Part shown: one piece after another, positions 1 to 64,000 of the stretch
How the letters are laid out: each line of letters opens with the position of its first letter
Position numbering within the stretch: position 1 is the stretch's first letter
Assembly: GCA_031425235.1 (NCBI GenBank)
Contig: JANPIZ010000004.1
Span: 66,251 to 130,250 of the forward strand
DNA from: Candidatus Nomurabacteria bacterium
Lineage (GTDB): Bacteria > Patescibacteriota > Minisyncoccia > Phycocordibacterales > UBA9973
Direction: 5' to 3'
DNA: 64,000 bases
The notes under the pieces: model-generated
What the model saw: only the letters and a program-made list of their open reading frames with translations
The model's database searches: none
Told to the model about the DNA's origin: nothing
Made by a program: the position numbers and the translations under genes

Positions 1-360
1 CGAAGAAAAATTTATTTTTGAAAATTTTTGAGATTTGTTTTTCTCCCCGATCTTTAGATCGGGATACAAGAAAACATAGTCGCTTCGCTCCTTGTTTTCT
101 AATAAATAAAAAAAACGACAAAATGCCGTCGACCCACTGGATAGGATTTATAGAAATTCTCTACCTATCTTCTTTGCGGCATAGAGACTATACCATATAT
201 TGGATACTTTGCAAATCTACTCTCCGTCTGACGATGTGAGAGCAGCTGAATCTTTTCCTTGTTCGCTAAAACTGCTAGCAAACAATATCCCGATCAAGCC
301 AAAGGCTATGATGACGATAAAAATAATCAGGGTTTTGAAAAAATGTTTGGTGACCATGGG

Positions 361-579
361 TTAGTAGTATCCAGTTATAAGTAAAACGATAAGGAGAACA
401 AGCGCGACGACCAGGAATGAATGCCATATATCCCAATGCATATAAATATTCTTTTTCTTCAAGTAATTAACGACAAATGTATTTGCTTCAAGAAATATCA
501 AAAATGGCAACACAGCTATCATGTACCACACTTGAAAAATTGCCTCCATCATAATACGCTCAGTATACCATGTGCCCAA
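361..579 (-). CDS. small hydrophobic membrane protein (hypothetical)
   Basis: 72-aa ORF with two hydrophobic helices. A second ~47-aa hydrophobic ORF follows on the same strand (~214-357). Confidence 0.3.
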   Translation of the reverse strand: MGTWYTERIMMEAIFQVWYMIAVLPFLIFLEANTFVVNYLKKKNIYMHWDIWHSFLVVALVLLIVLLITGYY

Positions 580-585
580 TAAAAC

Positions 586-614
586 AAAAACACCCCAGAA
601 TGGGGTGTTTTTTG
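586..614. terminator. bidirectional intrinsic terminator hairpin
   Basis: aaaaacaccccagaatggggtgtttttt: GC stem flanked by A-run and T-run, downstream of the minus-strand gene 632..1228. Confidence 0.6.
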
Positions 615-631
615 AATCATTTTTATTACTT

Positions 632-1228
632 TTACTTTACAGTAATTTTCGTAGCAGTATTTCCGTTACAAGATACCGCAACTTCGCCTTTGGTGCCCAT
701 AAAGCTGAGCATGTAGTGATATGGAAGAAGTTTGGCTTTTTTGTTTTGCACACTTAATTCAAGAGTTGCGTTAGAATTGTTGGCTATGAGGACCTGAGTA
801 CCCGCGGTAGATTCAAGTGTTGCTGGAGTGGAAACACAACTCGCGTTAAAGAGAAGGCTTTTACCAGAATATTGTTTTAAGGCTGCTTCGTAACTCAGAT
901 TCCCTTTACTGTCTGCTTTCATCATCGCTCCATCTTTATTGACTTCAGTTTTATTGTCTCCACATGGCTCGCCCGTATTCATGTTGTATAGGTCGCCATC
1001 TTTACATGCCTCGAAAACTTGTTCAAAACATGGTTTACCTGTAGTTCCACTAAAGATATCGCCCTGCTTACATCCCTCTACTACTTCTGTCGATTTTTCG
1101 CTCTTTTTATTATTAACTGCCATAACTATAGCTACGATAATAACAATTAAGGCAACGATGCCTAGTATTACATTCGTCTTATTCTCATTAAACATTGTTT
1201 TTATTTGGTTTATTGTATTGTTTTCCAT
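632..1228 (-). CDS. membrane-anchored secreted protein with tandem Cys-containing repeat (hypothetical)
   Basis: 198 aa; N-terminal TM helix (ILGIVALIVIIVAIVMAV); repeated G(D/E)...TG(K/E)PC motifs. Confidence 0.45.
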   Translation of the reverse strand: MENNTINQIKTMFNENKTNVILGIVALIVIIVAIVMAVNNKKSEKSTEVVEGCKQGDIFSGTTGKPCFEQVFEACKDGDLYNMNTGEPCGDNKTEVNKDGAMMKADSKGNLSYEAALKQYSGKSLLFNASCVSTPATLESTAGTQVLIANNSNATLELSVQNKKAKLLPYHYMLSFMGTKGEVAVSCNGNTATKITVK

Positions 1229-1242
1229 CCTGTAGTGAATTT

Positions 1243-1515
1243 TTAATTTGTTAAATTTTTCGACTTATATAAATAATCTTTTATTCTTCTTTTTATCAAT
1301 CTATTACCCTGCGTAGTTTTTAAATATTTTTCTCTACGCTTAGCATCACTTTCTTCTTTGCATGTTTCGTAGTAAATTATTTCCCATGGTGCATATCTTT
1401 TTGTGGAAAAATTTAACCCTTGATTATGTTCTTTAACTCTTTTCTTTAAATCTGCAGTATAGCCAATATATAATTCCTTGTTTTTAAGACTTTGTAATAT
1501 ATATACATAGAACAT
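1243..1515 (-). CDS. GIY-YIG nuclease-domain protein
   Basis: YVYILQS...GxxYIGxT...KRxxEHN motif typical of GIY-YIG (UPF0213-like) small proteins. Confidence 0.75.
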   Translation of the reverse strand: MFYVYILQSLKNKELYIGYTADLKKRVKEHNQGLNFSTKRYAPWEIIYYETCKEESDAKRREKYLKTTQGNRLIKRRIKDYLYKSKNLTN

Positions 1516-1524
1516 AATCGAATT

Positions 1525-1540
1525 AAAAATCTACTACGGG
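1525..1540. repeat. single arm of intergenic inverted-repeat family (AAAATCTACTACGGG)
   Basis: Same arm sequence as the paired copies at 10805, 20517, 23389, 41114 and 56289. Lies 25 nt upstream of the GIY-YIG gene start. Confidence 0.5.
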
Positions 1541-1582
1541 ATCCATCCATATAGTATAGCAAAATACTGCCTATTAGTAAAA

Positions 1583-1612
1583 CAAAAAACCACCCGATAA
1601 GGGTGGTTTTTT
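1583..1612. terminator. bidirectional intrinsic terminator
   Basis: aaaaaaccacccgataagggtggtttttt: perfect stem ccaccc/gggtgg with A/T runs on both sides. Confidence 0.65.
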
Positions 1613-1659
1613 GAATACTTTTTAAGGTGTATTAGCCAGACTGTATCTAATCTAACCTA

Positions 1660-3636
1660 TTAAGGAAGATTTAGGAATACAGGATCAGTCTTGTAGTCAC
1701 CAGGAAGATCGAAGTCAAATACGAAGTCGTCTCCACCAGCACCAGACAAGCCCCAACCGATAGCTTCAAGAGCAACTTGAGCGAATGCATCGCCAGTTGC
1801 AACTGCGCTAACAGTCAAAGTGATAGTTTCAGATGTGCCTTCTTCAATTAAGAATGCGACACCACCTTGTGTATCACCTGTTGATGTTGTAGTACAAGAA
1901 GCGGTATTGCTACCAGGGTTTGTAATACTAAATGAAGTAGCAGTAGATACTTCAGAACCATCGTTATCTTCTACACAAGTATTGTCGATTGCGATATCTC
2001 CATCAAATGCAGTAACTTTGTATTTGATTACGAATGTACCAATATCTCCAACAGTTGCAGTATCAGAAGATTGTTTTGATTCTGTAGCACTTACCAATTC
2101 AATATTGAATCCTACGTCGTAAGTAGCGTGAGCTTCACCTGCAGCTGTACCTGTAAGGTCAGCAGCACCTAATTCTTCACCACTTTCGTCTTCAGCTTCA
2201 ATAGCGTCAACTTCTGTACCTGTGAGCTCTACTTTTACAGTATCGCCATCATCAAGTACTCCACCAACGTCTTGTAAGCTTACAGAAACAGTGAATTTTA
2301 CTTCATCACCAGCTTCGATATCTATATCAAGATCATCGAAAGTAACAGCACCACCTGTAGGAACATCCTCAGTAGCTATTTCTTCCCCATCCATCCATAG
2401 TTTAGCTTCAACAACTATAACAGCTTCATCTGTTTCTCCAGTTGTTGTAATAAGAACTGGGATTTCAGTAACGTTTATGTCTGAATCTCCTTCCGCCTCA
2501 AGAGTGAAAGCAAGAACTTCAACATCGTCTGTATCATCAGAAGCGTCTACGTTGATAACGTGAGCATCGTTGATATCATCCTCAGCTGAATCCAAAGCAA
2601 CTTTCAACTCAGCATCAGATGCAGTAGCAAAATCTGCGAAGTCAAATGTTTCCTCAACTGTATCGTCAACAATTTCTTCGTCAACATCAAGTGTTAGAGT
2701 TTCTGTAGTTACAACTCCTTCAGCATCTTCGAATCGAACGTTTGATACACCTCCGTACCACACATCTGTATCAATATCGCCAGAATCAAGATTTGAAAGT
2801 GCACTTACAGCAACTGTGAACTCTTCAGTATCACCCTTTCGTACGATTGCACCGTCAAGAGAAACTGATTTTGACCATACATCGCTATTTTCAGAGAAAG
2901 AGTCTACGTCAGCTTCACCAACCTTTGTAGAACCCATCCAGATAGAAACTGATTCTGCGTAATCATCAAGATTTTCAGAGTCAGCTGCTGTTCCTTGGAA
3001 GAATTCAACTTTTACAGAAGTAACTTCAACGTCTGACTCATCGTCAGCTTCTACGTCGAAAGAAATAATTTCTACATCTTCCTCACCTTCACCAACCTCT
3101 TCACTTGAGTAAGATGAATTTGCTTCTATAGTGATTGAACCTGCTCCACCGGTTAGTGGACCACCAGTTGATGGTGTTGTTGTTGTACTATCACATTTCT
3201 TGCCAGTAGTTGGACTGTATCCAGCTGTTGATGAACAACCTGCTGGAAGTCCTGTTGATGGACCAGAAGTACATGGAAGACCAGTAGTTGTACTATATCC
3301 AGAAGCTGAAGTACAGCCAGCTGGGAAGTTACCACTAACAGAACCATTTAACGCAGCACGAGTCATAGGGCCAACGATACCGTCAGCAGTTAGACCCTTA
3401 CTTGTTTGGAAAGCCTTAACTGCAGCTAAAGTCATAGGACCGAAGCTACCGTCTGGGTTGGTTCCAACTTTTCCCTGAAGACATTGAACTTCAACGCCCT
3501 TAGAACCTAATTTCAATGTAACAGTGACTGCACAATCAGCTGAAGCTGGAGTTGCCTTAACAGCAACTGCACCTACGAACATAACTGCTACAACCAAAGT
3601 TCCAAGAAAGAATTTTGATTTTAATAAGTTACTCAT
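1660..3636 (-). CDS. cell-surface protein with two peptidoglycan-binding-like domains, S/T/G linker and a large acidic domain
   Basis: N-terminal signal/TM; two GPMT(L/R)AA(V/L)..(F/A)Q....L.ADGIVGP repeats (PG_binding_1-like); Cys-containing PAGC repeats; D/E-rich C-terminal two thirds. Confidence 0.55.
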   Translation of the reverse strand: MSNLLKSKFFLGTLVVAVMFVGAVAVKATPASADCAVTVTLKLGSKGVEVQCLQGKVGTNPDGSFGPMTLAAVKAFQTSKGLTADGIVGPMTRAALNGSVSGNFPAGCTSASGYSTTTGLPCTSGPSTGLPAGCSSTAGYSPTTGKKCDSTTTTPSTGGPLTGGAGSITIEANSSYSSEEVGEGEEDVEIISFDVEADDESDVEVTSVKVEFFQGTAADSENLDDYAESVSIWMGSTKVGEADVDSFSENSDVWSKSVSLDGAIVRKGDTEEFTVAVSALSNLDSGDIDTDVWYGGVSNVRFEDAEGVVTTETLTLDVDEEIVDDTVEETFDFADFATASDAELKVALDSAEDDINDAHVINVDASDDTDDVEVLAFTLEAEGDSDINVTEIPVLITTTGETDEAVIVVEAKLWMDGEEIATEDVPTGGAVTFDDLDIDIEAGDEVKFTVSVSLQDVGGVLDDGDTVKVELTGTEVDAIEAEDESGEELGAADLTGTAAGEAHATYDVGFNIELVSATESKQSSDTATVGDIGTFVIKYKVTAFDGDIAIDNTCVEDNDGSEVSTATSFSITNPGSNTASCTTTSTGDTQGGVAFLIEEGTSETITLTVSAVATGDAFAQVALEAIGWGLSGAGGDDFVFDFDLPGDYKTDPVFLNLP

Positions 3637-4117
3637 AAATTTTTATAATTTCTACGCCATTAATAAGTTTCGACAAAACTAAAAGCGTAATTTTCTTATC
3701 ATTATCTTACTCGTCATTAACTAATTAATAATTGCTAATAATGCGACGAATAAATAAATAATGAATAGAGATAAACATAATTGAAAACTAAATCTAAACA
3801 AATAGTATTTAATTTTCAATGACCTTACTTTTACCGAGAGATACACAATTGTATTGCTCGGCATTTATTTTCATACTGTATCACTTGAAATTTTTTCGAC
3901 GAAATTGCAAGCGAGGATCAGAACGAAAATAAATTATTGTTAGATTATGAATTACACAAAAAAATGCGCAGTTCATAACCACAACAACATTATAATATGG
4001 TGGCTCGAAACCGAGCAACAATATTATGTGGATAACTTACCCACGGATTACATATTTACATATTTTTGTCGAAAATGCAAATCAAAACCAAGGTCAGCAC
4101 CTGCTTATAATTGACGA

Positions 4118-4906
4118 TTAAAGAGGCAATTCATTACGTACTAAATCACCCTCAATTTTAAGTGAATATTTGCTCCAGCGTTTTTCTCCTTTTTTATCGA
4201 GGATGTTGTCTTTGACCATTGATACGAGCTCCCGTTGCAAGGTTTTTTCACCACAAGTAGCAAGAGCCGGTGAACCTTTCTGCTTTACTTCTGTTATGGT
4301 GGCGTTACCGTTATTGTCTTTTATTGCCTGGATGATATCTGCCCGACGTTGCTTTTTGAGGCCAAAAAATTGATTCTCAGAGCTATTATTTATGGGAAGA
4401 TTGATGCCTTTATTTTTATTATTGTCAGGTATTCTAAGGCGTGTTTCTGTCGACATCTGTTCAGCAAGCGAAACTTGAGGTTCTTTTAAAAATTCTTCGA
4501 GCCAGGCGTGGCTTACGATGCTCGTTTTTTGTTTAGTTTCTCCGAGAGTTTGATAGAAAATCATAAATTCTTTTTTTAGAATATTGCAGTTCATTTCAGA
4601 AATTAAATGGATAGTCAAAGAGATGTCCAATAGAGATAAAATAGCTTGTACTTTGTCCTTGATGTCTGACCTTGATTGGGAACTGATGTCCGATAAAATA
4701 TTAGCGCCAAGTGTCCTTAAGTTGAGGCGTATCGGTTCTGTTTTTTCAATGATGTCCGTGACAATATACAATGCCGTAATAAGCTTATTTAATTTTTGAT
4801 ATGAGTTGGTCATTGCTTGATCTTCTTCATAAAGGACATTCAAAGAAAGGTTGTCTTTTAAGAGATTTTTTGTAGTGTCCTTTATATTTTTATCATGTCC
4901 GAACAT
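4118..4906 (-). CDS. hypothetical protein with C-terminal winged-helix-like segment
   Basis: 262 aa; C-terminus RRADIIQAIKDNNGNATITEVKQKGSPALATCGEKTLQRELVSMVKDNIL resembles a wHTH DNA-binding fold; no family recognised. Confidence 0.4.
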   Translation of the reverse strand: MFGHDKNIKDTTKNLLKDNLSLNVLYEEDQAMTNSYQKLNKLITALYIVTDIIEKTEPIRLNLRTLGANILSDISSQSRSDIKDKVQAILSLLDISLTIHLISEMNCNILKKEFMIFYQTLGETKQKTSIVSHAWLEEFLKEPQVSLAEQMSTETRLRIPDNNKNKGINLPINNSSENQFFGLKKQRRADIIQAIKDNNGNATITEVKQKGSPALATCGEKTLQRELVSMVKDNILDKKGEKRWSKYSLKIEGDLVRNELPL

Positions 4907-4931
4907 ATGTCTTTTATATCATCAAGCGAGG

Positions 4932-4961
4932 GATAAAACAAGAGGTACCTCTTGTTTTATC
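4932..4961. promoter_or_regulatory. 30-bp perfect palindrome in a divergent promoter region (candidate operator)
   Basis: gataaaacaagaggtacctcttgttttatc equals its own reverse complement. It lies ~26 nt upstream of the 4118..4906 start and ~200 nt upstream of ftsK. Confidence 0.4.
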
Positions 4962-5111
4962 TCGATTGCCAATGATATATCGTAATCCATATGTGGGGCA
5001 CAGAAAATTGCAAGATACCTACTATAAAAAATAAACGCAATGTTCTAGAGATCTGGCCGCACCTAACTTGAGCAGAGCAATTTTTTTTATGTTAAAATAT
5101 ACATCATGGCA

Positions 5112-5150
5112 CCTGCCCGCAATGCTTTCAGCATAGCTGATGCAGGCGGG
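5112..5150 (+). repeat. copy of the ~39-nt palindromic mini-element (5' of ftsK)
   Basis: cctgcccgcaatgctttcagcatagctgatgcaggcggg. Forms a 17-codon mini-ORF (MAPARNAFSIADAGGKK) whose TGA overlaps the ftsK ATG (ATGA). Confidence 0.8.
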
Positions 5151-5155
5151 AAAAA

Positions 5156-7357
5156 ATGAAACAAAATAAAAAAAATAAAACAACCAAAGAAAAGACGCAC
5201 ATACAAGACAACTCGAAAGGATTAAAAACTCACACAAAACACGGCATCGTAGGTGTTGTTTTTTTTGTGTTAGCGTTATTTTTTTTAATGGCGTGGCTCA
5301 ACATTGCTGGAGTAGCCGGTGACTTTTTTTACAACACACTATTCCTCCCTTTGCTTGGTTTTGGATACATACTATTACCTACACTTTTTGTATTACTTGG
5401 TTATTCATTTATAAAATCCGAAGTTCCGAATATTGGATGGGCACGAGTGTTTAGTGGTTCACTTTTTCTCCTCGCTGGTGAAGGCATTATAGATATCGCT
5501 TCCGGCACTCATGCAGGCGGACTTATCGGAGAAATTTTATCAACACCATTTGTATCATTGTTTGATGTGTACGCAAGTATACTTTTCCTCGGAGCAATTT
5601 TGATCATTTCTATTTTAGTAATGTTTGATGCAAAGATAGACTTCACTGCTATGCTCCAAAAAATAAAATCATTCTTTGTAAAAGAAACCCCGGTGATCGA
5701 AGACGATGTTGCGCTCCAACAGACCACTGAAGAAGAGGAAATGAATCCGCCGAAAGAAACTGCGACTGAAAAAATAAAAAGTATATTGAGTTCAGTAAAA
5801 TCAAAACCTGCAGAAGAAGAGGAGGAAATGCCCCTAAAAAACTATCAGCAGAAAAAAAGTGGGCTCGTCTCTACATACGTCCCTCCCCCACTATCTCTCC
5901 TTGCTGAGGACAGCGGTAAACCAAACACGGGTGACATCAAAGCAAATGCAAATATTATAAAACGTACGCTCGCAAACTTCGGTATCGAAGTTGAGATGGA
6001 TGAGATCACTGTTGGACCCACTGTTACTCGCTACGCACTCAAACCCGCCGAAGGAGTTAAACTTTCTCGTATTGTTGGTTTGCAAAATGATCTTGCTCTT
6101 TCCCTCGCCGCACACCCGATACGTATCGAAGCACCGATCCCTGGTAAGTCACTCGTAGGTATCGAAATACCAAACAAATCAAAATCAATTGTTGGACTTG
6201 CTACGCTCCTCTCTGATAATAAATTCAAGGATTCACCAAAACCACTGACGATGGCTCTCGGTCGCTCAATATCTGGTAAGGCGATGTTTAGCAACTTGGC
6301 AAAAATGCCGCATGTTCTGGTCGCCGGTACTACTGGTTCCGGAAAATCAGTAACTATCCATTCAATGATCACTTCCCTTTTATATAGAAATGGACCTGAC
6401 GACCTCAAATTCATCCTAATCGATCCAAAACGCGTCGAGCTTACGCTTTACAACAACATTCCTCACCTACTCACACCAGTGATCACTGATGCCAAGAAAA
6501 CAATACTTGCGCTCAAATGGGCAGCAAAAGAAATGGATCGACGATACGATATATTGGAACAAGAATCAGTGCGTGACATTGAATCGTATCATAATAATAT
6601 ATACGGCAAAGGTCCGAAAAAAATGAAGAAAAATAGTGAGGGTGTAGACGAAGAGGTGGTTCCGGACCGCATGCCTTATATTGTCATCTTTATCGACGAG
6701 CTTGCAGATATTATGAGCGCCTATCCACGAGAACTTGAGTCAGCCATCGTTCGCCTTGCACAAATGTCTCGTGCGGTGGGTATCCACTTAGTCCTTTCTA
6801 CGCAGCGGCCTGAAGTAAATGTCATCACTGGACTTATCAAAGCTAACGTTCCTGCTCGCGTCGCCTTGAAGGTTTCTTCGCAAATAGACTCACGTACAAT
6901 ATTGGATGCAGGAGGTGCGGAAAAACTCCTCGGTGCTGGTGACATGCTCTACTCTTCTGGTGAGGCGCAGCCTGAACGCCTTCAATCTGCATTTATTTCT
7001 GAAGGAGAAGTAAAGAAAGTAGTAAAATATCTCGCCGATGCATATCGGGACGAAATATCAGATGAGATAACACTTACTGCAGCCGCTGTAGCAGGCGATA
7101 AAAGCATTTTCGAAAGCACTCTCGACGACGATGGCGATGAAGATGAAATGTATGAGGAAGCTCGTGCGTGTGTCATCGAAGCAGGTAAAGCATCGACATC
7201 ATACCTACAAAGAAAGCTAAAACTGGGTTACGCACGTGCTGCTCGCCTCATGGATACACTCGAAGAACGAGGTGTTATCGGACCTGGAGATGGTGCAAAA
7301 CCTCGCGAGGTTTTGGAAAAAATCACTCATGATGAAAATGGAGCAAATGTAATATAG
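5156..7357 (+). CDS. ftsK: DNA translocase FtsK/SpoIIIE
   Basis: N-terminal TM helices, Walker A GTTGSGKS, C-terminal gamma wHTH (YLQRKLKLGYARAARLMDTLEERGVIGP). Confidence 0.9.
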   Translation: MKQNKKNKTTKEKTHIQDNSKGLKTHTKHGIVGVVFFVLALFFLMAWLNIAGVAGDFFYNTLFLPLLGFGYILLPTLFVLLGYSFIKSEVPNIGWARVFSGSLFLLAGEGIIDIASGTHAGGLIGEILSTPFVSLFDVYASILFLGAILIISILVMFDAKIDFTAMLQKIKSFFVKETPVIEDDVALQQTTEEEEMNPPKETATEKIKSILSSVKSKPAEEEEEMPLKNYQQKKSGLVSTYVPPPLSLLAEDSGKPNTGDIKANANIIKRTLANFGIEVEMDEITVGPTVTRYALKPAEGVKLSRIVGLQNDLALSLAAHPIRIEAPIPGKSLVGIEIPNKSKSIVGLATLLSDNKFKDSPKPLTMALGRSISGKAMFSNLAKMPHVLVAGTTGSGKSVTIHSMITSLLYRNGPDDLKFILIDPKRVELTLYNNIPHLLTPVITDAKKTILALKWAAKEMDRRYDILEQESVRDIESYHNNIYGKGPKKMKKNSEGVDEEVVPDRMPYIVIFIDELADIMSAYPRELESAIVRLAQMSRAVGIHLVLSTQRPEVNVITGLIKANVPARVALKVSSQIDSRTILDAGGAEKLLGAGDMLYSSGEAQPERLQSAFISEGEVKKVVKYLADAYRDEISDEITLTAAAVAGDKSIFESTLDDDGDEDEMYEEARACVIEAGKASTSYLQRKLKLGYARAARLMDTLEERGVIGPGDGAKPREVLEKITHDENGANVI

Positions 7358-7375
7358 TGTGGTATAGTAAGGATA

Positions 7376-7720
7376 ATGAGCATTACACTAAAAAAATTCC
7401 TACAAATTAGCAGCGTCTCTCTATTTTTCATTATTATTGTCGTATTTGCTTTTTTTAGGTCATACAATATCGTCTTTGGGCTGAAAATCAGAGATGTAAA
7501 CATCGTGGATGGATCTCGAGCCTTAGATGACACGTTACATATAACCGGAAACGCCAAAAATGCAGTAAATCTCGCTATAAATGGACGAACAATATCGATA
7601 AATCATGCAGGTGATTTTAATGAGACAATAGCTCTTCTTTCGGGGTATAATATAATAAACATAACTGCCAAAGATAAGTTTGGGTATGTTGATGAGAAGA
7701 ATTATAAATTAATGTATTAA
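7376..7720 (+). CDS. hypothetical membrane-anchored protein
   Basis: 114 aa; N-terminal TM ([14 protein letters not shown]) then beta-rich segment. Confidence 0.35.
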
Positions 7721-7724
7721 TTGT

Positions 7725-8804
7725 ATGATAAAGAAAAAAGTAAAAAAAGAGGATAAAACAGTGGGTGTGAGTGTGCTAGAAGATACACTCAAATCAATTC
7801 AAAATAAATTTGGAGAAGGATCGATCATGAAGTTCGGCGATTCCCCTAAGGTGGATATCAACGTCATACCTACTGGATCTATCGGACTCGACGAAGCGCT
7901 CGGTGTCGGTGGCATACCCCGTGGCCGAATCATCGAAATATTTGGACCGGAATCATCAGGCAAAACTACCCTTTCTCTACATATAGTAGCCGAAGCACAG
8001 AAGTCGGGTGGAGTGTGTGCTTATATTGATGCAGAACACGCAATGGATCCTGAGTATACTAAAAAGCTCGGAGTTAATATAAATAACTTACTTATCTCTC
8101 AACCCGACAATGGTGAACAAGCACTTGAAATAGTGGAGAGCTTGGTGCGCACTGGCAAGATCGACGTGATCGTCATTGACTCAGTGGCTGCGCTTACACC
8201 AAAAGATGAAATCGAGGGCGATATGGGAGCGTACCACGTCGGTAAACAAGCTCGGCTTATGTCCCAAGCACTTCGTAAACTCACAGCTATAGTGGCTCGT
8301 TCAAAGACTGTGGTTATCTTCATCAACCAAATCAGAATGCAGATAGGAGTGATGTTTGGTAATCCAGAGACTACACCAGGAGGTAAGGCGCTCAAATTTT
8401 ATACTTCTGTAAGACTTGATATTCGTAAAATTGCTCAAATTAAAAAAGGTGAAGAAGTCGTCGGCTCTCGCACTCGAGTGAAAGTAGTCAAAAATAAAGT
8501 AGCTGCACCATTCAAACAAACAGAATTTGATATTATTTATGGTGAAGGTATTTCAAGCGAAGGAGAAATGATGGCTCTCGGCGAAAAATTTAAAATTGTT
8601 GAAAAAACTGGTAACTCATACTTCTATGCCCCTACTGGTCCTGCCCGCAATGCTTCTAGCACAGCTAGTGCAGGCGGGGAAAAAGCTGAGAAGATAAAGC
8701 TCGGTGTCGGATATGACGCTACCCGTAAATTCCTCAAGGAAAACAAAAAAATAGGCGACGCGATACTCAAAGAAATCAAAAAGAAGTTTAAAGAAGAACT
8801 TTAA
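7725..8804 (+). CDS. recA: recombinase RecA carrying an in-frame mini-element insertion near the C-terminus
   Basis: GPESSGKTT Walker A, full RecA core; 13-aa [13 protein letters not shown] inserted between YAPTG and EKAEKIKLG relative to canonical RecA. Confidence 0.9.
8640..8679 (+). repeat. palindromic mini-element copy in frame in recA
   Basis: cctgcccgcaatgcttctagcacagctagtgcaggcgggg; central hairpin ctagc-aca-gctag. Confidence 0.85.
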
Positions 8805-8836
8805 AAATAATAAAAAATTAAAAATCAAACTTTTAG

Positions 8837-8905
8837 CCGGTACAGATTTTTGAAGCTTCAAAAATCCTGAAGTTGGCTTGCCGCCCTCCGCCAAACCCCT
8901 TAAAA
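8837..8905 (+). repeat. ~70-nt structured repeat (family B) downstream of recA
   Basis: GGTACaGATTTTTgaagcttcAAAAATCCTGAAGTT-GC-rich-AAACCCCtTAAAA. Near-identical organisation to the reverse-complement copy at 35896..35969. Confidence 0.6.
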
Positions 8906-8947
8906 GTTTATTTTGATTTTTTTATTTAAATTTGGTAGCATACCTTT

Positions 8948-9526
8948 ATGGCACAACTACAATATAACGAAATACGCGAAAAGAAGATCATTATTTACAG
9001 CGGCGAGCCCTGCGAAGTTGTCGAGTCACATGTGGCTCGTACTCAGCAACGTAAGCCCCAAAACCAGGTCAAATTGAAGAGTTTGATATCAGGTAAAACT
9101 ATTGCAGCCACTTTCCACGTTTCCGATTCTGCCGACGAAGCTGACATCGAGAAAAAGGATATTACATTCCTCTACCAGAACAAAGGTGAATACTGGTTCT
9201 GTGACCCTGAAGAAAAAAGTAAGCGATTCAAGCTTGATGAAAATCTTATTGGAAACTCAGGTAAATTCTTGAAACAAAATGGAAATGTGACTGCCCTCGT
9301 CTGGGACGATGATGATACTGAAAAAATAATTAAAATTAGTTTACCTATCAAAATGGAATTTTTGGTAAAAGAAGCTCCTCCTGCAGTCCGTGGTGATACC
9401 TCTAAAGGAGCAAACAAAATTATAACTCTGGAAAATGGCACAACCTTAAACGCTCCTATGTTTATAAGCGAAGGTGAAAGTATCCGAGTAAACACCGAAA
9501 CCGGCGAATACGTAGAGCGAGTTTAA
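8948..9526 (+). CDS. efp: elongation factor P
   Basis: 192 aa, three-domain EF-P-like sequence (KOW-like N-terminus, OB domains). Confidence 0.75.
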   Translation: MAQLQYNEIREKKIIIYSGEPCEVVESHVARTQQRKPQNQVKLKSLISGKTIAATFHVSDSADEADIEKKDITFLYQNKGEYWFCDPEEKSKRFKLDENLIGNSGKFLKQNGNVTALVWDDDDTEKIIKISLPIKMEFLVKEAPPAVRGDTSKGANKIITLENGTTLNAPMFISEGESIRVNTETGEYVERV

Positions 9527-9545
9527 GCTAAAAACTAAACAAATA

Positions 9546-9572
9546 AAAATCCCTCGTCTGAGGGATTTTTTG
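9546..9572. terminator. bidirectional intrinsic terminator between efp (+) and rpsR (-)
   Basis: aaaaatccctcgtctgagggatttttt. Confidence 0.7.
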
Positions 9573-9581
9573 ATTTTAAAT

Positions 9582-9782
9582 CTATCTGATTATAAATGGT
9601 AACAGTCCCATAAATCGTGCGTGCTTGATCGCATTTCCGAGGTTACGTTGGTTTTTAGCAGTGACCCCACTTCTCTTTCTATTCATGATCTTACCACTTG
9701 GATTCAAAAAACGCTTTAGAATCTCTATATCTTTGTAGTCTATATATTTTATATTGTTTGCTGAAAAGTAATCTTGTTTCAT
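9582..9782 (-). CDS. rpsR: 30S ribosomal protein S18
   Basis: 66 aa, YIDYKDIEILKRFL...RKRSGVTAKNQRNLGNAIKHARFMGLLPF typical of S18. Confidence 0.85.
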   Translation of the reverse strand: MKQDYFSANNIKYIDYKDIEILKRFLNPSGKIMNRKRSGVTAKNQRNLGNAIKHARFMGLLPFIIR

Positions 9783-9809
9783 AGTATTTTGATTGATGAT
9801 TTGTAATTG

Positions 9810-10259
9810 TTAAAATGGAATGTCTTCAGGATTTATATCTTCTTCTGGGTACTCGATTGAATCAAGATCCTCATTTTCTGACTTTTGTGGTGAGCCACCT
9901 GCCTGGGTTGGGGTTCCTCCTCCTGTTCCCCCTCGTGGGCCAAATTGGGTACGATCAGCGATGATTTCAGTACGATACTTCTTCTCCCCGCTTCCCTTGT
10001 CTTCCCAACTTCGTGTTTGCATTCTTCCTTCAACAAGGATTGAGCTCCCCTTTTTCATGTACTGAGCCACTGTTTCAGCTTGGCGACCAAACACAACTAC
10101 GTTGTGATAATCAGCAGATTCTTGGCGACTACCGTTCTTGTCTTTCCAGACACGATTTGTAGCTAATGAGAAAGAACATACTTTAATACCAGAAGGAAGT
10201 GATTTTAATTCTGGGTCACGGGTTAGATTTCCTATTAATATTGCCTTGTTTAAATACAT
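9810..10259 (-). CDS. ssb: single-stranded DNA-binding protein
   Basis: OB-fold N-terminus (NKAILIGNLTRDPEL), glycine-rich linker, acidic C-terminal tip ending DIPF. Confidence 0.85.
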   Translation of the reverse strand: MYLNKAILIGNLTRDPELKSLPSGIKVCSFSLATNRVWKDKNGSRQESADYHNVVVFGRQAETVAQYMKKGSSILVEGRMQTRSWEDKGSGEKKYRTEIIADRTQFGPRGGTGGGTPTQAGGSPQKSENEDLDSIEYPEEDINPEDIPF

Positions 10260-10264
10260 ATATA

Positions 10265-10768
10265 TTATGAAATAAGTGCGTCGATTTCTTTATCAACTTC
10301 TTCTTTATTTATCGGAGCAGCCACTTCATCAGGTTTTTTGATATTCAAAGGTCTTTTGCCTACTCCCCGTCCGATAAACCTTTTTGTAGCAATAGTGTTT
10401 TCGCGAACAGTTTTTAATATTAAAAATCGAATGATGTTTGGATCGAGATCAAGTTGCTTTTTAAAAGCTAATATTCCTTCCGCATTCATAGTAAATTTTA
10501 TCCAGCCAAAGTACCCAGTGGTGAATTTATTGCGTATGTTATTGGTAACTTTTAGCATTTGATATGCGAGAGTCATCATTTTTGGCATTTCTTCTGAGAT
10601 AAATTCACCCTTGTATGTAGTAGTAATGAGCTCTTTGAGATCGCCCGCAACAGCCGGAACAGTACCCTCTTCAAGGGTAGGCACTAAAATATAGCCGAGT
10701 TCGTATACTTTGCCATTTGTACTGTCTTTTATTGGATTTTCTTCGCCGTTATTTTCACTTGCTTGCAT
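10265..10768 (-). CDS. rpsF: 30S ribosomal protein S6
   Basis: YELGYILVP...LAYQM core, conserved rpsF-ssb-rpsR order, acidic tail. Confidence 0.7.
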   Translation of the reverse strand: MQASENNGEENPIKDSTNGKVYELGYILVPTLEEGTVPAVAGDLKELITTTYKGEFISEEMPKMMTLAYQMLKVTNNIRNKFTTGYFGWIKFTMNAEGILAFKKQLDLDPNIIRFLILKTVRENTIATKRFIGRGVGKRPLNIKKPDEVAAPINKEEVDKEIDALIS

Positions 10769-10804
10769 GGCTCTTATACTAACAAAAAGTCTTTAAAAAG
10801 TAAA

Positions 10805-10864
10805 CCCCGTAGTGAATTTTGAAAAAAATATGGGTTTTAAACATTCTCAAAATCTACTACAGGG
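10805..10864. repeat. intergenic inverted-repeat element (family A), between TatD-like gene and rpsF
   Basis: ccccgtagtgaattttg ...26 nt... caaaatctactacaggg; arms are near reverse complements. Confidence 0.7.
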
Positions 10865-11693
10865 TAAAGACTCGCTTGGCATTTGCAAGAATTACTGCCG
10901 CAGCTTCTTCCTCAGGAATGTTCTTCAGCAGGGCAATTTTCTTAACTACTTCTCGCACATGTACTGGTTCATTTCTTTTACCTCTGTGTGGCGCTGGAGT
11001 TACATACGGGCAATCGGTTTCGGTCATTATACTGTCTAAAGGGATAAACTTGATCACTTCATCGTAGTCAGTCGTAAAAGTAATAACTCCGGTAAAAGAT
11101 AGCGTAAAACCAAAATCCAAAAATGCTTGCGCTTCAGGGATACCGCCGGCAAAAAAATGCACATCGCCTTTGACCTTGGCATGTTGTTTTAAAATTTCGA
11201 GCGCATCAAAATATGCATTTTTACTTTTGTCTTTTGGATTGTTGCGAATATGAAGCATAATCGGTTTATTCACTTCGTTGGCAAGTTCTATTTGAGCTAT
11301 TAATGCAGCTTTCTGTTTATCGATTGATTCATCGTCCATCCGATAGTAGTCGAGCCCACATTCCCCTATGCCGAGCACTTTTGGGTGTTTTAAAAGTTCT
11401 CGGTATGCATCTCTATCAAACACTTCACCGCGTGACGTAAACTCTTTACCACCCTCGCCCAATTCTTTTGTGTCGTGATATGAAGCTCCTGTGTGAATCG
11501 GATGTAGTCCCACAATAGCATACACATGTTCTGGATACTCGCTGATCATCTCTACAGCCTTGCGTGATGTATCTATCTGCGTGCCAACATTGATCACGAT
11601 GGTATTGTTATCAAGCGCACGCTTCATAACTTCATCTCGATCAGCATCGAAAGCATTAAAATTCACATGTGAATGTATATCTATGTATTTCAT
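10857..11693 (-). CDS. TatD-family metal-dependent hydrolase/DNase
   Basis: MKYIDIHSHV... (HxH motif), TatD-like length and motifs. ORF extends upstream to 11750 but MKYIDIH is the likely start. Confidence 0.8.
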   Translation of the reverse strand: MKYIDIHSHVNFNAFDADRDEVMKRALDNNTIVINVGTQIDTSRKAVEMISEYPEHVYAIVGLHPIHTGASYHDTKELGEGGKEFTSRGEVFDRDAYRELLKHPKVLGIGECGLDYYRMDDESIDKQKAALIAQIELANEVNKPIMLHIRNNPKDKSKNAYFDALEILKQHAKVKGDVHFFAGGIPEAQAFLDFGFTLSFTGVITFTTDYDEVIKFIPLDSIMTETDCPYVTPAPHRGKRNEPVHVREVVKKIALLKNIPEEEAAAVILANAKRVFTL

Positions 11694-11712
11694 AACAATT
11701 CTTGCTAATCTT

Positions 11713-11976
11713 CTATTGCTTTGATCCTGGTTTATTAATATCCCTCGCAAAAGAATTTAATGTAGTTAACTTTAGAAAAGGTGCCATGTCGCTTTGATCA
11801 ATATATGTTAAAACTTTATTTTCAATAAAAGGGTCGCGAGTCATCATTGTAACTAATTCAGAGTAAGGGATCTTGTATTCCTCCACACCTTTAAGATTTA
11901 CTATCTGTTCTAAAGTAGTTTCTAAGTTCTCCAATATCTCCTTTGAATATGCATGTACATTAAGTCCTTCTTCCAT
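11713..11976 (-). CDS. hypothetical protein
   Basis: 87-aa ORF immediately downstream of metG; no recognisable domain. Confidence 0.3.
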   Translation of the reverse strand: MEEGLNVHAYSKEILENLETTLEQIVNLKGVEEYKIPYSELVTMMTRDPFIENKVLTYIDQSDMAPFLKLTTLNSFARDINKPGSKQ

Positions 11977-11987
11977 AAAATTAGAAT

Positions 11988-13427
11988 TTATTCCTTACGT
12001 AAAAATAATGGTGCTTCAGGTTTTTTATTTTCTTTAATTAATTTTTTTATCTTTTCTGAAGTCTCGGGAAGTATCGGATTAAGCATTCTTCCTATTTGGT
12101 ATAAACGAACTACCATATTTGAAATCAATTCTTTACCTTTTTCAACATCCACTTTTACTACTTTAAATGGTTCGGTTTCTTGTATAAATTTGTCTAGCGC
12201 TCCTACCTCATTCCAAATAAATTCGGTGGCTTGCTTCACATCAAACTCTTCAAAGAAATTAAAATATCGAGTAAAATCAGACTTTTCTGGGATCTCTGGA
12301 GTTTTATCCAAATACTTTTCCGACAACGTCAAAATACGTGAAGTTAGGTTACCCAAACCATTCGCAAGTCCTGAATTATAGGAATCTTTAAATCGCTCCA
12401 TGGTAAATGGACTATCATCAAAGGGAGAAATTTCACGCAGTAAAAAATACCTCAGTGCATCAGTTCCGTATTCTTTGACCACATCTATAGGATTTATGAC
12501 ATTACCTAATGACTTCGACATTCTAATGCCTCCTTCTCCTGTTATAAATCCATGATAAATAATCTTATCAGTGGTGGCCAAACCCGCAGACATCAGCATC
12601 CCCTGCCACATGACTGACTGGAATTTAACCATATCTTTCCCCGCGGTTTGAATGTGTTCTCCTTGCTCCCAGAATTTTTCAAACTTTTCTTTATTGTTCG
12701 GCCAACCAAGAGTAGATATGTAATTCACTAAGGCGTCGAACCATACGTACATGATTTGGGTATCGTCCCCCGGCACTGGTATGCCCCAGTTAAAACGTTC
12801 CACACTACGAGATATGGAAAAGTCTTCCATGGCATTTCCAACAAAATCGAGCGCTTCTTGTCGTCGCCATTCTGGAAGAATTGAATTTATGTTACCTAAA
12901 TACGCAAGCAATTCAGTTCTATATTTACTTAACCTAAAAAAATAATTCTCTTCTTCGATCATTTCCGGTGTGAGCGTGGGATGAAACTCACACTTACCAT
13001 CTATCAAATCTTTTTCGGTGATGAATTTTTCACATCCTACGCAATACAACCCTTTATATTTCTTTTTGTAAATATCTCCGCGTGCGTCGCACAGACGCCA
13101 AAATTCTTGGGCGGCTTTTACGTGTTCTTCGTCGGTAGTTCTAATAAAATTGTCGCTCGAAATATTTAATACTCGTCCAAGTTCCTTATATATTCGAGCA
13201 TAATTATCTACGTATTCCTGCACAGGTTTACCTTGGTTTTGCGCAGCTTCCCAAATCTTTTGACCGTGTTCGTCTGTGCCTGTGGTGAAAAAAACGTCTC
13301 GCCCGACCAATCGATGATATCGTGCAATAGCATCTGACTGCACGAGCTCGAGCGCAAAGCCAATATGGGGATCAGCATTTACATAAGGTATTGTTGTAGT
13401 TATATAAAAACTTTTCTTTTCTATCAT
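11988..13427 (-). CDS. metG: methionyl-tRNA synthetase (short form)
   Basis: Class I motifs PHIGFA (HIGH-type) and RMSKSLGN (KMSKS); 479 aa with no C-terminal tRNA-binding extension. Confidence 0.85.
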   Translation of the reverse strand: MIEKKSFYITTTIPYVNADPHIGFALELVQSDAIARYHRLVGRDVFFTTGTDEHGQKIWEAAQNQGKPVQEYVDNYARIYKELGRVLNISSDNFIRTTDEEHVKAAQEFWRLCDARGDIYKKKYKGLYCVGCEKFITEKDLIDGKCEFHPTLTPEMIEEENYFFRLSKYRTELLAYLGNINSILPEWRRQEALDFVGNAMEDFSISRSVERFNWGIPVPGDDTQIMYVWFDALVNYISTLGWPNNKEKFEKFWEQGEHIQTAGKDMVKFQSVMWQGMLMSAGLATTDKIIYHGFITGEGGIRMSKSLGNVINPIDVVKEYGTDALRYFLLREISPFDDSPFTMERFKDSYNSGLANGLGNLTSRILTLSEKYLDKTPEIPEKSDFTRYFNFFEEFDVKQATEFIWNEVGALDKFIQETEPFKVVKVDVEKGKELISNMVVRLYQIGRMLNPILPETSEKIKKLIKENKKPEAPLFLRKE

Positions 13428-13433
13428 AATTAT

Positions 13434-14504
13434 TTATTTTTGGGTTCTAGCTAAAATTTTATCTTTTTCAATGTCACTCAAAAATTCCATGATAACCACT
13501 GTTGCCGGAATTGCAAGCACAAGCCCCCACACACCGTCTAGCTCGAAACCTATGAGTGCCGCGAGGATAATAACAATTGGTGACAAACCCACAACCTTGT
13601 TGATAACGAGCGGAGAAAGTAAGAAAACTTCAAACTCATGAATGATCAGGTATGCACCAGCCACCATGAGCGAACTCGTAACTCCCCCGGACAGGTACGC
13701 AAAGGAAACCGCGGGAATAATCGCAATCAAAATACCATATGGGATAAGTTCCATGACTCCGGCTATGATCGCTAACAAGAGCGCATATTGAATACCAAGA
13801 AGAGAAAGTACAAGATACGTCAGCACAGTAATAATAAGAGCAAGTAACAACTGACCCTTGACCCACAAGGCTATTTTCCTGCGTGAACGCTCCCATAGAT
13901 CAACCACATAATCTTCATACCGGATTGGGAAAATAATTCGCAAGAAATTTTCTATACCCTTTTCTTGAATCGACAGATAGAAAGAAATCAAAATGATGAG
14001 CATGAAATTAACAAGTCCTCCAAAGATAACAGATAGAGTTTGGAAAAAGCCTGCTGAAAGATTTGTCACGAATGCTTTGGAAACAGACATGAGTGAAGTA
14101 AGAGAGAAATCGTTTGAAAGAGTGCCTACAATATCTTTAGCTCCCGAAAATGCTTCATTGTGGAAATAATCCAAGAAGGCTACTCCTGGAATATACAGAG
14201 AGATAAATGATGAAAAATTATATAATTCCGTAATGAGCAGTGGCGCAAAGAGGTAAAATAACGCAGCTAAAACAAGTAGTGAAGTTGTATACAATGTTAC
14301 AATCCCGAGTACCCGACCAACACCAATTTTCCTAAAATGAGGCACTGCAGACTCGACAAAAGACGCTATCACAATGGATGTCAAAATAACAAGAATAATA
14401 TCTCTTAAAAACCAAACCAACACAAAAGCGAGAGCAACTAAAAATACTCGTAGAATCGTTTCAGTAGATATGGAAATACGTGTTACGGACGATTTTTCAA
14501 ACAT
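13434..14504 (-). CDS. AI-2E/UPF0118 family membrane transporter-like protein
   Basis: 356 aa, ~8 predicted TM helices, overall AI-2E (PerM-like) architecture. Confidence 0.55.
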   Translation of the reverse strand: MFEKSSVTRISISTETILRVFLVALAFVLVWFLRDIILVILTSIVIASFVESAVPHFRKIGVGRVLGIVTLYTTSLLVLAALFYLFAPLLITELYNFSSFISLYIPGVAFLDYFHNEAFSGAKDIVGTLSNDFSLTSLMSVSKAFVTNLSAGFFQTLSVIFGGLVNFMLIILISFYLSIQEKGIENFLRIIFPIRYEDYVVDLWERSRRKIALWVKGQLLLALIITVLTYLVLSLLGIQYALLLAIIAGVMELIPYGILIAIIPAVSFAYLSGGVTSSLMVAGAYLIIHEFEVFLLSPLVINKVVGLSPIVIILAALIGFELDGVWGLVLAIPATVVIMEFLSDIEKDKILARTQK

Positions 14505-14548
14505 ATATTAATGATACCAAAAAAGACCTTAAATATCTATATACGAGG

Positions 14549-15817
14549 TTAAAATTTGAGAAGTTTTGTAAACTGATCTTCTTTTTTAAATGGACCAATG
14601 AGCGCCAAATTTAAGCCTTTATTGTTAAATATCTGTTTTGCTAACGTTTGAATTTGAGTTGCCGTCACTTTACGTATTGCTTTTGCTTTTTCTTCAGCTT
14701 GTTTTATCTTTCGTTTTAAAAGCTCCTGACCGCCGTAAAAGTTGGCGATATCGTCGCTTGATTCGAGCGAAAGCTTCATGTTCCCTATCAGGCATTCTTT
14801 TACTTTATGTAATTCCTCTTCAGTGACTTTAAATTTCTTTAATTTTTTACATTCTTCGATAACTGCGTACAGCACTTCTTCGATTCTTTTATTATCAACG
14901 CCCGCCGAAATTTGAAAAAATCCATGATCGGTATAGGCGTCGTTGTAAGCACGAACATAGTATCCTACTCCCATCTCTTCGCGAAGACGCTGGAAAAGCC
15001 GGGAGCTCATGCCTCCCCCGAGTATTCCACTGAGCACTGACAGCGTGGTCGCATATGTGCTAAAAATATCATATGTACGAACACCAAGCACAAAATGCGT
15101 CTGATCAGTTTGCTTGAATTTTACCAGAACTTCTGGTTTGTGTTGAACTTCTTTTACCTTTATTTTTGATGCTTTTTTGTCGTTTTTGACGTCTTTAAAA
15201 ACCTTGTTCACCTCTTTTATAACTTCAGCCGGTGTGACCTTACCAGCAACTACGATAAGTGTCGCTTTAGGTACATAGTGTTCGTTTTTATATTTCACAA
15301 AATCATCTCGCTTCATATCCAAAATATTCTGCCTCTCCCCTGCAATATTCCAACCAGCAGGGGTGTCGCCGTACAGCAACTTCATCATAAGATCCTGCAC
15401 ATGTCGCTGGGGCATGTCTTCGTACATATTTATTTCTTCTATAATCACGCCTTTTTCTTTTTCAATTTCTGCATCGGGAAAAGTCGAATTCAAATAAATA
15501 TCCGACACAATATCAAATACTTGTTTGAAATGTTTGGCGCTCGACTTGGCGTAGTACCCAGTGTATTCTTGCGCGGTAAACGCATTGTACTGACTGCCGA
15601 GTGCGTCGAGCTCTTTTGATATGTCGATCCCTTTCGGCCTCTTGGTCGTACCCTTGAAACACATATGTTCTAGAAAATGCGATATACCATTTATTTTTTT
15701 CTCTTCGTATTTTGATCCAGTTTCTACGAGCACAAGCACAGTCACTGTCGGATTATCTTTCATCGGCACCGTCACCACGCGGAGTCCATTTTTTAAAACT
15801 TTTTTACTGTATTTCAT
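14549..15817 (-). CDS. M16-family (insulinase-like) zinc peptidase
   Basis: Inverted zinc motif HFLEHM (HxxEH) near the N-terminus, 422 aa. Confidence 0.85.
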   Translation of the reverse strand: MKYSKKVLKNGLRVVTVPMKDNPTVTVLVLVETGSKYEEKKINGISHFLEHMCFKGTTKRPKGIDISKELDALGSQYNAFTAQEYTGYYAKSSAKHFKQVFDIVSDIYLNSTFPDAEIEKEKGVIIEEINMYEDMPQRHVQDLMMKLLYGDTPAGWNIAGERQNILDMKRDDFVKYKNEHYVPKATLIVVAGKVTPAEVIKEVNKVFKDVKNDKKASKIKVKEVQHKPEVLVKFKQTDQTHFVLGVRTYDIFSTYATTLSVLSGILGGGMSSRLFQRLREEMGVGYYVRAYNDAYTDHGFFQISAGVDNKRIEEVLYAVIEECKKLKKFKVTEEELHKVKECLIGNMKLSLESSDDIANFYGGQELLKRKIKQAEEKAKAIRKVTATQIQTLAKQIFNNKGLNLALIGPFKKEDQFTKLLKF

Positions 15818-15829
15818 TTGATTTCATAT

Positions 15830-16288
15830 TTATAATTTACCTTTATATTTTTTTAAAAATCCCTCCATCGTCGAGTGTTGCGGCAAAGGCATATTTTCTA
15901 ACGTATACCATTTCACTGCATCGAATTTGTGCGGCTCACCATTTCTAACCTTATCTGGGTCGACGAGAACCTTGAAATCAAGTGCGGTCCAGTGCAATTT
16001 TTGACCATTTTCTTCCTTTATAACGTCCCTATAACCCAAGAATTCATAGTCTAGCACATCAGTGCAATATTCCTCTTTGATTTCGTTTTTTAACGTATCG
16101 ACGACCGTATCACCAAACTCAAGCCCACCTCCGCCAATATCCCAGCGACCATGTTCATCGCGACAATTCTCACTCCGTTTACTAAACACAACGTTCCCCT
16201 TACCATCGTGGCAAAAATATACAACAGCGATTCCTACATGATCAATTCCTTTTTGCATATTATTTTGGCGGATGTTTAAAAAATTCAT
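15830..16288 (-). CDS. Nudix hydrolase
   Basis: GGGLEFGDTVVDTLKNEIKEEYC resembles a Nudix box; 152 aa. Confidence 0.55.
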   Translation of the reverse strand: MNFLNIRQNNMQKGIDHVGIAVVYFCHDGKGNVVFSKRSENCRDEHGRWDIGGGGLEFGDTVVDTLKNEIKEEYCTDVLDYEFLGYRDVIKEENGQKLHWTALDFKVLVDPDKVRNGEPHKFDAVKWYTLENMPLPQHSTMEGFLKKYKGKL

Positions 16289-17261
16289 AAGTCAATTGTG
16301 TATTAGGTGACTCACTAGCTGATATTTTTTTCCAACCCATATAGGCTAATTTTTTCAAAGACCCTTTACCATATATTTTTTCAATAATACGTAAATGCAT
16401 CATCTCCCCCGTAATTTGACCTCTTTTTATGTCTCGCCAAACATCTTCTTTCGAAATCTTTTTTGTTTTGGCTATATGTTTTACTATTTGTTCAACTGTA
16501 TCAAGAAAAAGTTTATGTCCTGCATTTTTTTTAAGAAAAAAATGGAATAAATTTTTTGTTACAAAATTTTTGCCAAATTTTTTAGAAATTATATCAAGTT
16601 CGTTTTTCATAGTTACCGCTTCATCAAAACCAAGAAAGTAATCTGTGCCATTCGTACCGTGCTTATCATATTTATCTTTTCCCATAAAATGATATCCGCA
16701 ACGATAATAAGTTACTTCATTTTTTTCTATTATATATTTGTGATATGAAACTTTATGTGTAATCTCATGTATTAGACTATTGATATACGCTAAGCTAGTT
16801 TTTTCTTTATATTTAAAGATCGTGGCTGTAAGGACTACCTTAATCTTCTCGGCAAAATTTAACTTTTCTTGTTTCAGAATCATAATTTGATCTGTTGGCA
16901 CAGAGTATCCGCCACCACGATTGTGCGATAAACGATTAAAAAAATGTACTTCATCCTCAGTAATAGAAAAATTCTTTTCTAGGCCCAATTCTTTTAATTC
17001 CTCTTGAACAAGACTAACTGCGTCTCGAATAGTTTCTTTATCCTCTGCAGATGCTCGTATCTCTATTTGGTCCACATGCTTATCAAAACTGCTAAATCCC
17101 GAATTTTGTTTTTTTACTTTGTTTAATAGTTCTGTTGCCTGTTTCTTTTTTTGAGCATCTTGTTCACTCAAAACCGAAGGTTCCGGGTCAGGGTTTTTCC
17201 CCTCTTTTATTGCCTGCTTTCGTTCCTCTCTTCTTGGAATAAGAAAATTATATTCTTCCAT
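16260..17261 (-). CDS. hypothetical protein with HExxH motif (possible zincin-like metallopeptidase)
   Basis: LIHEITHKV motif; otherwise unrecognised; 333 aa. Confidence 0.35.
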   Translation of the reverse strand: MEEYNFLIPRREERKQAIKEGKNPDPEPSVLSEQDAQKKKQATELLNKVKKQNSGFSSFDKHVDQIEIRASAEDKETIRDAVSLVQEELKELGLEKNFSITEDEVHFFNRLSHNRGGGYSVPTDQIMILKQEKLNFAEKIKVVLTATIFKYKEKTSLAYINSLIHEITHKVSYHKYIIEKNEVTYYRCGYHFMGKDKYDKHGTNGTDYFLGFDEAVTMKNELDIISKKFGKNFVTKNLFHFFLKKNAGHKLFLDTVEQIVKHIAKTKKISKEDVWRDIKRGQITGEMMHLRIIEKIYGKGSLKKLAYMGWKKISASESPNTQLTYEFFKHPPK

Positions 17262-18560
17262 TTAGATTCTCTCTTTTATATATTTTTCTAAATCGCTCAC
17301 CTGTATTCTTGTCTGCTCTCCGGTATCTCGGTCACGGACTGTTACCGTATCATCTTCTAACGTATCAAAATCGATAACAATACAAAATGGTGTACCTATT
17401 TCATCCTGGCGACGATACCGCTTGCCTATGTTTCCATTATCATCCCACGCCACCCGGCCGAATTCGGATTTGAGTGCACCATGCACGAGCCGTGCTTTAT
17501 CTACGAGTTCAGCCTTGTTTTTAAGAAGTGGGGACACAGCGCATACGACAGGAGCCATGTTTGCTTTTAAGGCAAGATACGCTCGAGTTTCTCCATTTTT
17601 TTCATCCTCTTTGTATGCCGACACGAGGAGGGCAAGTAACATCCGATCCACACCCATCGATGGTTCGATAACATGTGGTACTATCTTTGTTTTATTTTCT
17701 TCATCAAGATAATTAAGCTTATGATTGTCTAAATCAAAGCTACCTCGATATGCCAACCCTAAAAGTTCTTTTTGCCCGAAAGGAAATTCGAATTCGAAAT
17801 CAATAGTTCGTTTTGAGTAGTGTGCCCTGTCGGCATCACCTATTTCAATTTCATGAAGGCGTGACATGTCGAGTCCGAGCTCTTCCACAAATTCAAGTAC
17901 GCTATCCTTCCAATATGTAAAATATTTATCCCAATCAGCTTCACGTATAAAATATTCCACTTCCATTTGTTCGAGTTCTCGCACACGAAACACAAAATCA
18001 CGAGGAGTTATTTCATTTCGAAACGCTTTACCTATTTGAGCAATACCAAAAGGAAGTTTTGGATGAAATGAATCAACCACATTTTTGAAATTTACAAATA
18101 CCCCTTGTGCGGTTTCAGGACGCAAATATACAGTGGCGGAGGAATCTTCCATAGCGCCTATTTGTGTTGCAAACATCATATTGAATTGCCTCGCCTCTCC
18201 AAGAGCTCCATTACAATCAGGGCATTTTTTAACATCTTCGAGTTGATCAGCACGGAAGCGATGCTGGCACTTGCTGCACTCTACAAGCGGATCAGAAAAC
18301 CCAGCCACATGTCCTGAGGCTTCCCATACTTTCGAATTCATAAGAATTGCAGCATCTACTTCATACATATCGTCACGAGAAGAAACAAATTTCTTCCTCC
18401 ATGCTTCCTTTATGTTATTCTTGAGTGCTACACCAAGCGGGCCATAATCCCATGTACCTGCAAGCCCACCATATATTTCAGAACCTTGAAAAATAAAGCC
18501 GCGTCTTTTACAAAGCGAAACTATCTTTTCCATTAATTCATTTTTTTCTTTATGTTGCAT
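17262..18560 (-). CDS. glyS: glycyl-tRNA synthetase, dimeric (alpha2) type
   Basis: N-terminus RRGFIFQGSEIYGGLAGTWDYGPLG, class II motifs, C-terminal anticodon-binding domain. Confidence 0.9.
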   Translation of the reverse strand: MQHKEKNELMEKIVSLCKRRGFIFQGSEIYGGLAGTWDYGPLGVALKNNIKEAWRKKFVSSRDDMYEVDAAILMNSKVWEASGHVAGFSDPLVECSKCQHRFRADQLEDVKKCPDCNGALGEARQFNMMFATQIGAMEDSSATVYLRPETAQGVFVNFKNVVDSFHPKLPFGIAQIGKAFRNEITPRDFVFRVRELEQMEVEYFIREADWDKYFTYWKDSVLEFVEELGLDMSRLHEIEIGDADRAHYSKRTIDFEFEFPFGQKELLGLAYRGSFDLDNHKLNYLDEENKTKIVPHVIEPSMGVDRMLLALLVSAYKEDEKNGETRAYLALKANMAPVVCAVSPLLKNKAELVDKARLVHGALKSEFGRVAWDDNGNIGKRYRRQDEIGTPFCIVIDFDTLEDDTVTVRDRDTGEQTRIQVSDLEKYIKERI

Positions 18561-18563
18561 ATA

Positions 18564-20504
18564 TTACTCAGTCACAAGCCCACTACCAACTGGAGCCAGA
18601 TTATCCAGAGAGAGGTCGGTACGCAAAGAGCCTTTTGCTACCCTTAGGTCTACCTTAGCAAAATCATCACGCCCGGTCAAAACTGCATCATTGATAATAA
18701 CAGCGAGATTATTTATTTGTGAGAAAAGTGGAGTAAGTGCAACTTGGAATGAAACTGTCTTCGCGGCAGTGGTAACACCTGTTGCTTTGAGTATACTGCC
18801 TGCATTCCAAACAACTTCCCGGCTCGAAGAATTAAATACGACATCCTCCGTTGCAGGTGATACAGAACCCACGAAACGCACCCACGTAGGCAACACCGCA
18901 CGCACTTGGGCTTTTGAAATATTGTTTGATGAATTTGAGATGGACCACACGATAGTATACGTGGTTTCCTTTTCAGCCTGTGGAGGTATCGGACCAGTAT
19001 TTTTAAACGCCCCAGAGTAGTACAAGGCTTTGTTTGATAATGCTAAATCAGAAGTTACTTTAATTGTTTTTGTTTCAGAATTATTTAGTTCTTGTGGCTC
19101 ATACCCAGCAACCAATTGCTTGCCCGTTATAGAAACTTCTATATTGATAGCAGGGCTATTAATTATTCCACCAATGGCTGATAAGAGCGGAATAGGATCG
19201 ATCGTAAAATTTACAGATCCAAAATCTCCTGGATTTATTTCAGCAAATTGCTCATTTGAAAATTTATCCCATACGAGAGTTGTTTGAGTTGAATCATATG
19301 TGCCCTGGTCTGCAGTGACAGTTTTTGTATTAAAAGCATTCCCTGTTATTTTTGCTCGGATTTCAAGATCGTTAACTTTTGTATCAAGGTTGTTACCCCA
19401 ATTGATGCTACCGTTAATGAGTGTTTTTGAATTTGTTGAATATTCCCTCTGCAATACGCCATTTATAGCAAGAGTCGCTTCGATAAAAGGCTTTTTAACT
19501 GACACGGTATGAGTGAGAGTGTTGAAAATAACTCCAATGTTTGATTTATCTGTTCCTCCCTGCTCACCACTATACACTCGGAAACTTTTTTGCTCACCGT
19601 CAAATACATCCACCATTCTGCCGGAAATCGAAATAGGGCGACTAACTCCAGGAGCAAGATCACCCATATTCCATATATTATTACCCATAGAGGGCTCAGG
19701 GTTTGCCGATACGAACTGGAACCCAGCGGGGTAATCTACTTTAAGCAACACACCTGAAACTGCTCTTGTAGAATTAAGTGTAGAAGTAATATTCAAGGTA
19801 ATGTTTTGATTTGGGCTCACGATGGCCGGAGCGTCGACGAGTAGATTAAGTGGTGTCGAATTAATAGTAACTTGAAAAGGTTTTTGTTTTACGAAAATCG
19901 CATTTGAACCTTCAACTCGGTATTCTATGGAGACTTTTATATCCCGCACACTTCCTTGTTCTCCAAATAAAATTAACTTTACATTCTCATTGCGCACCGA
20001 CCCGGCAGCAATAGTGCCAAGAGACTCGCGGAAATGCTCGGTTTCAGCAAGCGTATTGTTCGATGCGCCTTTTGGGTATTCAATAACAAGATCAACAAGG
20101 TCAAGTGGAGCATTGTTTCGATTAATAATACCAATAACAAGCGAAAGATCTTCTCCTCCGGCAGTAAACGTGTTCCCTATGATAGAAATATCAATATTGT
20201 TATTTGAAACAGAATTACCTGAGAAAAAGAAAATGTATGCAGCATAACCGATGGTAAGTGTAAAAAAAACTAATGAAAATATAAAAAATTTCTTAAATCG
20301 GGAAGTTTTCAAGAAAAATTTCTCCTGGAAATCTATGCTCTTTGGCTCAACTGTCTTCGTGTCTTCCCATGAATCCCGCATATCAGAAATGTGTGGATGC
20401 GAAAATGTATCATGGTGATCCATGCGTGGTTGATAGTTTTTACTAAAGAGTTTATTTTTTAACTCTTCAATCCGATTTAATTTATTCCTATCGTTAGGCA
20501 ACAT
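18564..20504 (-). CDS. large membrane-anchored extracellular protein (hypothetical)
   Basis: N-terminal cytoplasmic segment, one TM (FFIFSLVFFTLTIGYAAYIFFF), then ~550 aa of beta-rich S/T/N-rich ectodomain. Confidence 0.5.
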   Translation of the reverse strand: MLPNDRNKLNRIEELKNKLFSKNYQPRMDHHDTFSHPHISDMRDSWEDTKTVEPKSIDFQEKFFLKTSRFKKFFIFSLVFFTLTIGYAAYIFFFSGNSVSNNNIDISIIGNTFTAGGEDLSLVIGIINRNNAPLDLVDLVIEYPKGASNNTLAETEHFRESLGTIAAGSVRNENVKLILFGEQGSVRDIKVSIEYRVEGSNAIFVKQKPFQVTINSTPLNLLVDAPAIVSPNQNITLNITSTLNSTRAVSGVLLKVDYPAGFQFVSANPEPSMGNNIWNMGDLAPGVSRPISISGRMVDVFDGEQKSFRVYSGEQGGTDKSNIGVIFNTLTHTVSVKKPFIEATLAINGVLQREYSTNSKTLINGSINWGNNLDTKVNDLEIRAKITGNAFNTKTVTADQGTYDSTQTTLVWDKFSNEQFAEINPGDFGSVNFTIDPIPLLSAIGGIINSPAINIEVSITGKQLVAGYEPQELNNSETKTIKVTSDLALSNKALYYSGAFKNTGPIPPQAEKETTYTIVWSISNSSNNISKAQVRAVLPTWVRFVGSVSPATEDVVFNSSSREVVWNAGSILKATGVTTAAKTVSFQVALTPLFSQINNLAVIINDAVLTGRDDFAKVDLRVAKGSLRTDLSLDNLAPVGSGLVTE

Positions 20505-20516
20505 ATATCATATTGT

Positions 20517-20554
20517 ACCCCGTAGTGAAGTTTTTTCAAAACTCTACTACAAGG
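20517..20554. repeat. intergenic inverted-repeat element (family A)
   Basis: ccccgtagtgaagtttttt-caaaactctactacaagg, 13 nt upstream of the start of gene 18564..20504. Confidence 0.65.
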
Positions 20555-20591
20555 TGTAGCACTTTACTAGAAATTTTAAAAAGTTGTTTTT

Positions 20592-21173
20592 TTACAAGTG
20601 GGTTTCTTTGAGTGCTTTGTTTATTTGTTGCAATACATGATTCCTGGATTTTGAAGCCTCAAAAATCATACTTTCTTCAAACGGTGACCTCACAAGATTT
20701 TGCAACACTGGATTTTCCCCTATATAGCCCAAGTTATTCAATATCCGAAGGACCATAACTGCTTCAAAGCTCCGCAAATCATCTTTATCTTCAATTTTTT
20801 TTAATACCGAAAAACTATGCAGCAAATCAGTAAACAAAGCTTCGTTTGGCTCTACGCCAGCAAGAAGTCGTTTGAGAAGTCGAGTAATATTCGAAACAAT
20901 GTTCAAAGTTTCTGGTCGTTTTATAACTCCTTCAAGTGAATTTGTTTTGGATGCACTCGTAATCCGAAACGTGTTTCGCCCTTGGACAAGATCCACTTTG
21001 ATATAAGAAAAATCTTGAAGTACGTAGCGGAGCTTGGATGACATTTTTCGCACGCCAGACGCAGAGGCGTAGATCATCCCGAGGTCACGAGTAAAAATAA
21101 AATAATATTTGTCAGATTCCCGAAAATTTTTACTTCCCAATATTATCCCTTCTGTATGATAAATGTGATGCAT
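20592..21173 (-). CDS. recO: DNA repair protein RecO
   Basis: N-terminal OB-like segment (TEGIILGSKNFRESDKYYFIFTRDLGMIYASASGVRK) typical of RecO. Confidence 0.65.
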   Translation of the reverse strand: MHHIYHTEGIILGSKNFRESDKYYFIFTRDLGMIYASASGVRKMSSKLRYVLQDFSYIKVDLVQGRNTFRITSASKTNSLEGVIKRPETLNIVSNITRLLKRLLAGVEPNEALFTDLLHSFSVLKKIEDKDDLRSFEAVMVLRILNNLGYIGENPVLQNLVRSPFEESMIFEASKSRNHVLQQINKALKETHL

Positions 21174-21174
21174 T

Positions 21175-21561
21175 TTATTTTAAATTCTCATCAAGGAATT
21201 TTTTTAAGCTTTCCAAATCTTTTTTTTCGTTATCGTAATAATAAGTATCTATACCTACAGATTGTGCAATTTTTACTACTTCAGAATTATGTTCAAAATA
21301 CACTACATTGCTCGAAGCTAGATTAAAATTTTTTAACATTATCTCAAAATATTTTCGATCTGTCTTTTTAGGATTATGTTCAAGTGTAAATACCTCATAA
21401 GGCATTTTATGTAGATTGTAAGTTGGAAACTTTTCACGAGGGGCACCTGTTAGGATAATTTTTTTATTAACGTATGTATCAAGAAGCTCATTAAGAGGTT
21501 GAAATATCTGACCTTCGTCAGAAACAAAACAATTTACAGCATCGACTAAAATTATTTTCAT
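21175..21561 (-). CDS. hypothetical protein (possible HAD-like fold)
   Basis: 128 aa; IILVDAVNCF reminiscent of HAD motif I but degenerate. Confidence 0.3.
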   Translation of the reverse strand: MKIILVDAVNCFVSDEGQIFQPLNELLDTYVNKKIILTGAPREKFPTYNLHKMPYEVFTLEHNPKKTDRKYFEIMLKNFNLASSNVVYFEHNSEVVKIAQSVGIDTYYYDNEKKDLESLKKFLDENLK

Positions 21562-22148
21562 TATTTTAATATCTCGTTAATGACTTGCAGCACTTGGGGC
21601 AGTTCGTTCCATCCAGCGCTACCATTTAAATGCCCACCATTTGGTATCGAGATCAGTTTACAATTTAAATTTTTTGAAAGTTCTTCTGCGTGACCAAATG
21701 GAACCTTATCATCATTGTCCCCATGAATAACGTAAAAGTTTTTACACACTTTCTTTATATACTCAAAATCAAATGGGGTATCTAAAAAATTGTCTATTTT
21801 TCTGATTTTCGATTCTTTATCATGGGGATTAATTAAAGCACAAGGACCAGAAACCAAAATTACTCCACTAATTTTTTTACCTTCAGTTAGAGTTTCAAGG
21901 TATCGCAAAACACCCGGAACTCCGAGTGAATGCCCTATGAGTATTATTTCGTCTTCAGGAAATACATTTACAACATTATCAATTGTCTTTACCCATTCTA
22001 CCTTTTGCGGATTATTAGGTTTTGGCATCGGCAGAGCACAAGCATATATATTCTGTTTTTCTAGTTCACCCATAAGCCAAGGCCTCCAACCACCATTTGG
22101 GCTACCCATAAATCCATGAACCAAAAAAACTTTTTTCATATTACTCAA
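21561..22148 (-). CDS. alpha/beta serine hydrolase (YdeN/RBBP9-like)
   Basis: GHSLG nucleophile elbow; HG...D...H arrangement; 195 aa. Confidence 0.65.
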   Translation of the reverse strand: MSNMKKVFLVHGFMGSPNGGWRPWLMGELEKQNIYACALPMPKPNNPQKVEWVKTIDNVVNVFPEDEIILIGHSLGVPGVLRYLETLTEGKKISGVILVSGPCALINPHDKESKIRKIDNFLDTPFDFEYIKKVCKNFYVIHGDNDDKVPFGHAEELSKNLNCKLISIPNGGHLNGSAGWNELPQVLQVINEILK

Positions 22149-23373
22149 TTATAACCTCTTTTTCCGAGAATTTCATCTTTTCTAAAAAAATATCAAATTC
22201 TTCGTGATATTGCCCCGCATAACTTTGTTGAATGTTATTCACTTCATCAATTGTTTTATCTTTTCTTTTCAAATCTTTTATTCTTTCTAAATATTTCTTT
22301 CCAAAATCTGTTTGAAAAAATTCTCGATATATTTCAGACTGTGAGATGATTTCATCAATTTTTTCTGCTGTCATTTTGTCCCAATTATCTTGAATTTGTT
22401 TTAATAGTTGTGAGTCTTTCTCTACTTTTTTAGCAATTTCCGGATTTGGCTCCTTTAATATAATTTTTCCTCTACGTCCTTTTGGTAAGTATTTTTTTAA
22501 AAAATCTTCAGTTTTCATATACCCCCACACAACTTTATAGGGAGGTATACCAGTTTCTAAAAATTTCTTTACTCGCTCAATATTTATTTGTCCTTTAAAA
22601 TCAATAAATTGGCCCCAAAAGGCTCCCGTCACGTCTTCGACATTATTATCAATAACCTTAAAACCAGCACGTTTAGCGATAGCTGTATTCATAACCCATG
22701 AATGCCCAGCGATTACTTCTACTGAAGAATATGTATCCACTATTTGTTCTGCTAATTTATTAAATGATTCTGTGGGAAAAATACTTGTACTCGCGTCTGC
22801 AAGGATTTTTTTATATAGAGACTCGAGGTGGATAAACATACATCTCGTGTCCTTATTTATTTTATCTTCAGTACTTTCAAAAAAATTATTGTGATTATAT
22901 TCGATATCATAATGTATGAGACCTGCCGTCTGTTTCGGTTCTTCTTGTTCTGTTGTTAGCGTTGAATTTGTCCCTACAATTGTTACAATGGCTTTTGCTT
23001 TTTCAATTTGTAAAAATTCCTCTGTTTTTTGAATCCAATTTTCATGGTCATTTTTATAAAATGAAAGAATTTTATCAGAAAATTCTTTTTCAAGAGAAGC
23101 ATACATTTCGGTTTTCCAGTCTACTCCCTCTGGTAAAGTATTTCTACGATAGTTAATGGCTCGACTTAAAACCGGAGTGTACTTATTTAGAAGTCCTGTG
23201 AAATCGTTTACATCTACGTGTGATTCACCTTGTTCACCGAAAGGCGCAATTTTTTTTAAAAAAATTCTATCCACATATTCTAACTTTATTGCCGTTATTT
23301 TTTCATCAAGTAGCTCAGAGTGTTCCTCTATATTATGCCCTTGTATCGGTTGAGCTATACTTTCTAAATTCAT
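22141..23373 (-). CDS. hypothetical protein
   Basis: 410-aa ORF with no recognisable motifs. Confidence 0.4.
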   Translation of the reverse strand: MNLESIAQPIQGHNIEEHSELLDEKITAIKLEYVDRIFLKKIAPFGEQGESHVDVNDFTGLLNKYTPVLSRAINYRRNTLPEGVDWKTEMYASLEKEFSDKILSFYKNDHENWIQKTEEFLQIEKAKAIVTIVGTNSTLTTEQEEPKQTAGLIHYDIEYNHNNFFESTEDKINKDTRCMFIHLESLYKKILADASTSIFPTESFNKLAEQIVDTYSSVEVIAGHSWVMNTAIAKRAGFKVIDNNVEDVTGAFWGQFIDFKGQINIERVKKFLETGIPPYKVVWGYMKTEDFLKKYLPKGRRGKIILKEPNPEIAKKVEKDSQLLKQIQDNWDKMTAEKIDEIISQSEIYREFFQTDFGKKYLERIKDLKRKDKTIDEVNNIQQSYAGQYHEEFDIFLEKMKFSEKEVIIE

Positions 23374-23388
23374 CCTTATATTTTATCA

Positions 23389-23461
23389 CCCTGTAGTGAA
23401 TTTTGGAAATGCTCAAAGTACGTAAATTTAATAATTTACTTTTCCAAAATCTACTACGGGG
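23389..23461. repeat. intergenic inverted-repeat element (family A) between ileS 3' end and the start of gene 22141..23373
   Basis: ccctgtagtgaattttgg ...~38 nt... ccaaaatctactacgggg. Confidence 0.7.
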
Positions 23462-26400
23462 TATCAATTTTTACCTTAAATACCAAAGAGTCGGCTTTTA
23501 TTTCCCCGCCTGCACTAGCTGTGCTAGAAGCATTGCGGGCAGGTTCACCGTCGTTATTTTTAAAGTGTATGGTAGCAACTTGTACTGTTTTTTTCATATC
23601 CGCTTCGAATTTTTGAATCAATTTTTGTCCGTGCGCATCTGTTGCAAATGTGAGTGCCACTACGTCGCTCGGAGTCAAACCCATCTTTTTCCTCATATCC
23701 TGCAAGCCTCGTACAAGTTCACGATACGTTCCCTCTTCTTTTAATTCATGCGTGATCTTGGTATCGAGGGTAATTTTCGTGATACCTATTTTGATTTTTA
23801 CTAAATATTCAACATGTTTAATATTCAATTCATCTTTAATAATCTCGAGGTATTCTGGAGCCAAACTTTCAGCGATGATTTCCACTTGCTGCAGCGGCTG
23901 GCGAACTTTTATGCCTGCCTTCTGCCTGGCATCGAGACCGAGGGTAACAATATCTCGAGCAGTTTTCATCCGATCGATCACATTTGGTTTAAAAAAGAAG
24001 AAAAACTGAAATTTTTTCTTTGGCCACACGGAAAGATGCACGCTTTCCACATCAGTTTCATTTTTGAGCTGCTGCCAAATATCTTCCGCAGTAAACGGTG
24101 CAAATGGTGCTAATAGTTTTGATAAGGTTTTGAACACAAAATACAACGTTTTCTTTGCCTCAGCATCGCCTTCCTTTATTCGTTCTCGTGAGCGACGCAA
24201 ATACCATGTCGACAGGTCACCTATAAAATCGCGAATCGCACGTACGGGTTCGAGAAGTTTGTAATTATCTAAATGTTCAGTGGTTAATACTGTCAGTTCA
24301 TCAAGTCGAGCCAGTATCCATTGATCAAGTATGTTTGCTGACGTTGGTCTTTCGCTACTCTCTAAACTTGTATCTCGATACAATTCATAAAATGCAAGCA
24401 CGTTGTACAGCAAACTAAACACTTGCTGTGAAACTAACGCAACAGTTTTTTCATCAAAATTTTTCGATTCGCCTGGTTGATTGATCGAGTACATCCATAA
24501 GCGAATCGTGTCGACTCCGTATTTATCCATCATTGTCCAAGGGTCGACAATGTTACCAAGAGACTTTGACATTTTTTTACCTTTTGAATCAAGCAAATGC
24601 CCCAGACAAATTACATTTTTGTACGCCAATCCCCGACCCATAAGCACACCAACAGCATGCAACGTATAAAACCAGCCACGAGTCTGGTCGATGGCTTCGG
24701 AAATATAATCCGCTGGAAAACCAGGGCCCTCGACCCACTTTTTGTTTTCAAAAGGATAATGATCTTGAGCAAACGGCATCGCTCCGGAATCGAACCACAC
24801 ATCCATGACTTCTTTTGTTCGTGCAAGTTCACTACCACATACACAAACGAGCGTTACATTATCAATATATGGTCGATGTAAGTCGAGCTCATAATCTTCA
24901 TTGTGTGGTATGGTAACAAAATCAATTTGCTTATACTGTGCGTTCTTAAATAGAGCATTTTGTTCATTGCCACCCTTCTCCATAACTTCAGAGTGCCTGA
25001 AAAGTCCACCCGTCATCGCGATCGATTCGTCTACATTCAAGCCTTCGAGTACTGCATGCAACATCCAAATAGGTGCACCGTGCGAAATAATAAGAATTTT
25101 TTTATTTTTATGTTTTTCTTCGAGTTCGCAAAAAACATCTCCTATCCTTCTTTTTACATTGAGTAATGATTCACCACCATGGATAGGATTCAAAAATCTT
25201 TCCTTTTCATTTTTGAACATATCTCGATATTCATCCCAGGATTTGCCATTGAATTCTCCAGCGTCGAGTTCACCCAGCCTTTTATCGAAGACAATTTTAT
25301 TGTCTTCGATGCCTAATGATTTTTTTAGAATTTCCAATGTATCGCGTGTACGAACAAACGGAGACACCAATACAAAATCGAATTGAAGCCCTTCCTCTTT
25401 CATTTTTTTAGCTGAAGTTTCAACTTGTTGCTCTCCGACATTAGTGAGATGATCTTCATTCTCAACTCGCGATGATACCACGCCGTGTGGGCCACCCTTC
25501 ACATTACTTTCTGATTGCCCATGTCGCATGAGATAGTATTCGTTACCCGACTTTTTTGTTTTCTTTTTTAAATCTTCCACTCCCCCGACAACTTCTCTAG
25601 CATCACACGAATAACATTGCCATACCGGTAGAGGTGTGCCCCAATACCGCTCACGGGATATTGCCCAATCTTTTATTTCCCGCAACCATTCACCAAAGCG
25701 ACCATTTCTAATGTGGCTTGGCTCCCAGTTTATTTTTTGATTTTGGGAAATGAGTTCACTTTTAATTTTTCGATCTGACATCCGTATATACCATGAATCA
25801 CGTGCGTAGTAGATAAGCGCCGTTTTGCAACGCCAGCAATGTGGATATGAGTGTTTGTAGTTTTCTTGTTTGAAAAATAAATTTCTTTTCTTTAAGTCTT
25901 CTATGATATCGACTGCCAAAGTAGGTTTACCGTCGGTGTTAGTTTCTTTTACAAACCGGGCTTCCAAAAACCCTGTTCCTGAAACAAAGTTCCCTTCAGG
26001 GTTCACGAGATGATATTTAGGCAAGCCAATCTTTGTGCCAAGCACAAAGTCATCTTGACCATACATAACTGCAGTATGCACCACACCAGTACCATCTTCG
26101 ATGTTTACAAAGTCAGCAACATAAACTTTGAACATTTTTTCCGTAGATTCCCCTTTTTTCTCGAGCTGTTCTTTCAAAAATGGAAACAGTGGTTCGTATT
26201 CAAAACTGAGCAAATCCTTGCCTTTCATTTCTTCTGTAATTTCATATTCTCCACCGAGTATTTCAATTCTTTCTTTTGCTAATATTAAAAACTCATTTTC
26301 TTTTTTGACTTGTACGTATTCAATATCCTCACCTACAGCAAGAGCTACATTCCCGGGTAAAGTCCACGGAGTTGTCGTCCAAGCAAGTATGTATGTATTG

Positions 26401-27050
26401 TCCTCATTTTTTACTTTGAATTTTACATATACCGACAAATCTTTTACATCTTCGTATCCTTGTGCGAGTTCGTGCGAAGAAAGTGCGGTGCCACACCGTG
26501 GACACCATGGCACCACTTTATAGTCTTTATATAAAAGTTTCTGTTCATTAATTTTTGATACCACATTCCACAGTGACTCAATATATGTGTTATGATACGT
26601 CACATATGGATTGTCTTTATCTACCCAGTAGCCTACTCGGTCGCGATATTTATACCACACATCGACGTGTTTCCAGACACTTTCTTTGCATTTTTGATTA
26701 AATTCCGCGATACCAAAACTCTCAATTTCTCGTTTAGATTTGAGTCCAAGTTCTTTTTCGACGAGTAGCTCTACTGGCAAGCCATGGGTATCCCAGCCTC
26801 CCTTTCGGCGAACATGATACCCACGCATTGTTTTATATCGTGGAATCGCATCCTTGAATGATTGTGGAATGAGGTGATGTATACCTGGCATACCGTTTGC
26901 GGTTGGCGGTCCATCGTAAAATACAAATTCTTTTTTACCTTCAGTATTTTTTAAAGTTTTAGAAAAAATATTGTTCTCCTGCCAAAATTTTAAAACCTTT
27001 TCCTCGCGAAGAGCTTGCTCACTTTTTTGTTTTTTTTCTTGTTCGTCCAT
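23454..27050 (-). CDS. ileS: isoleucyl-tRNA synthetase with embedded histidine-phosphatase (PGAM-like) domain and a C-terminal mini-element insertion
   Basis: PTANGMPGIHH (HIGH region), KMSKSLGN, CP1 editing region; residues ~500-700 (YYLMRHGQSESN...SPFVRTRDT...LIISHGAPI) match the RHG histidine-phosphatase superfamily; [14 protein letters not shown] near the C-terminus. Confidence 0.9.
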   Translation of the reverse strand: MDEQEKKQKSEQALREEKVLKFWQENNIFSKTLKNTEGKKEFVFYDGPPTANGMPGIHHLIPQSFKDAIPRYKTMRGYHVRRKGGWDTHGLPVELLVEKELGLKSKREIESFGIAEFNQKCKESVWKHVDVWYKYRDRVGYWVDKDNPYVTYHNTYIESLWNVVSKINEQKLLYKDYKVVPWCPRCGTALSSHELAQGYEDVKDLSVYVKFKVKNEDNTYILAWTTTPWTLPGNVALAVGEDIEYVQVKKENEFLILAKERIEILGGEYEITEEMKGKDLLSFEYEPLFPFLKEQLEKKGESTEKMFKVYVADFVNIEDGTGVVHTAVMYGQDDFVLGTKIGLPKYHLVNPEGNFVSGTGFLEARFVKETNTDGKPTLAVDIIEDLKKRNLFFKQENYKHSYPHCWRCKTALIYYARDSWYIRMSDRKIKSELISQNQKINWEPSHIRNGRFGEWLREIKDWAISRERYWGTPLPVWQCYSCDAREVVGGVEDLKKKTKKSGNEYYLMRHGQSESNVKGGPHGVVSSRVENEDHLTNVGEQQVETSAKKMKEEGLQFDFVLVSPFVRTRDTLEILKKSLGIEDNKIVFDKRLGELDAGEFNGKSWDEYRDMFKNEKERFLNPIHGGESLLNVKRRIGDVFCELEEKHKNKKILIISHGAPIWMLHAVLEGLNVDESIAMTGGLFRHSEVMEKGGNEQNALFKNAQYKQIDFVTIPHNEDYELDLHRPYIDNVTLVCVCGSELARTKEVMDVWFDSGAMPFAQDHYPFENKKWVEGPGFPADYISEAIDQTRGWFYTLHAVGVLMGRGLAYKNVICLGHLLDSKGKKMSKSLGNIVDPWTMMDKYGVDTIRLWMYSINQPGESKNFDEKTVALVSQQVFSLLYNVLAFYELYRDTSLESSERPTSANILDQWILARLDELTVLTTEHLDNYKLLEPVRAIRDFIGDLSTWYLRRSRERIKEGDAEAKKTLYFVFKTLSKLLAPFAPFTAEDIWQQLKNETDVESVHLSVWPKKKFQFFFFFKPNVIDRMKTARDIVTLGLDARQKAGIKVRQPLQQVEIIAESLAPEYLEIIKDELNIKHVEYLVKIKIGITKITLDTKITHELKEEGTYRELVRGLQDMRKKMGLTPSDVVALTFATDAHGQKLIQKFEADMKKTVQVATIHFKNNDGEPARNASSTASAGGEIKADSLVFKVKIDTP
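23504..23543 (-). repeat. palindromic mini-element copy in frame in ileS
   Basis: Reverse complement is identical to the recA copy (cctgcccgcaatgcttctagcacagctagtgcaggcgggg). Confidence 0.85.
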
Positions 27051-27060
27051 AATATTTTTT

Positions 27061-27290
27061 ATTAAAAAAACTCGTCCCCGTACAACAATACAAGATTGTT
27101 ATACAAGGACGAGTTTCATCGCCAGAGGCGATCAAGTCGTGGTACCACCTTGTTTCAAGCCTACTAAAATTATAGAGCTTCTTAATTGTAGCTATTACGG
27201 GCATGCCCGTCGGGTTCTACTCTGTTATTCACAGTTCCTCCCGAAGCTCAGAGGTGATAGCCTCTTCAACGCTCGTGTAAAAATAATACC
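27061..27290 (-). promoter_or_regulatory. T-box riboswitch leader upstream of ileS (candidate Ile AUC specifier)
   Basis: Minus strand: extended -10 TGgTATTAT; T-box sequence AAGGTGGTACCACGA (matches GGTGGNACCGCG); UGGU bulge compatible with discriminator A73 of tRNA-Ile; terminator hairpin aactcgtcc...ggacgagttttttt directly before the ileS ATG; AUCA in a loop (gaggCUAUCAccuc). Confidence 0.75.
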
Positions 27291-27351
27291 ACACATTTAA
27301 TAAAAATAAAACAGGCGCTTTAAGGTGCGCCTGCAAAACATTAGAAATTAT

Positions 27352-27540
27352 TTAATCTACTAATTCCCATTTTCTCTTCTTGAGAGCTCGTCTCAGAGAG
27401 GACTGTTTGCGATTTTCTTTTGGTCTTGTCATTAAATGACGACATCCGACCGGCGAACAGTATCGCCGAATTTTTTCCAAAGTTGCAGAAGATTTTCTTT
27501 TTCCACAAAAATAGTACAAATCTAGACGTAGTTTTGGCAT
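27352..27540 (-). CDS. small basic Cys-containing protein (hypothetical; possibly zinc-ribbon or ribosomal-like)
   Basis: 62 aa, pI very basic; AAGGAG RBS 9 nt upstream; own terminator at 27305-27340; overlapping alternative frame 27341..27547 judged less likely. Confidence 0.45.
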   Translation of the reverse strand: MPKLRLDLYYFCGKRKSSATLEKIRRYCSPVGCRHLMTRPKENRKQSSLRRALKKRKWELVD

Positions 27541-27639
27541 TTATCACTCCTTTTAGAAAATTAAAAGAACTTAGTAAGTACTAAGTAAGTATGAACTTTT
27601 AAAATAAAAAAGCTTCCTCTGCTTGTGTATAACTTTTCA

Positions 27640-28065
27640 TTAATTATAAGCTCCAGATTGTGATTGTAATATGATTTTGCGAACTTCCTCGATAGCTTCT
27701 TCGGTGGTCATGGGGTTTTTAACCTTTTTTTCTACATAATCTTTTAAGTTTGCCACTAGTGCATCTGCGACCATCACTAATTCTCTTTCGTTTGCATTAT
27801 ATTTAAATTTTACTTCTTGGAGCCTCTCCGTCAGTGTACGCAAAAATTCCTTTGGACAACTTTTTATAATTTCATTTAAACCAAACTCAACAACTTTATG
27901 TTCCATTTTCTTCATTACGGTTCCGGGTTCTATGTGATTATTAAAAACCCGACTTGTGGCTATATTGTCCGCTGATTCAACGATCACCTTCTTTGATTCC
28001 ATTGGGTTTTCTTTGCTCATGCGGTTAATTATACACCTAGCTAACAATAAAAGGTATTCTTGCAT
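27640..28065 (-). CDS. hypothetical protein
   Basis: 141-aa ORF; likely start MSKENPMESKK. Confidence 0.4.
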   Translation of the reverse strand: MQEYLLLLARCIINRMSKENPMESKKVIVESADNIATSRVFNNHIEPGTVMKKMEHKVVEFGLNEIIKSCPKEFLRTLTERLQEVKFKYNANERELVMVADALVANLKDYVEKKVKNPMTTEEAIEEVRKIILQSQSGAYN

Positions 28066-28142
28066 TAAGTGAAAGTTTAAACGCCACGCTTCGGTTTTCG
28101 GCCAAAGCGCGGCGTTATTTTTGATTGAAAAAGAATTTCTGC

Positions 28143-28610
28143 CTATATAAATGGTACCGTCCCTGTGCCGGTACTACTACTTTGCATGCCGGCAAAACCT
28201 TTTGGCTCAGAATTTTGTTTTTCAAAAGCCTTTTGCCTTTTTTTTAATTTGACGAGATTTGGTTCAATTAAAACCTGAACCTTGTCTTCATTTTTCATTC
28301 TTTTCAATTTTAAGTTGACCCACTCCAACTTGTCATCAGGGGTGGATTTAAGTAAATATTCAAAAGAAAGCTTTACCCGTGCCAAGATTATTCTCTCAGC
28401 CTCTTCCAAAAGCTCCATTCGCTGAACAGGGCTCCCGACGTATTTTTCTTTCATTTTCGAATATTTTTCCCCAAGACTGAGGCAATCTTTTGTGATTGTT
28501 TCAGTAATGACTTCATGTGGTGGTTGAATTTTTTTCATTTTTTCTCCTAAGAACGAAATTAACCCGACTATCGAGCTGTGTTCTATAAATATGAATACCA
28601 TAAATTTCAT
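28143..28610 (-). CDS. hypothetical protein
   Basis: 155-aa ORF; likely real start MKKIQPPHEV; followed by GC hairpin terminator 28070-28110. Confidence 0.4.
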   Translation of the reverse strand: MKFMVFIFIEHSSIVGLISFLGEKMKKIQPPHEVITETITKDCLSLGEKYSKMKEKYVGSPVQRMELLEEAERIILARVKLSFEYLLKSTPDDKLEWVNLKLKRMKNEDKVQVLIEPNLVKLKKRQKAFEKQNSEPKGFAGMQSSSTGTGTVPFI

Positions 28611-28643
28611 CGCTCGTCAATTATGTCGAAAACTTAAAACCAT

Positions 28644-30263
28644 CTATTCTTGTATCAACCCAAGCTTTTTTAATCTTGAGCGTACGCCACCGGGTTGACG
28701 GCCAGTTATGGTGCATAAGTTTTTTATGGACTGATCAACTTCGAACAATTTTTTCAATTCCACGTCTTGTTCTTTACTCCATGATTTGTAGGCGTTTGGG
28801 TATATTTCCCGAATTTTCGCATACGGCTTTTCTTGCGACATTTCTGATATCGACGAAGCACTGCCTTTTTTTACTTTTTTAGTTTTATTAAAATTTCCTC
28901 CGCAAGCCAAAATAAAATTCTCGTGCATCTTTTTAATTTCTTCTTCGGGCATCTTACCAAAAAATTCGGCCGCTTGTATGGAACTTCGCTTGAACTCAAT
29001 ATCTTGTTCTAAAATTTCCGGATGTACTTTCAATGCTTGCTCATTGATACCAAGCAAGTACAAGCCTGAGAGTCTGCGGACTCGAGAAAGCGCTACGTAT
29101 CCCTGTCCATATTCAAATACTTGCGACAAATCCATAACTGCCGCATCCAAGCTCATACCTTGGCTTTTATGCACAGTGATAGCCCAGGCGAGGCGAAGTG
29201 GCACTTGTGAAATTTGTGCACGGATCTTACCATTTTCTTCGACAGTCCAATCCATTGCAGTTATTGTAATATTCTTTCCATCTCTCGTTTCAATAATTGG
29301 GTGACCACTAAACTCTTCGAATCCTACTACTACGCCCAGTGTGCCATTTACATATTTTTCCTTTTGATTGTTTTTGGTGCACATCACTACGGCACCTACC
29401 TTGAGTTCAAGTTTCTCTGGTGACAAGCAGCCTTTCTTGATCGTTTCGACAAGTTTATCATTGCCTGTTGAAATCATCTCGAATATCCGTGATCCTCCGT
29501 CGAGCTTTTCAAGCTCCCCGTTATTCACCCGATCCACATCCACATTATGCGAAAAAAGCTTGGTGATATTTTCTGGCATGTCATCAATATGTATGTGCCT
29601 ATTTGTAATATGATCCATGTGTTCCTCAGAAAAATCGTTCCGACGTATTGCGCTCAGCACCGAAAGAAATGCGGTGTCGTCCTGGCGATATTGCTCGGAA
29701 AGATAACACGTAATGAATTTAGCACGTTCCCATGCTCCTGAATCATAAGCAAACGTACCCATACGTTCTTCATCACCTAATAATGAGTTTTGTTTTTTCT
29801 GGTTGTCGTCTTTTGTCTCCCTTTTAAAAATTGGCGGTAATTGAAAAAAATCCCCTACGAGTACTATTTGTATCCCGCCGAACGGTTCAGGGTTTTGTTT
29901 TATTTCCCGGCACACCATATCCACCATGTCGAGTGTACTGGGTGAGAGCATCGATATTTCATCGATAATTAATACTTTTGTTTTGCGTACTCGCTTGCTG
30001 ATGTATTCGCTCGAAGCTATTTTATCCAAATCATATTTGTCTAATTTGTTTTTAATACCAATACCGCTCCACGAATGAATAGTCATACCCCCGATATGAG
30101 TCGCGGCAATACCTGTCGAAGCAGTAATAGCGGGATCAACCTCACACGAGCGTAAATACTCCACATACGCATTTACCGTATGTGTTTTCCCGGCACCTGG
30201 TTCCCCCGTCAAAAAAACATTAGCTCCAGTTTTTAATATGTTGAGTGCCTGCTCTTGAGTCAT
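28644..30263 (-). CDS. RecD/PIF1-like superfamily I DNA helicase with C-terminal extra domain
   Basis: Walker A GEPGAGKTH, Walker B VLIIDEISML, motif TVHKSQGMS; ~90-aa C-terminal extension. Confidence 0.75.
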   Translation of the reverse strand: MTQEQALNILKTGANVFLTGEPGAGKTHTVNAYVEYLRSCEVDPAITASTGIAATHIGGMTIHSWSGIGIKNKLDKYDLDKIASSEYISKRVRKTKVLIIDEISMLSPSTLDMVDMVCREIKQNPEPFGGIQIVLVGDFFQLPPIFKRETKDDNQKKQNSLLGDEERMGTFAYDSGAWERAKFITCYLSEQYRQDDTAFLSVLSAIRRNDFSEEHMDHITNRHIHIDDMPENITKLFSHNVDVDRVNNGELEKLDGGSRIFEMISTGNDKLVETIKKGCLSPEKLELKVGAVVMCTKNNQKEKYVNGTLGVVVGFEEFSGHPIIETRDGKNITITAMDWTVEENGKIRAQISQVPLRLAWAITVHKSQGMSLDAAVMDLSQVFEYGQGYVALSRVRRLSGLYLLGINEQALKVHPEILEQDIEFKRSSIQAAEFFGKMPEEEIKKMHENFILACGGNFNKTKKVKKGSASSISEMSQEKPYAKIREIYPNAYKSWSKEQDVELKKLFEVDQSIKNLCTITGRQPGGVRSRLKKLGLIQE

Positions 30264-30276
30264 TAGTATTATACTA

Positions 30277-32058
30277 CTACATTTTTTCTGGAGCTTGGAT
30301 ACCGAGCAGATGAAGCCCTGTTTTCATTATAAACGAAAATGCGTAGGTAAGAGTTATTTTATACGCTGAACTTTTGTCATCTTTACTCACAATGGTGTTA
30401 TTCGCATAAAAACTGTTAAACGATCTTGCAACTTCTATCAAATAATTCGCTATGTAGTGAGGCTCATATTCTCTCGCAGATCGTTCTACAACTTCATCAA
30501 ATGTATACAGCATTTTTTCAATTTCAAAAATTTCTGCTGGAAAGGCATGCGGGTCAGGGGAAATATTTTCTTTCTGTGACTTTTCTAATATAGATTTTGC
30601 TCGAGCATATGAATACTGAAGGTATGGACCCGAGTCTCCTTCAAATGAAATTGATTTGTCAAAATCGTATGCGATGTCCCCTCCAGTTGATTGTTTTAAG
30701 ATGGAGTATTTGAGCGCAGCGATACCGACGACTTCCGCGACTTTCGTTTTCTTTCCCCCGCCTGCACCAGCTATGCTGGAAGCATTGCGGGCAGGTTCAT
30801 CAGTCCATCTATCCTTCATTCGCTCTTCTACTAAATTAATAGTATCCCGAATCAAAGACTCGCCAGTAACCACATTCCCCTTTCGAGACGACATTTTACC
30901 CGAAGCCAAACGCATCATCCCGTGCGTAATGTGTTTCATTTTTGATTCGTATTCTGGATGAATAATGGAAATTGCTTTCGCGACTACCTTCATGTATTCC
31001 ATTTGTTCATTTGCAGTTACCACAATACTCAAATTCATTTCAGGCAACTTGGCAAACTTTTCCTCAGTTAATCCTAGTTCTTTTGTCTCGTAGGTAGGTA
31101 ATCCTTTCGAAGTCATGAAAACCCTGGTATGAAGTTTTGGGTCATATTTTTCCGCCTTGAAAACAACTGCTCCGTCGGAATCTTCAAAAATCATCTTGCT
31201 CCCAAGTGGGTCGATAGCTTTATTCATATTATCCTCGACCAGTTTTTGACCAAGCGGCGCTACGTAACTTTCCAAGAAATAATATTCAAATTTTGTGCCG
31301 AGTATTGTATACAAATCTTCAAACGCATTCATGGTCGCCTCAAAACCCCACGCATATATTTCATTTATCTTTTCATCACTCTTATCGTAAAGTTTTTTAT
31401 TTATTTCATCTATTTCGGCTTTCGCGTTTGGGTCATCTTCGTACAAGGCAGCGCCAGAAACATATGCCTCGCCGATGCGTGCCGCTTGGTCCGTGTGCGT
31501 ACCTGACCTGTCCTCAAGTCCTTTGTTTTTCAAAAGGCCGTATATCGCCTTGGCCACATGAAGGCCGACATCGCCTTGGTAGTTTGCGCGTGACACTACT
31601 GCTCCCGAATGTTCTAAAATAGTAGCTACTGATTCGCCAATCGCATTTGTCATCAAGTGACCTATGTGAAAAGGCTTGAATGGATTTGGATCAGTGTACT
31701 CTACCATTATTTTTTGACCTGAGAGAGTTTTGTTTTTACCAACCTCGTACCCTTTATTTACAATTTCTTCTACACTATGAGCAAAAAATTCACGTGATAA
31801 ATAGAAGTTTATAAACCCGGCCCCGGCGACCTCAATTTTTTCTATATGTGTATCTGTATTCAGTCGGAGCATTTCCGTAACTATTTTTTCAGCGAAATCT
31901 TTTGGATTCATCTGCACGCCCTTGGCTACAGCTAAAGCAATATTCGTAGAATAATCTCCCATTTTTAAATCAGCTGGATGTTCAAGAGTTATAGTACTCA
32001 CCTCTATGTTGAGATTTTGAAGTGCGTCTTGTATTAATTTTTTTATATTAGCGTGCAT
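30277..32058 (-). CDS. argS: arginyl-tRNA synthetase with in-frame mini-element insertion
   Basis: PFHIGHLMTN HIGH motif, MSSRKGN (KMSKS-like), C-terminal DALR-type helical domain; PARNASSIAGAGGG insertion; start probably MHANIKK (ORF extends to 32112). Confidence 0.85.
   Translation of the reverse strand: MHANIKKLIQDALQNLNIEVSTITLEHPADLKMGDYSTNIALAVAKGVQMNPKDFAEKIVTEMLRLNTDTHIEKIEVAGAGFINFYLSREFFAHSVEEIVNKGYEVGKNKTLSGQKIMVEYTDPNPFKPFHIGHLMTNAIGESVATILEHSGAVVSRANYQGDVGLHVAKAIYGLLKNKGLEDRSGTHTDQAARIGEAYVSGAALYEDDPNAKAEIDEINKKLYDKSDEKINEIYAWGFEATMNAFEDLYTILGTKFEYYFLESYVAPLGQKLVEDNMNKAIDPLGSKMIFEDSDGAVVFKAEKYDPKLHTRVFMTSKGLPTYETKELGLTEEKFAKLPEMNLSIVVTANEQMEYMKVVAKAISIIHPEYESKMKHITHGMMRLASGKMSSRKGNVVTGESLIRDTINLVEERMKDRWTDEPARNASSIAGAGGGKKTKVAEVVGIAALKYSILKQSTGGDIAYDFDKSISFEGDSGPYLQYSYARAKSILEKSQKENISPDPHAFPAEIFEIEKMLYTFDEVVERSAREYEPHYIANYLIEVARSFNSFYANNTIVSKDDKSSAYKITLTYAFSFIMKTGLHLLGIQAPEKM
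30755..30795 (-). repeat. palindromic mini-element copy in frame in argS
   Basis: Reverse complement cctgcccgcaatgcttccagcatagctggtgcaggcggggg; central stem ccagc-ata-gctgg with compensatory changes. Confidence 0.85.
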
Positions 32059-32062
32059 AAAT

Positions 32063-32485
32063 TTATTTTCTTCCCGTACTCCCAAATTTACCTTCACCAC
32101 GAGCTGAGTCACTTAATACCTCGACTTCTTCCAGCTCGCCGATGACTATAGGTATTATAACAAGTTGAGAAACTTTATCACCTTCTTCAAATGTATAAGG
32201 TTCGCTCGAAAGGTTTACTAGTAAGGTATTGTATTCGCCTCTATATCCTGCATCAAACACACCACCCATGTGTGTAAGCCCAGCTTTAGAGATACTACCT
32301 TTATCCATAATGATTCCTGCATAACCTTCAGGGAATTCTAACGCAAATCCATGCCAGAAGCGATAATGTTCCCCTGGCCCCACCGTCACTGTTTCCATAG
32401 CATACATATCCATACCCACATCACCCGGATGATGGTAAGTCGGCAACTTGGCTCCATCTTTTAATTTTTTTATTCTGATTTTCAT
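32063..32485 (-). CDS. dut: dUTP diphosphatase
   Basis: Conserved dUTPase motifs (AGxD, GVFDAGYRGE, KFGSTGRK-type motif V). Confidence 0.85.
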   Translation of the reverse strand: MKIRIKKLKDGAKLPTYHHPGDVGMDMYAMETVTVGPGEHYRFWHGFALEFPEGYAGIIMDKGSISKAGLTHMGGVFDAGYRGEYNTLLVNLSSEPYTFEEGDKVSQLVIIPIVIGELEEVEVLSDSARGEGKFGSTGRK

Positions 32486-32964
32486 TGAAATATATCTTTA
32501 TAGGTTTTAAAATTTGTTAGAAACATTTCTGGTTTTTCTTCCAATAATTTATCTACCTCATTTTTTGTAAACCATCTTATTTCTTCAACTTCGTCATCTT
32601 GTTTCTTAAAGGGGTAGTTGTGCTCAATCACTGCAGTAAACCATTGAACAAAATATTCATGACTTGTAGATCTCCTAATTTTTTGCCCTACTAGTGGCTT
32701 AAAACCAGTCAGCCCTATTTCCTCTTCTGCTTCTTTAATAACGTTTGACTCGTATGTTTCTCCCTCTTCTACCGTACCTGCCACCGCTGGGCCCCACAGC
32801 CCCGGATCATGTTTTTTACTTAGCGCTCTTTGTGCAAGTAATATATTACCTTCCTGGTCGGTTATCCAGAGACCAGTTACTCGACAAATATGCTTTGAGT
32901 CTCGTTCACGTCTGTCTTTGTATCCTATTATTTCATCTTGTTCATTTACAATTGGAATTTTCAT
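32482..32964 (-). CDS. Nudix hydrolase
   Basis: Nudix box GTVEEGETYESNVIKEAEEEIGL. Confidence 0.75.
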   Translation of the reverse strand: MKIPIVNEQDEIIGYKDRRERDSKHICRVTGLWITDQEGNILLAQRALSKKHDPGLWGPAVAGTVEEGETYESNVIKEAEEEIGLTGFKPLVGQKIRRSTSHEYFVQWFTAVIEHNYPFKKQDDEVEEIRWFTKNEVDKLLEEKPEMFLTNFKTYKDIFQ

Positions 32965-32965
32965 A

Positions 32966-33658
32966 TTACTTTACAATTTTTTTAACTTTTTCGTATATTT
33001 CTTTGTGGATTTCTTCACGTGTACCCATGACACCATCTTTCACACACTCTATCTTGATCCAGCCTTTTTGTGTCTTTGCGAGCCAAAGAGCTGTCTTGTT
33101 TGAATTTGTAAGATATGGAATATTACCTTCTACTATATCTTTCTTTTTACCCGTATATGCACGACTAGATACTTTATTTCTTTCTTTTATTAACCTTAAA
33201 ATTATATTGAGTGGAACATTTAAATAAAACACAGCATCAGGTTTTGGGATTTTAAAAACTTTATATTCCATTTCCTCTTGCCATTTTATAAAATTCAAAC
33301 GTTTTTTGGGATTGGAAATTTTCCCCCCTTGGTGAATCTGGTTTGCGCTCACATATCTGTTTGCCAGAACAATGTAACCTTTTGTGAGCCATTCTTCTAT
33401 TTTCTTAGATGATTCCCATCTATCTGCAGCATAAGCTATAGAAGCAATCTTTGGATGTACGTTGATCCAATTGTAATATTGCTCTGAAAGACAGTGACCA
33501 ATGAATTTTCCAAAGAAATTTTTATAATATTCCGGAAAATCAAGCAATTTTACAGTATACCCTTCTTTTGTAAGTCTTTTTTGTAAGAGTTTTACTTGAG
33601 TAGATTTACCACTTCCGTCGGTGCCATCTATTACAATCAATTTACCTTTATGTACCAT
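32966..33658 (-). CDS. tmk: thymidylate kinase-like nucleoside monophosphate kinase
   Basis: P-loop IVIDGTDGSGKSTQ, LID-like NRYVSANQIHQG (DRY-type motif). Confidence 0.65.
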   Translation of the reverse strand: MVHKGKLIVIDGTDGSGKSTQVKLLQKRLTKEGYTVKLLDFPEYYKNFFGKFIGHCLSEQYYNWINVHPKIASIAYAADRWESSKKIEEWLTKGYIVLANRYVSANQIHQGGKISNPKKRLNFIKWQEEMEYKVFKIPKPDAVFYLNVPLNIILRLIKERNKVSSRAYTGKKKDIVEGNIPYLTNSNKTALWLAKTQKGWIKIECVKDGVMGTREEIHKEIYEKVKKIVK

Positions 33659-33701
33659 CTAGAAAATATACCAGAAAAATGCTTGAATTGAAAATTGTGT
33701 T

Positions 33702-34175
33702 TTATTTACTAAGTTCTTTTAGTGCTTCTGTTGCATAAAAAAGTACATTTGGTACTAATTCCATTGATCCAAGTTCTTCTTTGCTCACCCAGCGAGTTTC
33801 TGATTTTTCATGATCGCTCAGAGAATCTAAAATTTTATCTGTGTCTGATGTAGCAAAATAAACAAAAGCGATATGTTCATGGGTGTCAGATGCTGGATGC
33901 CTTCCTAGGTAGCGTGGTGGAATTAAGTATTTATATCCCCTATTTTCTTTTACACCATGTAGTGGGCCCTGTGCATCACCGACAATTTTAATATCAAGTC
34001 CCACTTCTTCTTTTACCTCACGAATAGCTGCCTCGTTTGGATCTTCATCGAGCTCAATGTGTCCACCAACAGAAAGCCATATCTTATATTTATCATGCAT
34101 ACGCAATAAAACTTTATTTTTATGTACAATAAAAACTTCGGCAGTGAAATCAATTTTTTCGTGAATATGTGGCAT
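33702..34175 (-). CDS. Nudix hydrolase
   Basis: GGHIELDEDPNEAAIREVKEEVGL Nudix box. Confidence 0.75.
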   Translation of the reverse strand: MPHIHEKIDFTAEVFIVHKNKVLLRMHDKYKIWLSVGGHIELDEDPNEAAIREVKEEVGLDIKIVGDAQGPLHGVKENRGYKYLIPPRYLGRHPASDTHEHIAFVYFATSDTDKILDSLSDHEKSETRWVSKEELGSMELVPNVLFYATEALKELSK

Positions 34176-34191
34176 GTTGCTTTACGCTACT

Positions 34192-34608
34192 TTAATTAAG
34201 TAAAGTAAACAAATCATTTTCTGCTAAAAGTTTTTTAATATATGAATCTATTGGTTCTAGATCGGAAATCTCATCCAAACTAAACCATTTATACTTTGAG
34301 TGTTCCTCACTTAATATAATTTCCCCCTCTCCATGCCCAACATAAATCAAACGAACAACATGGTAACCTTCTTTGATAATATCTTGCCCTTTAATTAACT
34401 TAGGTTCGCCCATGATCTCAAGACCTGTTTCTTCCATGACTTCTCTTTTTAGATTATCAATTAAAGAAAATCCTTTATTGATCCGTCCACCCGGCATATC
34501 CCAATACTCTCTGTGGGGTGTTGGCTTATTTTCAAATGAGCGAAAAAGTAAAAGATATTTATTATCTTTATTCTTTAGAAAAATTTTCACCCCAACTTGT
34601 AGTTCCAT
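34192..34608 (-). CDS. Nudix hydrolase
   Basis: PGGRINKGFSLIDNLKREVMEETGL Nudix box. Confidence 0.75.
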   Translation of the reverse strand: MELQVGVKIFLKNKDNKYLLLFRSFENKPTPHREYWDMPGGRINKGFSLIDNLKREVMEETGLEIMGEPKLIKGQDIIKEGYHVVRLIYVGHGEGEIILSEEHSKYKWFSLDEISDLEPIDSYIKKLLAENDLFTLLN

Positions 34609-34613
34609 AAATT

Positions 34614-35858
34614 TTATACAAACTTCTTTGGTATCGGAAACTTTTTAGCGAGTTTTTGAATTTCTTTGTGTACGTTTTGTTTTACTTTTTTATCGTCCTT
34701 ATTTTTGAGAACTTCGATCATCAGTTCAGCGACTCGCTTGCATTCTTTCTCTTTAAAACCTCGCGTAGTTATCGCTGGTGTACCAAATCGAATGCCGGAC
34801 GGATCGAGTGGTTTTCGCGTGTCCCCTGCAATTGAATTCATGTTGAGAGTGATGCCAACTTCATCAAGCACTGTTTGCGCTTCTTTACCTGTAACTCCAA
34901 GTGAACCAAACACATCAGCCAAGATAAGGTGATTATCAGTACCACCACCAATCATACGAATTTTATTTTTCTTGAAAACTTCCGCCATTGCTTTGGCGTT
35001 TTTTAATATTTGCTTAGCATAGATTTTGTACCTTGGAGTCATTGCTTCTCCGAATGCTACTGCCTTCGCGGCAATAGTATGCATGTGCGGGCCGCCTTGA
35101 ATACCAGGAAAAATTGATTTATCTATCTTTTTTGCTATGTCTTCATTTTCCCGAGTGAGAATGATTCCCCCGCGTGGCCCACGAAGGGTTTTGTGGGTAG
35201 TTGAAGTTATAATATCAAATCCATCTGCAAAGGGGTTGCGAAGCGCACCAGCTGCGATAAGCCCCGCGATGTGGGCCATGTCTGCCATAGTAATAGCGCC
35301 TACTTCTTTGGCAATATCTACAAATTTTTTGTAATCCAAGGTTCTCGAATATGCGGAAAATCCGGCGAGAATTATTTTAGGCTTATGCTCGAGGGCCTGG
35401 CGATGCAAATCTGCATAATCAATCTCACCTGTTTCGGGATCTTTCATTTTATAGGTAACGAATTTATATATCTTTGCGGGAAGAGTCATAGGATGTCCGT
35501 GTGTAAGGTGCCCACCATGCGACAAGTCCATACCGAGTACTGTATCTCCAGGATTTAAAAGGGCTGCATATACTGCCAGGTTTGCCGGAGCGCCAGAATG
35601 GGGTTGGACGTTTGCGTATTTAGACTTAAAAAGTTTGCATGCACGCTCGATAGCAAGACGTTCTACTTGATCAGTAAAATCTTGCCCTCCGTAATACCTT
35701 CTGCCTGGATAACCCTCAGAATATTTATTGGTAAACACAGAGCCATTGGCTTCAAGCACATCTTGCGATACATAGTTTTCAGAAGGAATGAGTTCCAGTC
35801 CTTCTTTTTGGCGCTTTTCCTCACCTTTTATGAGTTTTTCAATTTTTTTATCTTTCAT
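34614..35858 (-). CDS. glyA: serine hydroxymethyltransferase
   Basis: LELIPSENYVS, PLP-lysine region TTHKTLRGPRGG; 414 aa. Confidence 0.9.
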   Translation of the reverse strand: MKDKKIEKLIKGEEKRQKEGLELIPSENYVSQDVLEANGSVFTNKYSEGYPGRRYYGGQDFTDQVERLAIERACKLFKSKYANVQPHSGAPANLAVYAALLNPGDTVLGMDLSHGGHLTHGHPMTLPAKIYKFVTYKMKDPETGEIDYADLHRQALEHKPKIILAGFSAYSRTLDYKKFVDIAKEVGAITMADMAHIAGLIAAGALRNPFADGFDIITSTTHKTLRGPRGGIILTRENEDIAKKIDKSIFPGIQGGPHMHTIAAKAVAFGEAMTPRYKIYAKQILKNAKAMAEVFKKNKIRMIGGGTDNHLILADVFGSLGVTGKEAQTVLDEVGITLNMNSIAGDTRKPLDPSGIRFGTPAITTRGFKEKECKRVAELMIEVLKNKDDKKVKQNVHKEIQKLAKKFPIPKKFV

Positions 35859-35895
35859 AAATTTATTATATCACAGGGTTAGAAATTATTAGAAA

Positions 35896-35969
35896 CTAAG
35901 TTTTTAGGGGGTTTGAAGCGCGCCGGCGCGGAAACTTCAGGATTTTTAGAGCTCTAAAAATCCGTACCC
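35896..35969 (-). repeat. ~70-nt structured repeat (family B) downstream of comEC-MBL gene
   Basis: Minus strand GGTACgGATTTTTagagctctAAAAATCCTGAAGTT-tccgcgccggcgcgcttca-AAACCCCCTAAAA; shares order and blocks with 8837..8905. Confidence 0.6.
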
Positions 35970-35994
35970 TAGAAAATTTAGTTTAAAGTAATTT

Positions 35995-36864
35995 CTATTT
36001 TTGAAAACTAAAGCTCTCTTTTTGACCATCAGATTTCATGATTATAGTGCCGACTAAGTCAGTTCGAAAAATTTTTACTCCAAGTTGAGTCAGGGTTTCA
36101 AGGGTTTGGGGATGAGGGTGTCCGTACGTATTATCTTTACCATTTGATACTAGTGCATACATTGGCCTGACAGCCTCCACAAAATCACTTGAGGTTGAAG
36201 TGCGCGAACCATGGTGTCCTACTTTCAAGACACTACTCTGTAGTCCTGATTGTGAAAATTCGCTAAGAATTATTTTTTCTGTTTCGGACGTTGCGTCACC
36301 AGTTAACATGATTGAAGTATTCCCATATGTAAGCTTGGCAACAATTGAACCATCATTACTATCCCACATCGACACATCACGATCAGGAAATAAAATATCT
36401 ATTACTGCCCCACCACCTATATCGAGCCGCATTCCTTTTTTAAGTAACATATTTGGAATATTTTTATTTTTTATTTGTTCTTGAAGGTTTTGATACGTTT
36501 TCGAATCATTGAACGTTCCGGGTTCAAACACCTGTCCAACTTTATAGGTTTTCAAAATATCATTGTAGCCTCCTATATGGTCGCTGTCAGGATTTGTAAT
36601 CACAATAGCGTCGACGTGTCTATCAAATGGCGATATTACCCTTGCAAGCTTGCCCAATATTTTTTTGGGCGGACCAGCATCAAATAAAATTTGAGTGCCC
36701 GTTGGAGACTCGATAAAAATTCCATCACCTTGCCCAATATCAAGCATCACAAATGTGAGGTCGTGATTTTGTTCTTTAGAATGAAGGTGAAATAGATATA
36801 TATTTACCACAACAAGCATTAGACACATTGCCAACAGAATATATGCTTTAGAGCGTACCGGCAT
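35995..36864 (-). CDS. ComEC-type metallo-beta-lactamase domain protein (membrane-anchored)
   Basis: N-terminal TM, LDIGQGDGIFIE, TNPDSDHIGG, KVGHHGSRTS motifs characteristic of the ComEC C-terminal MBL domain. Confidence 0.7.
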   Translation of the reverse strand: MPVRSKAYILLAMCLMLVVVNIYLFHLHSKEQNHDLTFVMLDIGQGDGIFIESPTGTQILFDAGPPKKILGKLARVISPFDRHVDAIVITNPDSDHIGGYNDILKTYKVGQVFEPGTFNDSKTYQNLQEQIKNKNIPNMLLKKGMRLDIGGGAVIDILFPDRDVSMWDSNDGSIVAKLTYGNTSIMLTGDATSETEKIILSEFSQSGLQSSVLKVGHHGSRTSTSSDFVEAVRPMYALVSNGKDNTYGHPHPQTLETLTQLGVKIFRTDLVGTIIMKSDGQKESFSFQK

Positions 36865-36904
36865 GTTACAATAATAACATATTAATAATTAATAAATAAA
36901 AACC

Positions 36905-37498
36905 ATGAAAACATTCACTATCAAAACTTTTAACATCGCAAAACTCAAAGGAATCTCGGACGAAAATGTTGCCGATCACTTGAAACTCTATGCCGGATAC
37001 GTAAACAATGCCAACTTAATTTTAAAAAAAATCGAAGAACTTTCAGAAGATAGTGAAAAAAATGCGTATGAGATTGCCGAAGTGCAAAGAAGATTTGGCT
37101 TTGAATACGATGGTATCAGAAACCATGAAATATATTTTGAAACATTATCTAACGGCGCAAAAGAAATAAATAAAGATGGCGAATTGTATAAAGCTATCGA
37201 GGTTACGTGGGGTTCGTTTGATAAATGGCTCGCAAGATTTAAAGCAATAGCCATGAGTCGTGGCATAGGCTGGGCAATGCTCTACTATGACAAAAAAGAG
37301 GATATGCTTTTAAATGCCTATGTGGGAGATCACGAACTCGGACAGCTCTCCGGCTGTGCGCCCATCATAGCACTCGACCTATGGGAACATGCCTACATTT
37401 CAGATTATGCACCAGGTGGCAAAAAAGACTACGTAGAAGACTTTTTCTTCAATCTAAACTGGGAAGCTGTGGAGAAAAATTTTACAGAGGCTCAGTAA
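36905..37498 (+). CDS. sod: Fe/Mn superoxide dismutase
   Basis: C-terminal DLWEHAYISDYAPGGKKDYVEDFF..NW signature (D-x-W-E-H-A-Y). Confidence 0.85.
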   Translation: MKTFTIKTFNIAKLKGISDENVADHLKLYAGYVNNANLILKKIEELSEDSEKNAYEIAEVQRRFGFEYDGIRNHEIYFETLSNGAKEINKDGELYKAIEVTWGSFDKWLARFKAIAMSRGIGWAMLYYDKKEDMLLNAYVGDHELGQLSGCAPIIALDLWEHAYISDYAPGGKKDYVEDFFFNLNWEAVEKNFTEAQ

Positions 37499-38957
37499 AA
37501 AAACTTTTTATACTCCTTCCAAAAAGCATATATATGAAATATATGTAAATTATTAGTGTCAGAACAAGTGGAAAATTTGGAATGGTAAACGACGCAAATG
37601 GTATATGCGCGAAGAAATTAATAACAGCAAGCTCGTAATGTAATAAAAGATATGAAATATACCCAAATGGCACTGCTAATATATAGGAGAAAAATCCCAC
37701 AAACCCAGTCAAAAATCCGAGCAACATAGTAATAGGAATAAATGGCAAAATAAGAATATTGGCTGGCAATGCAACCAAGGAAAGATTACCCATTTTGTAG
37801 ATAATAAAAGGTAAAACAAAAATGTATGCTGCTGTAGTGACAGACACTATGTCTCGCAATTGAAAAGTTTTTGGCACCCAGGCAAAATATTTCTCGATAC
37901 GAGGTGTGAAAAATATCACCGCAATAGTAGCTATGAAAGAAAGTTGAAACGATACGTCGTACACGAGCACAAAGGGATTAAAAACGATCATTAACACTCC
38001 CGCCAGAATGAGCGCGCGACCAATATCATAATTCCGACCTGTTGCCCGTGCAATTAAAACTAAAATTGCCATAATGCCTGCGCGAATAGCAGTCGAGTTC
38101 GCACCCGTCATTAAGACAAAAAGAAATATAGCAAAAATACCCATGCTGATACTGACACTTTGTGGAAAATATGAAAATAATTTCATAAACCATTCGGCAA
38201 TTATTGTCACATTGTATCCAGAAAGTGCAACAATGTGTATAGTCCCAGTATTTACAAAATTAGTACGAAGCTCTTCACTAAAAGCAGATTTCTCACCCAA
38301 GATAAGTCCTCCCATGAGTAAATTCTCTGGTTCACGTATAGTAAAATTAATTTTTTCTAAAAATTTTTCTTTGATAAAAAATAGGGCGCTTTTTATTTTA
38401 TAACCATTACCACTCGAAACAACATCAACTTGTGCATAATTCATTGCATAGAAAATTCCGTCTTTACGCAAATAGTTTACATAATCAAACTCTTTGCCTT
38501 GATCGGTCATAAAATTCTCCGGCTTTTGTAATGTACCTTCTATGATCACCTCATCACCATAATTAAAATTATCACCAAAATTCACGCTGGTTAAAATTTT
38601 AGTATGCTGTCCATCTTCTTGCACTTCGACCGTAAGTTTTTGATTTTTTTCTCGTATGTCTGGTGCATCTATTATCATTCCAGATAAAGAAACTTTTTGT
38701 CCTACTCGCGATTCAAAAATATATGGAGCTAATATATCCACAGTGTGAAATCTAAAAATTCCAAGAGAGAATGCAAGGATGAACACAGAGCATACTATGC
38801 CCCCTGTATTTTTTGAAATAAAAGTAAATATTAAAAATAAAGCGATCGCAATAATTCCTATAAAAATAGTGGTAAAAATATTTACAAATAAAAAAGAGCG
38901 CAAAAGCACTCCGATAATAAATCCAAAACATATTGAGTAAAAAATTCTATCCTGCAT
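37482..38957 (-). CDS. comEC: ComEC/Rec2 DNA-uptake channel protein (membrane domain only)
   Basis: N-terminal OB/DUF4131-like region then polytopic competence domain with GTIHIVALSGYNVTII (HxxAxSG motif). Confidence 0.75.
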   Translation of the reverse strand: MQDRIFYSICFGFIIGVLLRSFLFVNIFTTIFIGIIAIALFLIFTFISKNTGGIVCSVFILAFSLGIFRFHTVDILAPYIFESRVGQKVSLSGMIIDAPDIREKNQKLTVEVQEDGQHTKILTSVNFGDNFNYGDEVIIEGTLQKPENFMTDQGKEFDYVNYLRKDGIFYAMNYAQVDVVSSGNGYKIKSALFFIKEKFLEKINFTIREPENLLMGGLILGEKSAFSEELRTNFVNTGTIHIVALSGYNVTIIAEWFMKLFSYFPQSVSISMGIFAIFLFVLMTGANSTAIRAGIMAILVLIARATGRNYDIGRALILAGVLMIVFNPFVLVYDVSFQLSFIATIAVIFFTPRIEKYFAWVPKTFQLRDIVSVTTAAYIFVLPFIIYKMGNLSLVALPANILILPFIPITMLLGFLTGFVGFFSYILAVPFGYISYLLLHYELAVINFFAHIPFASFTIPNFPLVLTLIIYIYFIYMLFGRSIKSFFTEPL

Positions 38958-38966
38958 GTTAAATAT

Positions 38967-39431
38967 TTATTTCATAAGTTGTATTTGTTCTTTATCTGCA
39001 AATGTTGTCGCTATTTCGTCCACCCTATCATTCCACTTGTCCCCACTATGACCTTTTACATAGTGCCATTTTGGTTTAAATTCTTGTGTGAGTTTGTGTA
39101 GGTCTTCCCAAAGTTCGCGATTCATAACTGCTTTTTTTGCAGAATTTATCCAATTATTTTTTAGCCATCCATGTATCCACTCTGTCGCCCCATGAATAAC
39201 ATATTTTGAATCAGCAAAAATTTCTACTGGCAAATCAATCTTATGTTTCTTTAAATATTTTAACCCTTCAATAGCAGCCATTAGCTCCATCTGATTATTA
39301 GTAGCGTGATCACTCCGTCCACCAAGTTCAAAAACTTTATCTCCTAATAGGATAGCAGCACCCCAGCCAGCTGGACCTGGATTCCCCCGTGCAGCACCAT
39401 CTGTATATATGATTATTTTATTTGGTTTCAT
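38967..39431 (-). CDS. rnhA: ribonuclease HI
   Basis: IYTDGAARGNPGPAGWG, MELMAAIEGL, ADSKYV, GHSGDKWNDRVDE catalytic DEDD pattern. Confidence 0.9.
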   Translation of the reverse strand: MKPNKIIIYTDGAARGNPGPAGWGAAILLGDKVFELGGRSDHATNNQMELMAAIEGLKYLKKHKIDLPVEIFADSKYVIHGATEWIHGWLKNNWINSAKKAVMNRELWEDLHKLTQEFKPKWHYVKGHSGDKWNDRVDEIATTFADKEQIQLMK

Positions 39432-39433
39432 GT

Positions 39434-41113
39434 TTAATATATATCTTCTACTCTTAATCTTAACTCTTCTCTACCTCTAAATCTAGACAGGTCAAAAGTA
39501 GCGAGTAGATTTACATTTAATCCTTCAGCTAAAGGCTTTTTAAAAGATTCCGTATTGGAGAAGAAAGAAATTGCCACAACTTTGTAGTGCTTACTACTAT
39601 TTATGTCAGAAAAAATAATTTCCAAATGTTCCCCGGACCCATTTTTGCCGAACTTTTTCAATTTTTCTATTTTCACTCCCTCAAACAAAAAAACTGGTTT
39701 TTCATTAGCCAGACCAAAAGGTGACATTTTTTCTATCTCACGCCAATTTCTCATATTCACCATATCGAGTGTAGAGTGTATATCATACAATATTTCATTT
39801 TTGGTTTTTTCTTTTTTAATTTTATGAAAAGAATCAGATAAGGCTTCTTCTAAAAAATGAATTTTATCATGATGAACCGTAAAACCACCTGCGAGTTCGT
39901 GTCCACCATGTTCTAGAAATGACCCGGAAGTTGCCCCCATAAGTTCCACCACTGATACTGAGCCATTGCTTCGACACGAACCCTTTATACAGTCATTTTC
40001 ATCTTTTCCCCATACAAACACCGGTCGTTCGTGCTCGTCCATTATTTTACCTGCCACTAACCCCAAGACACCGACACGCCATTCTGGATTTCCCACCACT
40101 ATTACGGGAGACATTTCTTCTACATTTCTTTTTTCTAATTTCTTATTAACATCACGCATGATACCGGTGACAATAGTTTTTCTCTCGTCGTTTATTTTTG
40201 TCAGATGTTTGGCTAAGATATCAGCCTGAGCTTCATCTTCAGTAGACAAAAGTTCAAATGCTCGCATTGGATCGTCCATGCGGGATGCGGCATTCAGTCT
40301 CGGGGTCACCATAAAACCGATATCGTCTTCGGATATAGTTTTTTGATCTATTTTTATTTTTGCCAAAAGTTTTTGCAAGCCAGGCCTTCTCGATTTTCTA
40401 AAAACTTTCACCCCAAAGTATGCCAGCGCTCTATTTTCTCCGGTAAGTGGAACCATATCAGAGAGTGTCGCCAAGCCTGCCATGTCGAGCATCCATTTTT
40501 CTGCGCCTTTTGCTATATTAAATTTCTGATTTTCCGTACCATATTTCTTTATAAATCCTTGAGATAATTTAAATGCTACGCCCGCACCGCAAAGCATTTT
40601 TTCTGGGTATTCATCTACTTTTGGATTTAAAATTGCATAGGCACGAGGCAATACTTCGTGTGGTAAATGATGATCCGTAATTATGACATCAATACCGTCT
40701 ACTAATGCCTGTGCCACTTCTTCTACTGCAGTAATCCCTAAATCTACTGTAATAATTAATTTCACATTACTTTTTGCAAATATTTCTATCGCTTCTAAAT
40801 TTAATCCATACCCTTCACTATTTCTCTGGGGAATATATACTTTAAAATTCGTATACTTAACTAGTTTAAATAAGTCACATAAAATAACTGCTCCAGGGAT
40901 ACCATCGCAATCATAATCAGCATAGATTAATATTTTTTCATTTGCCTCAATGGCTTCAAATATTCTCACACACGCACGCTCCATGTCGCGCATTAAAAAT
41001 GGGTCATGCAGGTCCCTCTCGTAGTTTGGACTCAAGAAAATGTCAGCTTGTGTTTCATTCACAATTCCACGTTTTTCTAAAAGAATCCTTAATAATTCGC
41101 CATACTTTTGCAT
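39434..41113 (-). CDS. recJ: single-stranded-DNA-specific exonuclease RecJ
   Basis: DHH family motifs (YADYDCDGIPG, ITDHH), DHHA1 region GGHELAGG, C-terminal OB-like domain. Confidence 0.85.
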   Translation of the reverse strand: MQKYGELLRILLEKRGIVNETQADIFLSPNYERDLHDPFLMRDMERACVRIFEAIEANEKILIYADYDCDGIPGAVILCDLFKLVKYTNFKVYIPQRNSEGYGLNLEAIEIFAKSNVKLIITVDLGITAVEEVAQALVDGIDVIITDHHLPHEVLPRAYAILNPKVDEYPEKMLCGAGVAFKLSQGFIKKYGTENQKFNIAKGAEKWMLDMAGLATLSDMVPLTGENRALAYFGVKVFRKSRRPGLQKLLAKIKIDQKTISEDDIGFMVTPRLNAASRMDDPMRAFELLSTEDEAQADILAKHLTKINDERKTIVTGIMRDVNKKLEKRNVEEMSPVIVVGNPEWRVGVLGLVAGKIMDEHERPVFVWGKDENDCIKGSCRSNGSVSVVELMGATSGSFLEHGGHELAGGFTVHHDKIHFLEEALSDSFHKIKKEKTKNEILYDIHSTLDMVNMRNWREIEKMSPFGLANEKPVFLFEGVKIEKLKKFGKNGSGEHLEIIFSDINSSKHYKVVAISFFSNTESFKKPLAEGLNVNLLATFDLSRFRGREELRLRVEDIY

Positions 41114-41179
41114 CCCAGTAGTAAAATTTAAAATAATAATGCCTATCCTTATGTACCGTAATCAAAAATTTACTACGGG
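41114..41179. repeat. intergenic inverted-repeat element (family A) in divergent recJ/HIT promoter region
   Basis: cccagtagtaaaattt ...~38 nt... aaaaatttactacggg. Confidence 0.65.
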
Positions 41180-41224
41180 ACAGGTAAATTGAATTTTAAC
41201 ATATATAAGTTATAATCTATACAC

Positions 41225-41635
41225 ATGGATGATTGCGTATTTTGCAAAATAATAAAAGGAGAATTGCCAGCAAGTAAGATTTATGAAGACGACAAAGTCC
41301 TCGCTTTTCTGGATATTGAACCAGTAAATATTGGGCATGCATTAGTTATCCCAAAAGAGCATTATGTAAACATCTATGAAACCCCTGAAGGTATTTTATT
41401 GGATATGATCAAAGTTGTTAAAAAACTCTCAAGTGCAATCAAGGGCGCCTTGAACTCGGATGGTATAAATGTCACCATGAACAATGACCCTGCTGCTGGA
41501 CAAATTATCTTTCACTCCCATATACATATAATTCCTAGAATCACAGATGATGGATTTGGTACCTGGAAAGGCAAAAGACCATATGAAAAAAGCGAAAAAG
41601 ATGAAGTAGCCAGCAAAATTATCCGAGCGCTTTAA
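41225..41635 (+). CDS. HIT-family (histidine triad) hydrolase
   Basis: HSHIHIIPR histidine triad; 136 aa. Confidence 0.9.
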   Translation: MDDCVFCKIIKGELPASKIYEDDKVLAFLDIEPVNIGHALVIPKEHYVNIYETPEGILLDMIKVVKKLSSAIKGALNSDGINVTMNNDPAAGQIIFHSHIHIIPRITDDGFGTWKGKRPYEKSEKDEVASKIIRAL

Positions 41636-41638
41636 TTT

Positions 41639-42829
41639 ATGAGTACTCACAAAAATATAAGGCTGCTAACTTGGTTAAACTTTTGCATTGATTTTCGTAT
41701 TTATAATGCCATAGCCGCGATTTATTTTGCACAGGTTACTGGTTCATACGCACTAGGGCTTGGGATTTTTTCCATCCGAACGATTTCTTCTTCTGTGTTT
41801 GAATTACCAACAGGGGTTTTGTCTGATTTGGTAGGTAGGCGAATGACAGTAGTGCTAATGCAGGTGAGTAGCGTGCTTTCAATCATTTGTTATGCAATAG
41901 GTGGATCTTTTTTCTTTCTTGCAATAGGTGCTGCTTTAGGAGGGCTAGCTTCGGCGCTTTACAGTGGTAATAATTCCGCATTACTATACGATTCCTTGAA
42001 AGAAGAAGGGAAAGAAGAGCACTATAGTGAATATGAAGGAAAAACTAGTTCGATGTTTCAAATTGCCCTTGCCGTTTCAGCATTAATAGGAAGTATTACT
42101 TTAGGTTTTGAATCCTTTAAATTTCTTTTTTGGCTTTCTGTTATTCCGCAGGTTGTAGGGTTGGTCTTGGCTTTCAAGCTCGTTGAACCTAAACAACACT
42201 ACCAAGTTATCGATACTAATATTTTCAGTCACTTGAAAGAGGCCTTGAAAAAATTTAAAGAAAATGCAAGATTAAGATCTTTAAGTTTTATAAAAATTCT
42301 TGAATATGGAACTGGCGAAGCTGTGCATGAGTTCTCTCCTGTTTTCTTTGCTACGCTATGGCCGGCGTGGGCGATTGCTTTGGCAAGAGTTTTGAGCCAT
42401 CTTTTTGGAGCATTGGGGTATCGCATGTCGGGAAAAATGATTCAAAAATTTGGTGAGCTTCGAACTTTACTTTCCGTAAAAACTGCAAGTTTTTCTATCA
42501 GTACCATTATTATTGCTTTCCCCACTATACTTACCCCACTTATTAAAACATTAACATCTTTTAGTTTTGGAATTAGCTCTGTTGCCCAAAGTAGTTTGCT
42601 CCAAAAGGAGTTTTCTGATGAGCAAAGAGCTACTATGGGGTCCTTAAATTCATTGGCGGGTAGTTTGTTTTTCGGGTTAGGAGTTTTTGGACTGGGTCTT
42701 TTAGCGGACAGAATAGGTGTACAATATGCTATGTTAATAGTGCAGCTGTCATCAGTTTCCGTAATTATTTTATACTGGAAACTTTTTAAAAAATATAACG
42801 TAGTTAGTAAAACTATTGCAGCGCTTTAA
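41639..42829 (+). CDS. MFS-type transporter
   Basis: ~12 predicted TM helices, GRR-type loop motif (DLVGRRMT). Confidence 0.6.
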   Translation: MSTHKNIRLLTWLNFCIDFRIYNAIAAIYFAQVTGSYALGLGIFSIRTISSSVFELPTGVLSDLVGRRMTVVLMQVSSVLSIICYAIGGSFFFLAIGAALGGLASALYSGNNSALLYDSLKEEGKEEHYSEYEGKTSSMFQIALAVSALIGSITLGFESFKFLFWLSVIPQVVGLVLAFKLVEPKQHYQVIDTNIFSHLKEALKKFKENARLRSLSFIKILEYGTGEAVHEFSPVFFATLWPAWAIALARVLSHLFGALGYRMSGKMIQKFGELRTLLSVKTASFSISTIIIAFPTILTPLIKTLTSFSFGISSVAQSSLLQKEFSDEQRATMGSLNSLAGSLFFGLGVFGLGLLADRIGVQYAMLIVQLSSVSVIILYWKLFKKYNVVSKTIAAL

Positions 42830-43928
42830 TGCCAGGCAAGGTTCCACTCGACAAAAAATCTAACGTTGAACCACCACCAGTAGATACAAAAGAGAATTTT
42901 TTCTCTAATTTCATTTTTGATATCAATGCCACTGTGTCTCCACCGCCAATAACACTCTCACCTTTTCCTGCTGCGACAAGTTTCAATATTTTCTTTGTAG
43001 ACTCTGCTCCACCGTCTTCGTATTTACCAAGTGGACCATTCCATAATATTAGTTTTGAATTTTTTATTAATGGAGCTAGATTTTTCACTGTCTGTTCGCC
43101 TATATCTAAAATGTAATCATCGACGCTAACTTCCTCGATTCTTTTATTTAAAAAATATTTTCCAGATTTTACGACAACATCGACAGGTAAAATTATTTTC
43201 TTATTCTTCATGAGTTTTCTCAATGTTTCATTGTCGGTATCATCTACTAAGGATTTGCCCACTATATATCCTTCAGCCTTTAAAAAATCATTAGCAAGGG
43301 CTCCAGCAATAAACACATAATCCGCAAGCTTGAGGTATTTTTTAATAAGTGGCATTTTGGTCGAAAACTTTGCACCACCCAAGATAAATAAAAATGGATG
43401 TTTAGGTTTTAAAGCATGAGATAAATTTTTTACCTCTTCTTCAAGTTGAAATCCTGCATACGCTGGAAGTAATTTTGGTAAAAGTACAATTGAAGCATCT
43501 TTTCGATGATCGACAGAAAAAGCTTCGTTGACATACATGTCAGCAAGTTTCGCCAATTCTTTAGCAAACATTTTACTACATTCTTGTTCTCCTATATTGT
43601 TTCTCAAATTTTCGAGCAACACTATATCTCCATTTTTCATTTCAAAAACTGCTTGTGTGGCTTTGGGGCCCACAATTTCTTTGACAAATGTTGCTCTCAT
43701 ATATGTATTAAAAACTTTATACACAGGAAGCAAACTTTCTCCACCTTTTCCGAGGTGAGCAATGAGAACAATCTTCGCTCCTTTTTTTTGTAAAAATTGT
43801 ATTGTCGGTAATGCTTTTTGGATTCTAAAATCATCCAGAACTCGGCTATTTTTAATAGGTACATTAAAATCTACGCGCAATAAAACACGCTTCCCTTTTA
43901 AATTTTTTATTTGTTTGATGCTTCGCAT
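42813..43928 (-). CDS. pgk: phosphoglycerate kinase
   Basis: RVDFNVP...AHLG(K/R) N-terminal motif, hinge and C-terminal nucleotide-binding GGGDT region. Confidence 0.85.
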   Translation of the reverse strand: MRSIKQIKNLKGKRVLLRVDFNVPIKNSRVLDDFRIQKALPTIQFLQKKGAKIVLIAHLGKGGESLLPVYKVFNTYMRATFVKEIVGPKATQAVFEMKNGDIVLLENLRNNIGEQECSKMFAKELAKLADMYVNEAFSVDHRKDASIVLLPKLLPAYAGFQLEEEVKNLSHALKPKHPFLFILGGAKFSTKMPLIKKYLKLADYVFIAGALANDFLKAEGYIVGKSLVDDTDNETLRKLMKNKKIILPVDVVVKSGKYFLNKRIEEVSVDDYILDIGEQTVKNLAPLIKNSKLILWNGPLGKYEDGGAESTKKILKLVAAGKGESVIGGGDTVALISKMKLEKKFSFVSTGGGSTLDFLSSGTLPGIKALQ

Positions 43929-44671
43929 ATAGCTAGAATTGTTGTAAATTTTTTGGCGCTTAGACTCGCCTTACCCGGCAAAAGCCCGTCAATACCTCCG
44001 TGAACTAAAAACTCTCCTGCGTCTTTTTCGTTTACTGAACCACCATAGATAATTCTCGGCATATGTATCTTCGCTCCAAATTTATCTGCAAGTGTTTTTT
44101 TAATAAAAATACCCATTTCTTCTGAGTCTCTCGGCGTAGCGTCTCGCCTGCCAACAGTGCTTGAAATAGCCCACACGGGCTCGTAAGCAATAATAACTTT
44201 TGAAAGAGAATTTTTTGAAACTCCATTTAAGCATTCTTCGAGCTGCATTCTTACTACATTAAAATATTCATGGCTATGATCGCGGTCCTGCTCGCCCGCA
44301 CATAGTATTGGAATTAATCCAACAGAAAGTGCACCTTTTAATTTTTTATTGATTATTTCATTTGTCTCACCTAGAGCTCTTCGTTCCGAATGACCTAAAA
44401 TTACGTACCGTGCTCCAATATTGTACAGCATTTCCGCTGATACTTCCCCTGTAAAAGGTCCCGTATCCAGACCAAAAGAATCTTGTCCACCAAGAGATAT
44501 TTTTTTAGATAATTTTTTCAATTTTTCTATATATACAAAAGGTGCACAGATCACAACATCCGTTTTTTTGAGACGAGTTATCTTTTTTGCTACATCTTTA
44601 AATAATTTTTCTGCATCTTTTGACGATGCAGGGTTCATTTTCCAGTTTCCTATTATTATCTTCTTTTGCAT
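43907..44671 (-). CDS. tpiA: triosephosphate isomerase
   Basis: GNWKMN, AYEPVWAI, ILGHSERR motifs. Confidence 0.85.
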   Translation of the reverse strand: MQKKIIIGNWKMNPASSKDAEKLFKDVAKKITRLKKTDVVICAPFVYIEKLKKLSKKISLGGQDSFGLDTGPFTGEVSAEMLYNIGARYVILGHSERRALGETNEIINKKLKGALSVGLIPILCAGEQDRDHSHEYFNVVRMQLEECLNGVSKNSLSKVIIAYEPVWAISSTVGRRDATPRDSEEMGIFIKKTLADKFGAKIHMPRIIYGGSVNEKDAGEFLVHGGIDGLLPGKASLSAKKFTTILAICEASNK

Positions 44672-44690
44672 GACATCAGTATATCATATA

Positions 44691-46421
44691 TTATCTCACC
44701 TCTCTCCAAGACGTTATGCTCCATCCACCTGATGGGCCGTTGACAAAGTTGGCATTCGCCAAGCCACTATCATATATAACAGTGGCATTATTGCTTAGAT
44801 TAATGTATTTACCATTTAATGATTTTGCGCTCGCATTATTAGCTAGATTCACTGTGCCATTTGCTGCATATAAAATGACAGCTCCACCATTGTTTGACAG
44901 GGTTATAGCTGATGTAGAAGTCGATTTTGAAAGAACCATAAGATAGCTACCCGCAGATCCAGAGCCGTAAAATAACGCATTATTATTGATAGTAACAGTA
45001 CCGTCTACTATAATCACACCTTCAGAAGTACCATAACTTGAAGCAAGTCTCACTATGCCGTTATTACTAATAAAAAGATCACCGTGAACTAAAAGGGTTC
45101 CTGTCACCGTAAGCTCTGCGCCATTACTAACAGTTAGATTACCAGTTATTTCTTTTGGCCCTAGAGAAGAAGTTCCGCTTGCTGTATAGCTTCCAGAGTA
45201 TACTCCACCAGCGGATGCTTCTGTTTCCCAATCTAAAATGTTTTGATCAGATATAGGCATGGCAACTTGAGTTGGGTCGGCGAGTGTAGTGTTGCAGACT
45301 TTGTTATTTCCACTGCCAACTTGGCAATAGTTGATACCAGCTATAGTCGAATTCGTAACTGTGTGTGCGTATGAATTACCTACTCCGCCGGTCCCTACTG
45401 TTATACCATTTATTAACCCTGTTACTCCACCAAGGTATAGATTAAAAAAAGCGTCCAAACCTGCAGGGCTTGTGCTACTCCATGCACTGGCATATGCTCC
45501 GATTTTCCCGAGACCACTTGCATATCCAGCACTACTAGCACCAATAACATAGTATCTCGTTGAGTTTGTCGCTCCATCAACAACTATCCAATAAGTATTA
45601 CCTGATGTTAATTCAGGGTTGGTTGAAAACGGAACACTCACCCATCCATATGTAGTAGAAATAAGCGACGCTGATAATACTCCTGAAGCGATGGTGGTGG
45701 TTCCCGGGCTGCCACTTACGTCCGAAACAATTCGGACAGTTAGATTACCTGGGGTGCTTACTTTTCTTATATATAAATCTACTTTATTTACGGGGCCAGT
45801 CGCACTAACTTGAAAACTTTGGGCAAAATCTTGTGTAGCATTAGCATTTCCAAAAGTTACATTGTACGTAGGTACACCAGTGCCATGAGTCTGATCAGCT
45901 ACTAATGCGGCTGAGTTCGCTGATAGTGCCGTACCAGTAATTGATCCAGAACCATTAATGGGTCCATTCGAATACACACTACCATTCACCGCAGAACCAT
46001 TATTCATAGTGAAGCCACCTGTTCCAACCTGTACTCCATAACTAAAAGACACCCCTGTCCCTGTGTTTAGTATCATCTCAGTCTTTCTTTGCCTCGAAGA
46101 AACGTCACCGGTGGCGGAAATAGTTTTTTCATTATAACCAGAATCTGTAATGGTCGCAGTAGCAGAATTCCCCGCAAGAGTAATAGTATTTACAGCACCT
46201 AATGCCTTACCTGTTTTTAGGCGAAAATATGAATCTTCGACGACTGATTCTGAAAGAAAAAGACTCTGCCTCGACTGAACTAAGTTGTTTGCAACTTTAA
46301 ATTCACGAATTGAAGGTACAACAAGTCCAGAAATAATAGCAAGAGAGATGAAAAGGAAGAACACTACTGATATTATCATTGCCTGTCCACCATTTTTTTT
46401 GTATGTACGATAAGTAATCAT
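44691..46421 (-). CDS. large pilus-associated S/T/G-rich protein (hypothetical; possible minor pilin/adhesin)
   Basis: N-terminal hydrophobic helix (IISVVFFLFISLAIISGLV); immediately downstream of prepilin genes in the same strand block. Confidence 0.4.
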   Translation of the reverse strand: MITYRTYKKNGGQAMIISVVFFLFISLAIISGLVVPSIREFKVANNLVQSRQSLFLSESVVEDSYFRLKTGKALGAVNTITLAGNSATATITDSGYNEKTISATGDVSSRQRKTEMILNTGTGVSFSYGVQVGTGGFTMNNGSAVNGSVYSNGPINGSGSITGTALSANSAALVADQTHGTGVPTYNVTFGNANATQDFAQSFQVSATGPVNKVDLYIRKVSTPGNLTVRIVSDVSGSPGTTTIASGVLSASLISTTYGWVSVPFSTNPELTSGNTYWIVVDGATNSTRYYVIGASSAGYASGLGKIGAYASAWSSTSPAGLDAFFNLYLGGVTGLINGITVGTGGVGNSYAHTVTNSTIAGINYCQVGSGNNKVCNTTLADPTQVAMPISDQNILDWETEASAGGVYSGSYTASGTSSLGPKEITGNLTVSNGAELTVTGTLLVHGDLFISNNGIVRLASSYGTSEGVIIVDGTVTINNNALFYGSGSAGSYLMVLSKSTSTSAITLSNNGGAVILYAANGTVNLANNASAKSLNGKYINLSNNATVIYDSGLANANFVNGPSGGWSITSWREVR

Positions 46422-46428
46422 AAATTTT

Positions 46429-46932
46429 TTAGTAATAACTACCCCTTAAAACAACTGTACTATAGAAACTCTCGACGCGACTTGAGGCATCCTTAGTGCT
46501 CGTAACACTAATATATACTTTTACTGCCTTCCCGACCAAAGTATTAATTTGTGTAAACGACAAGCTTGTCACCTGTATCGTAGAACTATTTAAGTTTCCT
46601 ATAAGGATACCATTTTCAAAAATCTGCACATCGGATCCCGACAACAAAAACCGGATCGTTTTATTATTACCTGCCTCATCTTTAGTATTTAAAGTTACAT
46701 CACTTGAACTAATCGCATAAATATCGTAAGACTGCCTTATGTCTCTCGATATTCTTTCTATAATTGAGGAGCTCTGAACAAAGTCAGCTTGAATAGAAGT
46801 TGCTCTGAAAGATTTTGTCATAGAAATTAAAGCATTTACCACCACAAGAGCAACGACAACAAAAAGTGCTATATAAAAAATAGTTTCTATTAATGAAAAT
46901 CCACTATCTTTTTTTTGTGGTATGGCTTTCAT
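46429..46932 (-). CDS. type IV pilin-like protein (prepilin N-terminal motif)
   Basis: GFSLIETIFYIALFVVVALVV prepilin cleavage/methylation motif (G|FxxxE); start probably MKAIPQK. Confidence 0.65.
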   Translation of the reverse strand: MKAIPQKKDSGFSLIETIFYIALFVVVALVVVNALISMTKSFRATSIQADFVQSSSIIERISRDIRQSYDIYAISSSDVTLNTKDEAGNNKTIRFLLSGSDVQIFENGILIGNLNSSTIQVTSLSFTQINTLVGKAVKVYISVTSTKDASSRVESFYSTVVLRGSYY

Positions 46933-46934
46933 AG

Positions 46935-47423
46935 CTATGAAAATAAATCCGTTATGTAAAATTGTAAATTCTTTGAAATGGTTTGCCCGCCTTCGACCCA
47001 AGACACAGTGATTGTCACCAGTTTTGTTTGATTATCAACTACACCCGACGCAGCAAGGTTTTGACTTCCATCTCGATATGCTGAAGAAAATACAACTTTT
47101 CTAGTAAAGATATCTACAACGTTCGGTGTGCTAGATAAAATCCATGTGCCCCCGGTAAAAGTAAGATAATAGTTAGTATCAAGATTTAAACTAGAAATAT
47201 TAGACCAACCGTTGTCCCGCAAAATGCGAGTTGCCTCTGCACCCTCTTCTAGAAGCATTGCAGATTGGGATTGATGTACAGACTGTCGTGCAAGATAAAT
47301 AGATTTCTGGGTCACCAATGAAGCTGCGATAATAACTACAGTGACGATAGAAGTAGCAACAATTATTTCAACCATAAGAGAACCTTTTTGTTTGTTGCTT
47401 ATAAAATTAAATTTGTCTTGCAT
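46935..47423 (-). CDS. type IV pilin-like protein
   Basis: KGSLMVEIIVATSIVTVVII prepilin N-terminus. Confidence 0.65.
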   Translation of the reverse strand: MQDKFNFISNKQKGSLMVEIIVATSIVTVVIIAASLVTQKSIYLARQSVHQSQSAMLLEEGAEATRILRDNGWSNISSLNLDTNYYLTFTGGTWILSSTPNVVDIFTRKVVFSSAYRDGSQNLAASGVVDNQTKLVTITVSWVEGGQTISKNLQFYITDLFS

Positions 47424-47455
47424 GTTATTTTAATTTTACCACACTCTATCCTAAA

Positions 47456-47911
47456 TTAATTACTACTAATCGCCCCAGTAGCAGAAACAATAATCGTTTT
47501 GGATTGAGAGGCATTCGAAATAGTAATATTCCCAGTTTTGTTGGGTGTACCAGATAATTTATCAAAATAAAGATCAGTTGCCCCGCCAGTAAGATTAATA
47601 TTAGAAATATATGCTGGAGTAGAAATAAGCACGGTTTCATTAGTGCTATCAGATGCAGAATATGTTGACCCTTCAAACATCACTATCTTATTTGATTCAA
47701 AGTGTATCCCATACTCTAAAGAATTTACTGAGGAAAGAGTTTGTGATTTTGCTTTATCGAGCGTAGAAGAAATATCCGAAACAGCAGACTTGAGGACTTG
47801 ATTTTGTTTCATTTTCTCGAGAGACGGCACTGCAACTGCTAAAAGCATAGCCACGATAGCCACAACTATTATAATCTCGAGGGCAGAAAATCCTTTTTTG
47901 TGATGTTTCAT
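47456..47911 (-). CDS. type IV major pilin-like protein
   Basis: KKGFSALEIIIVVAIVAMLLAVAV canonical prepilin N-terminus. Confidence 0.75.
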   Translation of the reverse strand: MKHHKKGFSALEIIIVVAIVAMLLAVAVPSLEKMKQNQVLKSAVSDISSTLDKAKSQTLSSVNSLEYGIHFESNKIVMFEGSTYSASDSTNETVLISTPAYISNINLTGGATDLYFDKLSGTPNKTGNITISNASQSKTIIVSATGAISSN

Positions 47912-47918
47912 TTTAAAA

Positions 47919-49154
47919 TTAACCTATACTACCTAAAATTGAGTACAGCGGTGATATCATAGATATCGCAAAGAACCCAACACCGGCTCCAATAATAACC
48001 ATTAAAAATGGCTCAATAACAGTAGAAAGATTTTTTGTCTTACCTTCAATTTCCTCTTCGTAGAATAAAGCAATTTGGAGCAGCATATCTGAAAGTTTTC
48101 CTGTTTCCTCCCCGACTTGGATCATTTCTGACATCATAACAGGATACAAATGATTGTTGGCTTCAAATACTTCAGAAAAAGGAGCTCCTTTTTCAACCGC
48201 AACTTTTGCTTCGGTTAATACTTTTTTAAAATAAATGTTTTGGACCACATCTTCAGTAATCTCAATAGCTCGAGTGAGTGAAACACCCGAGAGGAGGAGT
48301 GACGACATACTGCGAGCAGTACGAGCAGTATTCAATTCTTTTGTTAAAGTACTAATAAGTGGAATTTTAATAAAAATAAAGTCGAGATATTTTGCCATAA
48401 ATTTCGCGCGAACGAGTGAATATGCACCGAAAGCGAGTCCACCCATTATCAAAAATGTGAGAATTAAGTTATTGGAAAAAAAGTTTCCAAACGCAATTAT
48501 GATCCGTGTCGAAATAGGCAACACTACCCCGAGCTCTTTGAACGTACTTGCAAGCGTCGGCACCACAAACGCAAACATGAGAACACCTATGACCACCATC
48601 GCGGACATGATCACCCCGGGGTAAATAAGAGCACCATGTATTTTTTTAGTTAAAGAATATGATTTTTCTAAATTGAGCGCAATTTCAGAAAGAGCGCCCG
48701 AGAGATTTCCGGATTCTTCGCCTGCGCGAGTCATCGACACAAAAAGTTTAGAGAAAACATTTGGGAATTTTTCCAAACTGGATGAAAACGTTTCCCCGGA
48801 ATCGATGTCATTTGCTATAGACGTCAGGGCTTTGTTTAAAGCTTTATTTTTAGTTTGCTTTTTTAATACAGACAACGCGCGAGCAAGTGACAAACCTGCG
48901 GTAAGCATACCGCTTAAATTTTTTGTGAAAATAATTTGATCAGCAACTTTTACTTTTGAAAAAAGATTGTCAAAAATTGCAATATTCGCAAAAGGATTAC
49001 TCTTTTTTTCGCTGATTGATATAGGAGTATCTCCCTTTTCCCGAAATTCGCGTGCTAAAGCAAGACGATCGGGAGCTTCTTGAGACCCTTCAAACATTTG
49101 CCCATTTTTTAGTTTTATTTTGTAAGAAAAAAGCATACAGTTATTCGGACACAA
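47919..49154 (-). CDS. pilC: type IV pilus assembly platform protein PilC (GspF family)
   Basis: Two T2SSF repeats, three TM segments, ~400 aa. Confidence 0.85.
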   Translation of the reverse strand: MCPNNCMLFSYKIKLKNGQMFEGSQEAPDRLALAREFREKGDTPISISEKKSNPFANIAIFDNLFSKVKVADQIIFTKNLSGMLTAGLSLARALSVLKKQTKNKALNKALTSIANDIDSGETFSSSLEKFPNVFSKLFVSMTRAGEESGNLSGALSEIALNLEKSYSLTKKIHGALIYPGVIMSAMVVIGVLMFAFVVPTLASTFKELGVVLPISTRIIIAFGNFFSNNLILTFLIMGGLAFGAYSLVRAKFMAKYLDFIFIKIPLISTLTKELNTARTARSMSSLLLSGVSLTRAIEITEDVVQNIYFKKVLTEAKVAVEKGAPFSEVFEANNHLYPVMMSEMIQVGEETGKLSDMLLQIALFYEEEIEGKTKNLSTVIEPFLMVIIGAGVGFFAISMISPLYSILGSIG

Positions 49155-50901
49155 CTCGGAATACTTCTTCGAGGGTTGTCATTCCAAGGACTGCTTGGTA
49201 GACACCGTCTTCGAGCATAGTCATCATTCCCTCTTTTTTTGCTTGTATTTCTATGTCGTCCTGCGAGCTTCCTTTAATTATCATATCTCGAATCGTAGCA
49301 CTCACAGATAATACTTCGTGTATACCCGTACGACTCGAATAGCCGTCTTCAAGTTCATTGATTTTTTTAGCTTTATAAAAAGCAACTTTTTCCCACGTAT
49401 CTTTTGGTCCTACTAGTTTCTCTTCTTGAAGTAATTTAAGCATGCGATCGAGATCGACTATTTTTGAGAGATTTTTAATTTCTGCTTCGGATAAAAAATA
49501 TTTTTCCTTCTCGGGCACAAGCTTTCGTACTAAACGCTGAGCGATGATCGTTTTTACTGTCGCGGTTATCAAAAAAGGCTCGATACCCATATCTCGCATT
49601 CTCGGTATAGCGCCAGCAGCTGAGTTTGTATGGATAGTAGAGAGTACGAGGTGTCCGGTAAGTGAGGCATTGATAGCAAGACCGGCGGTTTCTCCATCGC
49701 GAATCTCGCCCACCATCACTATGTCGGGATCCTGCCTGAGAAGTGATCGCAGTCCGTTTGCAAAAGTAAGCCCAATTTCAGGCTTTACTTGGGTTTGGTT
49801 GACTCGCGGCATTTGATACTCGATGGGATCTTCAACAGTAGAAATATTTACTTCTGGTTTATTTAAAATATCGAGTATGGTATAGAGTGTAGTAGTTTTT
49901 CCAGAGCCTGTCGGACCTGTCGCAAGCACCATACCAGTTTTTTGTTTAAGTGAAGTATGGATTCGTTCTAAACCCTCACCATGAAATCCGAGCCCTTCGA
50001 GCGAAAATCCATGCGAGGTTTCTTTTAAAATTCTCATTACTGTTTTTTCACCATAAAAAGTTGGCAGCGTCGACACACGAAATGAAATTTTTTCACCATC
50101 TTGCTCTTTTTTAAACCTACCGTCCTGGGGCAATCTTTTTTCATCAAGTTTTAAATTCGCAAGCACTTTAATACGAGCAGTGATGCCTGCTGCAGCGTTC
50201 TTGTCGAGCACCATAGCATCATGCAGTATCCCGTCGATGCGATATCGTATCGTAAGTTCTTTCTCTCCTGGCTCGATATGAATATCGGATGCATTTTGAA
50301 GAACAGCGTGCACAATAAGCGAGTCGACAATTTTCACCACTGGTAAATCCTCAGCCATTTTCTGTAATTCCACTTCTGTTTTTTCCACTGACTTGTCTCC
50401 GTCTTCGACAACATCACCCAAGAGAGTGGTCGATTCTTTTTGAATTATATTTTGAAATTCAGACTGCAGGCTCTTCCGGTATTGAATAAGCACAGCACGT
50501 ATAGAGCTGGTGTCTGTGAGTCGAGGTAATATTTTAAAACCTGAACGCTTTTTTATAAAATCAATCACGGGTAAATCATCAACGTCAAGCATAGCTACTT
50601 CAAGCCCTTGAGTATTTTTTTTGTAAGCGACAATATTATAATTCCGAGCGATCGGCTCAGGTATTAAAGAAAGAACAGCAAAATCAATTTTTTCTGCGGA
50701 AAGATTGACGAATGGTATTCCTAAGACAAACGCTTCCATTCGTTTATAATCAATTTCAGAAATTTTACCTTCCGAAAGCAGTACATTGCCGAGTTTTTGT
50801 TTTTTTTCTTGCGCCTTTTTTACAGCTGCCTCAAAATCTGTTTTTGTAACAAGTCCTGACTCCAAAACAAATTTTTTAAATTGCTGTTCGTCAATTTGCA
50901 T
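49141..50901 (-). CDS. pilB: type IV pilus assembly ATPase PilB (GspE family)
   Basis: Walker A GPTGSGKTTTL, Asp/His boxes, N-terminal GspE_N domain. Confidence 0.9.
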   Translation of the reverse strand: MQIDEQQFKKFVLESGLVTKTDFEAAVKKAQEKKQKLGNVLLSEGKISEIDYKRMEAFVLGIPFVNLSAEKIDFAVLSLIPEPIARNYNIVAYKKNTQGLEVAMLDVDDLPVIDFIKKRSGFKILPRLTDTSSIRAVLIQYRKSLQSEFQNIIQKESTTLLGDVVEDGDKSVEKTEVELQKMAEDLPVVKIVDSLIVHAVLQNASDIHIEPGEKELTIRYRIDGILHDAMVLDKNAAAGITARIKVLANLKLDEKRLPQDGRFKKEQDGEKISFRVSTLPTFYGEKTVMRILKETSHGFSLEGLGFHGEGLERIHTSLKQKTGMVLATGPTGSGKTTTLYTILDILNKPEVNISTVEDPIEYQMPRVNQTQVKPEIGLTFANGLRSLLRQDPDIVMVGEIRDGETAGLAINASLTGHLVLSTIHTNSAAGAIPRMRDMGIEPFLITATVKTIIAQRLVRKLVPEKEKYFLSEAEIKNLSKIVDLDRMLKLLQEEKLVGPKDTWEKVAFYKAKKINELEDGYSSRTGIHEVLSVSATIRDMIIKGSSQDDIEIQAKKEGMMTMLEDGVYQAVLGMTTLEEVFRVVSE

Positions 50902-50930
50902 ATTTTAATTATAACAATAAACACTCCTCA

Positions 50931-50952
50931 TAAACAAATTAATTTGTTTATT
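50931..50952. promoter_or_regulatory. 22-bp perfect palindrome upstream of pilB (candidate operator)
   Basis: ataaacaaattaatttgtttat equals its reverse complement; ~30 nt upstream of the pilB ATG. Confidence 0.35.
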
Positions 50953-50974
50953 TTGATGATTAAAAAGTCGTTAC

Positions 50975-51006
50975 AAAAAAAATCCCCCATTACGGGGGAT
51001 TTTTTC
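50975..51006. terminator. bidirectional intrinsic terminator
   Basis: aaaaaaaatcccccattacgggggattttttc. Confidence 0.7.
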
Positions 51007-52571
51007 TAGTTCTCGATGAATATCGGTTTCTTTTTTAACTCAGTGCACGCTGCTGATGCTCCCCCATTTTTACCGTTGCATGTCCAAGTCCACTTAGAAA
51101 TACCGTTTACATTACTACCGCCTGTCGCGCTGCCGCTGGGATTTGTACCAACAACACAATTGTAATGATTGGCAGCACACTTGGCTGCAATAGGGAGAGG
51201 GCCACCAGGGCCTCCGGGGCCAGGACCCGCACACGCTTGAGTTGTAGGAGGTTGTGGAAGAGGGCATTGTGAGCCTCCGTTTGACGGAGGAATACATGTA
51301 ACTGTTCGAGTTCGTACTCCGTTAATACATGGTCCCCAATCACCTGTTTCCCAACGTCCATCAATCGGTGCATTTTCTTCTACGCACAAGCTTCCGTTGT
51401 ACTTAGCTCCCTGCTCACATCTTGCTGTGATAGGTGCTTGGGCTAGAATTAAATTATTATGATACAAATAAAATGTACTTGACCCTTCGTTCACTATGTT
51501 CGAAAAATTTGTGGCTGAAGTATTTGTAGACACCGTTGTATTGTTGGGATTATTCCTTGTTACAGCAGTATTAGCCCCAGGAACACGATTTTGTGTGTCC
51601 CAAGTTACTGAAGAAGTACATGTAGAGCTTCCGATGGGTATGGTGCAAGAAGTTGCTGATATAGTTCCTGACGGAGCTATGTCTGCAGAACAGGTGCTAC
51701 CATTCCATGTGCTGTTTCCGCCACAGGTAGTAGTTACTGTCGCCAACGCCAGCTGCTCTGAATTATTGTATAAATAAAAAGTAGTTACACCGTCAAAATC
51801 AGTATTGTATCGAACTGTAAAAAGTTGAGATCCATTATTGCCATTGGCTGAACTTGGTGTTGCTCCTCCATTATTAGTAACTGCTGAAGTGCCTACGGGA
51901 TTAGTTGTAGTCCATGTTAATGTTTGAGTGCAGGTGCTTTGCCCAGAAGGAATAGTGCAGGTTGATGATGGTGGGATAAGGGTGCCGGACATGGGGGAGG
52001 TAGTTCTAGTTATGGTGAAGGTGCGAGACATAGGAAGCGGATCTAAGGGATGACCTTGAGTATCATAATACTCATTACCTTGACTCATAACTCCATAAAA
52101 ATCAGGGTATTGAGAACATGAATATCCTGGCAATTGACAATTAGGATTATCAACAGCTGGATTGGGATTATTATTATATATAGTTGCCGTTATTGTATAG
52201 ATTCCTGCAGACCACGCAGAAACATCTACGGTATGATTTATGAAACTATTCGCTGCCCCAGATTGGAACATTACTGTGCCAACACTATTAGTAATAATAT
52301 AGTTTAAGCTAGTTTGTCTATCTATAACACCGCTGCCACTATTTGTATGAGGATTATAATGACTACAAAACCAACTTCTTTCCCCAGATATGTTTACATT
52401 AATATTGCTTGGGTTGGAGTACACACCTGTAGGGCTATTCATAGTAGATATACTAGGATGGACTGCAGGCTCATTACCACAACTAGCAAGAGCAATTTCT
52501 GACTTAAAAAACACTCCGGAGACTACTAACAGGCTCACTAAAACAAAAAGGTTAAAAAATTTTAATTTCAT
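51006..52571 (-). CDS. secreted T/S/N-rich protein with Cys-rich C-terminal region (hypothetical; adjacent to pilus cluster)
   Basis: Signal peptide (LFVLVSLLVVSGVFF), low-complexity T/S/N-rich body, multiple paired Cys in the C-terminal third. Confidence 0.45.
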   Translation of the reverse strand: MKLKFFNLFVLVSLLVVSGVFFKSEIALASCGNEPAVHPSISTMNSPTGVYSNPSNINVNISGERSWFCSHYNPHTNSGSGVIDRQTSLNYIITNSVGTVMFQSGAANSFINHTVDVSAWSAGIYTITATIYNNNPNPAVDNPNCQLPGYSCSQYPDFYGVMSQGNEYYDTQGHPLDPLPMSRTFTITRTTSPMSGTLIPPSSTCTIPSGQSTCTQTLTWTTTNPVGTSAVTNNGGATPSSANGNNGSQLFTVRYNTDFDGVTTFYLYNNSEQLALATVTTTCGGNSTWNGSTCSADIAPSGTISATSCTIPIGSSTCTSSVTWDTQNRVPGANTAVTRNNPNNTTVSTNTSATNFSNIVNEGSSTFYLYHNNLILAQAPITARCEQGAKYNGSLCVEENAPIDGRWETGDWGPCINGVRTRTVTCIPPSNGGSQCPLPQPPTTQACAGPGPGGPGGPLPIAAKCAANHYNCVVGTNPSGSATGGSNVNGISKWTWTCNGKNGGASAACTELKKKPIFIEN

Positions 52572-52611
52572 ATTATGTTGATTTTACCTATAATACCTCC
52601 ATTATACTAAA

Positions 52612-52638
52612 TATACTTACAAAGTATATTTAGTATGT
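52612..52638. promoter_or_regulatory. perfect 12-bp-arm inverted repeat in divergent region upstream of nusA
   Basis: ctaaatatactt-aca-aagtatatttag. Confidence 0.35.
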
Positions 52639-52795
52639 GTATAACTCAACGAACAAGACTACATTGCGTTCATTTTATAATTGTGGTATATTGGATTTGT
52701 ATAAGTCCTGTGCCAACAGGGCTTTTAATTTTAGAAACTTAATAAAAGAGCGTCGCGCTAATTTGACGGTTGCGTGACGTGATTTCGCAAAATCA

Positions 52796-53947
52796 ATGTT
52801 AGACTTAAAAACATTCAAATCAGCTCTGGAACAACTAGAACAAGACAGAAAAATACCAAAAGAAAAAATACTAGACGCAATTGAGCAAGCGATGGCCGCC
52901 GCCTACAAAAAAGATTACGGGAAAAAAGGACAAATCATCCGAGCAAAATTCGACCTTGATACTGGTAAGACCAATTTTTATCAAGTAAAGATCGTGGTAG
53001 ATGAATCTATTGCAATTTTAGACGGAGAAGATGACAGTTCCGACGATGAGTCAGACGAGCGCGTTCATTTTAATGCCGAGCATCATATACTTCTCGAAGA
53101 TGCTAAAAAAATAAAAAAGGACGCTGAACTAAATGATGAGATGATATTCCCCCTCGAGGCAAAAGAGGACTATGGCCGTATTGCTGCCCAAACAGCCAAG
53201 CAGGTTATAATTCAGAAAATTCGGGAAGCAGAACGTGTGTCTATCATCGATGAATATGGCACAAAAGAAGGAGAAATCATTTCTGGTATAGTACAAAAAG
53301 TGGAACGAGGTAATATTTATATTGATTTCAATCGTGCTACAGGGATATTACCTGCGGAAGAGCAGATCCCAGGAGAATTCTGGGAACGGGGACGAAGAAT
53401 CCGAGCATATCTATACTCAGTGGAAGACACTCAACGGGGTATAAATCTACGTCTTTCACGCACGCATCCTAAATTCATAGAGAAGCTTTTCATGATGGAA
53501 GCTCCAGAAATACAGAATGGGGTTGTAGAAATAAAATCTATCGCTCGCGAAGCGGGAGCACGTTCCAAAATTGGTGTATATTCAAACGATGAACATATCG
53601 ATGCTGTCGGCTCATGTGTCGGACAAAAAGGTACTCGTGTAAACACTATAACGCAAGAACTCGGCGGAGAAAAAATCGATATTATCCCTTGGTCTGCAGA
53701 TCCAAAAATGTTTGTCACCAACGCTCTTTCACCCGCAAAAGTCATTTCTATTGAAATCGATGAGAAAGAGCATAAAGCTATCGTCGAAGTGGGCGACGAT
53801 CAACTCTCCCTCGCAATTGGTAAAGGTGGACAAAATGTACGCCTTGCTGCCAAGCTTACTGGTTGGAGAATAGACATCAAAGGTGATGGAAAGATGGTAA
53901 GCTCTGAGGAAGATGCAGAAGAAGTAGTTGAAAAAACTGAGGAATAG
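52796..53947 (+). CDS. nusA: transcription termination/antitermination factor NusA
   Basis: NusA N-terminal domain, S1 domain (GEIISGIVQKVERGNIYIDF), two KH domains. Confidence 0.9.
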   Translation: MLDLKTFKSALEQLEQDRKIPKEKILDAIEQAMAAAYKKDYGKKGQIIRAKFDLDTGKTNFYQVKIVVDESIAILDGEDDSSDDESDERVHFNAEHHILLEDAKKIKKDAELNDEMIFPLEAKEDYGRIAAQTAKQVIIQKIREAERVSIIDEYGTKEGEIISGIVQKVERGNIYIDFNRATGILPAEEQIPGEFWERGRRIRAYLYSVEDTQRGINLRLSRTHPKFIEKLFMMEAPEIQNGVVEIKSIAREAGARSKIGVYSNDEHIDAVGSCVGQKGTRVNTITQELGGEKIDIIPWSADPKMFVTNALSPAKVISIEIDEKEHKAIVEVGDDQLSLAIGKGGQNVRLAAKLTGWRIDIKGDGKMVSSEEDAEEVVEKTEE

Positions 53948-53961
53948 AATATAATAAAAAT

Positions 53962-54507
53962 ATGAACTTGTGGCACGACATAACAATAGGAAAAAATGTA
54001 CCTGAAGAATTTAATTGTATAGTCGAAATTCCAAAGGGCTCACATAATAAGTATGAGATAGATAAGGAAACAGGTCTTATAGGTCTTGACCGCGCAAATT
54101 ATAATTCTGCGCCATACCCTTTTGATTACGCTTTTATTCCTCAAACTCTGTGGGATGATGGAGATGCGCTTGATGTAATAATTCTTACTACCTACCCACT
54201 CGAAGTAGGGATAATGGTTGCTGCGCGACCAATCGCAATCATGGATATGAATGATTCGGGTGAGTCGGACGCAAAAATAATTGCGGTGCCGGTAAACGAC
54301 AGAAGGTTTGAAGGTATACAAGATTTAAATGACTTAAACAAGCATATGCTTAAAGAATATGCTCATTTTTTTGAAACATACAAAATACTAAAGGGAGATG
54401 ACCCTCGTAAATATCCCGTAACTATTTCAGGCTATAAAGACAAAAGTGAAGCAATAAAGGCAATCAATCACTCAATTAAATTATATAACGATAAATTTAA
54501 TAAATAA
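53962..54507 (+). CDS. ppa: inorganic pyrophosphatase (family I)
   Basis: EIPKGS..KYE, DGDALDVI motifs. Confidence 0.9.
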   Translation: MNLWHDITIGKNVPEEFNCIVEIPKGSHNKYEIDKETGLIGLDRANYNSAPYPFDYAFIPQTLWDDGDALDVIILTTYPLEVGIMVAARPIAIMDMNDSGESDAKIIAVPVNDRRFEGIQDLNDLNKHMLKEYAHFFETYKILKGDDPRKYPVTISGYKDKSEAIKAINHSIKLYNDKFNK

Positions 54508-54575
54508 TGGGAGTAAGAAAAATAATCCCAAATGGTGAACCGTAAATTTTAGCACAAGCTAGAATTGGAGCCCTT

Positions 54576-55103
54576 GTGGTTTTTCCTGTACTTGTTGATT
54601 CTGGAAATGGACATGAAGAAAAAATGTTTGAAAAATTCGTGCGCCCGCCAGGTACACGAATTATCGCATCAAAAGATGATAAAATATTTTTGCAAAAAGA
54701 AATACGGTTAGAAACAAATAATACATTCGATTGGCGCCTACCAGGAGGTAAGGTCATGGATAGTTTTGATGAGTATAAAGATTTTATCGGCAAGGAAATC
54801 CCTGAAAAAATTATATTAGAGGCTGGTATAAAAGAACTACGCGAAGAAGCTCTTCTGAACACAGACACAATTAAAATGTTTAAGAAATCCACGTGCGGAG
54901 CATTAGTGGAGTGGGATTTATATTATTTAGTAGCTGAAAACACGAGCCCCGTTGAACACACGCATGATGAAGGAGAAGAAATAATAGAGGGAAAATGGTT
55001 TTCCGCTGATGAAATTCTAGAAATGTGTAAAAATGGAGAAATTGATGAAGATCGAACTGTATCTGCATTGTACCAATTCATACATAAAAGTTTGAATAAC
55101 TAA
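54576..55103 (+). CDS. Nudix hydrolase
   Basis: LPGGKV...GIKELREEAL Nudix-box-like segment. Confidence 0.6.
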   Translation: MVFPVLVDSGNGHEEKMFEKFVRPPGTRIIASKDDKIFLQKEIRLETNNTFDWRLPGGKVMDSFDEYKDFIGKEIPEKIILEAGIKELREEALLNTDTIKMFKKSTCGALVEWDLYYLVAENTSPVEHTHDEGEEIIEGKWFSADEILEMCKNGEIDEDRTVSALYQFIHKSLNN

Positions 55104-55191
55104 CATTGCGCGAAAACACTAATACGTTGTATAATTAATGGAGGCCTTTTATTTTTTACAAAGGTTTAATTATAAGTTTAACTTTAAAATT

Positions 55192-55911
55192 ATGAAAAAA
55201 TATTTAAGTTTATTGATTGTTTTGTTGTTAGTGGGTACAGTGGGTATAAGTGCAGCACGAGCAGAGACTAGTGTCAGTCTTGACGCTCAAGGTGAAGTTA
55301 AGCTCGACGGAAGTGGAGGAAAAATGCAAGAACTTCGAAAGGAAATGCAAGATAAAAAAATGGAGCTAAAAGCAGGATTCGAAGCAAAAAGACAAGAAAT
55401 GAAGACTAAGTGGGAAAGCTTGAGACTCGAAGCAAAAGCAAAAATGGAAGCCTTGAAAGAAAAAGTTAAAGAGGAAAAGGACGCGGCAAAAGCAAAGATA
55501 AAAGAACTCAGAATCACTGGACGTGAAAACGCGCTAGCTCGATTTGACGTCGCAATTAGTAGGATGAGTACACTTTCTGACAAAGTCAGCCTTCACATTA
55601 CGAATCTAAAAGCAAAAGATATAGATGTGACTGCGGCAACAGCTTTTGTTGTCACAGCCGACGCAAAGCTAGAAGCAGCAAAAGCTAAAACAGTCGCAGT
55701 AAACGAATTGCTTTCAAAGTCGGTTGACCAGCTTACCGCCGAAGAAAAAACAAAATTACGAACCCTCACTCAAGAGACACAAGCGCTTCTTCAAGATGCT
55801 CGCCAAGCATTGAAGGAAGCCGTAAAAGCACTCAAGGAAGCCGTAAGAATAAAAATAGAGGCCAAGGCAAAAGTAAAAGCTGAAACAAGTACTGAGGCAA
55901 CCACTCAATAA
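55192..55911 (+). CDS. secreted coiled-coil K/E/A-rich protein (hypothetical)
   Basis: Signal peptide MKKYLSLLIVLLLVGTVGISAARA, then long K/E/A-rich helical repeats; ORF extends upstream to 55138. Confidence 0.5.
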   Translation: MKKYLSLLIVLLLVGTVGISAARAETSVSLDAQGEVKLDGSGGKMQELRKEMQDKKMELKAGFEAKRQEMKTKWESLRLEAKAKMEALKEKVKEEKDAAKAKIKELRITGRENALARFDVAISRMSTLSDKVSLHITNLKAKDIDVTAATAFVVTADAKLEAAKAKTVAVNELLSKSVDQLTAEEKTKLRTLTQETQALLQDARQALKEAVKALKEAVRIKIEAKAKVKAETSTEATTQ

Positions 55912-55940
55912 ATATATTTTATAAATTTTAACAAAAAATT

Positions 55941-56195
55941 ATGGACACAGAAAAAAAATCAAATGGAGCAGTTATAGGTTTGGTGATCATTATACTTATC
56001 CTGGTGATTGGAGGTATCTATATGTGGCAAAGTAATGCGGGTACTGACACGATAGAAAACTCAACACAGGGAGAAACTCCAACCGAAAGTGGCTCTATCA
56101 CAGCGGAAGACTCCGCAAATCTCGACACCTTAGACAAGGATCTTGATGGAGCAAACACAAACATAGACGCAGCTGCAATAAATAGTGTGCAGTAA
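55941..56195 (+). CDS. small single-pass membrane protein (hypothetical)
   Basis: 84 aa, TM AVIGLVIIILILVIGGIYMW. Confidence 0.4.
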   Translation: MDTEKKSNGAVIGLVIIILILVIGGIYMWQSNAGTDTIENSTQGETPTESGSITAEDSANLDTLDKDLDGANTNIDAAAINSVQ

Positions 56196-56288
56196 TTTGC
56201 TCGTAAAAAATAACCCTATGGCTTTTACGAGTCATAAGGTTATTTTTTTTGACAAAATACACTAATATATATAAGATACATATACTTG

Positions 56289-56354
56289 TCCCGTAGTAAA
56301 TTTTTGATTACGGAACATAAAAATACACCTTATTAGTTAAAATTTTACTACTGG
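56289..56354. repeat. intergenic inverted-repeat element (family A) in tig 5' UTR, abutting the start codon
   Basis: cccgtagtaaatttttg ...~33 nt... aaaattttactactggg then ATG; upstream TTGACA-17-TAAGAT candidate promoter at ~56249. Confidence 0.7.
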
Positions 56355-56355
56355 G

Positions 56356-57465
56356 ATGCTAAAAACAAAAATCACAAAACTACCAAAAAGTGAGGTTGAA
56401 ATAGAGGGTTCACTACATGAAGACGCCTTTGAACAGTACTACAGCAAGGCACTTAAAAACATAGGCGCAAATGTAGAGCTTGATGGATTTAGGAAAGGTA
56501 AAGTTCCTGAAAGTGTTCTTGTTTCTAACATTCCAGAAAATCATATATTGGAAGAAATGGCTCAGCTTGCAATAAACGAACACTACCCCAACATATTAGA
56601 AAGTGAAAAAATTGATGCTATCAGTCGACCAGAAATTTCCATTACTAAACTCGCTCGAAAAAATCCACTTGAGTTTAAAATCAAAACAGCGATATTACCG
56701 CACATAACACTCCCTGACTATAAAACAATAGCCAAAGATATCTCGGCAAGTGTTACCGATGCAGAAAAAAATGTAGTGGTGTCTGACGATGATGTCGAAA
56801 ATGCTATTTTGGATATTAGAAAATCTCGTGCGCCGCGAACACATGTAACGGAAGTAGCTACAGAGGAGAACAAAGAAACACCCGAAAACACAGAACCAAA
56901 AGTAGAACCTGCCCGCAATGCTTCTGACATAGCTGATGCAGGCGGGGAACTCCCAGAATTCAATGATGAATTTGTGAAAAATCTTGGACCATTTGAAAAT
57001 GTCAAAGATTTTAAAAATAAATTAAAAATAAATTTGAAACTCGAGAAAGAAAACGCTCAGAAAGAAAAAACAAGATTGAAAATCATTGAAGAAATAATTG
57101 AAAAAAGCCATCTTGAAGTACCTGAAATTCTTATTGATATCGAAGTCAATAAAATTTTGCAAAAAATGGAAGCAGATATAACTCAAATGGGCTTAAAATT
57201 TGAGGATTATTTAAAGCACATAAACAAAACCATTGAAGACTTAAAAAAAGAATTCCGCATTGATGGCGAGAAAAAAGCTAAACTTTCACTTATCTTAAAT
57301 GAAATATCTAAGGTAGAAAAGATAGTCCCCGATCCTGAGCTTGTAAAAAAAGAAGTCGAGGCTATCATGGAACACTACAAAGATGCTGACCTCGAACGAG
57401 CAATAATGCATGTAGAAAATGTGTTAGTTAATGATCAAATTTTCAAACTTCTTGAAACTCAATAA
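56356..57465 (+). CDS. tig: trigger factor (short form, apparently lacking PPIase domain) with in-frame mini-element insertion
   Basis: DGFRKGKVP hallmark; 369 aa; PARNASDIADAGG inserted just before conserved ELPEFNDEF. Confidence 0.8.
   Translation: MLKTKITKLPKSEVEIEGSLHEDAFEQYYSKALKNIGANVELDGFRKGKVPESVLVSNIPENHILEEMAQLAINEHYPNILESEKIDAISRPEISITKLARKNPLEFKIKTAILPHITLPDYKTIAKDISASVTDAEKNVVVSDDDVENAILDIRKSRAPRTHVTEVATEENKETPENTEPKVEPARNASDIADAGGELPEFNDEFVKNLGPFENVKDFKNKLKINLKLEKENAQKEKTRLKIIEEIIEKSHLEVPEILIDIEVNKILQKMEADITQMGLKFEDYLKHINKTIEDLKKEFRIDGEKKAKLSLILNEISKVEKIVPDPELVKKEVEAIMEHYKDADLERAIMHVENVLVNDQIFKLLETQ
56908..56947 (+). repeat. palindromic mini-element copy in frame in tig
   Basis: cctgcccgcaatgcttctgacatagctgatgcaggcgggg (central hairpin degenerate in this copy). 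Confidence 0.85.
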
Positions 57466-57518
57466 AGGAGGGGAAATCATAAGTTGAAAAAAGTTGGGAA
57501 AAGATATATTATGTATTT

Positions 57519-58124
57519 ATGTTAATACCAACTGTTATAGAAAAATCACAATTTGGTGAACGAGCGTATGATATATACTCACGTTTGCTCCGTGAACGTA
57601 TCATATTTTTAAGTGGCCCTATCGATGACCATGCTTCCAATATCATCATTGCTCAGCTTCTTTTCCTGGAATCAGAAGATTCGAAAAAAGATATATTTCT
57701 ATACATAAACTCTCCTGGTGGGTCAGTTACATCCACTCTCGCGATAGTCGACACCATGAACCACGTCCGTCCTGATATCGCTACATTTTGCGTAGGGCTC
57801 GCTGCTTCGGGTGCTGCTATCGTATTGTCGTCTGGTAAAAAAGGCAAAAGGTACGTGCTGCCAAATGCTGAAATTATGATTCATCAACCTCTTGGTGGTG
57901 TCGAAGGCCAGGCGTCCGATATTGCGATCACTGCAAAACACATCCTTAAAACAAGAGATAATTTAAACAAGATGCTCGCAAAAAATACAGGAAAATCTGT
58001 GTCTCAGATAGAAAAAGATGTAGAGAGAGACTTTTTCATGGACGCTGATGAAGCCAAGAAATACGGTATTATTGACGAAATAGTTACAAAATCAAAAATT
58101 CCAGAGAAAAAATCGAGTAACTAA
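57519..58124 (+). CDS. clpP: ATP-dependent Clp protease proteolytic subunit
   Basis: [12 protein letters not shown], catalytic Ser context GLAAS, His (MIHQP), Asp. Confidence 0.9.
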
Positions 58125-58127
58125 AAA

Positions 58128-60020
58128 CTAAACTATTTTAATAGTCCCCTCTGAGTTGCCGGCCATTATATAGTCGGCAACTTTGTTTTCCACGAGGTCT
58201 TCGATAGCTCTTTTTATTGGTCTTGCGCCAAACTGCGGATCAAAGCCAGCTGCAGCCACTTTGTCTATCAAAGCATCTGTTATATCTAAGGTTATTTTTT
58301 TATCTTCTTGTAGTCGGTCCGCAAATTCAGCAAGTAGAAGTGAAGCTATCTGCCTCCCCTGTGATTGATCAAGTGGTTTGAAAAGGATGACGCTATTAAA
58401 GCGATTTAAAAATTCTGGCGCAAATGCACCATTTTGTATTACGGTATTTATAAAAGTTTTCTTTTCGATATTTGGGTTCGCCATGATATCACTACTCCCG
58501 GCGTTCGAAGTTGCGATAATAATAGCGTCTTTAAAGCTTGCTTCCCTACCCGAGCTCTTTGTTAGTCGCCCTTCATCAAGAACTTGTAAAAGTAAGTTTC
58601 GAACGAGAACATTTGACTTTTCAAGCTCATCAAAAAATACAAGAGAAAGTGGTGCTTCCTCAATAGCGCTCGTGAGCCTGTCAGTAAAAGCAATCGTAGA
58701 TCCCTCAAGCGAAAACTCACTCATGTCAAAACGAATCATGGCATTTTTCCTACCAAAATAACTTTCCGCTAGTATTTTTGCCGTATATGTTTTACCGACA
58801 CCAGTCGGACCCAAGAAAAGAAAGCTCCCTGCGGGCTTGCTGTGATCCGCGATACCGGTGCGAAGTCGCACTAAAGCCTCCGTAACATCTTCCACGGCTT
58901 CATCTTGTCCAACTATTTTCGCCCTCATGGAAGTTTTGAGATATTGTAACACCTGTCTTTCGTCTGCGCTGATAGCTCCGATCGGCATATTGATCTTGTC
59001 AGATATGATCTGTTGTACATCTTCTACTGTGATGGTTTTGCCGAGAGTTTTGAGTTCCTCGAGCACACCGATGGACTTTATTGGTTGGGATTGATTGCCA
59101 ATTAACCGATCTGTCAATCTAACAATTTCAAAAACAGCATCTTCATGTATAGATATGTCGCTCTTGCGCGCATTGTCTCTCAGTATCATCATCGTATCCT
59201 CGACGCTTGTTTCATTCAAATCAACTTTTGAAAATTTGGACAAAAATTCGGGGTGATTTTTTAATACTTGGTCATAATTTGAAAAATCAGTCGTCACCAC
59301 AATTCCAAGATGCGCCACGGAAAGGTAAGGTAAAAGTTTTTCATACATAGATTCGTAGAGGTGTATATTTTCTATCACTAGAATAATGTTGCCGGCAGCA
59401 GCAGCTTCTTTGAGACATTTTTCAAAATCAGATACGTTTATGTCTTCTACGAACAATTCAACTACGCGATGATGATGAATACCGGGAAAAGACATCCCAG
59501 ACTTACCGAGGAGCCCTAAATATGACACAACAGTCGACTTACCGGTACCGGTCTCCCCCACAATAAGTACATTATGATTTGAATCCTTCGAAAGACCACG
59601 CTCTATCATGCGGAGTGCTTTTTCTTTACCATACACTTTCTGTGTTGAGGCGTCTCCAAGATCACGACTATGGGCGTTAAGTGTGTACGTTTCGCCATAC
59701 GAAAGCGATGAACCAAAACTAGGCAAGCCTTCAAAGTATTCTTTACTTATTTTTAAAGGTAAAAAGAAAAAAATCGGAAACGTTCCAATGGTGACGAGTG
59801 TGAACAGAAGTCCAAGGATAATAAGTATACTGCGAGCAAAAAATCCAAGCATTCGTGAGAAGATGGAGAATATAATTCGTTCAAACAAGGTGGAGTGTGC
59901 CCCGACATCTTTGTCCATTTTCCAGGGCAAAAACAGAGTATCAGCAAGGAGTGGAATAGAAAAAGCATTGTACGCATAGACCACGAGGTTCCTCCACGAT
60001 TGTATTCCAGGATGCATCAC
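58128..60020 (-). CDS. membrane-anchored two-domain Clp/Hsp100-family AAA+ ATPase
   Basis: N-terminal TM helices; D1 GETGTGKST with degenerate Walker B (ILVIENIH); D2 GPTGVGKTYTAKILAESYF, FDELEK, sensor region; no canonical Clp N-domain. Confidence 0.7.
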   Translation of the reverse strand: MMHPGIQSWRNLVVYAYNAFSIPLLADTLFLPWKMDKDVGAHSTLFERIIFSIFSRMLGFFARSILIILGLLFTLVTIGTFPIFFFLPLKISKEYFEGLPSFGSSLSYGETYTLNAHSRDLGDASTQKVYGKEKALRMIERGLSKDSNHNVLIVGETGTGKSTVVSYLGLLGKSGMSFPGIHHHRVVELFVEDINVSDFEKCLKEAAAAGNIILVIENIHLYESMYEKLLPYLSVAHLGIVVTTDFSNYDQVLKNHPEFLSKFSKVDLNETSVEDTMMILRDNARKSDISIHEDAVFEIVRLTDRLIGNQSQPIKSIGVLEELKTLGKTITVEDVQQIISDKINMPIGAISADERQVLQYLKTSMRAKIVGQDEAVEDVTEALVRLRTGIADHSKPAGSFLFLGPTGVGKTYTAKILAESYFGRKNAMIRFDMSEFSLEGSTIAFTDRLTSAIEEAPLSLVFFDELEKSNVLVRNLLLQVLDEGRLTKSSGREASFKDAIIIATSNAGSSDIMANPNIEKKTFINTVIQNGAFAPEFLNRFNSVILFKPLDQSQGRQIASLLLAEFADRLQEDKKITLDITDALIDKVAAAGFDPQFGARPIKRAIEDLVENKVADYIMAGNSEGTIKIV

Positions 60021-60294
60021 CTTATTCTATCACAGATAATTAAGACAGAAAATAAAGAATTCCCTGCAAGTAGACAAAATACCGCTAATCTGTTATACTA
60101 TTTTTGTTAATTTACAAATTTATTTTCTTAATTTTTAGTCGGGTTCACAAGAATATCCATATATTATTATGTTTTCAAAAGAAACAAGAGAAGATACAAT
60201 CATAGAAATTTTCCCAATCTCTTTGTGTAAAATTTTTTTAGGGAAACAGAGCCGAATATATAATGGCTTGTTCTTGTAGGCTTGAAACAAGCTT

Positions 60295-61827
60295 ATGAGC
60301 ATAACATTAATCACAATTCTAATAAGCGCACTGGCGCTTCTTTTAGGTGTTGGAGTAGGATACTATTTGCGTTTCATTATAGCCCTTGGCAAGAGACGCT
60401 CAATCGAAATAGATATCAAGCAAATGATGGTTGGCGCGAAAGAAGAATCGCAAAAAATCATTGATGAAGCAAAAAAGATATCAGAAACAAGGCTCGCGGA
60501 ATTAAAAGAAGAAGAGAAGAAAAAAGAGCAAGAATTCAAAGAAACTGAAAAAAGACTCATCAAAAAAGACGAGTTTCTTGATGGGCGCCAAACTGAGATA
60601 GATAAAGAAGTAGAAAATATAAAAACAAAGGTAGAAGAAATAAAGAAAATACAAGAAAAAGTTCAGAAAACAGAAGCTGAAAAGACTCTCGAGCTCGAAC
60701 GAGTATCTCAGCTTTCTAAAGAAGAGGCAAAGGAAGAATTACTTAAAGATGTTGAGAAAAATTACGAGGAAGATCTTGTCGTCCGAATTCAAAAACTTGA
60801 AAATGGCAATGAAGAGAAGTTGGAGCGCCGAGCAAAAGACATATTGGCTACAAGCATCCAACGTCTCGCTAAAAGTACGGCCTCTGAGCTCATGACCACA
60901 GTGGTCACTATCACCAACAACGAAATGAAAGGTAAAATCATCGGTAAAGAGGGGCGAAATATCCGCGCGTTCGAACGAGCGGCAGGTGTCGAACTTATCG
61001 TCGATGATACTCCAGGCTCGATAGTCATTTCTTCATTTGATCCTATTCGTAGACAAGTCGCTCGTCTTGCACTCGAAAACCTGATTCTCGATGGACGTAT
61101 CCAGCCAGCTAAAATAGAAGAGCTCGTCGAAAAAGCTAAGGAAGAAATCAATAAGATCATTAAAGAAAAAGGTGAACAAGCAGTATACGAATGCGGCATA
61201 TTCAATCTCGACCCACGCATCGTGGCTATTGTCGGTCGGCTATATTTCCGTACCAGCTTCGGACAAAATGTACTCCAACACTCAATAGAGATGGCCCACA
61301 TCGCCGGCATGATCGCTGAGGAACTTGGTGCTGATGTTGCCATAGCAAAAGCCGGCGCCCTCGTTCACGACATAGGAAAAGCTCTCGACCATGAAGTACA
61401 AGGTACGCACGTGGATATCGGTATGCGTATATTGCAGAAATTTGGTGCTGATGAACGCATTGTGACAGCTATGAAGAGTCATCACGAAGCATACCCATAT
61501 GAAACTGTTGAATCTATCATCGTTCAGACCGCCGATGCAATATCTGGCGGACGCCCTGGAGCACGACGTGACTCAGTTGAAAATTATTTGAAACGACTGC
61601 AAGAGCTCGAAACCCTTGTAAATGCATTCCCTGGCATCGAAAAATCCTATGCTCTTCAAGCTGGCCGTGAGATCCGCATATTTGTAACACCCGAAAAGGT
61701 AACTGATGCCGAAGCAAAGATCATGGCTCGCGATATGGCTATAAAAATAGAACAAGAACTCAAATATCCAGGTGAAATCAAAGTCACTATGATCCGAGAA
61801 ACACGTATTATCGAATACGCTCGTTAA
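60295..61827 (+). CDS. rny: ribonuclease Y
   Basis: N-terminal TM, coiled coil, KH domain (GKIIGKEGRNIRAFE), HD domain (HSIEMAHIAGMIA...VHDIGK). Confidence 0.9.
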   Translation: MSITLITILISALALLLGVGVGYYLRFIIALGKRRSIEIDIKQMMVGAKEESQKIIDEAKKISETRLAELKEEEKKKEQEFKETEKRLIKKDEFLDGRQTEIDKEVENIKTKVEEIKKIQEKVQKTEAEKTLELERVSQLSKEEAKEELLKDVEKNYEEDLVVRIQKLENGNEEKLERRAKDILATSIQRLAKSTASELMTTVVTITNNEMKGKIIGKEGRNIRAFERAAGVELIVDDTPGSIVISSFDPIRRQVARLALENLILDGRIQPAKIEELVEKAKEEINKIIKEKGEQAVYECGIFNLDPRIVAIVGRLYFRTSFGQNVLQHSIEMAHIAGMIAEELGADVAIAKAGALVHDIGKALDHEVQGTHVDIGMRILQKFGADERIVTAMKSHHEAYPYETVESIIVQTADAISGGRPGARRDSVENYLKRLQELETLVNAFPGIEKSYALQAGREIRIFVTPEKVTDAEAKIMARDMAIKIEQELKYPGEIKVTMIRETRIIEYAR

Positions 61828-61971
61828 AAAACTATTATTTTTAATTTTTTAACTGCATTTTGATGAGCTTGCCCTTAAAAAACCCTTACTATATAATACT
61901 AAGAGACTACTAACGTAGTAATTATAGGCTTAATTTGGTCGAAAGAATTATAAAACTAACTTTTTAAAAAT

Positions 61972-62244
61972 ATGAATAAACAAGCATTAGCGGATTTAGT
62001 ACACGGAAAACTAGGTGGTACAAAAGTACAAGCTGAAGAAGTAGTGGACGGTTTGTTTGAGGCTATTATCGGAACTTTGAAAAAAGGTGGTGAAGTTTCA
62101 ATAGCTGGTTTTGGTATCTTTTCTGTAAAAGGACGTGCAGCGCGTATGGCTCGTAATCCAAAAACTGGAGAACAAGTCAAAGTAGCTGCAAAGAAAGTTC
62201 CAAAATTTCGACCTGCAAAAGGTTTGAAGGACGCTGTAGCGTAA
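61972..62244 (+). CDS. hup: DNA-binding protein HU
   Basis: 90 aa, GFGIFSVKGRAARMARNPKTGE arm. Confidence 0.9.
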   Translation: MNKQALADLVHGKLGGTKVQAEEVVDGLFEAIIGTLKKGGEVSIAGFGIFSVKGRAARMARNPKTGEQVKVAAKKVPKFRPAKGLKDAVA

Positions 62245-62261
62245 ATTATCTCCTTACACAA

Positions 62262-62296
62262 AACAAAAAACACCCTTGTCGGGTGTTTTTTGTTTT
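62262..62296. terminator. bidirectional intrinsic terminator between hup and lexA
   Basis: aaaacaaaaaacacccttgtcgggtgttttttgtttt. Confidence 0.7.
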
Positions 62297-62305
62297 AGTA
62301 GTGAT

Positions 62306-62872
62306 TTAATATTTTCGAATGACTGCTTTTAGTACTGCATTGATATTTAAAGAATGTTCGGGATATATCGGCTGGTAGTTTTTGTTCGCTGGTTCAAGCC
62401 ACGATTTACTTCCCTCTTTTCTAAAGTATTTCATAGTAAATTCTCCATCTACTTCGGCTATAACTATCTGTCCGTCGCGAGCCGTGTTTGCCCGTTCCAC
62501 TAAAATCATATCACCAGGCTCTATATGCGCATCTATCATTGAGTCACCATCTACCTCAAGCATGTAGGTGAGAGATTTATTTTTCACGAGCATATCATCG
62601 AGGTTCACAGTGTCAGCCAATTCTTCCTCTACGCTCGCTGGCAAACCAGCTGTTACAAAACCAAGTTTTGGAATTTCTCCAAATGTTTCTGAGGGAGTAA
62701 GTCGGCCAAGATGATCTTTGGTTACTATTCCCGATTCCATTAGTTTTTCGACAACCTTAAATACAGCATTTTTAGATTTGAAACCAAAGAGCTGCATCAT
62801 CTCGGTATATGTAGGCATTCGTTTATTGTCAGAATAAAAAGATTCTATTTTTGTTTGATAAATATTCCGCAT
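62306..62872 (-). CDS. lexA: LexA repressor
   Basis: N-terminal wHTH, S24 peptidase domain with GDSM (Ser) and FTMKYF (Lys) motifs. Confidence 0.85.
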   Translation of the reverse strand: MRNIYQTKIESFYSDNKRMPTYTEMMQLFGFKSKNAVFKVVEKLMESGIVTKDHLGRLTPSETFGEIPKLGFVTAGLPASVEEELADTVNLDDMLVKNKSLTYMLEVDGDSMIDAHIEPGDMILVERANTARDGQIVIAEVDGEFTMKYFRKEGSKSWLEPANKNYQPIYPEHSLNINAVLKAVIRKY

Positions 62873-62940
62873 CCCGGTACTAAAATTTTAAATTGTAATT
62901 TTTAATGATCATATATATTTTGTTGAATTTAGTACGGGAC
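62873..62940. repeat. variant inverted repeat (GTACT arms) between small SOS ORF and lexA
   Basis: cccggtactaaaatttt ...~35 nt... gaatttagtacggg; resembles family A but with GTACT instead of GTAGT core. Confidence 0.5.
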
Positions 62941-62944
62941 AAGT

Positions 62945-63145
62945 CTAGAATGCAAGGTTAGCAAAAGTTGGAAAAAAGCGATTGAAAAAATTCTTGCGAG
63001 AATGGTATCGAACCTTCTGAAGAAGTAGTTTGTGATTTCGAGCTTCCTTGATATATGACTCCCCTTGTAAGATCTTCAAGTCGATCTTCTTGTTAATGAC
63101 TTGTATTTCTCGCTCTAGCATTTTTAAGTATTGTGATTGTGACAT
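62945..63145 (-). CDS. small hypothetical protein, first gene downstream of the LexA-box promoter
   Basis: 66-aa ORF ~90 nt downstream of the SOS-box promoter; no TM. Confidence 0.4.
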   Translation of the reverse strand: MSQSQYLKMLEREIQVINKKIDLKILQGESYIKEARNHKLLLQKVRYHSRKNFFNRFFPTFANLAF

Positions 63146-63234
63146 TTGATTCTGCGAATCACGTCGCGTAAGTCCTTTTGGCGCGACGCAATCTGTTTAA
63201 TTTTACTAATCTGACCCGACGTGGTCATGTGTAT

Positions 63235-63263
63235 AGTATAGGTGAACGATCGTTCACTGTCAA
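63235..63263 (-). promoter_or_regulatory. LexA-repressible promoter: TTGACA - GTGAACGATCGTTCACC - TATACT
   Basis: Minus strand has perfect -35 TTGACA, 17-nt spacer that is a 16-bp perfect palindrome containing a Cheo-type box GAAC-N4-GTTC, and -10 TATACT. Confidence 0.75.
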
Positions 63264-63294
63264 CAACCTCACATGTGGATAACTACCAGCACAA

Positions 63295-63846
63295 CTATTC
63301 TAGATACTCTAGTATTTTTTTATATTCTTCGAGATGAAGACACATCTTCTCTCCCTTGCCAGATATCCACTTTTCAAACTCCTCTTTATCGAGCCACCTC
63401 ACTTCTTCTACTTCATCTGGTGGTAATTTAAATTCTTCTAGAGGTGCGTCGTGATTTACAATATATACGTCGTTGAGTGCGTGCTCGATATGTGAACCAT
63501 TGTTTAAAATATACTGCTCTTCAATAGTAAATAAATATTTAAAATCAGATAGTAGTAGCGTTACTCCGAGCTCTTCTTCGGTTTCTGTTTGAGCCCCTTC
63601 GAGGCTCGACTGCCCGGCAAGCACATGTCCCGAAGCGGAGTTGTCCCAATATCCGGGATACACACGAACTTGTTTTGACCGCTTTTGCAAAAGTATTTGA
63701 CCTTTAGAATTTAAAAGCCAGACATGTGCAGTGATGTGAAGTAAACCTTTTTCATGTACTTCAGTATATGTTTTTGATTCTCCTGTCTTTTCACCCTGTT
63801 CATTTACAATATCAAATACATCATCTTTGTCTTTGTATTTTTCCAT
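63295..63846 (-). CDS. Nudix hydrolase (IDI/Nudix-like)
   Basis: GLLHITAHVWLLN...SASGHVLAGQSSLEGAQTETEEELGV Nudix fold/box. Confidence 0.65.
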   Translation of the reverse strand: MEKYKDKDDVFDIVNEQGEKTGESKTYTEVHEKGLLHITAHVWLLNSKGQILLQKRSKQVRVYPGYWDNSASGHVLAGQSSLEGAQTETEEELGVTLLLSDFKYLFTIEEQYILNNGSHIEHALNDVYIVNHDAPLEEFKLPPDEVEEVRWLDKEEFEKWISGKGEKMCLHLEEYKKILEYLE

Positions 63847-64000
63847 ATGTTACATAGTAGCATATTTAAGTATTCACTTTTGGTCGATACTGTATTGCTT
63901 CTAATATATGCTTGGCTTGTATCTCGTTAGAATGTTCTAGGTCTGCAATAGTACGAGCTATCTTGATAACTCTATGGTATGCACGCGCGGAAAGGCCGAG

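Follow-up and report, generated by a model that had tools for sequence, protein, structure and literature searches.

Paired intergenic repeats in a Patescibacteria genome are probably copies of a small transposable element, one version of which carries a GIY-YIG nuclease gene

Bacterial MITEs (the Neisseria Correia CREE, RUP and families described in PMC10969869 and PMC2229807) are short (35-140 bp), non-coding sequences with terminal inverted repeats and target-site duplications. They occur in many copies per genome, lie in intergenic DNA near gene starts, are co-transcribed as hairpins, and may bring in promoter elements or displace existing ones. All of these properties are shared by a family of paired repeats in the window, by which we denote the whole 64,000-nucleotide stretch analysed here (Candidatus Nomurabacteria bacterium, contig JANPIZ010000004.1, positions 66,251 to 130,250). 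Unlike those known families, this element has arms that are near-identical in several named Patescibacteria lineages despite unrelated interiors, its inner stem covaries and carries an invariant tandem mismatch, and a start codon is often part of its duplication. Its coding relative, moreover, carries only a 90-aa GIY-YIG nuclease and no known transposase.

Like the UPF0213/prokaryotic Slx1-like proteins (B. halodurans BH0048, PDB 1zg2; E. faecalis EF2693, PDB 1ywl; E. coli YhbQ), this nuclease is a minimal GIY-YIG domain (~90-100 aa) that has the same catalytic residues and lacks a conserved C-terminal Asn. The UPF0213/Slx1 family is viewed as vertically inherited and repair-related, with selfish GIY-YIG genes placed in the UvrC/homing-endonuclease lineage (PMC1564403), whereas here the gene is framed by inverted repeats and duplications and its locus differs between lineages. 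The free-standing homing endonucleases of the GIY-YIG type in phages (the I-TevI catalytic domain; Seg, Mob) are likewise selfish genes that lie between host genes and are expressed from neighbouring signals; the element differs from them in that its protein has no long recognition domain and in the presence of terminal inverted repeats, duplications and ORF-less derivatives. REP/REPIN units are palindromes of 20-40 bp whose GTAG or CGTC tag is unpaired, and they flank RAYT genes (PMC3733652). In the model proposed below, the element would resemble REP/REPIN-RAYT systems and IS200/IS605 (HUH) elements in that its short structured ends are recognised as folded hairpins whose irregularities are conserved, and in that its non-autonomous doublets depend on a single small gene present in one copy; unlike them, it has a different class of enzyme, target duplications and arms that are not self-palindromic.

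Searching the window for the arm motif CCCGTAGTRAATTTT with at most two mismatches gave 11 matches, against 0.40 expected (maximum of 3 in 100 shuffles), and these resolve into seven inverted pairs. The pairs that the original prediction had placed at 10805-10864, 20517-20554, 23389-23461, 41114-41179 and 56289-56354 are all present, and the GTACT variant it had noted upstream of lexA is itself a pair (62873-62938) adjoining the lexA ATG at 62872. What had been taken for a single arm at 1525-1540 pairs with a second arm 282 nt away, at 1229-1243, and an ORF lies between the two. The copies and the features associated with them are as follows.

1224-1546, minus strand: full-length, ORF-bearing element with its target-site duplication, identified from the sequence and from an empty orthologous site in genome L309
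1526-1540 and 1229-1243, minus strand: left and right arms of the full-length element
1542-1546 and 1224-1228, minus strand: duplication ATGGA of the full-length element (TCCAT on the plus strand)
1243-1515, minus strand: 90-aa GIY-YIG nuclease gene of the UPF0213/Slx1 branch (Pfam PF01541, E = 4.6e-19)
632-1228, minus strand: host gene downstream of the full-length element
10800-10868, minus strand: short ORF-less copy at rpsF-ssb; arms 10806-10820 and 10849-10863; direct repeat GTAAA at 10800-10804 and 10864-10868
20514-20558, minus strand: minimal ORF-less copy with a 5-nt loop; arms 20519-20533 and 20539-20553; direct repeat TGTA
23384-23466, minus strand: short ORF-less copy at ileS; arms 23390-23404 and 23446-23460; direct repeat TATCA
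41114-41185, minus strand: type B ORF-less copy at recJ; arms 41115-41129 and 41165-41179
56284-56355, plus strand: type B ORF-less copy at tig; arms 56290-56304 and 56340-56354; left flank ACTTGT
62873-62944, minus strand: GTACT-variant type B copy at lexA; left flank ACTTGT

Complementarity between the arms extends to ~21 bp rather than the 15-17 nt first assigned to them, and includes an invariant 2-nt mismatch. At stem positions 9-10, 29 of 29 copies carry a tandem A·C/G·T mismatch, with AG in one arm and GA in the other, and the inner five pairs show compensatory changes. The fraction of stem cells that are paired is 96.5% (27 copies) compared with 82.4% in shuffles, both sides have changed in 64 stem cells compared with 21, and the covariation score is 0.361 compared with 0.106, values that were reached in none of 500 shuffles; this covariation is not proof of a folded DNA substrate, since binding of both ends by one protein in each subfamily would also be expected to produce it. 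The arm is not self-complementary, and the GTAG within it is base-paired with the opposite arm. Spacing between arms ranges from 1 to ~300 nt across copies. The description of the spacers as non-conserved fails for the recJ and tig copies (and for copies in other genomes), which have a common spacer, TGATTACGGWACATAA..., but is not contradicted for all.

The distance of 0-45 nt to a start codon can be refined: three copies lie 14-37 nt from an ATG and four abut it, directly (0 nt) at the 632-1228 gene and with a single intervening G at recJ (G at 41114, ATG at 41113), tig (G at 56355, ATG at 56356) and lexA (G at 62873, ATG at 62872). The six ORF-less copies in the window are 35-71 bp long. 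The rpsF-ssb copy is placed at the −35-like TTTACT of the rpsF-ssb promoter, and the stop codon of a tatD-like gene (10857-10859) falls within its arm; the copy at 20514-20558 is placed at TGCTACAAT (an extended −10), with the start codon of the 646-aa gene 7 nt downstream. The type B copy at tig sits between the tig promoter (TTGACA-17-TAAGAT) and the start codon, and the one at recJ has a conserved left flank (ACCTGT) and a conserved interior (TGATTACGG...ATTATT). The GTACT variant is also found ahead of tig in two other genomes (L169 and L174). An upstream ORF running through the type B copies is not conserved between those of tig and recJ. Type A copies are mixed in orientation to the downstream gene, and ORF-bearing start-codon copies and type B copies face it; a rule that the element always faces the downstream gene, although it fits the window copies, was rejected, both for these mixed copies and for one ORF-bearing cassette (L313) whose arms are flipped relative to its ORF.

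Direct repeats of at least 4 nt flank 27 of 32 short copies; they are 4-7 bp long and vary in sequence, whereas shuffling the pairing of left and right flanks yields a mean of 3.5 copies with a repeat (maximum of 10 in 2000 trials). Type B copies (recJ, tig, lexA) have no recognisable duplication. We know of no target duplications made by REPINs. Presence and absence of the element is polymorphic at orthologous sites. At 1224-1546, the L309 orthologue reads uninterrupted (...TATAGG-ATGGAAAAC) where the window has ATGGA-T-(element)-ATGGAAAAC; written as filled and empty sites, these are ...TATGG ATGGA T(312 bp)ATGGAAAACAATACA and ...TATAGG ATGGAAAACAATACA. The tig start carries ORF-less variants in the window, L165 (duplication ATGAA), L169 and L174, a full cassette in L122, and no element in L154, L156 and L172, where the same promoter lies 6 nt from the ATG. 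At ileS, the arm of the copy supplies the stop codon TAG (23454-23456), and deleting the element and one repeat in silico restores ...VKIDKI* TAA GG ATG. The flanking duplications and empty sites show that the repeats arrived by insertion. A strict start-codon target was rejected, as ORF-bearing copies also occur at TATAA and GTTGC and short copies at TTGAC-like sites.

The same arms recur in related genomes. Scanning genome contigs with the 15-mer gave mostly chance single matches, so a partner arm was then required; among the 120 genome matches listed, paired arms are confined to Patescibacteria or unclassified-bacteria loci and one Dehalococcoidia-binned MAG (L074). Different genomes have unrelated genes downstream of the copies (tig, bipA, lexA, recJ, an AHSA1-domain gene, a Wzy_C-domain gene and an FtsX gene). 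Viral contigs, taken as a negative control, contain 72 single-arm matches and no partner arm, and so give no sign of a phage vector; a nuclease homologue is likewise absent from 50,697 phage records.

The protein encoded at 1243-1515 has the GIY and YIG motifs, the catalytic Arg and Glu and the beta-beta-alpha-beta-alpha core of the GIY-YIG fold (AlphaFold model, pLDDT 86, order E-E-H-E-H-H), and its 90-aa model holds no extra DNA-binding domain of the homing-enzyme kind. Y3, Y5, Y16, G18, R26, H30 and E50 (window-protein numbering) are invariant in 23 homologues. No invariant Asn follows E50, and the nearest structures are 1zg2, 1ywl and Slx1 rather than UvrC or I-TevI: phmmer against the PDB returns 1zg2 (3.5e-4), 1ywl and SLX1 at modest E-values, and Foldseek returns 1zg2, then Slx1, then I-TevI. 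Among 1195 homologues, the best 120 are 70-93% identical, and many homologues lie on contigs <2 kb. The coding element is found in ten independent contexts, in each of which the GIY-YIG gene fits exactly between the same arms; the homologues in the nine contexts outside the window have 72-93% identity. In the window, the 3′ end of the gene overlaps the right arm, which its stop codon abuts, and a −10-like TATACT stands 6 nt ahead of the upstream ATG copy. Seven of the ten cassette duplications start with the host gene ATG (ATGGA in the window, at bipA and in L310; ATGAA at tig and at the AHSA1-domain gene; ATGAT at lexA; ATGA at the Wzy_C-domain gene); the others are GTTGC (L313), TATAA (L315) and none (L235). 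Between the window and the L122 genome, identity is 90% for the nuclease, compared with 47% for Tig, 36% for Ppa and 75% for NusA. In each lineage, a given nuclease variant was seen in a single genomic context, so that recent bursts yielding many copies of the full element are not observed.

Together, these sequence comparisons favour insertion elements over regulator sites, and the repeats are probably copies of one family of small DNA transposable elements spread through Patescibacteria. The complete element would be ~312-320 bp long, with two ~21-bp terminal inverted repeats (T/C-CCCGTAGTAGATTTT+5 ... 5+AAAATTCACTACRGG-A/G) around a single GIY-YIG gene of 88-96 codons, and the other six window copies would be ORF-less derivatives (MITEs). 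The earlier suggestion, one of several, that the repeats could be REP/MITE-like survives in its MITE part, on the variable direct repeats, the filled and empty sites and the coding version, and fails in its strict (RAYT-associated) REP part. Insertion would duplicate a 4-5 bp target (apparent 4-7 bp) of roughly TGRA or TNNNA, and the sites that persist would be start codons (A|TGRA) and −35/−10 promoter hexamers of leaderless host genes. From its exclusive association with the arms, we infer that the Slx1/UPF0213-like nuclease is the mobilising enzyme. It would recognise the ends, probably in a folded form (hairpin or cruciform) that the invariant tandem mismatch marks, and its cuts would mobilise both full and ORF-less copies. 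Conserved arms had been read as a sign of protein recognition, which is probably right, with the element's own nuclease and not a global regulator as the most likely protein. GIY-YIG enzymes are not known to act as transposases. Those characterised make nicks or 2-nt 3′ staggered breaks, which do not by themselves give a 4-5 bp duplication.

By crude gene calls in the window, SD-like motifs precede 0 of 57 genes, and TANNNT lies 5-8 nt before the ATG in 20 of 57 (background of 9%). The genome thus looks leaderless, and expression of the element probably relies on the promoter of the host gene and on translational re-initiation. In a start-codon copy, a leaderless mRNA from the host promoter would begin at the duplicated ATG, a mini-ORF of 3-7 codons would terminate within the left arm, 7-21 nt short of the nuclease ATG, and the host ATG would follow 14-23 nt after the nuclease stop. 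In the absence of Shine-Dalgarno sites from the genome, translation of the nuclease as well as of the host gene would then depend on termination and re-initiation. A further, tentative step is that the 312-bp unit may be an autonomous transposon that encodes a single protein, the 90-residue Slx1-like GIY-YIG nuclease, which would act on folded ends. It would then form a new class among prokaryotic transposable elements. Specialised for leaderless genomes that lack SD motifs, it would insert at start codons and be expressed by re-initiation without silencing the host gene. If autonomous, it would be the smallest autonomous DNA transposon to our knowledge. A literature search found no description of such a GIY-YIG transposon or Patescibacteria element, and only primer coincidences for the arm sequence.

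Inverted terminal repeats with 4-5 bp duplications are also the classic signature of DDE transposition. The short copies could accordingly be MITEs, and the 312-bp unit a passenger-carrying MITE, mobilised in trans by a conventional (e.g. DDE) transposase encoded elsewhere, with the GIY-YIG gene as cargo (a repair or defence nuclease, for example) or as a separate selfish gene. The want of known GIY-YIG transposases and the apparently single-copy state of the full element in each lineage fit this reading, yet we consider it rather unlikely. In 1.7 Mb of related sequence, a search for a larger unit with these arms (420-6000 bp apart) returned only juxtaposed separate copies or chance matches. 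The exact fit of the gene between the arms in ten independent contexts, its 3′ end overlapping the right arm, and the far better conservation of the GIY-YIG protein than of host proteins also speak against a cargo role.

It is more doubtful that the gene is a free-standing homing endonuclease that cuts empty alleles and is copied in by repair, with regulatory or protective repeats and short copies as decayed remnants. The GIY-YIG fold is common to I-TevI, and the same positions (the tig and lexA starts) are hit in different lineages. Homing, however, creates neither terminal inverted repeats nor variable target duplications, and a long specific site without ends or duplications is not what we find: the insertion sites have only ~4-5 bp (about TGRA) in common, the 90-aa protein has no extra DNA-binding domain, and the short copies keep perfect arms around unrelated interiors, which decay would not preserve.

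The original prediction favoured a protein-binding or RNA-structure role. We regard it as very unlikely that the repeats are host regulatory hairpins under selection, whether operators of a global regulator (e.g. SOS) or RNA attenuator, terminator or processing stems. Window copies do precede lexA, recJ and rpsF-ssb, one also lies just downstream of recO, and transcription of the tig, recJ and lexA leaders must run through their type B copies. Folding is strong for type A copies (DNA fold z = −3.9 at rpsF-ssb, −3.4 at 20514-20558 and −6.8 at 23384-23466), but type B folds are weak (z = −1.5 to −2.7) and no U-tract follows the stem. The variable spacing, the unrelated downstream genes and the occurrence of type A copies in either orientation are at odds with the fixed half-site spacing and coherent regulon of an operator such as the LexA box, and the marks of insertion favour the MITE reading instead. 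Rfam 15 at gathering score has no match in the window; at E<=1, four cassettes gave none for the element and only a rimP-leader match elsewhere in L122. ARAGORN detected no tRNA or tmRNA. An RNA hairpin is plausible as a by-product, given that transcription must cover several of the copies, rather than as the reason for the repeats' existence, and individual copies may have been secondarily exapted as regulatory elements. Mobilisation as REP/REPIN units by a RAYT (Y1 HUH) transposase is scarcely credible: the arms do contain GTAG, the tag of one REP superfamily, as inverted doublets (PMC3733652), but the arm is no palindrome, its GTAG is paired in the stem rather than unpaired, target duplications are present and the associated gene is GIY-YIG, not RAYT. 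Integron attC cassettes were dropped as a candidate, with arms on both sides of the gene and no integrase noticed among the genes examined.

Should the nuclease mobilise the element, as we propose, it would be a new enzyme class for prokaryotic transposition and would lower the minimum size of an autonomous element. The view of Slx1-branch GIY-YIG proteins as purely vertically inherited repair enzymes (PMC1564403) would be contradicted, and the many small genes that carry the annotation 'GIY-YIG nuclease family protein' in Patescibacteria genomes would be explained. The element may also account for assembly breaks at these genes, many homologues lying on very short contigs. For annotation, the ileS and tatD-like stop codons and the tig, recJ and lexA leaders are element-derived, and the arms can conveniently serve to mark Patescibacteria DNA and recent gene flow between its lineages. 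The family would offer a concrete case of how a parasite can occupy the start codon in a streamlined genome, one with no SD motifs detected, and leave the host gene unsilenced.

We scanned the window (G+C 38%) with the arm motif CCCGTAGTRAATTTT at two or fewer mismatches and obtained 11 matches (0.40 expected; maximum of 3 in 100 shuffles), all as inverted pairs, which bears out the repeat family of the original prediction. The genome is of Patescibacteria (CPR) type, the window proteins are divergent housekeeping genes, and the contig is also present in a Logan assembly. The pairs without an ORF were confirmed by reading the sequence; such ORF-less copies fall into two classes, denoted type A and type B.

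Arm pairs in the window
1229-1243 and 1526-1540: arm pair, exact frame around an ORF at 1243-1515 (-)
10806/10863: inverted arm pair, type A
20519/20553: inverted arm pair, type A
23390/23460: inverted arm pair, type A
41115/41179: inverted arm pair, type B, at recJ
56290-56354: inverted arm pair, type B, at tig
62873-62938: GTACT variant pair, type B, at lexA

The arm at 1526-1540 had been taken to be a single one; it has its partner at 1229-1243, and the ORF between them encodes a GIY-YIG nuclease (Pfam PF01541, E = 4.6e-19).

Direct repeats flank most short copies. In 27/32 of these, the 4-7 nt adjoining the element on its left recur directly on its right (for example GTCAA, GTTGAC, TGCTA, TATCA, GTAAA and ATGCTAT); random re-pairing of left and right flanks gave a mean of 3.5 such copies and a maximum of 10 in 2,000 trials. 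Inverted-repeat ends with variable flanking direct repeats are the signature of transposition. Empty orthologous sites confirm that the copies are insertions. A relative with an orthologue of the window 198-aa gene (L309, 63% identity), in which the upstream terminator is also kept, has the empty site ...TTATTATAGG-ATGGAAAACAATACA, and the filled site in the window reads ...CTATATGG-ATGGA-T-[element]-ATGGAAAACAATACA. In three relatives without an element at tig (L154, L156, L172), the start reads TTGACA-17-TAAGAT-6-ATG; in the window, 12 nt and then a 65-nt element stand between this promoter and the tig ATG. Two further tig loci (L169 and L174) carry a GTACT-variant element at the ATG, and another (L165) a variant element with the duplication ATGAA. 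That the repeats are mobile insertion elements is, in our judgment, highly probable. Of the earlier interpretations, the MITE option is upheld by the duplications and empty sites, and the regulator or RNA role that had been favoured is set aside as the primary explanation. Short elements also occur nested or in tandem (L084 2072-2180; L097 1416-1547; L011 about 1425-1530), with one element inside another and some pairs having one common GTTGAC, as expected for repeated insertion into one kind of target.

The arms had been described as near reverse complements of 15-17 nt. The complementarity holds and the length does not, as it extends over 21 bp in 29 copies once these are all turned the same way. 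The outermost pair differs with the site: C-G where a copy sits at a promoter-like site, T-A where it sits at a start codon. In 29/29 copies, the left arm has AG at positions 9-10 and the right arm GA (read as complement), so that folding creates a tandem mismatch, A·C next to G·T. The innermost five pairs vary with compensation (GGCAT/ATGCC, CGGCT/AGCCG, GCCAT/ATGGC, GGAAA/TTTCC). In a 27-row alignment, 96.5% of cells are paired (82.4% in shuffles), 64 cells are changed on both sides (21 in shuffles) and the covariation score is 0.361 (0.106 in shuffles), values reached by 0/500 shuffles; sliding the partner by 1-3 columns lowers pairing to 33-53%. These alignment statistics favour ends that must pair, as they would in a hairpin or cruciform substrate; similar covariation could also arise if two sites bound by one protein evolved together. 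As single strands, type A copies fold well (z = -3.4 to -6.8); folding is weak for type B (z = -1.5 to -2.7).

In type A copies the inner stems are G+C-rich, and the interiors are unrelated and often hairpins themselves, consistent with the non-conserved spacer first reported; type B copies depart from it in having a common interior, TTTTTGATTACGG...ATTATTA, which resembles the sub-terminal sequence of the cassette, the full-length element with its nuclease gene. Type A duplications resemble -35 or -10 hexamers, and across genomes these copies lie in either orientation. Type B copies (window recJ, tig and lexA; L053, L056, L071, L169 and L174 elsewhere) share the left flank ACYTGT, lack a recognisable duplication, and always face the downstream gene, with a single G between copy and ATG (8/8). 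Among 43 elements of type A, type B and ORF-bearing kinds, a gene start is faced by the sense side only in 19, the antisense side only in 7 (all type A), both sides in 6 and neither in 11. The ATG-proximal arms of the window type B copies (41165-41179, 56340-56354, 62873-62887) contain TAAAAT or a close variant (TAAATT at recJ) 12 nt before the ATG. Judged by its sequence, this right-arm hexamer might serve as a -10 box that faces outward and yields a very short leader.

At two places in the window, the upstream gene ends at a stop codon that the element provides: ileS (23454-56) and a tatD-like gene (10857-59). If the ileS-side element is taken out together with one repeat, the normal junction ...TAA GG ATG returns. 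The ileS gene has further features of its own. A T-box leader with a GGTGGTACCACG box and terminator hairpin lies upstream (27102-27278, -); its score of 46 bits (E = 3.8e-9) lies under the Rfam gathering score of 93, and the default Rfam scan therefore missed it. IleRS itself (1198 aa, 23454-27050, -) contains an inserted histidine-phosphatase/phosphoglycerate-mutase-like domain (residues about 497-680) that splits the synthetase match in two.

The nearest solved sequences to the window nuclease are UPF0213 BH0048 (1zg2), EF2693 (1ywl) and SLX1, and its AlphaFold model (pLDDT 86) retrieves 1zg2, Slx1 and I-TevI in that order with Foldseek. Residues Y3, Y5, Y16, G18, R26, H30 and E50 (window-protein numbering) are invariant in 23 homologues. 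These lack a conserved C-terminal Asn, the hallmark of the Slx1 branch (PMC1564403). Of the 1,195 homologues, the best 120 are 70-93% identical. We fetched contigs for nine homologues (72-93% identical), and the same arms frame the nuclease gene in 9/9. One of these cassettes lies in the gap before rpsL, and the others precede tig, bipA, lexA, an AHSA1-domain gene, a Wzy_C-domain gene, an FtsX gene, a 111-aa gene and a 215-aa gene. With the window copy there are ten independent contexts, with the duplications ATGGA, ATGAA, ATGGA, ATGAT, ATGAA, ATGA, ATGGA, TATAA, GTTGC and none; in 7/10 the duplication starts with the ATG of the co-oriented host gene. The window nuclease shares 90% identity with that of the L122 genome, compared with 47% for Tig, 36% for Ppa and 75% for NusA, which fits horizontal spread or very strong constraint. 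In L122, a Patescibacteria contig, positions 3988-4073 (+) weakly match the Gammaproteobacteria rimP leader model (35.7 bits, E = 0.015, under the gathering score of 47), probably by chance. In the cassette at L313 1091-1405 (duplication GTTGC), the AG/GA arm asymmetry is flipped relative to the ORF, as if arm-to-arm recombination had inverted the interior; before rpsL, some 300 nt further downstream, is another variant hairpin (CCCCGTGTAGTAATTTGTGG...).

Different inverted repeats (CCCGCC..GGCGGG, CCCTGTTAAAT..ATTTAACAGGG, GTCATTC..GAATGAC) frame other small GIY-YIG genes (L142/L144 3881-4144; L309 3407-3679; L163 2181-2426; L084 2446-2643), which are about 87-90 aa long, with identities of 36-49% or lower. 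One such gene follows lexA in L142, L144 and L148 and is absent from L143 and L145. These genes suggest a wider superfamily of such cassettes.

A 15-mer arm search of one genome per species (596 Gb) matched at least 120 loci; the majority are single matches due to chance, in bacteria of every kind. At about 35 loci among the matches listed, a second arm lies inverted at a distance of 1-110 nt. The records are titled Nomurabacteria, Paceibacterota, Moranbacteria, Nealsonbacteria, Zambryskibacteria, Saccharibacteria, "Patescibacteria group" and unclassified "bacterium", with the sole exception, among the matches listed, of a MAG binned as Dehalococcoidia (L074). Viral contigs, used as a control, gave 72 exact single-arm matches and none with a partner arm. 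Looking for the motif in related genomes, as had been proposed, finds, among the matches listed, that the arms are a feature of many Patescibacteria lineages.

The sole protein associated with the arms is a minimal nuclease of the structure-specific Slx1 branch, and the ends resemble a structured substrate in which one irregularity is fixed. In ORF-less copies the interiors drift while the ends are kept perfectly. In the simplest reading, the nuclease would recognise the folded ends and cut there and at TGRA-like targets, and ORF-less copies would be mobilised in trans. The main rival is that an unseen conventional transposase moves the elements and the GIY-YIG gene is cargo. Three points weigh against nuclease-driven movement: we know of no GIY-YIG transposase, known GIY-YIG cuts alone do not account for a 4-5 bp duplication, and the full element looked to be present once in each lineage. 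A search of 1.7 Mb of sequence found no larger unit with these arms at its ends. On balance, we lean towards the full model, in which the nuclease mobilises the elements. Readings as homing genes, REP/RAYT elements or regulator sites are each at odds with one or more of their defining features.

In their behaviour the short copies resemble Correia elements and other bacterial MITEs, and the nuclease belongs with UPF0213/Slx1-like stand-alone GIY-YIG domains. Such proteins have been treated as vertically inherited repair proteins, with selfish GIY-YIG genes placed in the other, UvrC/HEase, lineage (PMC1564403). Full-text literature, with incomplete coverage, yielded no GIY-YIG gene framed by inverted repeats with target duplications and no MITEs described in Patescibacteria, which a large MITE survey does not mention. 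We file the element as MITE/IS-like; that it represents a new transposon class is a tentative possibility.

In crude window gene calls, a Shine-Dalgarno-like motif 4-10 nt upstream of the ATG is found in 0/57 genes (background 7%) and TANNNT 5-8 nt before the ATG in 20/57 (background 9%); the remaining genes start close behind the preceding stop codon. Based on these features, the lineage appears to use leaderless mRNAs and re-initiation. Many tig relatives have a terminator and then TTGACA-17-TAxxxT-6/7-ATG. At cassettes, a -10-like box (TATACT in the window, TATAAT in L232 and L310) lies 6-7 nt before the duplicated ATG, which opens a mini-ORF, M(N/D)PVV(D/E)F-stop or MIP-stop, ending within the left arm. 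From the mini-ORF stop to the nuclease ATG downstream there are 7-21 nt, and from the nuclease stop to the host ATG 14-23 nt. From this arrangement, we infer that the cassette would borrow the host promoter and hand ribosomes on to the host gene.

Follow-up and report, generated by a model that had tools for sequence, protein, structure and literature searches.

A 64,000-nucleotide stretch of a Candidatus Nomurabacteria genome (here, the window) carries five near-identical short repeats, which probably represent a mini mobile element that is non-autonomous, rich in GC, and imperfectly palindromic. The element is a selfish mini-element that resembles the Rickettsia palindromic elements (RPEs) but is a member of neither the RPEs nor the REPs, and no description of it was found in the literature.

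All five copies share the layout CCTGCCCGCAATGC-(hairpin)-GCAGGCGGG (Table 1). A search of the window with a 17-nt arm, allowing up to three mismatches, gave five matches against 0.04 expected by chance, with five or more found in none of 100 shuffles, and the strong matches of an nhmmer profile were the same five copies and no others; the number in the original prediction thus stands. The host genes were identified as ftsK, recA, ileS, argS, and tig (NCBIfam). The four copies inside genes had been described as sharing orientation and reading frame, and this extends to all five, each being sense to its host gene and read in one common frame as PARNAS..AGG, with encoded peptides including PARNASSIAGAGG and PARNASDIADAGG. 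The recA and ileS copies are identical in sequence. The central stem is broken in the tig copy (CTGAC/GCTGA), and the stems of the other copies are CTAGC/GCTAG, TCAGC/GCTGA, and CCAGC/GCTGG, as first described. A weaker nhmmer match at 47237-47261, which would read in the +1 frame as SAMLLEEGAEA, may be a decayed copy or a chance similarity. The three antisense open reading frames attributed to the element (8616-8894, 23403-23744, and 5022-5237) all exist and run through it, as do two more (30656-30961 and 56718-57005).

Table 1. Element copies and associated features in the window
Feature	Position	Strand	Context
Stand-alone GIY-YIG nuclease gene, 90 aa	1243..1515	-	47-54% identical to the tRNA-linked subfamily
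Upstream ORF of 17 codons, MAPARNAFSIADAGGKK then stop	5106..5159	+	TGA overlaps the present ftsK ATG at 5156 (ATGA)
Element copy 1, 39 nt, centre TTTCAGCATAGCTGAT	5112..5150	+	After codon 2 of the ancestral ftsK start; peptide PARNAFSIADAGG
Element copy 2, in recA (7725-8804)	8640..8678	+	Between Gly305 and Glu319, in the beta-hairpin turn of the C-terminal domain
Element copy 3, in ileS (23454-27050, -)	23505..23543	-	C-terminal tail, past the last residue alignable to solved IleRS
Element copy 4, in argS (30277-32112, -), centre TTCCAGCATAGCTGGT	30757..30795	-	Loop preceding helix KVAEVVGIAALKY
Possible decayed sixth copy, CTGCAATGCTTCTAGAAGAGGGTGCAGAGGC	47237..47266	-	nhmmer E = 0.016; inside ORF 46935-47423
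Element copy 5, in tig (56356-57465)	56908..56946	+	Linker directly before ELPEFNDEF

The element enters DNA as an exact unit and without target duplication. Two recA alleles that are 95.5% identical in DNA, one empty (L005) and one filled (L001), differ by exactly 39 nt at the TCTGGA/GAGAAA junction, and no target-site duplication was seen in this pair, the single strict empty/filled DNA pair recovered. Sequence P0002 is 100% identical to the element-free P0109 outside its insert. More than 25 RecAs without the element are 94-97% identical to the RecA of the window, as against only 91% for filled RecAs; these RecAs and the empty allele bear out the view that the peptides are lineage-specific insertions. 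Two separate lineages carry the element at one and the same recA codon boundary, where near-identical alleles have none, and in one recA the same insert is found in four independent assemblies.

The first copy had been placed 5′ of ftsK, and it does precede the present ATG. In the relative L001, however, ftsK starts ATGGCAAAAAAC and the element site is empty, and the window copy directly follows the ATG-GCA that is the ftsK start in that relative, in frame 0—that is, it sits after codon 2 of the ancestral start rather than simply upstream of the gene. Comparison with L001 revealed no target-site duplication at this site either. Element insertion, combined with a shifted frame in an A-run, created the 17-codon upstream ORF, provided that the A-run is correctly assembled; with a homopolymer error there, ftsK would start at 5106.

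Alignment to solved structures placed the RecA copy in a beta-hairpin turn, the Tig copy in a linker, the ArgRS copy in a loop before a helix, and the IleRS copy in the C-terminal tail, in line with the expectation that such peptides occupy loops; the loop placement in RecA also agrees with an AlphaFold model, albeit a poor one.

The conserved fold consists of a 4-nt 5′ tail (CCYG; the 5′ ends observed are CCTG, CCCG, and CCAG) followed by a 32-nt bulged hairpin, with a mirror image on the complementary strand. The slipped hairpin B has a covariation score of 0.146 against 0.071 in shuffles and the mirror hairpin A a score of 0.141 against 0.076, neither being reached in any of 500 shuffles, whereas a fully symmetric register scores below shuffles. 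Pair 16:26, for example, occurs as UA (23), AU (19), and GC (2), and pair 3:30 as UA (43), CG (4), and AU (1). The predicted stability of the RNA hairpin is -18 to -29 kcal/mol. The central peptide residues vary freely (S/F/D, T/I/H, S/G/D) through compensatory DNA changes. Since the compensatory stem changes exceed every shuffle control, it is the structure and not the peptide that is conserved, as originally proposed on the basis of covariation among the window copies; the mirroring of the covariation on both strands additionally favors DNA over RNA and thus points to a constraint acting at the DNA level.

The expected further copies exist in many other genomes. A scan of species-representative genomes yielded at least 120 loci; its query fixed 23 arm bases, and arm variation in that set is therefore not seen without bias. 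Among the matches listed, the hosts belong to numerous classes of Patescibacteria and also to Verrucomicrobiota (Verrucomicrobiae), Kiritimatiellia, Lentisphaerae, and Deltaproteobacteria; the loci from the last four groups include contigs between 100 kb and 5 Mb in length, among them a 5-Mb deltaproteobacterial chromosome. Thirteen IMG/VR viral stretches also carry the element, with up to five copies per 33-kb contig. The setting first given for the element, a streamlined CPR-like genome, is therefore correct for the window but too narrow. Several low-GC ‘Gammaproteobacteria’ and ‘Bdellovibrionales’ metagenome-assembled genomes have doubtful taxon labels, and a 4.2-kb archaeal match (L066) may be a binning or labelling error.

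The commonest form is 36 nt (PARNASHSDAGG), compared with 39 nt in the window genome, with the termini CCTGCCCGC...GCAGGCGGG and with CCYGCCYGC at both ends as imperfect terminal inverted repeats. Genes hold about 40-65% of copies, depending on the criterion, and one frame is shared by 66-77% of these: among the matches listed, 85 of 129 copies lie within ORFs of at least 120 codons and 56 of these 85 use frame S0, a stricter read-through criterion giving 37 of 48. Copies that persist in long ORFs always have a length divisible by three, and none of the 19 copies of other lengths falls in a read-through ORF. Frame 0 encodes a 12-13-residue peptide rich in Pro, Ala, Arg, Asn, Ser, and Gly. Some genic copies are read in other frames or lie antisense, while 35-60% of copies, by ORF criterion, lie outside long ORFs and about one third or more are intergenic. 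There are somewhat more copies near tRNA genes than would be expected.

The best candidate for a mobilizing enzyme, put forward tentatively and by association only, is a stand-alone GIY-YIG nuclease of 79 aa. This tRNA-linked protein (PF01541, E = 8e-18, residues 3-70) comprises the catalytic domain only, with no separate DNA-binding domain. A tRNA lies 3-25 nt downstream in 67 of 80 genes of the subfamily, and the gene is flanked on its 5′ side by a duplicate of the tRNA 5′ half, which spans about nt 0 to 20-29 and is 96% identical to the real tRNA. Of 63 cassettes, 61 hold element-like inserts in this pseudo-tRNA segment, where the density is about 27 elements per kb; the flanks of these loci have about 0.08 per kb. 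The GIY-YIG neighborhood outside the segment shows no element enrichment, which argues against simple action in cis. The related gene in the window has neither element nor tRNA alongside, no GIY-YIG match was seen in PVC-group loci that bear the element (about 200 kb), and no empty tRNA allele was present among the loci examined. We know of no precedent for hairpin cut-and-paste driven by a GIY-YIG enzyme.

The enrichment in tRNA halves may instead be indirect, with the GIY-YIG protein not being the mobilizing enzyme, and this must be regarded as a serious possibility, although not a probable one. Either the insert would break a 26-30-bp direct repeat that otherwise leads to deletion of the GIY-YIG gene, or the element would prefer loop or junction DNA of tRNA-like folds, with only pseudo-copies tolerating insertion. 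The inserts indeed vary in position (nt 4-22) and orientation (31:19), two tRNA 5′ halves are interrupted by the element with no GIY-YIG ORF present (L053 and L096), the wider neighborhood is not enriched, and nested element insertions fall in hairpin loops. However, the pseudo-halves contain only inserts of the CCYGCCYGC superfamily, even though related genomes also contain mini-inserts of other palindromic families, and the 61/63 occupancy would need very high activity or very strong selection. Rather unlikely, in our estimate, is a REP-like element moved by a Y1 HUH transposase (of RAYT or IS200/IS605 TnpA type) encoded elsewhere, the GIY-YIG link being incidental. REP/REPIN-RAYT systems share with the element a 20-40-nt GC-rich imperfect palindrome, a conserved 5′ tetranucleotide, the lack of target duplication, and a small nuclease gene flanked by the repeat, and the anatomy (tetranucleotide plus bulged hairpin, with possible precise loss) fits such an enzyme. 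Inverted neighboring copies resembling REPINs occur in GC-rich genomes (L019, L062, L065, L090, and L117), and the nested insertions suggest single-stranded targets. Against this, the tetranucleotide is CCYG and not the GTAG of REPs, most copies are genic rather than extragenic, a strong 5′ target motif is absent (A occupies position -1 in only 55% of copies, the remaining flank positions being weak), and the gene flanked by the element encodes a GIY-YIG nuclease rather than a Y1 HUH enzyme. No recurrent transposase ORF, and no RAYT gene flanked by the element, was seen among the recurrent ORFs of the at least 120 loci listed; IS200-type TnpA was not matched in 1.3 Mb, a weak test given an approximate query. 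Finally, REP-RAYT pairs are normally lineage-specific, whereas this element is identical across phyla.

The other alternatives concern what the repeats are. A structured motif that benefits the host, for instance by pausing transcription or translation, directing RNA processing, or serving as a signal for recombination or uptake, could account for the stable hairpin, the strong conservation across phyla, and the slight excess near tRNA genes. It is nevertheless very unlikely in view of presence/absence variation between near-identical alleles, of positions that are not conserved in orthologues (aa 284 of IleRS in L101 as opposed to the tail in the window), of the occurrence of both orientations with a constraint mirrored on both strands, of an Rfam scan of the window that gave no matches at gathering score, and of a copy number much lower than uptake sequences reach. 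Selection at the protein level for the peptide as a functional module, be it a tag, a site of modification, or a motif for interaction, would fit the prevalence of frame 0 among genic copies, yet so many copies lie outside long ORFs or use other frames and the antisense strand, the central residues change so freely, and the host proteins are so unrelated, with sites in loops and tails, that this reading is highly improbable. All sources of the element are metagenome assemblies, and the suspect labels of L066 and some low-GC ‘Gammaproteobacteria’ could hint at an assembly, binning, or sequencing artefact; the probability of this is close to negligible, given one recA insert in four independent assemblies, in-frame copies within long ORFs, and the many projects and assemblers involved, with contigs of up to 5 Mb.

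As a selfish, RPE-like mini-element, it can be set beside several known systems. RPEs, reportedly described by Ogata et al. in 2000, are roughly 100-150 bp long and are found in Rickettsia and relatives, with no transposase known. The original assignment to an RPE-style element is apt in that housekeeping genes of a reduced genome carry an in-frame palindrome that adds a peptide at permissive surface positions; in both cases, copies also lie between genes and no transposase is known. It does not extend to membership: at 36-39 nt the present element is far smaller, and the defining RPE features tested, length and host range, were not found. Its hosts (Patescibacteria, PVC-group bacteria, Deltaproteobacteria, and viral contigs), identical sequence across phyla, mirrored two-strand covariation, and candidate partner gene likewise set it apart. 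The mobile GC clusters of yeast mitochondria, whose movement mechanism is not known, are likewise short, GC-rich palindromes of an otherwise AT-rich genome and in some cases lie in frame within a protein-coding gene (var1), but they are organellar and unrelated in sequence. IS200/IS605-derived PATEs and classical MITEs are similarly non-autonomous and hairpin-rich, but the element is too short for two separate ends. It shares the absence of target-site duplication with PATEs but lacks their fixed 4-5-nt target immediately 5′, and shares imperfect terminal inverted repeats with MITEs but, at the recA and ftsK sites, not their target duplications; the loci examined contained no full-length parent IS sharing its ends. 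The cassette recalls free-standing GIY-YIG homing endonucleases in pairing a small GIY-YIG gene with tRNA genes, but differs in its 79-aa protein, which is a catalytic domain only, and in its 20-30-nt tRNA 5′ duplication interrupted by a palindromic element. tRNA genes are conserved targets suited to horizontal spread. RPEs are mentioned in PMC1166351 and PMC1779305, and phage T4 SegB is a free-standing GIY-YIG homing endonuclease located in a tRNA gene cluster (PMC2330249).

Overall, the functional form of the element would be a DNA hairpin or cruciform, single-stranded or extruded, that is recognized by an enzyme supplied in trans, and the GIY-YIG nuclease may be what moves it. The bias in frame and orientation and the placement in loops would reflect survivorship under purifying selection in essential genes, and the identity of the element across phyla would stem from horizontal spread, possibly via viruses.

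The 17-nt left arm of the palindromic element was found, at up to three mismatches, at five sites in the window against 0.04 expected by chance, in agreement with the five copies originally claimed, and a profile built from the five gave no further strong copy in the window. All five copies are in host-sense orientation and in one common frame, as had been proposed for the four in-gene copies, and the frame is read as PARNAS..AGG forms, one of them occurring twice, that include PARNASSIAGAGG and PARNASDIADAGG. The antisense ORFs listed in the original prediction are also present, and all traverse the element. The G+C content of the element is ~65%, compared with 35-40% for the window, and its density there is 0.078 per kb. 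The whole window gave no Rfam match at the gathering score, and an exact-protein look-up gave no identical record for the window RecA. The RecA relatives mark the source organism as Parcubacteria/Nomurabacteria-like, within the Patescibacteria.

Positions of the element copies and of other features discussed in the text
Feature	Sequence	Positions	Strand	Context
Element copy 1	window	5112-5150	+	at ftsK (5156-7357; NCBIfam)
Element copy 2	window	8640-8678	+	in recA (7725-8804; NCBIfam)
Element copy 3	window	23505-23543	-	in ileS (23454-27050, minus strand; NCBIfam)
Element copy 4	window	30757-30795	-	in argS (30277-32112, minus strand; NCBIfam)
Element copy 5	window	56908-56946	+	in tig (56356-57465, plus strand; NCBIfam)
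Possible sixth copy, 30 nt	window	47237-47266	-	+1 frame of ORF 46935-47423
Conserved 26-28-nt pair	window	1216-1243, 23377-23404		both copies overlap or abut start codon of minus-strand gene
Conserved 26-28-nt pair	window	10841-10866, 23438-23463
A-run / GC-hairpin / T-run family	window	582-614, 1580-1612, 50974-51006, 62260-62292
Domain inserted in IleRS	window	25011-25562	-	residues ~497-680
Other recA insert	L206	~6930-6975		GCCGCGC..GCGCGGC + GATTCTGCAGAATC
Other recA insert	L208	~6925-6960		CCTCCCCCT..AGGGTGAGG
Example tRNA-linked GIY-YIG gene	L173	942-1175
Example tRNA-linked GIY-YIG gene	L205	3001-3231
Element copies, viral variant	L210 (IMG/VR)	509-544, 4250-4285, 4499-4534
Two tandem 120-nt units	L096	3640-3960		ahead of intact tRNA-Thr, no GIY-YIG ORF

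The possible sixth copy is a weak profile match (47237-47261; E = 0.016) having GCAATGCTTCTAG and GTGCAG.GGC in common with the element, and could be either the decayed remnant of an old copy or a chance resemblance. Among the other repeats in the window, the two conserved pairs (..CCCTGTAGTGAATTTT.. and ..AAAATCTACTACRGGGTA) may be leader or promoter motifs, and the A-run / GC-hairpin / T-run family looks like bidirectional intrinsic terminators.

Comparison of filled and empty alleles indicates a clean insertion in recA. Most of 120 RecA relatives are 346 aa long and uninterrupted (..YFY-xPx-G/EK..), and PARNAS..AGG occurs in only four of them (P0001-P0004). The filled allele, represented by four independent assemblies (L001-L004), shares 95.5% DNA identity with the empty allele (L005), from which it differs by exactly 39 nt (CCTGCC...GGCGGG) between ..TCTGGA and GAGAAAGCC.., with zero bases duplicated or lost at the site. 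P0002 and the element-free P0109 are 100% identical outside the insert zone. These alleles, together with more than 25 near-identical empty RecAs, bear out the prediction that the recA peptide is a lineage-specific insertion. Furthermore, because the window RecA is nearer to these element-free RecAs (94-97% identity) than to the filled P0002-P0004 (only 91%), the same codon boundary would have been either hit twice independently or vacated by many precise losses.

The copy at ftsK had been placed 5' of the gene. A plus-strand copy is indeed present there, but the gene starts with ATGGCAAAAAAC in L001 and with ATGGCA, the element and then AAAAAATGA in the window; because ATGGCA precedes the element, the copy entered after codon 2 of ftsK, in frame 0, like the other window copies. 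Either the frame shifted afterwards within an A-run or the A-run is misassembled, and what is left is a 17-codon upstream ORF whose TGA overlaps the present ftsK ATG at 5156.

Alignment of the four in-gene copies to solved structures places them in loops or tails, as anticipated. The alignment to solved RecA is interrupted at the insert, in the segment corresponding to E. coli ..YSYKGE.., which we take to be the turn of the C-terminal-domain beta-hairpin (E. coli ..AWYSYKG/EKIGQG..). The Tig insert lies in a linker, immediately on the N-terminal side of ELPEFNDEF; that of ArgRS in the loop preceding helix KVAEVVGIAALKY, opposite a gap in the P. horikoshii enzyme; and that of IleRS in the C-terminal tail, beyond the last alignable residue. 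In an AlphaFold RecA model, which is poor overall (mean pLDDT 52.7) and was taken for local contrast at the insert only, the insert is coil (pLDDT 28-51) flanked by two strands (pLDDT 73-79). Tig is only 369 aa long and, with N- and C-terminal domains that align to solved Tig, is without a PPIase domain, ~48 residues including the element peptide standing in place of ~100. IleRS (1198 aa) carries an inserted histidine-phosphatase/phosphoglycerate-mutase-like domain with cobC, SixA, and dPGM-type NCBIfam matches (E = 1e-10 to 1e-21), splitting the ileS model match in two.

The RecA G/EK boundary is also occupied in relatives by unrelated short inserts (..RASKDSARHDSAE.., ..EKAPASAKGSGE.., and ..PPDLPLHKGEEK..), as well as by ASAKAG repeats and PAR...GG variants, and the DNA of the other recA inserts was a GC-rich palindrome in two of the three checked. 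Since unrelated palindromic inserts share this boundary, in-frame palindromic mini-inserts are a general feature of the clade of the window, and the G/EK turn is a permissive hot spot.

Single copies fold to a bulged hairpin, at -18 to -22 kcal/mol as RNA (z about -2 to -2.7) and -9 to -13 kcal/mol as DNA. Three candidate structures were compared with 500 shuffles, using pair counts on 51 distinct 36-mers; covariation of the arms comes from independently collected GIY-YIG loci, the arms in the genome scan being fixed by the search pattern. The slipped structure B (5-9:32-36, 12-14:28-30, 16-19:23-26) gave a covariation of 0.146 (shuffled mean 0.071) and its mirror, structure A (1-5:28-32, 11-14:18-21), 0.141 (shuffled mean 0.076), values reached by none of the 500 shuffles in either case, and the compensatory covariation noted originally in the stems thus holds. 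Compensatory pairs include 16:26 (UA 23, AU 19, GC 2), 12:30 (UA 42, CG 5), 3:30 (UA 43, CG 4, AU 1), and 11:21 (AU 30, UA 7). A fully symmetric 16-bp hairpin (1-16:21-36) is ruled out, with a covariation (0.048) lower than that of the shuffles (mean 0.064; 500/500 reach the observed value). A hammerhead-like or other ribozyme was ruled out by inspection, the CUGAUGA/GAAA-like letters missing from the 36-nt form. Structures A and B mirror each other, so that A becomes B when read on the complementary strand. The simplest reading is that both DNA strands must be capable of the same fold, in which a 5' tail of 4 nt (CCYG) is followed by a 32-nt hairpin; an RNA function would constrain the transcribed strand only, yet copies run both ways with respect to transcription.

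The element also occurs in many other genomes, in line with the mobile element originally proposed. A scan of species-representative genomes with the pattern CCTGCCCGCAATGC-N12-20-GCAGGCGGG yielded at least 120 loci across phyla. By record title, the matches listed include the Patescibacteria classes Nomura-, Davies-, Roizman-, Levy-, Falkow-, Magasanik-, Moran-, Berkel-, and Saccharibacteria and others; Verrucomicrobiota, Kiritimatiellia, and Lentisphaerae (contigs of 100-546 kb); a 5.09-Mb Deltaproteobacteria chromosome and a Desulfobacteraceae MAG; one short Woesearchaeota contig; and several low-GC MAGs titled Gammaproteobacteria or Bdellovibrionales, titles that are not trusted. Among these matches, the 36-nt form (CCTGCCCGCAATGC-TWCGCATAGCGWT-GCAGGCGGG, translated PARNASHSDAGG) is the commonest, with 77 of 127 copies, and a further 30 are of the 39-nt form seen in the window. 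Single viral contigs from IMG/VR (50-60% G+C) carry up to five copies, whereas the 36-mer had no match in the curated INPHARED phage and PLSDB plasmid collections. In the IMG/VR loci L209-L221, the 2-5 copies are of a single variant (..TTCGCAACGCGAGG..), with 2-3 per contig nested within a larger inverted repeat (CTCTCACAGAG...CTCTGTGAGAG) and the remainder outside; L102 and L121 are listed with these contigs for the same variant, which, in a similar context, is also found in the Deltaproteobacteria chromosome. A full-text search on the DNA and peptide strings of the element, and on Patescibacteria together with MITE or palindromic elements, found no relevant paper, and a paper on Patescibacteria tRNA introns makes no mention of the element or of GIY-YIG.

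Of 129 copies among the matches listed, 85 are within ORFs of 120 codons or more and 44 outside, and 56 of the 85 genic copies are in sense frame 0. A stricter rule, by which the ORF must span 150 codons or more and stay open for 40 or more to either side of the element, is passed by 48 of the listed copies, of which 37 are in frame 0. Not one of the 19 listed copies of non-multiple-of-three length passes, a result that is partly by construction and blind to intergenic versus gene-frameshifting copies. By direct reading, the 36-nt form has five open frames out of six and the 39-nt form has four; the frame bias is therefore not forced by stop codons. The flanks in AT-rich genomes are purine-rich (..AAA, element, GAA..), with A at position -1 in 55% of the listed copies and seldom at +1, a weak preference rather than a defined target.

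With respect to what moves the element, ORF clusters of 120 element-bearing loci contained no recurrent transposase, and a tblastn search of 1.3 Mb with an IS200 TnpA sequence gave no match, though this is a weak test. A small GIY-YIG gene recurs in seven of the 120 loci, with the element just 5' of its start codon in four. Another recurrent gene type (L029, L035, L046, L073, L088, L101), not adjoining the element, encodes a 23S rRNA intervening-sequence protein (PF05635, a four-helix bundle). The GIY-YIG subfamily protein is 79 aa long and consists of the Pfam GIY-YIG catalytic domain alone. A metagenome scan with it gave 80 loci, in 67 of which a tRNA gene begins 3-25 nt past the stop codon; at least ten specificities are represented, including Gln, Asn, Leu, Ile, Lys, Glu, Val, Thr, Asp, and Met. 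Ahead of the ORF, the same tRNA is partly duplicated from its 5' end (~nt 0 to 20-29; 96% identity to the real tRNA), and the D-arm of this pseudo-half appears to supply a Shine-Dalgarno-like AGGA for the ORF.

In 61 of 63 cassettes, one or two CCYGCCYGC-superfamily elements break the pseudo-half, at positions 4-22 (modes 10 and 7). Both orientations occur (31:19), ruling out an element always antisense to the GIY-YIG/tRNA direction; because of this, the genic bias is taken to reflect selection for a tolerable flexible peptide and not a property of the insertion step. In three loci (L186, L171, L130), 5' of the GIY-YIG ORF, a second hairpin element is nested within the apical loop of the first, suggesting that loop DNA may be a preferred target. 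Element density drops from ~27 per kb in the pseudo-half to ~0.08 per kb across the 3-kb flanks at these loci. Interrupted pseudo-halves also lie 5' of intact tRNAs without a GIY-YIG ORF in L053 and L096; each tandem unit in L096 comprises a promoter-like stretch, an element-split tRNA-Thr 5' fragment, and a 32-nt spacer. No empty tRNA allele was present among the loci examined.

Three explanations of this association can be considered. RAYTs are thought to mobilise REPs, and the GIY-YIG protein might similarly be the nuclease that moves the element, a proposal that we regard as doubtful. Alternatively, the element may favour DNA at the loops or junctions of tRNA-like folds, with only pseudo-copies surviving a hit; or an insert that breaks the direct repeat may shield a selfish GIY-YIG gene from deletion, so that only interrupted cassettes persist. 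Pseudo-halves contain this superfamily exclusively, though other palindromic mini-inserts exist in related genomes, which favours a GIY-YIG mover or a preference for tRNA-fold loops. The GIY-YIG mover is weakened, however, by the lack of element enrichment in the wider neighbourhood and by the existence of interrupted cassettes without the ORF.

The comparison with Rickettsia palindromic elements made originally is supported and extended: both are selfish palindromic DNA tolerated in frame in loops of essential proteins, but the size and hosts of the present element do not fit. The textbook example of such in-frame remodelling has so far been limited to Rickettsia. REPs are similar in their tail and bulged hairpin, absence of target duplication, and small nuclease gene flanked by the repeat; the element, however, has no GTAG tail and is not predominantly extragenic, and no RAYT appeared among the recurrent ORFs of the 120 loci. 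The lack of a target-site duplication also excludes a classical MITE. The cassette resembles free-standing GIY-YIG homing endonuclease genes, of which T4 segB, located among tRNA genes, is an example (PMC2330249), but its protein is without a DNA-binding domain. Speculatively, and on balance improbably, the element could be the non-autonomous partner of an unrecognised prokaryotic mobile system. The 79-aa nuclease would lodge 5' of tRNA genes, making or keeping the duplicated tRNA 5' half, and would cut DNA hairpins of 36-39 nt and re-insert them with no duplication of the target; these would pass between phyla, partly via viruses, and give rise to new loops in essential proteins.

In the duplicated tRNA fragment next to a minimal GIY-YIG nuclease gene, the element is present almost without exception, which offers a concrete, testable candidate for the movement of REP- or RPE-like mini-elements. 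Its inserts yield spurious antisense ORFs, odd start codons, and seeming 'lineage-specific loops', of relevance to annotators and structure predictors, and the 36-nt sequence shared by Patescibacteria, PVC-group bacteria, Deltaproteobacteria, and viral contigs is a marker of gene flow for organisms that are hard to culture. In these ultra-small bacteria, a selfish hairpin of only 12-13 codons is remodelling proteins as essential and highly conserved as RecA, FtsK, trigger factor, and two aminoacyl-tRNA synthetases.

What the first reader, a model, noticed from the sequence alone, without database searches (positions are those of the whole stretch)
24950..25550. Isoleucyl-tRNA synthetase carries an embedded histidine-phosphatase (PGAM-like) domain
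Residues ~500-700 of the 1198-aa IleRS (YYLMRHGQSESN ... SPFVRTRDT ... RLGELDAGEFNGKSW ... HGGES ... LIISHGAPI) carry the RHG catalytic signature and downstream motifs of the phosphoglycerate-mutase/histidine-phosphatase superfamily. The domain is inserted between the WAISRERYWGTPLPVW/CYSCDA zinc-knuckle region and the ...DVWFDSGAMPF segment of the catalytic core. IleRS is otherwise complete (HIGH, KMSKS, editing CP1). A phosphatase module embedded in an aminoacyl-tRNA synthetase catalytic domain is unusual. It could hydrolyse a nucleotide or aminoacyl-adenylate-related substrate, or it may be a parasitic domain insertion.
Basis: seen in the sequence. Interest (0 to 1): 0.6.

Follow-up and report, generated by a model that had tools for sequence, protein, structure and literature searches.

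The report
Phosphatase domain built into IleRS
The enzyme that loads isoleucine onto tRNA in this tiny-genome (Patescibacteria) bacterium carries a complete, apparently working phosphatase inside its catalytic domain, and the same phosphatase family travels with this and related tRNA enzymes in hundreds of species, so the two activities are probably linked in a way nobody has described.

Summary
Window 23454-27050 (-) encodes a 1198-aa type-2 IleRS (TIGR00392, 876 bits). A 218-residue branch-1 histidine phosphatase (res 498-715; Pfam His_Phos_1, E=1.8e-30) replaces a 2-residue loop inside the Cys4 zinc knuckle.

The insert is not a one-off and not parasitic:
- All 120 best full-length database relatives carry it.
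- A single 9-residue pattern found it in up to 450 species genomes, all named ones Patescibacteria.
- In 65 intact ORFs the catalytic residues R509, H510, N516, R567, R635 and H657 are invariant.
- The AlphaFold model of the region (pLDDT 89) matches small-molecule phosphatases (PspA, GpgP, PhoE, CobC).

New here: the same phosphatase subfamily also exists as a ~190-aa separate gene. It abuts an insert-less ileS in 6 of 11 contexts examined, in the same argS-ileS-recO synteny. It is also inserted at other sites, and in multiple copies, in IleRS and ValRS, and it is fused to the t6A enzyme TsaC. The partners seen are all adenylate-forming tRNA enzymes.

Best reading: a bifunctional IleRS whose phosphatase acts on a small terminal-phosphate compound tied to adenylation (PPi or AMP). 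The substrate is inferred, not shown. I found no literature description. It is a new variant of a known kind.

The parts
23454..27050 (-). ileS ORF, 1198 aa: type-2 IleRS with an embedded phosphatase
   Evidence: ORF list. TIGR00392 scores 875.8 bits against a cutoff of 621.4. Best PDB match is P. megaterium IleRS2, 8c8w, 806 bits. A 100% identical protein, P0121, is in NCBI on a 173,835-bp contig.
25560..27050 (-). IleRS residues 1-497: first Rossmann half, CP1/editing domain, CP2, and the first half of the zinc knuckle
   Evidence: Aligns to 8c8w residues 10-477. Pfam tRNA-synt_1 covers 19-499.
26874..26885 (-). Class-I signature motif in its swapped form G-I-H-H (GXHH)
   Evidence: Translation. 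Identical to the motif in the 8c8w GVHH mutant alignment. The meaning of GXHH is taken from PMC10485003.
25839..26459 (-). Editing (CP1) domain, residues 198-404
   Evidence: Matches the isolated T. thermophilus IleRS editing domains 1wk8 (E=3.2e-27) and 1wny. TTTPWT and GTGVVHTA..DDF are visible in the translation.
25605..25616 (-). CxxC (C479, C482): first half of the Cys4 zinc knuckle that brackets the insertion
   Evidence: Translation reads CYSC. The four Cys co-occur in 29 of 65 homologues and are absent together in the rest.
24906..25559 (-). Inserted branch-1 histidine phosphatase domain, residues 498-715
   Evidence: Pfam His_Phos_1 E=1.8e-30. Limits come from the PDB alignment. The AF2 fragment model has pLDDT 89.3 and pTM 0.86. 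Foldseek best hits are PspA 4ij6/4ij5, GpgP 4pz9, HFP 9mmh, PhoE 1h2e and CobC, with TM 0.66-0.78 normalised to the target. It scores 236.9 bits against my subfamily HMM and is the only copy in the 64 kb.
25536..25544 (-). N503-x-Y505: subfamily signature just before strand beta1
   Evidence: N is present in 65/65 and Y in 64/65 fused copies. N is present in 32/33 and Y in 29/33 stand-alone copies.
25518..25526 (-). R509-H510-G511: phosphate-binding Arg and the nucleophilic His
   Evidence: R is 65/65, H 65/65 and G 64/65 across species-level ORFs. Also invariant in the 26-sequence alignment A1.
25350..25352 (-). R567: second phosphate-pocket Arg
   Evidence: 65/65 conserved.
25269..25271 (-). 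E594: putative general acid/base
   Evidence: 61 E plus 4 D in 65 sequences. The role is assigned by homology to E82/E83/E89 of PspA, PhoE and dPGM (established knowledge of the superfamily).
25080..25082 (-). H657: second active-site His
   Evidence: 65/65 conserved.
24957..25010 (-). Window-specific extra loop in the phosphatase (res 681-698), probably disordered
   Evidence: Gapped in 61-64 of the 65 fused sequences (all or nearly all of the other 64) and in 32-33 of 33 stand-alone copies. pLDDT is below 50 in the fragment model, residues 216-229. This insert is the longest of the 65, at 218 aa against 194-210.
24837..24845 (-). CxC (C736, C738): second half of the zinc knuckle
   Evidence: Translation reads CVC. 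Co-varies with C479/C482.
23454..24905 (-). IleRS residues 716-1198: second Rossmann half, KMSKS, anticodon-binding and C-terminal domains
   Evidence: Aligns to 8c8w 480-847 and 932-1008. Pfam Anticodon_1 covers 909-1054 and DUF5915 covers 1092-1167.
24561..24575 (-). KMSKS loop motif
   Evidence: Translation. KMSKS is found in 44/65 homologues and conservative variants in the rest.
30277..32112 (-). argS: upstream synteny anchor
   Evidence: Pfam Arg_tRNA_synt_N, tRNA-synt_1d and DALR_1. ArgRS lies near ileS in 45/81 related loci. It lies directly upstream of the stand-alone phosphatase gene in L081, L085, L087, L088 and the P0306 contig, and further upstream with one or more genes between in L084 and L089.
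20592..21173 (-). recO: downstream synteny anchor
   Evidence: Pfam RecO_N and RecO_C. Present in 59/81 related loci and downstream of the insert-less ileS in L081, L084, L085 and L089.
18564..20504 (-). DUF11/CLIPPER-type large protein: downstream synteny anchor
   Evidence: Pfam DUF11. Present in 60/81 related loci and in L081, L084 and L085.

Best explanation
This is the IleRS (type 2, GXHH variant) of a Patescibacteria/Parcubacteria-type bacterium, presumably its housekeeping copy. A complete, catalytically competent branch-1 histidine phosphatase of the small PhoE/PspA/GpgP-like kind is inserted into the loop of the Cys4 zinc-knuckle hairpin. That hairpin lies between strand 'TPLPVW' and strand 'DVWFDSG' of the Rossmann-fold domain. 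It is probably the element called CP3 in the yeast IleRS nomenclature; that assignment is my inference.

The protein is a two-enzyme polypeptide. The IleRS core should carry out normal Ile activation, transfer and editing. The insert should hydrolyse a terminal phosphate through a phospho-His510 intermediate. R509, R567, H657 and N516 would hold the phosphate, and E594 would act as the acid/base.

The phosphatase belongs to a Patescibacteria subfamily (signature N-x-Y-x3-RHG) that is genetically tied to adenylate-forming tRNA enzymes:
- It is a separate gene abutting an insert-less ileS in relatives.
- It is inserted at several different sites, and in up to four copies, in IleRS and ValRS.
- It is fused to the t6A enzyme TsaC.

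I therefore think its substrate is a small terminal-phosphate compound connected with the adenylation reaction. The most parsimonious candidate is the shared by-product pyrophosphate, and AMP is the second candidate. Local hydrolysis would pull activation forward or clear product.

Shown: the architecture, the conservation, the fold, the phyletic spread and the genomic association. Inferred: catalytic activity (about 0.85), functional coupling to adenylation (about 0.6) and the PPi/AMP substrate (about 0.3).
For: Architecture and limits of the insert.

Intact catalytic set under purifying selection:
- R509, H510, N516, R567, R635 and H657 are invariant in 65 of 65 intact ORFs from different species. 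E594 is E in 61 and D in 4; E627 is E in 64.
- Mean pairwise identity of the insert is 41.6%. That is comparable with the anticodon-binding domain (45.8%) and above the C-terminal domain (36.5%).

Fold:
- The AF2 fragment model has pLDDT 89.3 and pTM 0.86, with junction residues above 90.
- The best Foldseek hits are all small-molecule phosphatases: PspA, GpgP, HFP, PhoE and CobC.

Spread:
- 453 genomic stretches matched one 9-residue pattern and 450 were confirmed by tblastn. The best 80 cover the whole insert, and all named ones are Patescibacteria.
- 64 of those 80 loci have an uninterrupted ORF of 1096-1392 codons complete at both ends within the locus.
- All 120 best full-length clusters carry PF00300 together with the IleRS domains.

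Vertical inheritance: argS, recO, DUF11 and glyS synteny occurs in 45-60 of 81 loci.

Association in other forms:
- Exhaustive phmmer with the insert alone returned 96 IleRS-joined, 2 ValRS-joined, 1 TsaC-joined and 51 partner-less proteins among the best 150, and no other partner type.
- About 35 of the partner-less hits are stand-alone proteins of ~185-215 aa, 33-40% identical to the insert.
- In 5 of 11 contexts the stand-alone gene ends 1-17 nt before an insert-less ileS. In one more the insert-less ileS is adjacent but convergent, and in two more argS lies upstream and the contig ends.
- Each locus holds exactly one copy, either fused or stand-alone.
- IleRS P0347 and P0272 carry 2-3 copies at other sites. 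ValRS P0324 carries 4 copies, and P0507 is a ValRS by its NCBIfam cutoff. P0283 is TsaC (TIGR00057 above cutoff) plus His_Phos.

Precedent for PPi hydrolysis in the superfamily, in branch 2 only: PMC7926622.
Against: - No activity has been measured and the substrate is unknown.
- The closest solved relatives act on phosphoserine, glucosyl-3-phosphoglycerate, a riboflavin intermediate and alpha-ribazole phosphate, not on PPi.
- I know of no branch-1 member that is a pyrophosphatase. The only precedent I found is a branch-2 enzyme.
- The insert evolves faster than the core. Its identity is a flat ~41% both within and between IleRS clades. This fits a domain whose surface is not constrained by a conserved macromolecular partner.
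- Adjacency to ileS could be operon inertia that merely made fusion easy. 3 of 11 stand-alone genes lie elsewhere.
- The best-150 list is ranked by similarity to an IleRS insert, so it is biased towards IleRS partners.
- I could not determine where the phosphatase active site lies relative to the synthetic site. The full-length AF2 model was poor (pTM 0.50) and no coordinates are available.
- I could not test whether these genomes lack a conventional pyrophosphatase.
- I could not test whether this is the genome's only IleRS, because only 64 kb is held.
Confidence: 0.5

Rival explanations
1. Hitch-hiking metabolic phosphatase. The domain is an ordinary broad-specificity or pathway phosphatase (PhoE/PspA-like, acting on for example phosphoserine, a sugar phosphate, or nucleotides for salvage). 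Its gene happened to sit next to ileS and was later absorbed into a tolerant surface loop. The two activities share a polypeptide for expression or gene economy only, with no mechanistic link.
For: - All the best structural and sequence relatives are stand-alone small-molecule phosphatases.
- JGI annotates the stand-alone relatives as 'broad specificity phosphatase PhoE'.
- Insert identity is flat at ~41% regardless of IleRS clade, and the median pI of the insert is 6.0. Neither suggests a constrained interface or RNA binding.
- 3 of 11 stand-alone genes are not next to ileS.
- Small-genome operons often mix unrelated genes (general knowledge).
Against: - Simple read-through of an upstream gene would give an N-terminal fusion, not an internal insertion.
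- Internal insertions occur at three or more sites in IleRS and three or more in ValRS, sometimes in 2-4 copies, and there is a separate fusion to TsaC.
- No partner other than these adenylate-forming tRNA enzymes appears among the best 150 relatives.
- Adjacency to ileS is kept across three very different IleRS types, which are 35-63% identical.
Confidence: 0.28
2. tRNA-end healing. The phosphatase removes a 2'- or 3'-phosphate from the 3' end of tRNA-Ile, possibly after an HD-domain cyclic phosphodiesterase step. Damaged tRNA could then be recharged by the same enzyme.
For: - A minority of relatives add a C-terminal HD phosphohydrolase domain to the same IleRS: P0144, P0154, P0159 and P0224, and L015 and L058, which is 2 of 65 species.
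- The E. coli CCA-adding enzyme pairs a tRNA enzyme with an HD phosphatase/cyclic phosphodiesterase (my own knowledge).
- One stand-alone gene lies near rtcB and tgt, though on the opposite strand.
Against: - TsaC, another fusion partner, does not bind tRNA ends. It makes threonylcarbamoyl-AMP (established knowledge).
- The insert is not basic, with a median pI of 6.0.
- No RNA-end histidine phosphatase turned up in the literature search.
- The HD domain matches no specific subfamily.
Confidence: 0.08
3. Regulatory or protein-directed module. The domain dephosphorylates IleRS itself or another protein (like SixA, PGAM5 or Sts-1, for example reversing a HipA-type kinase). Alternatively it senses a phospho-metabolite and tunes aminoacylation allosterically.
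For: - The superfamily contains protein phosphatases (established knowledge; SixA is a weak NCBIfam match at 41.7 bits, below its cutoff of 74.5).
- The junction residues are confidently modelled (pLDDT above 90), which suggests a fixed rather than floppy attachment.
Against: - The closest relatives by sequence and by fold are small-molecule enzymes.
- No kinase partner appears in the conserved neighbourhood.
- Multi-copy insertions (4 in one ValRS) are hard to explain by regulation.
Confidence: 0.07
4. Selfish, decaying or purely structural insertion. This would be a parasitic domain (intein-like or otherwise mobile) or a dead remnant with no catalytic role. A further variant of this rival is that the domain is the cell's glycolytic dPGM.
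For: - Repeated insertion at many sites and in tandem copies looks superficially like a mobile element.
- GC content is slightly lower in the insert (0.35-0.38) than in the rest of the gene (0.39-0.45).
Against: - The catalytic residues are invariant in 65 species and kept in every copy of the multi-copy proteins.
- There is no Cys/Ser/Thr nucleophile at the N junction. The 'HN' at the C junction is not conserved and is not followed by Cys/Ser/Thr.
- The whole insert is a His_Phos fold with no Hint or endonuclease part.
- The synteny is conserved and vertical.
- The dPGM equivalogs score far below their cutoffs: 69 against 225 and 56 against 316.
Confidence: 0.03

Closest known systems
Type-2 IleRS, e.g. 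Priestia megaterium IleRS2 (PDB 8C8U/8C8V; GXHH mutant 8C8W)
   Same: The domain order, the zinc knuckle, KMSKS, the editing domain and the type-2 C-terminal domains are the same. The match scores 806 bits over the whole core. The window enzyme naturally carries the GXHH form of the HIGH motif. PMC10485003 links that form to mupirocin hyper-resistance.
   Different: The solved enzyme has 2 residues where the window protein has a 218-residue phosphatase. No IleRS paper I could search mentions a phosphatase.
Small branch-1 histidine phosphatases: PspA (4IJ5), GpgP Rv2419c (4PZ9), HFP (9MMH), PhoE (1H2E), CobC (3HJG)
   Same: The fold matches, with TM 0.66-0.78 normalised to the target. The RHG / R / E / H catalytic set and the ~200-aa size with a short cap are shared.
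   Different: Sequence identity is only 18-25%. No NCBIfam equivalog cutoff is reached. The subfamily has its own N-x-Y signature. Here the domain is embedded in, or genetically tied to, an aaRS.
Bifunctional RNase H / acid phosphatase (Rv2228c type; NCBIfam PRK07238)
   Same: A His_Phos_1 domain is joined to a nucleic-acid enzyme. It is the best NCBIfam phosphatase match to the insert, at 76.9 bits.
   Different: The score is far below the cutoff of 326. That protein is an end-to-end fusion, not an internal insertion, and the partner enzyme is unrelated.
IleRS with an N-acetyltransferase domain (NCBIfam NF040702, ileS_w_GNAT)
   Same: It is another IleRS that has acquired an accessory catalytic domain (name and hit).
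   Different: The accessory domain is different. I did not determine where the GNAT sits. The window protein scores 324 against a cutoff of 1999, so it is not a member.
Sua5 (TsaC catalytic domain plus C-terminal SUA5 domain)
   Same: In relative P0283 the TsaC/YrdC domain (TIGR00057, 146.8 against a cutoff of 123.2) is followed by a C-terminal extra domain, as in Sua5 (the Sua5 architecture is from my own knowledge).
   Different: The extra domain is this histidine phosphatase, not the SUA5 domain. P0283 is not in the window.
E. coli CCA-adding enzyme with HD phosphohydrolase domain
   Same: A tRNA enzyme carries a phosphohydrolase activity (my own knowledge, not tested here).
   Different: The fold (HD) and the placement differ. 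It is relevant only to the minority of relatives that add an HD domain.

Membership tests
Histidine phosphatase superfamily, branch 1 (Pfam PF00300) | Significant match to the family HMM above the gathering score | tested here: met
   106.5 bits against a cutoff of 21.7, E=1.8e-30, residues 506-676.
Histidine phosphatase superfamily, branch 1 (Pfam PF00300) | RHG motif with nucleophilic His, plus a second Arg, a second His and an acidic proton donor | tested here: met
   R509-H510-G511, R567, H657 and E594 are present. They are invariant or nearly invariant in 65 species.
Histidine phosphatase superfamily, branch 1 (Pfam PF00300) | Alpha/beta fold of the superfamily | tested here: met
   The AF2 model has pLDDT 89.3. 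There are 281 Foldseek PDB hits at E<=0.001, and all 50 hits listed are members of the superfamily.
Histidine phosphatase superfamily, branch 1 (Pfam PF00300) | Phosphatase or mutase activity through a phospho-His intermediate | not testable with these tools
   This needs an enzyme assay with an H510A control.
Cofactor-dependent phosphoglycerate mutase (dPGM) | Score at or above the NCBIfam equivalog cutoffs | tested here: not met
   dPGM_arch scores 69.2 against 225, PRK01295 scores 55.9 against 316, and GpmB scores 43.9 against 261.
Alpha-ribazole phosphatase CobC / phosphoserine phosphatase PspA / SixA | Score at or above the NCBIfam equivalog cutoffs | tested here: not met
   CobC scores 69.5 against 162.9, PspA scores 59.5 against 350, and SixA scores 41.7 against 74.5.
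Isoleucyl-tRNA synthetase (TIGR00392), type 2 | Equivalog HMM above cutoff, and closer to IleRS2 than to IleRS1 | tested here: met
   875.8 bits against a cutoff of 621.4. IleRS2 structures score 750-806 bits, against 254-337 for the lower-scoring PDB IleRS entries (8c9f, 8c9e, S. aureus 1ffy, 8wnf, 8wni), which I take to be IleRS1.
Isoleucyl-tRNA synthetase (TIGR00392), type 2 | Class-I signature motifs HIGH and KMSKS, and the CP1 editing domain | tested here: met
   KMSKS is present. HIGH is present as the GXHH variant, known only in IleRS2. The editing domain matches 1wk8.
Isoleucyl-tRNA synthetase (TIGR00392), type 2 | Aminoacylation activity; sole IleRS of the genome | not testable with these tools
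   Only 64 kb of the genome is held. No second ileS lies in the window (searches cover only the phosphatase and the ORF list).
Mupirocin-resistance IleRS MupA/MupB | NCBIfam exception-model cutoff | tested here: not met
   772.8 and 762.4 bits against a cutoff of 1900.
Intein / mobile protein-splicing element | N-terminal Cys/Ser/Thr, C-terminal His-Asn followed by Cys/Ser/Thr, and a Hint fold | tested here: not met
   The junctions read ...KKSGNxY... and ...PHN(E/G/D/A)xYELD. Neither position is a conserved nucleophile. The whole insert is a His_Phos fold.
Proposed 'aaRS-associated histidine phosphatase' subfamily (defined here) | N-x-Y/F-x3-RHG signature, ~190-aa short-cap domain, joined to or adjacent to IleRS, ValRS or TsaC | tested here: met
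   The window insert scores 236.9 bits against the HMM built from 65 fused and 35 stand-alone members, though it is itself one of the 65 fused training sequences. The partner census is, and the contexts are.

The most novel reading that the evidence does not exclude
A dedicated phosphohydrolase partner for adenylate-forming tRNA enzymes. This Patescibacteria histidine-phosphatase subfamily would work hand in hand with IleRS, ValRS and TsaC, whether inserted, fused or encoded next door. It would destroy a terminal-phosphate by-product or inhibitor of the adenylation step at its source, either pyrophosphate or AMP. That would be a new class of accessory activity for aminoacyl-tRNA synthetases. 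It could be an adaptation of PPi-economy, minimal-genome cells.
Probability: 0.3. Interest if true: 0.8.

Novelty: new variant of a known kind. Interest (0 to 1): 0.62.

Why it matters
Aminoacyl-tRNA synthetases are among the best-studied enzymes. Their known add-ons are editing, tRNA-binding or signalling domains, not phosphatases. This case differs in four ways:
- A catalytically intact phosphatase sits inside the Rossmann-fold domain of an IleRS that is presumably the cell's essential copy.
- It is conserved across hundreds of uncultivated species.
- It recurs at other sites in IleRS and ValRS.
- It is fused to TsaC, and it is encoded immediately upstream of ileS where it is not fused.

That pattern (a Rosetta-stone fusion plus gene neighbourhood) is the classic signature of a functional partnership, and it can be tested directly with recombinant protein.

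If the phosphatase clears PPi or AMP, it would show a new way of driving adenylation in organisms with minimal genomes. If it does not, it is still a clean natural example of how a neighbouring gene can become an internal domain of an essential enzyme.

There is also a practical annotation issue. Public records label fragments of this gene variously as 'class I tRNA ligase family protein' or 'histidine phosphatase family protein, partial'.

Tried and rejected
- **Exact look-up of the window protein** found nothing. The later homology search showed a 100% identical NCBI protein, P0121.
- **First attempt to scan genomes** with the 26-sequence alignment failed for lack of a conserved stretch. A 7-sequence alignment worked.
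- **Intein or mobile-element reading** was rejected on junction residues and fold.
- **dPGM, CobC, PspA and SixA identity** was rejected on NCBIfam cutoffs.
- **Full-length AlphaFold model** (84-sequence MSA, all sequences at least 63% identical) gave pLDDT 73 and pTM 0.50, with the Rossmann core poorly modelled. It says nothing about how the phosphatase faces the synthetic site.
- **Single versus multiple fusion events** is unresolved:
  - A BLOSUM NJ tree put 33 of 35 stand-alone proteins outside the fused group.
  - A bootstrapped NJ did not support a clean split, at 1/200.
  - Insert-less IleRS L081 and L084 are as close to the HxGH-type fused cores (58-63%) as those are to each other.
- **A 'split IleRS' reading** of the ~650-750-aa database proteins that begin with the phosphatase was rejected. 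Their starts are heterogeneous (M of MRHG, contig edges, an internal Met), as expected from fragmentary gene calls.
- **Gene neighbourhood of the fused loci** shows only housekeeping genes and no kinase, ligase or nucleotidase partner.
- **The HD domain of some relatives** matched no specific subfamily.
- **Literature searches** for IleRS plus histidine phosphatase, aaRS insertions in Patescibacteria, RNA-end histidine phosphatases, and pyrophosphatase status of CPR bacteria gave nothing decisive.

Full report
**1. The observation**

The region lies inside one long ORF, 23454..27050 on the minus strand, 1198 codons.
- Pfam finds the class-I synthetase catalytic domain in two pieces, a His_Phos_1 domain at residues 506-676 (E=1.8e-30, 106.5 bits, cutoff 21.7), the anticodon-binding domain and DUF5915.
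- NCBIfam calls the protein isoleucine--tRNA ligase (TIGR00392, 875.8 bits, cutoff 621.4). The next-best hits are the MupA/MupB type-2 models.
- The best solved relatives are Priestia megaterium IleRS2 structures (8c8w, 806 bits). The alignment breaks cleanly: query 12-497 matches chain 10-477 and query 716-1080 matches chain 480-847.
- So 218 residues (498-715; window 24906-25559) replace a two-residue loop.
- That loop lies between a CxxC pair (C479, C482) and a CxC pair (C736, C738). It is therefore inside a four-cysteine zinc knuckle, located between the 'RYWGTPLPVW' strand and the 'DVWFDSGAMPF' strand.
- The one correction is that the HIGH motif reads G-I-H-H.

**2. Is the phosphatase intact?**

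I aligned 26 inserts from database fragments. R509, H510, R567, H657 and R635 were invariant, and G511, N516, E594 and E627 were nearly so.

A genome scan then provided uninterrupted ORFs of 1096-1392 codons, complete at both ends within the locus, from 64 different species genomes. Together with the window that gives 65 sequences. In those 65:
- R509, H510, N516, R567, R635 and H657 are conserved in 65 of 65.
- E594 is E in 61 and D in 4.
- E627 is E in 64.

Mean pairwise identity is 41.6% for the insert, 45.8% for the anticodon-binding domain, 36.5% for the C-terminal domain and 54-58% for the Rossmann halves.

An AlphaFold model of residues 470-760, built with 32 aligned homologues, has mean pLDDT 89.3 and pTM 0.86. 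Apart from the last residues of the modelled fragment, the only low-confidence part is a loop specific to this window (res 685-698). Foldseek against the PDB returns 281 hits at E<=0.001, and every hit listed is a member of the histidine phosphatase superfamily. The best are PspA, the mycobacterial hydrolases/GpgP, the riboflavin-pathway HFP, PhoE and CobC, with target-normalised TM 0.66-0.78.

By sequence, no NCBIfam equivalog is reached, so it is not a dPGM, CobC, PspA or SixA orthologue. I conclude that it is a folded, catalytically equipped, short-cap phosphatase under purifying selection. Activity itself is inferred.

**3. How widespread is it?**

- A search with the insert plus short flanks found dozens of fragments carrying both PF00133 and PF00300. 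Nearly all named ones are Patescibacteria.
- A search with the full protein found 8000 relatives. All 120 listed (61-100% identity, 1130-1384 aa) carry PF00300 together with the IleRS domains. They include an identical NCBI protein and GW2011/CG10 Nomurabacteria entries annotated simply as isoleucine--tRNA ligase.
- A scan of one genome per species with the single peptide pattern YELDLHRPY gave 453 stretches, 450 confirmed by tblastn.
- The 80 best cover the whole insert. They come from Paceibacterota, Nomura-, Kaiser-, Taylor-, Zambryski-, Wolfe- and Lloydbacteria, RAAC4_OD1_1 and similar genomes.
- I can only vouch for full coverage of the insert in those 80.
- The neighbourhood is conserved: recO in 59, a DUF11/CLIPPER-type protein in 60, GlyRS in 46 and ArgRS in 45 of 81 loci. 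The window has the same order.
- This is vertical inheritance in a housekeeping context.

The fused IleRS cores fall into three clades. Identity is 58-62% within a clade and 45-50% between clades. One clade is mostly GXHH and one mostly HYGH. The insert, in contrast, is about 41% identical both within and between clades. It has diverged to saturation outside its constrained positions.

**4. The new finding: the association exists in other forms**

An exhaustive phmmer search of 1.84 billion cluster representatives with the insert alone gave 6462 hits at E<=0.001 and 635 at E<=1e-10. Among the best 150, 96 are joined to IleRS, 2 to ValRS, 1 to TsaC, and 51 have no partner sequence. About 35 of the partner-less ones are complete proteins of ~185-215 aa with their own start and stop. 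They are 33-40% identical to the insert and share an N-x-Y signature just before RHG.

I could look at the genomic context of eleven of them:
- In five, the phosphatase gene ends 1-17 nt before an ileS gene of 931-984 codons with no insert (one is cut by the contig end). The arrangement is the same argS - X - ileS - recO - CLIPPER - glyS synteny as the window.
- In one, the order is argS-phosphatase followed by a convergent insert-less ileS.
- In two, argS lies upstream and the contig ends.
- In three, the context is unrelated.

These partner IleRSs are of very different types. Two are HYGH enzymes up to 58-63% identical to the fused HxGH clade. Two are a 'GPITANN..GVHH' type only 35-39% identical to anything else here. 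In them the insertion site is a short loop, for example CDKC..GSIKELEKLSSVKVTDLHKHFID..CSC.

Every locus I hold has exactly one copy, fused or free. A search from a free copy found 318 further clusters. They are named 'histidine phosphatase family protein [Patescibacteria group bacterium]', Staskawiczbacteria, or PhoE.

**5. More architectures**

- P0347 is a full-length IleRS (TIGR00392, 816 bits; six members of 1419 aa on contigs up to 1.06 Mb). Its zinc knuckle is uninterrupted. It has one phosphatase after 'WFESGSMPYA' and a second at the start of the anticodon-binding domain.
- P0272 (IleRS) has copies after the second Cys pair, after 'SMPYA...', and at the anticodon-binding-domain site.
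- P0337 combines the window-type site with the anticodon-binding-domain site.
- P0324 is a ValRS fragment with four copies.
- P0507 is a ValRS by both equivalog cutoffs, with one copy after 'DTWFSSG'.
- P0283 is L-threonylcarbamoyladenylate synthase (TIGR00057 above cutoff) with the phosphatase at its C-terminus.

All copies keep the catalytic residues. The partners share one chemistry: ATP plus an amino-acid-derived acid gives an acyl-adenylate plus pyrophosphate.

**6. Mechanism**

Shown:
- the architecture;
- the intact catalytic set;
- the fold;
- the spread;
- the genetic linkage in several independent arrangements.

Inferred from the well-established mechanism of the superfamily: His510 attacks a terminal phosphate. 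R509, R567, H657 and N516 bind it. E594 protonates the leaving group. The phospho-histidine is then hydrolysed.

Inferred from the partner set: the substrate is connected with adenylation. Pyrophosphate is the only product common to IleRS, ValRS and TsaC at their own active sites. AMP is the common end product of the pathways. I rate functional coupling at about 0.6 and PPi/AMP at about 0.3.

Points against:
- The nearest characterised relatives use other substrates.
- The only pyrophosphatase precedent I found is a branch-2 enzyme.
- The insert's surface evolves freely.
- The census of partners is biased by ranking on similarity to an IleRS insert.
- I could not obtain the geometry of the two active sites.
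- I could not obtain the pyrophosphatase gene content of these genomes.

**7. Rivals**

- The main rival is a hitch-hiking metabolic phosphatase with no mechanistic link (0.28).
- tRNA-end healing (0.08) is suggested by relatives that add a C-terminal HD domain. It fits poorly with TsaC and with the acidic insert.
- A protein-phosphatase or sensor role (0.07) cannot be excluded.
- A selfish or dead insertion, or a glycolytic dPGM (0.03), is contradicted by conservation, junctions and HMM cutoffs.

**8. Comparison with what is known, and novelty**

The core is an ordinary IleRS2 of the GXHH kind (PMC10485003). The insert is an ordinary member of PF00300. What I did not find described is the combination.
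- There were no hits for IleRS plus histidine phosphatase.
- The 2023 structural paper and a 2026 preprint that annotated domain architectures of 96,219 IleRS sequences do not contain the word 'phosphatase'.
- The proteins have been in public databases for years under generic names.

I class it as a new variant of a known kind, namely an aaRS with an accessory catalytic domain. The added point is that the accessory domain defines a subfamily dedicated to adenylate-forming tRNA enzymes. Interest is 0.62. It would be surprising to a synthetase specialist and is directly testable, but it does not bear on a long-standing open question.

Noticed in passing
window 26874-26885 (-), IleRS residues 56-59: The class-I HIGH motif is G-I-H-H. 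This is the swapped GXHH form that PMC10485003 links to mupirocin hyper-resistance in IleRS2. Among 65 insert-bearing homologues, 21 have GIHH, 26 have HYGH and the rest have other variants. The insertion therefore spans both motif types.
   Followed up: partly
relatives P0144, P0154, P0159, P0224; loci L015 and L058 (C-terminal ~190 aa): Some insert-bearing IleRSs (4 of the 120 best clusters; 2 of 65 species) also carry a C-terminal HD phosphohydrolase domain in place of part of the last domain. That gives two phosphohydrolase modules on one synthetase. The HD domain matches no specific NCBIfam or PDB subfamily.
   Followed up: partly
relatives P0347, P0272, P0337 (IleRS); P0324, P0366/P0507 (ValRS); P0283 (TsaC): The same phosphatase subfamily is inserted at other sites of IleRS, in 2-3 copies, and in ValRS, in up to 4 copies in one fragment. 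It is also fused to the C-terminus of L-threonylcarbamoyladenylate synthase. The organisms are not named in the sources.
   Followed up: partly
loci L081, L084, L085, L089, L092 (and L087, L088): A stand-alone ~190-aa phosphatase gene lies 1-17 nt upstream of an insert-less ileS, in the same argS-ileS-recO-CLIPPER-glyS synteny as the window. This is the unfused counterpart of the window architecture.
   Followed up: yes
loci L085 2709-5663 and L089 4779-7646: The insert-less IleRS next to the free phosphatase in these loci is a distinct type ('GPITANN.MGVHH...', GXHH motif). It is only 35-39% identical to the other IleRSs examined here.
   Followed up: no
window 24957-25010 and 25485-25496 (-): The window's phosphatase has two small private additions: an 18-residue loop (res 681-698, low pLDDT) and 'GGPH' (res 519-522). 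Both are absent from nearly all other fused and free copies.
   Followed up: no
window 23991-24011 (-), IleRS residues 1014-1020: There is a run 'FQFFFFF', encoded by an A-rich tract on the plus strand (AAAAAAGAAGAAAAACTGAAA). It lies in a poorly conserved linker and is a possible slippage-prone tract.
   Followed up: no
window 24950-25400: GC content of the DNA encoding the insert (0.35-0.38) is a little lower than that of the rest of ileS (0.39-0.45). This fits weaker constraint rather than recent foreign origin, given the conservation of the insert across species.
   Followed up: no
window 22141-23373 (-), 27640-28065 (-), 28143-28610 (-): Three ORFs flanking ileS (410, 141 and 155 aa) have no Pfam match. 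The 410-aa ORF overlaps the next gene (a Ser_hydrolase family protein, 21561-22148) by 8 nt.
   Followed up: no
whole window 1-64000: The 64 kb contains no tRNA gene and no Rfam family at gathering threshold.
   Followed up: no
database proteins P0003, P0017, P0034, P0091, P0245, P0285, P0327 and others: Many public gene calls for this IleRS family are fragments. Some start at the Met of 'MRHG', and some are named 'histidine phosphatase family protein, partial'. The architecture is therefore inconsistently annotated.
   Followed up: partly
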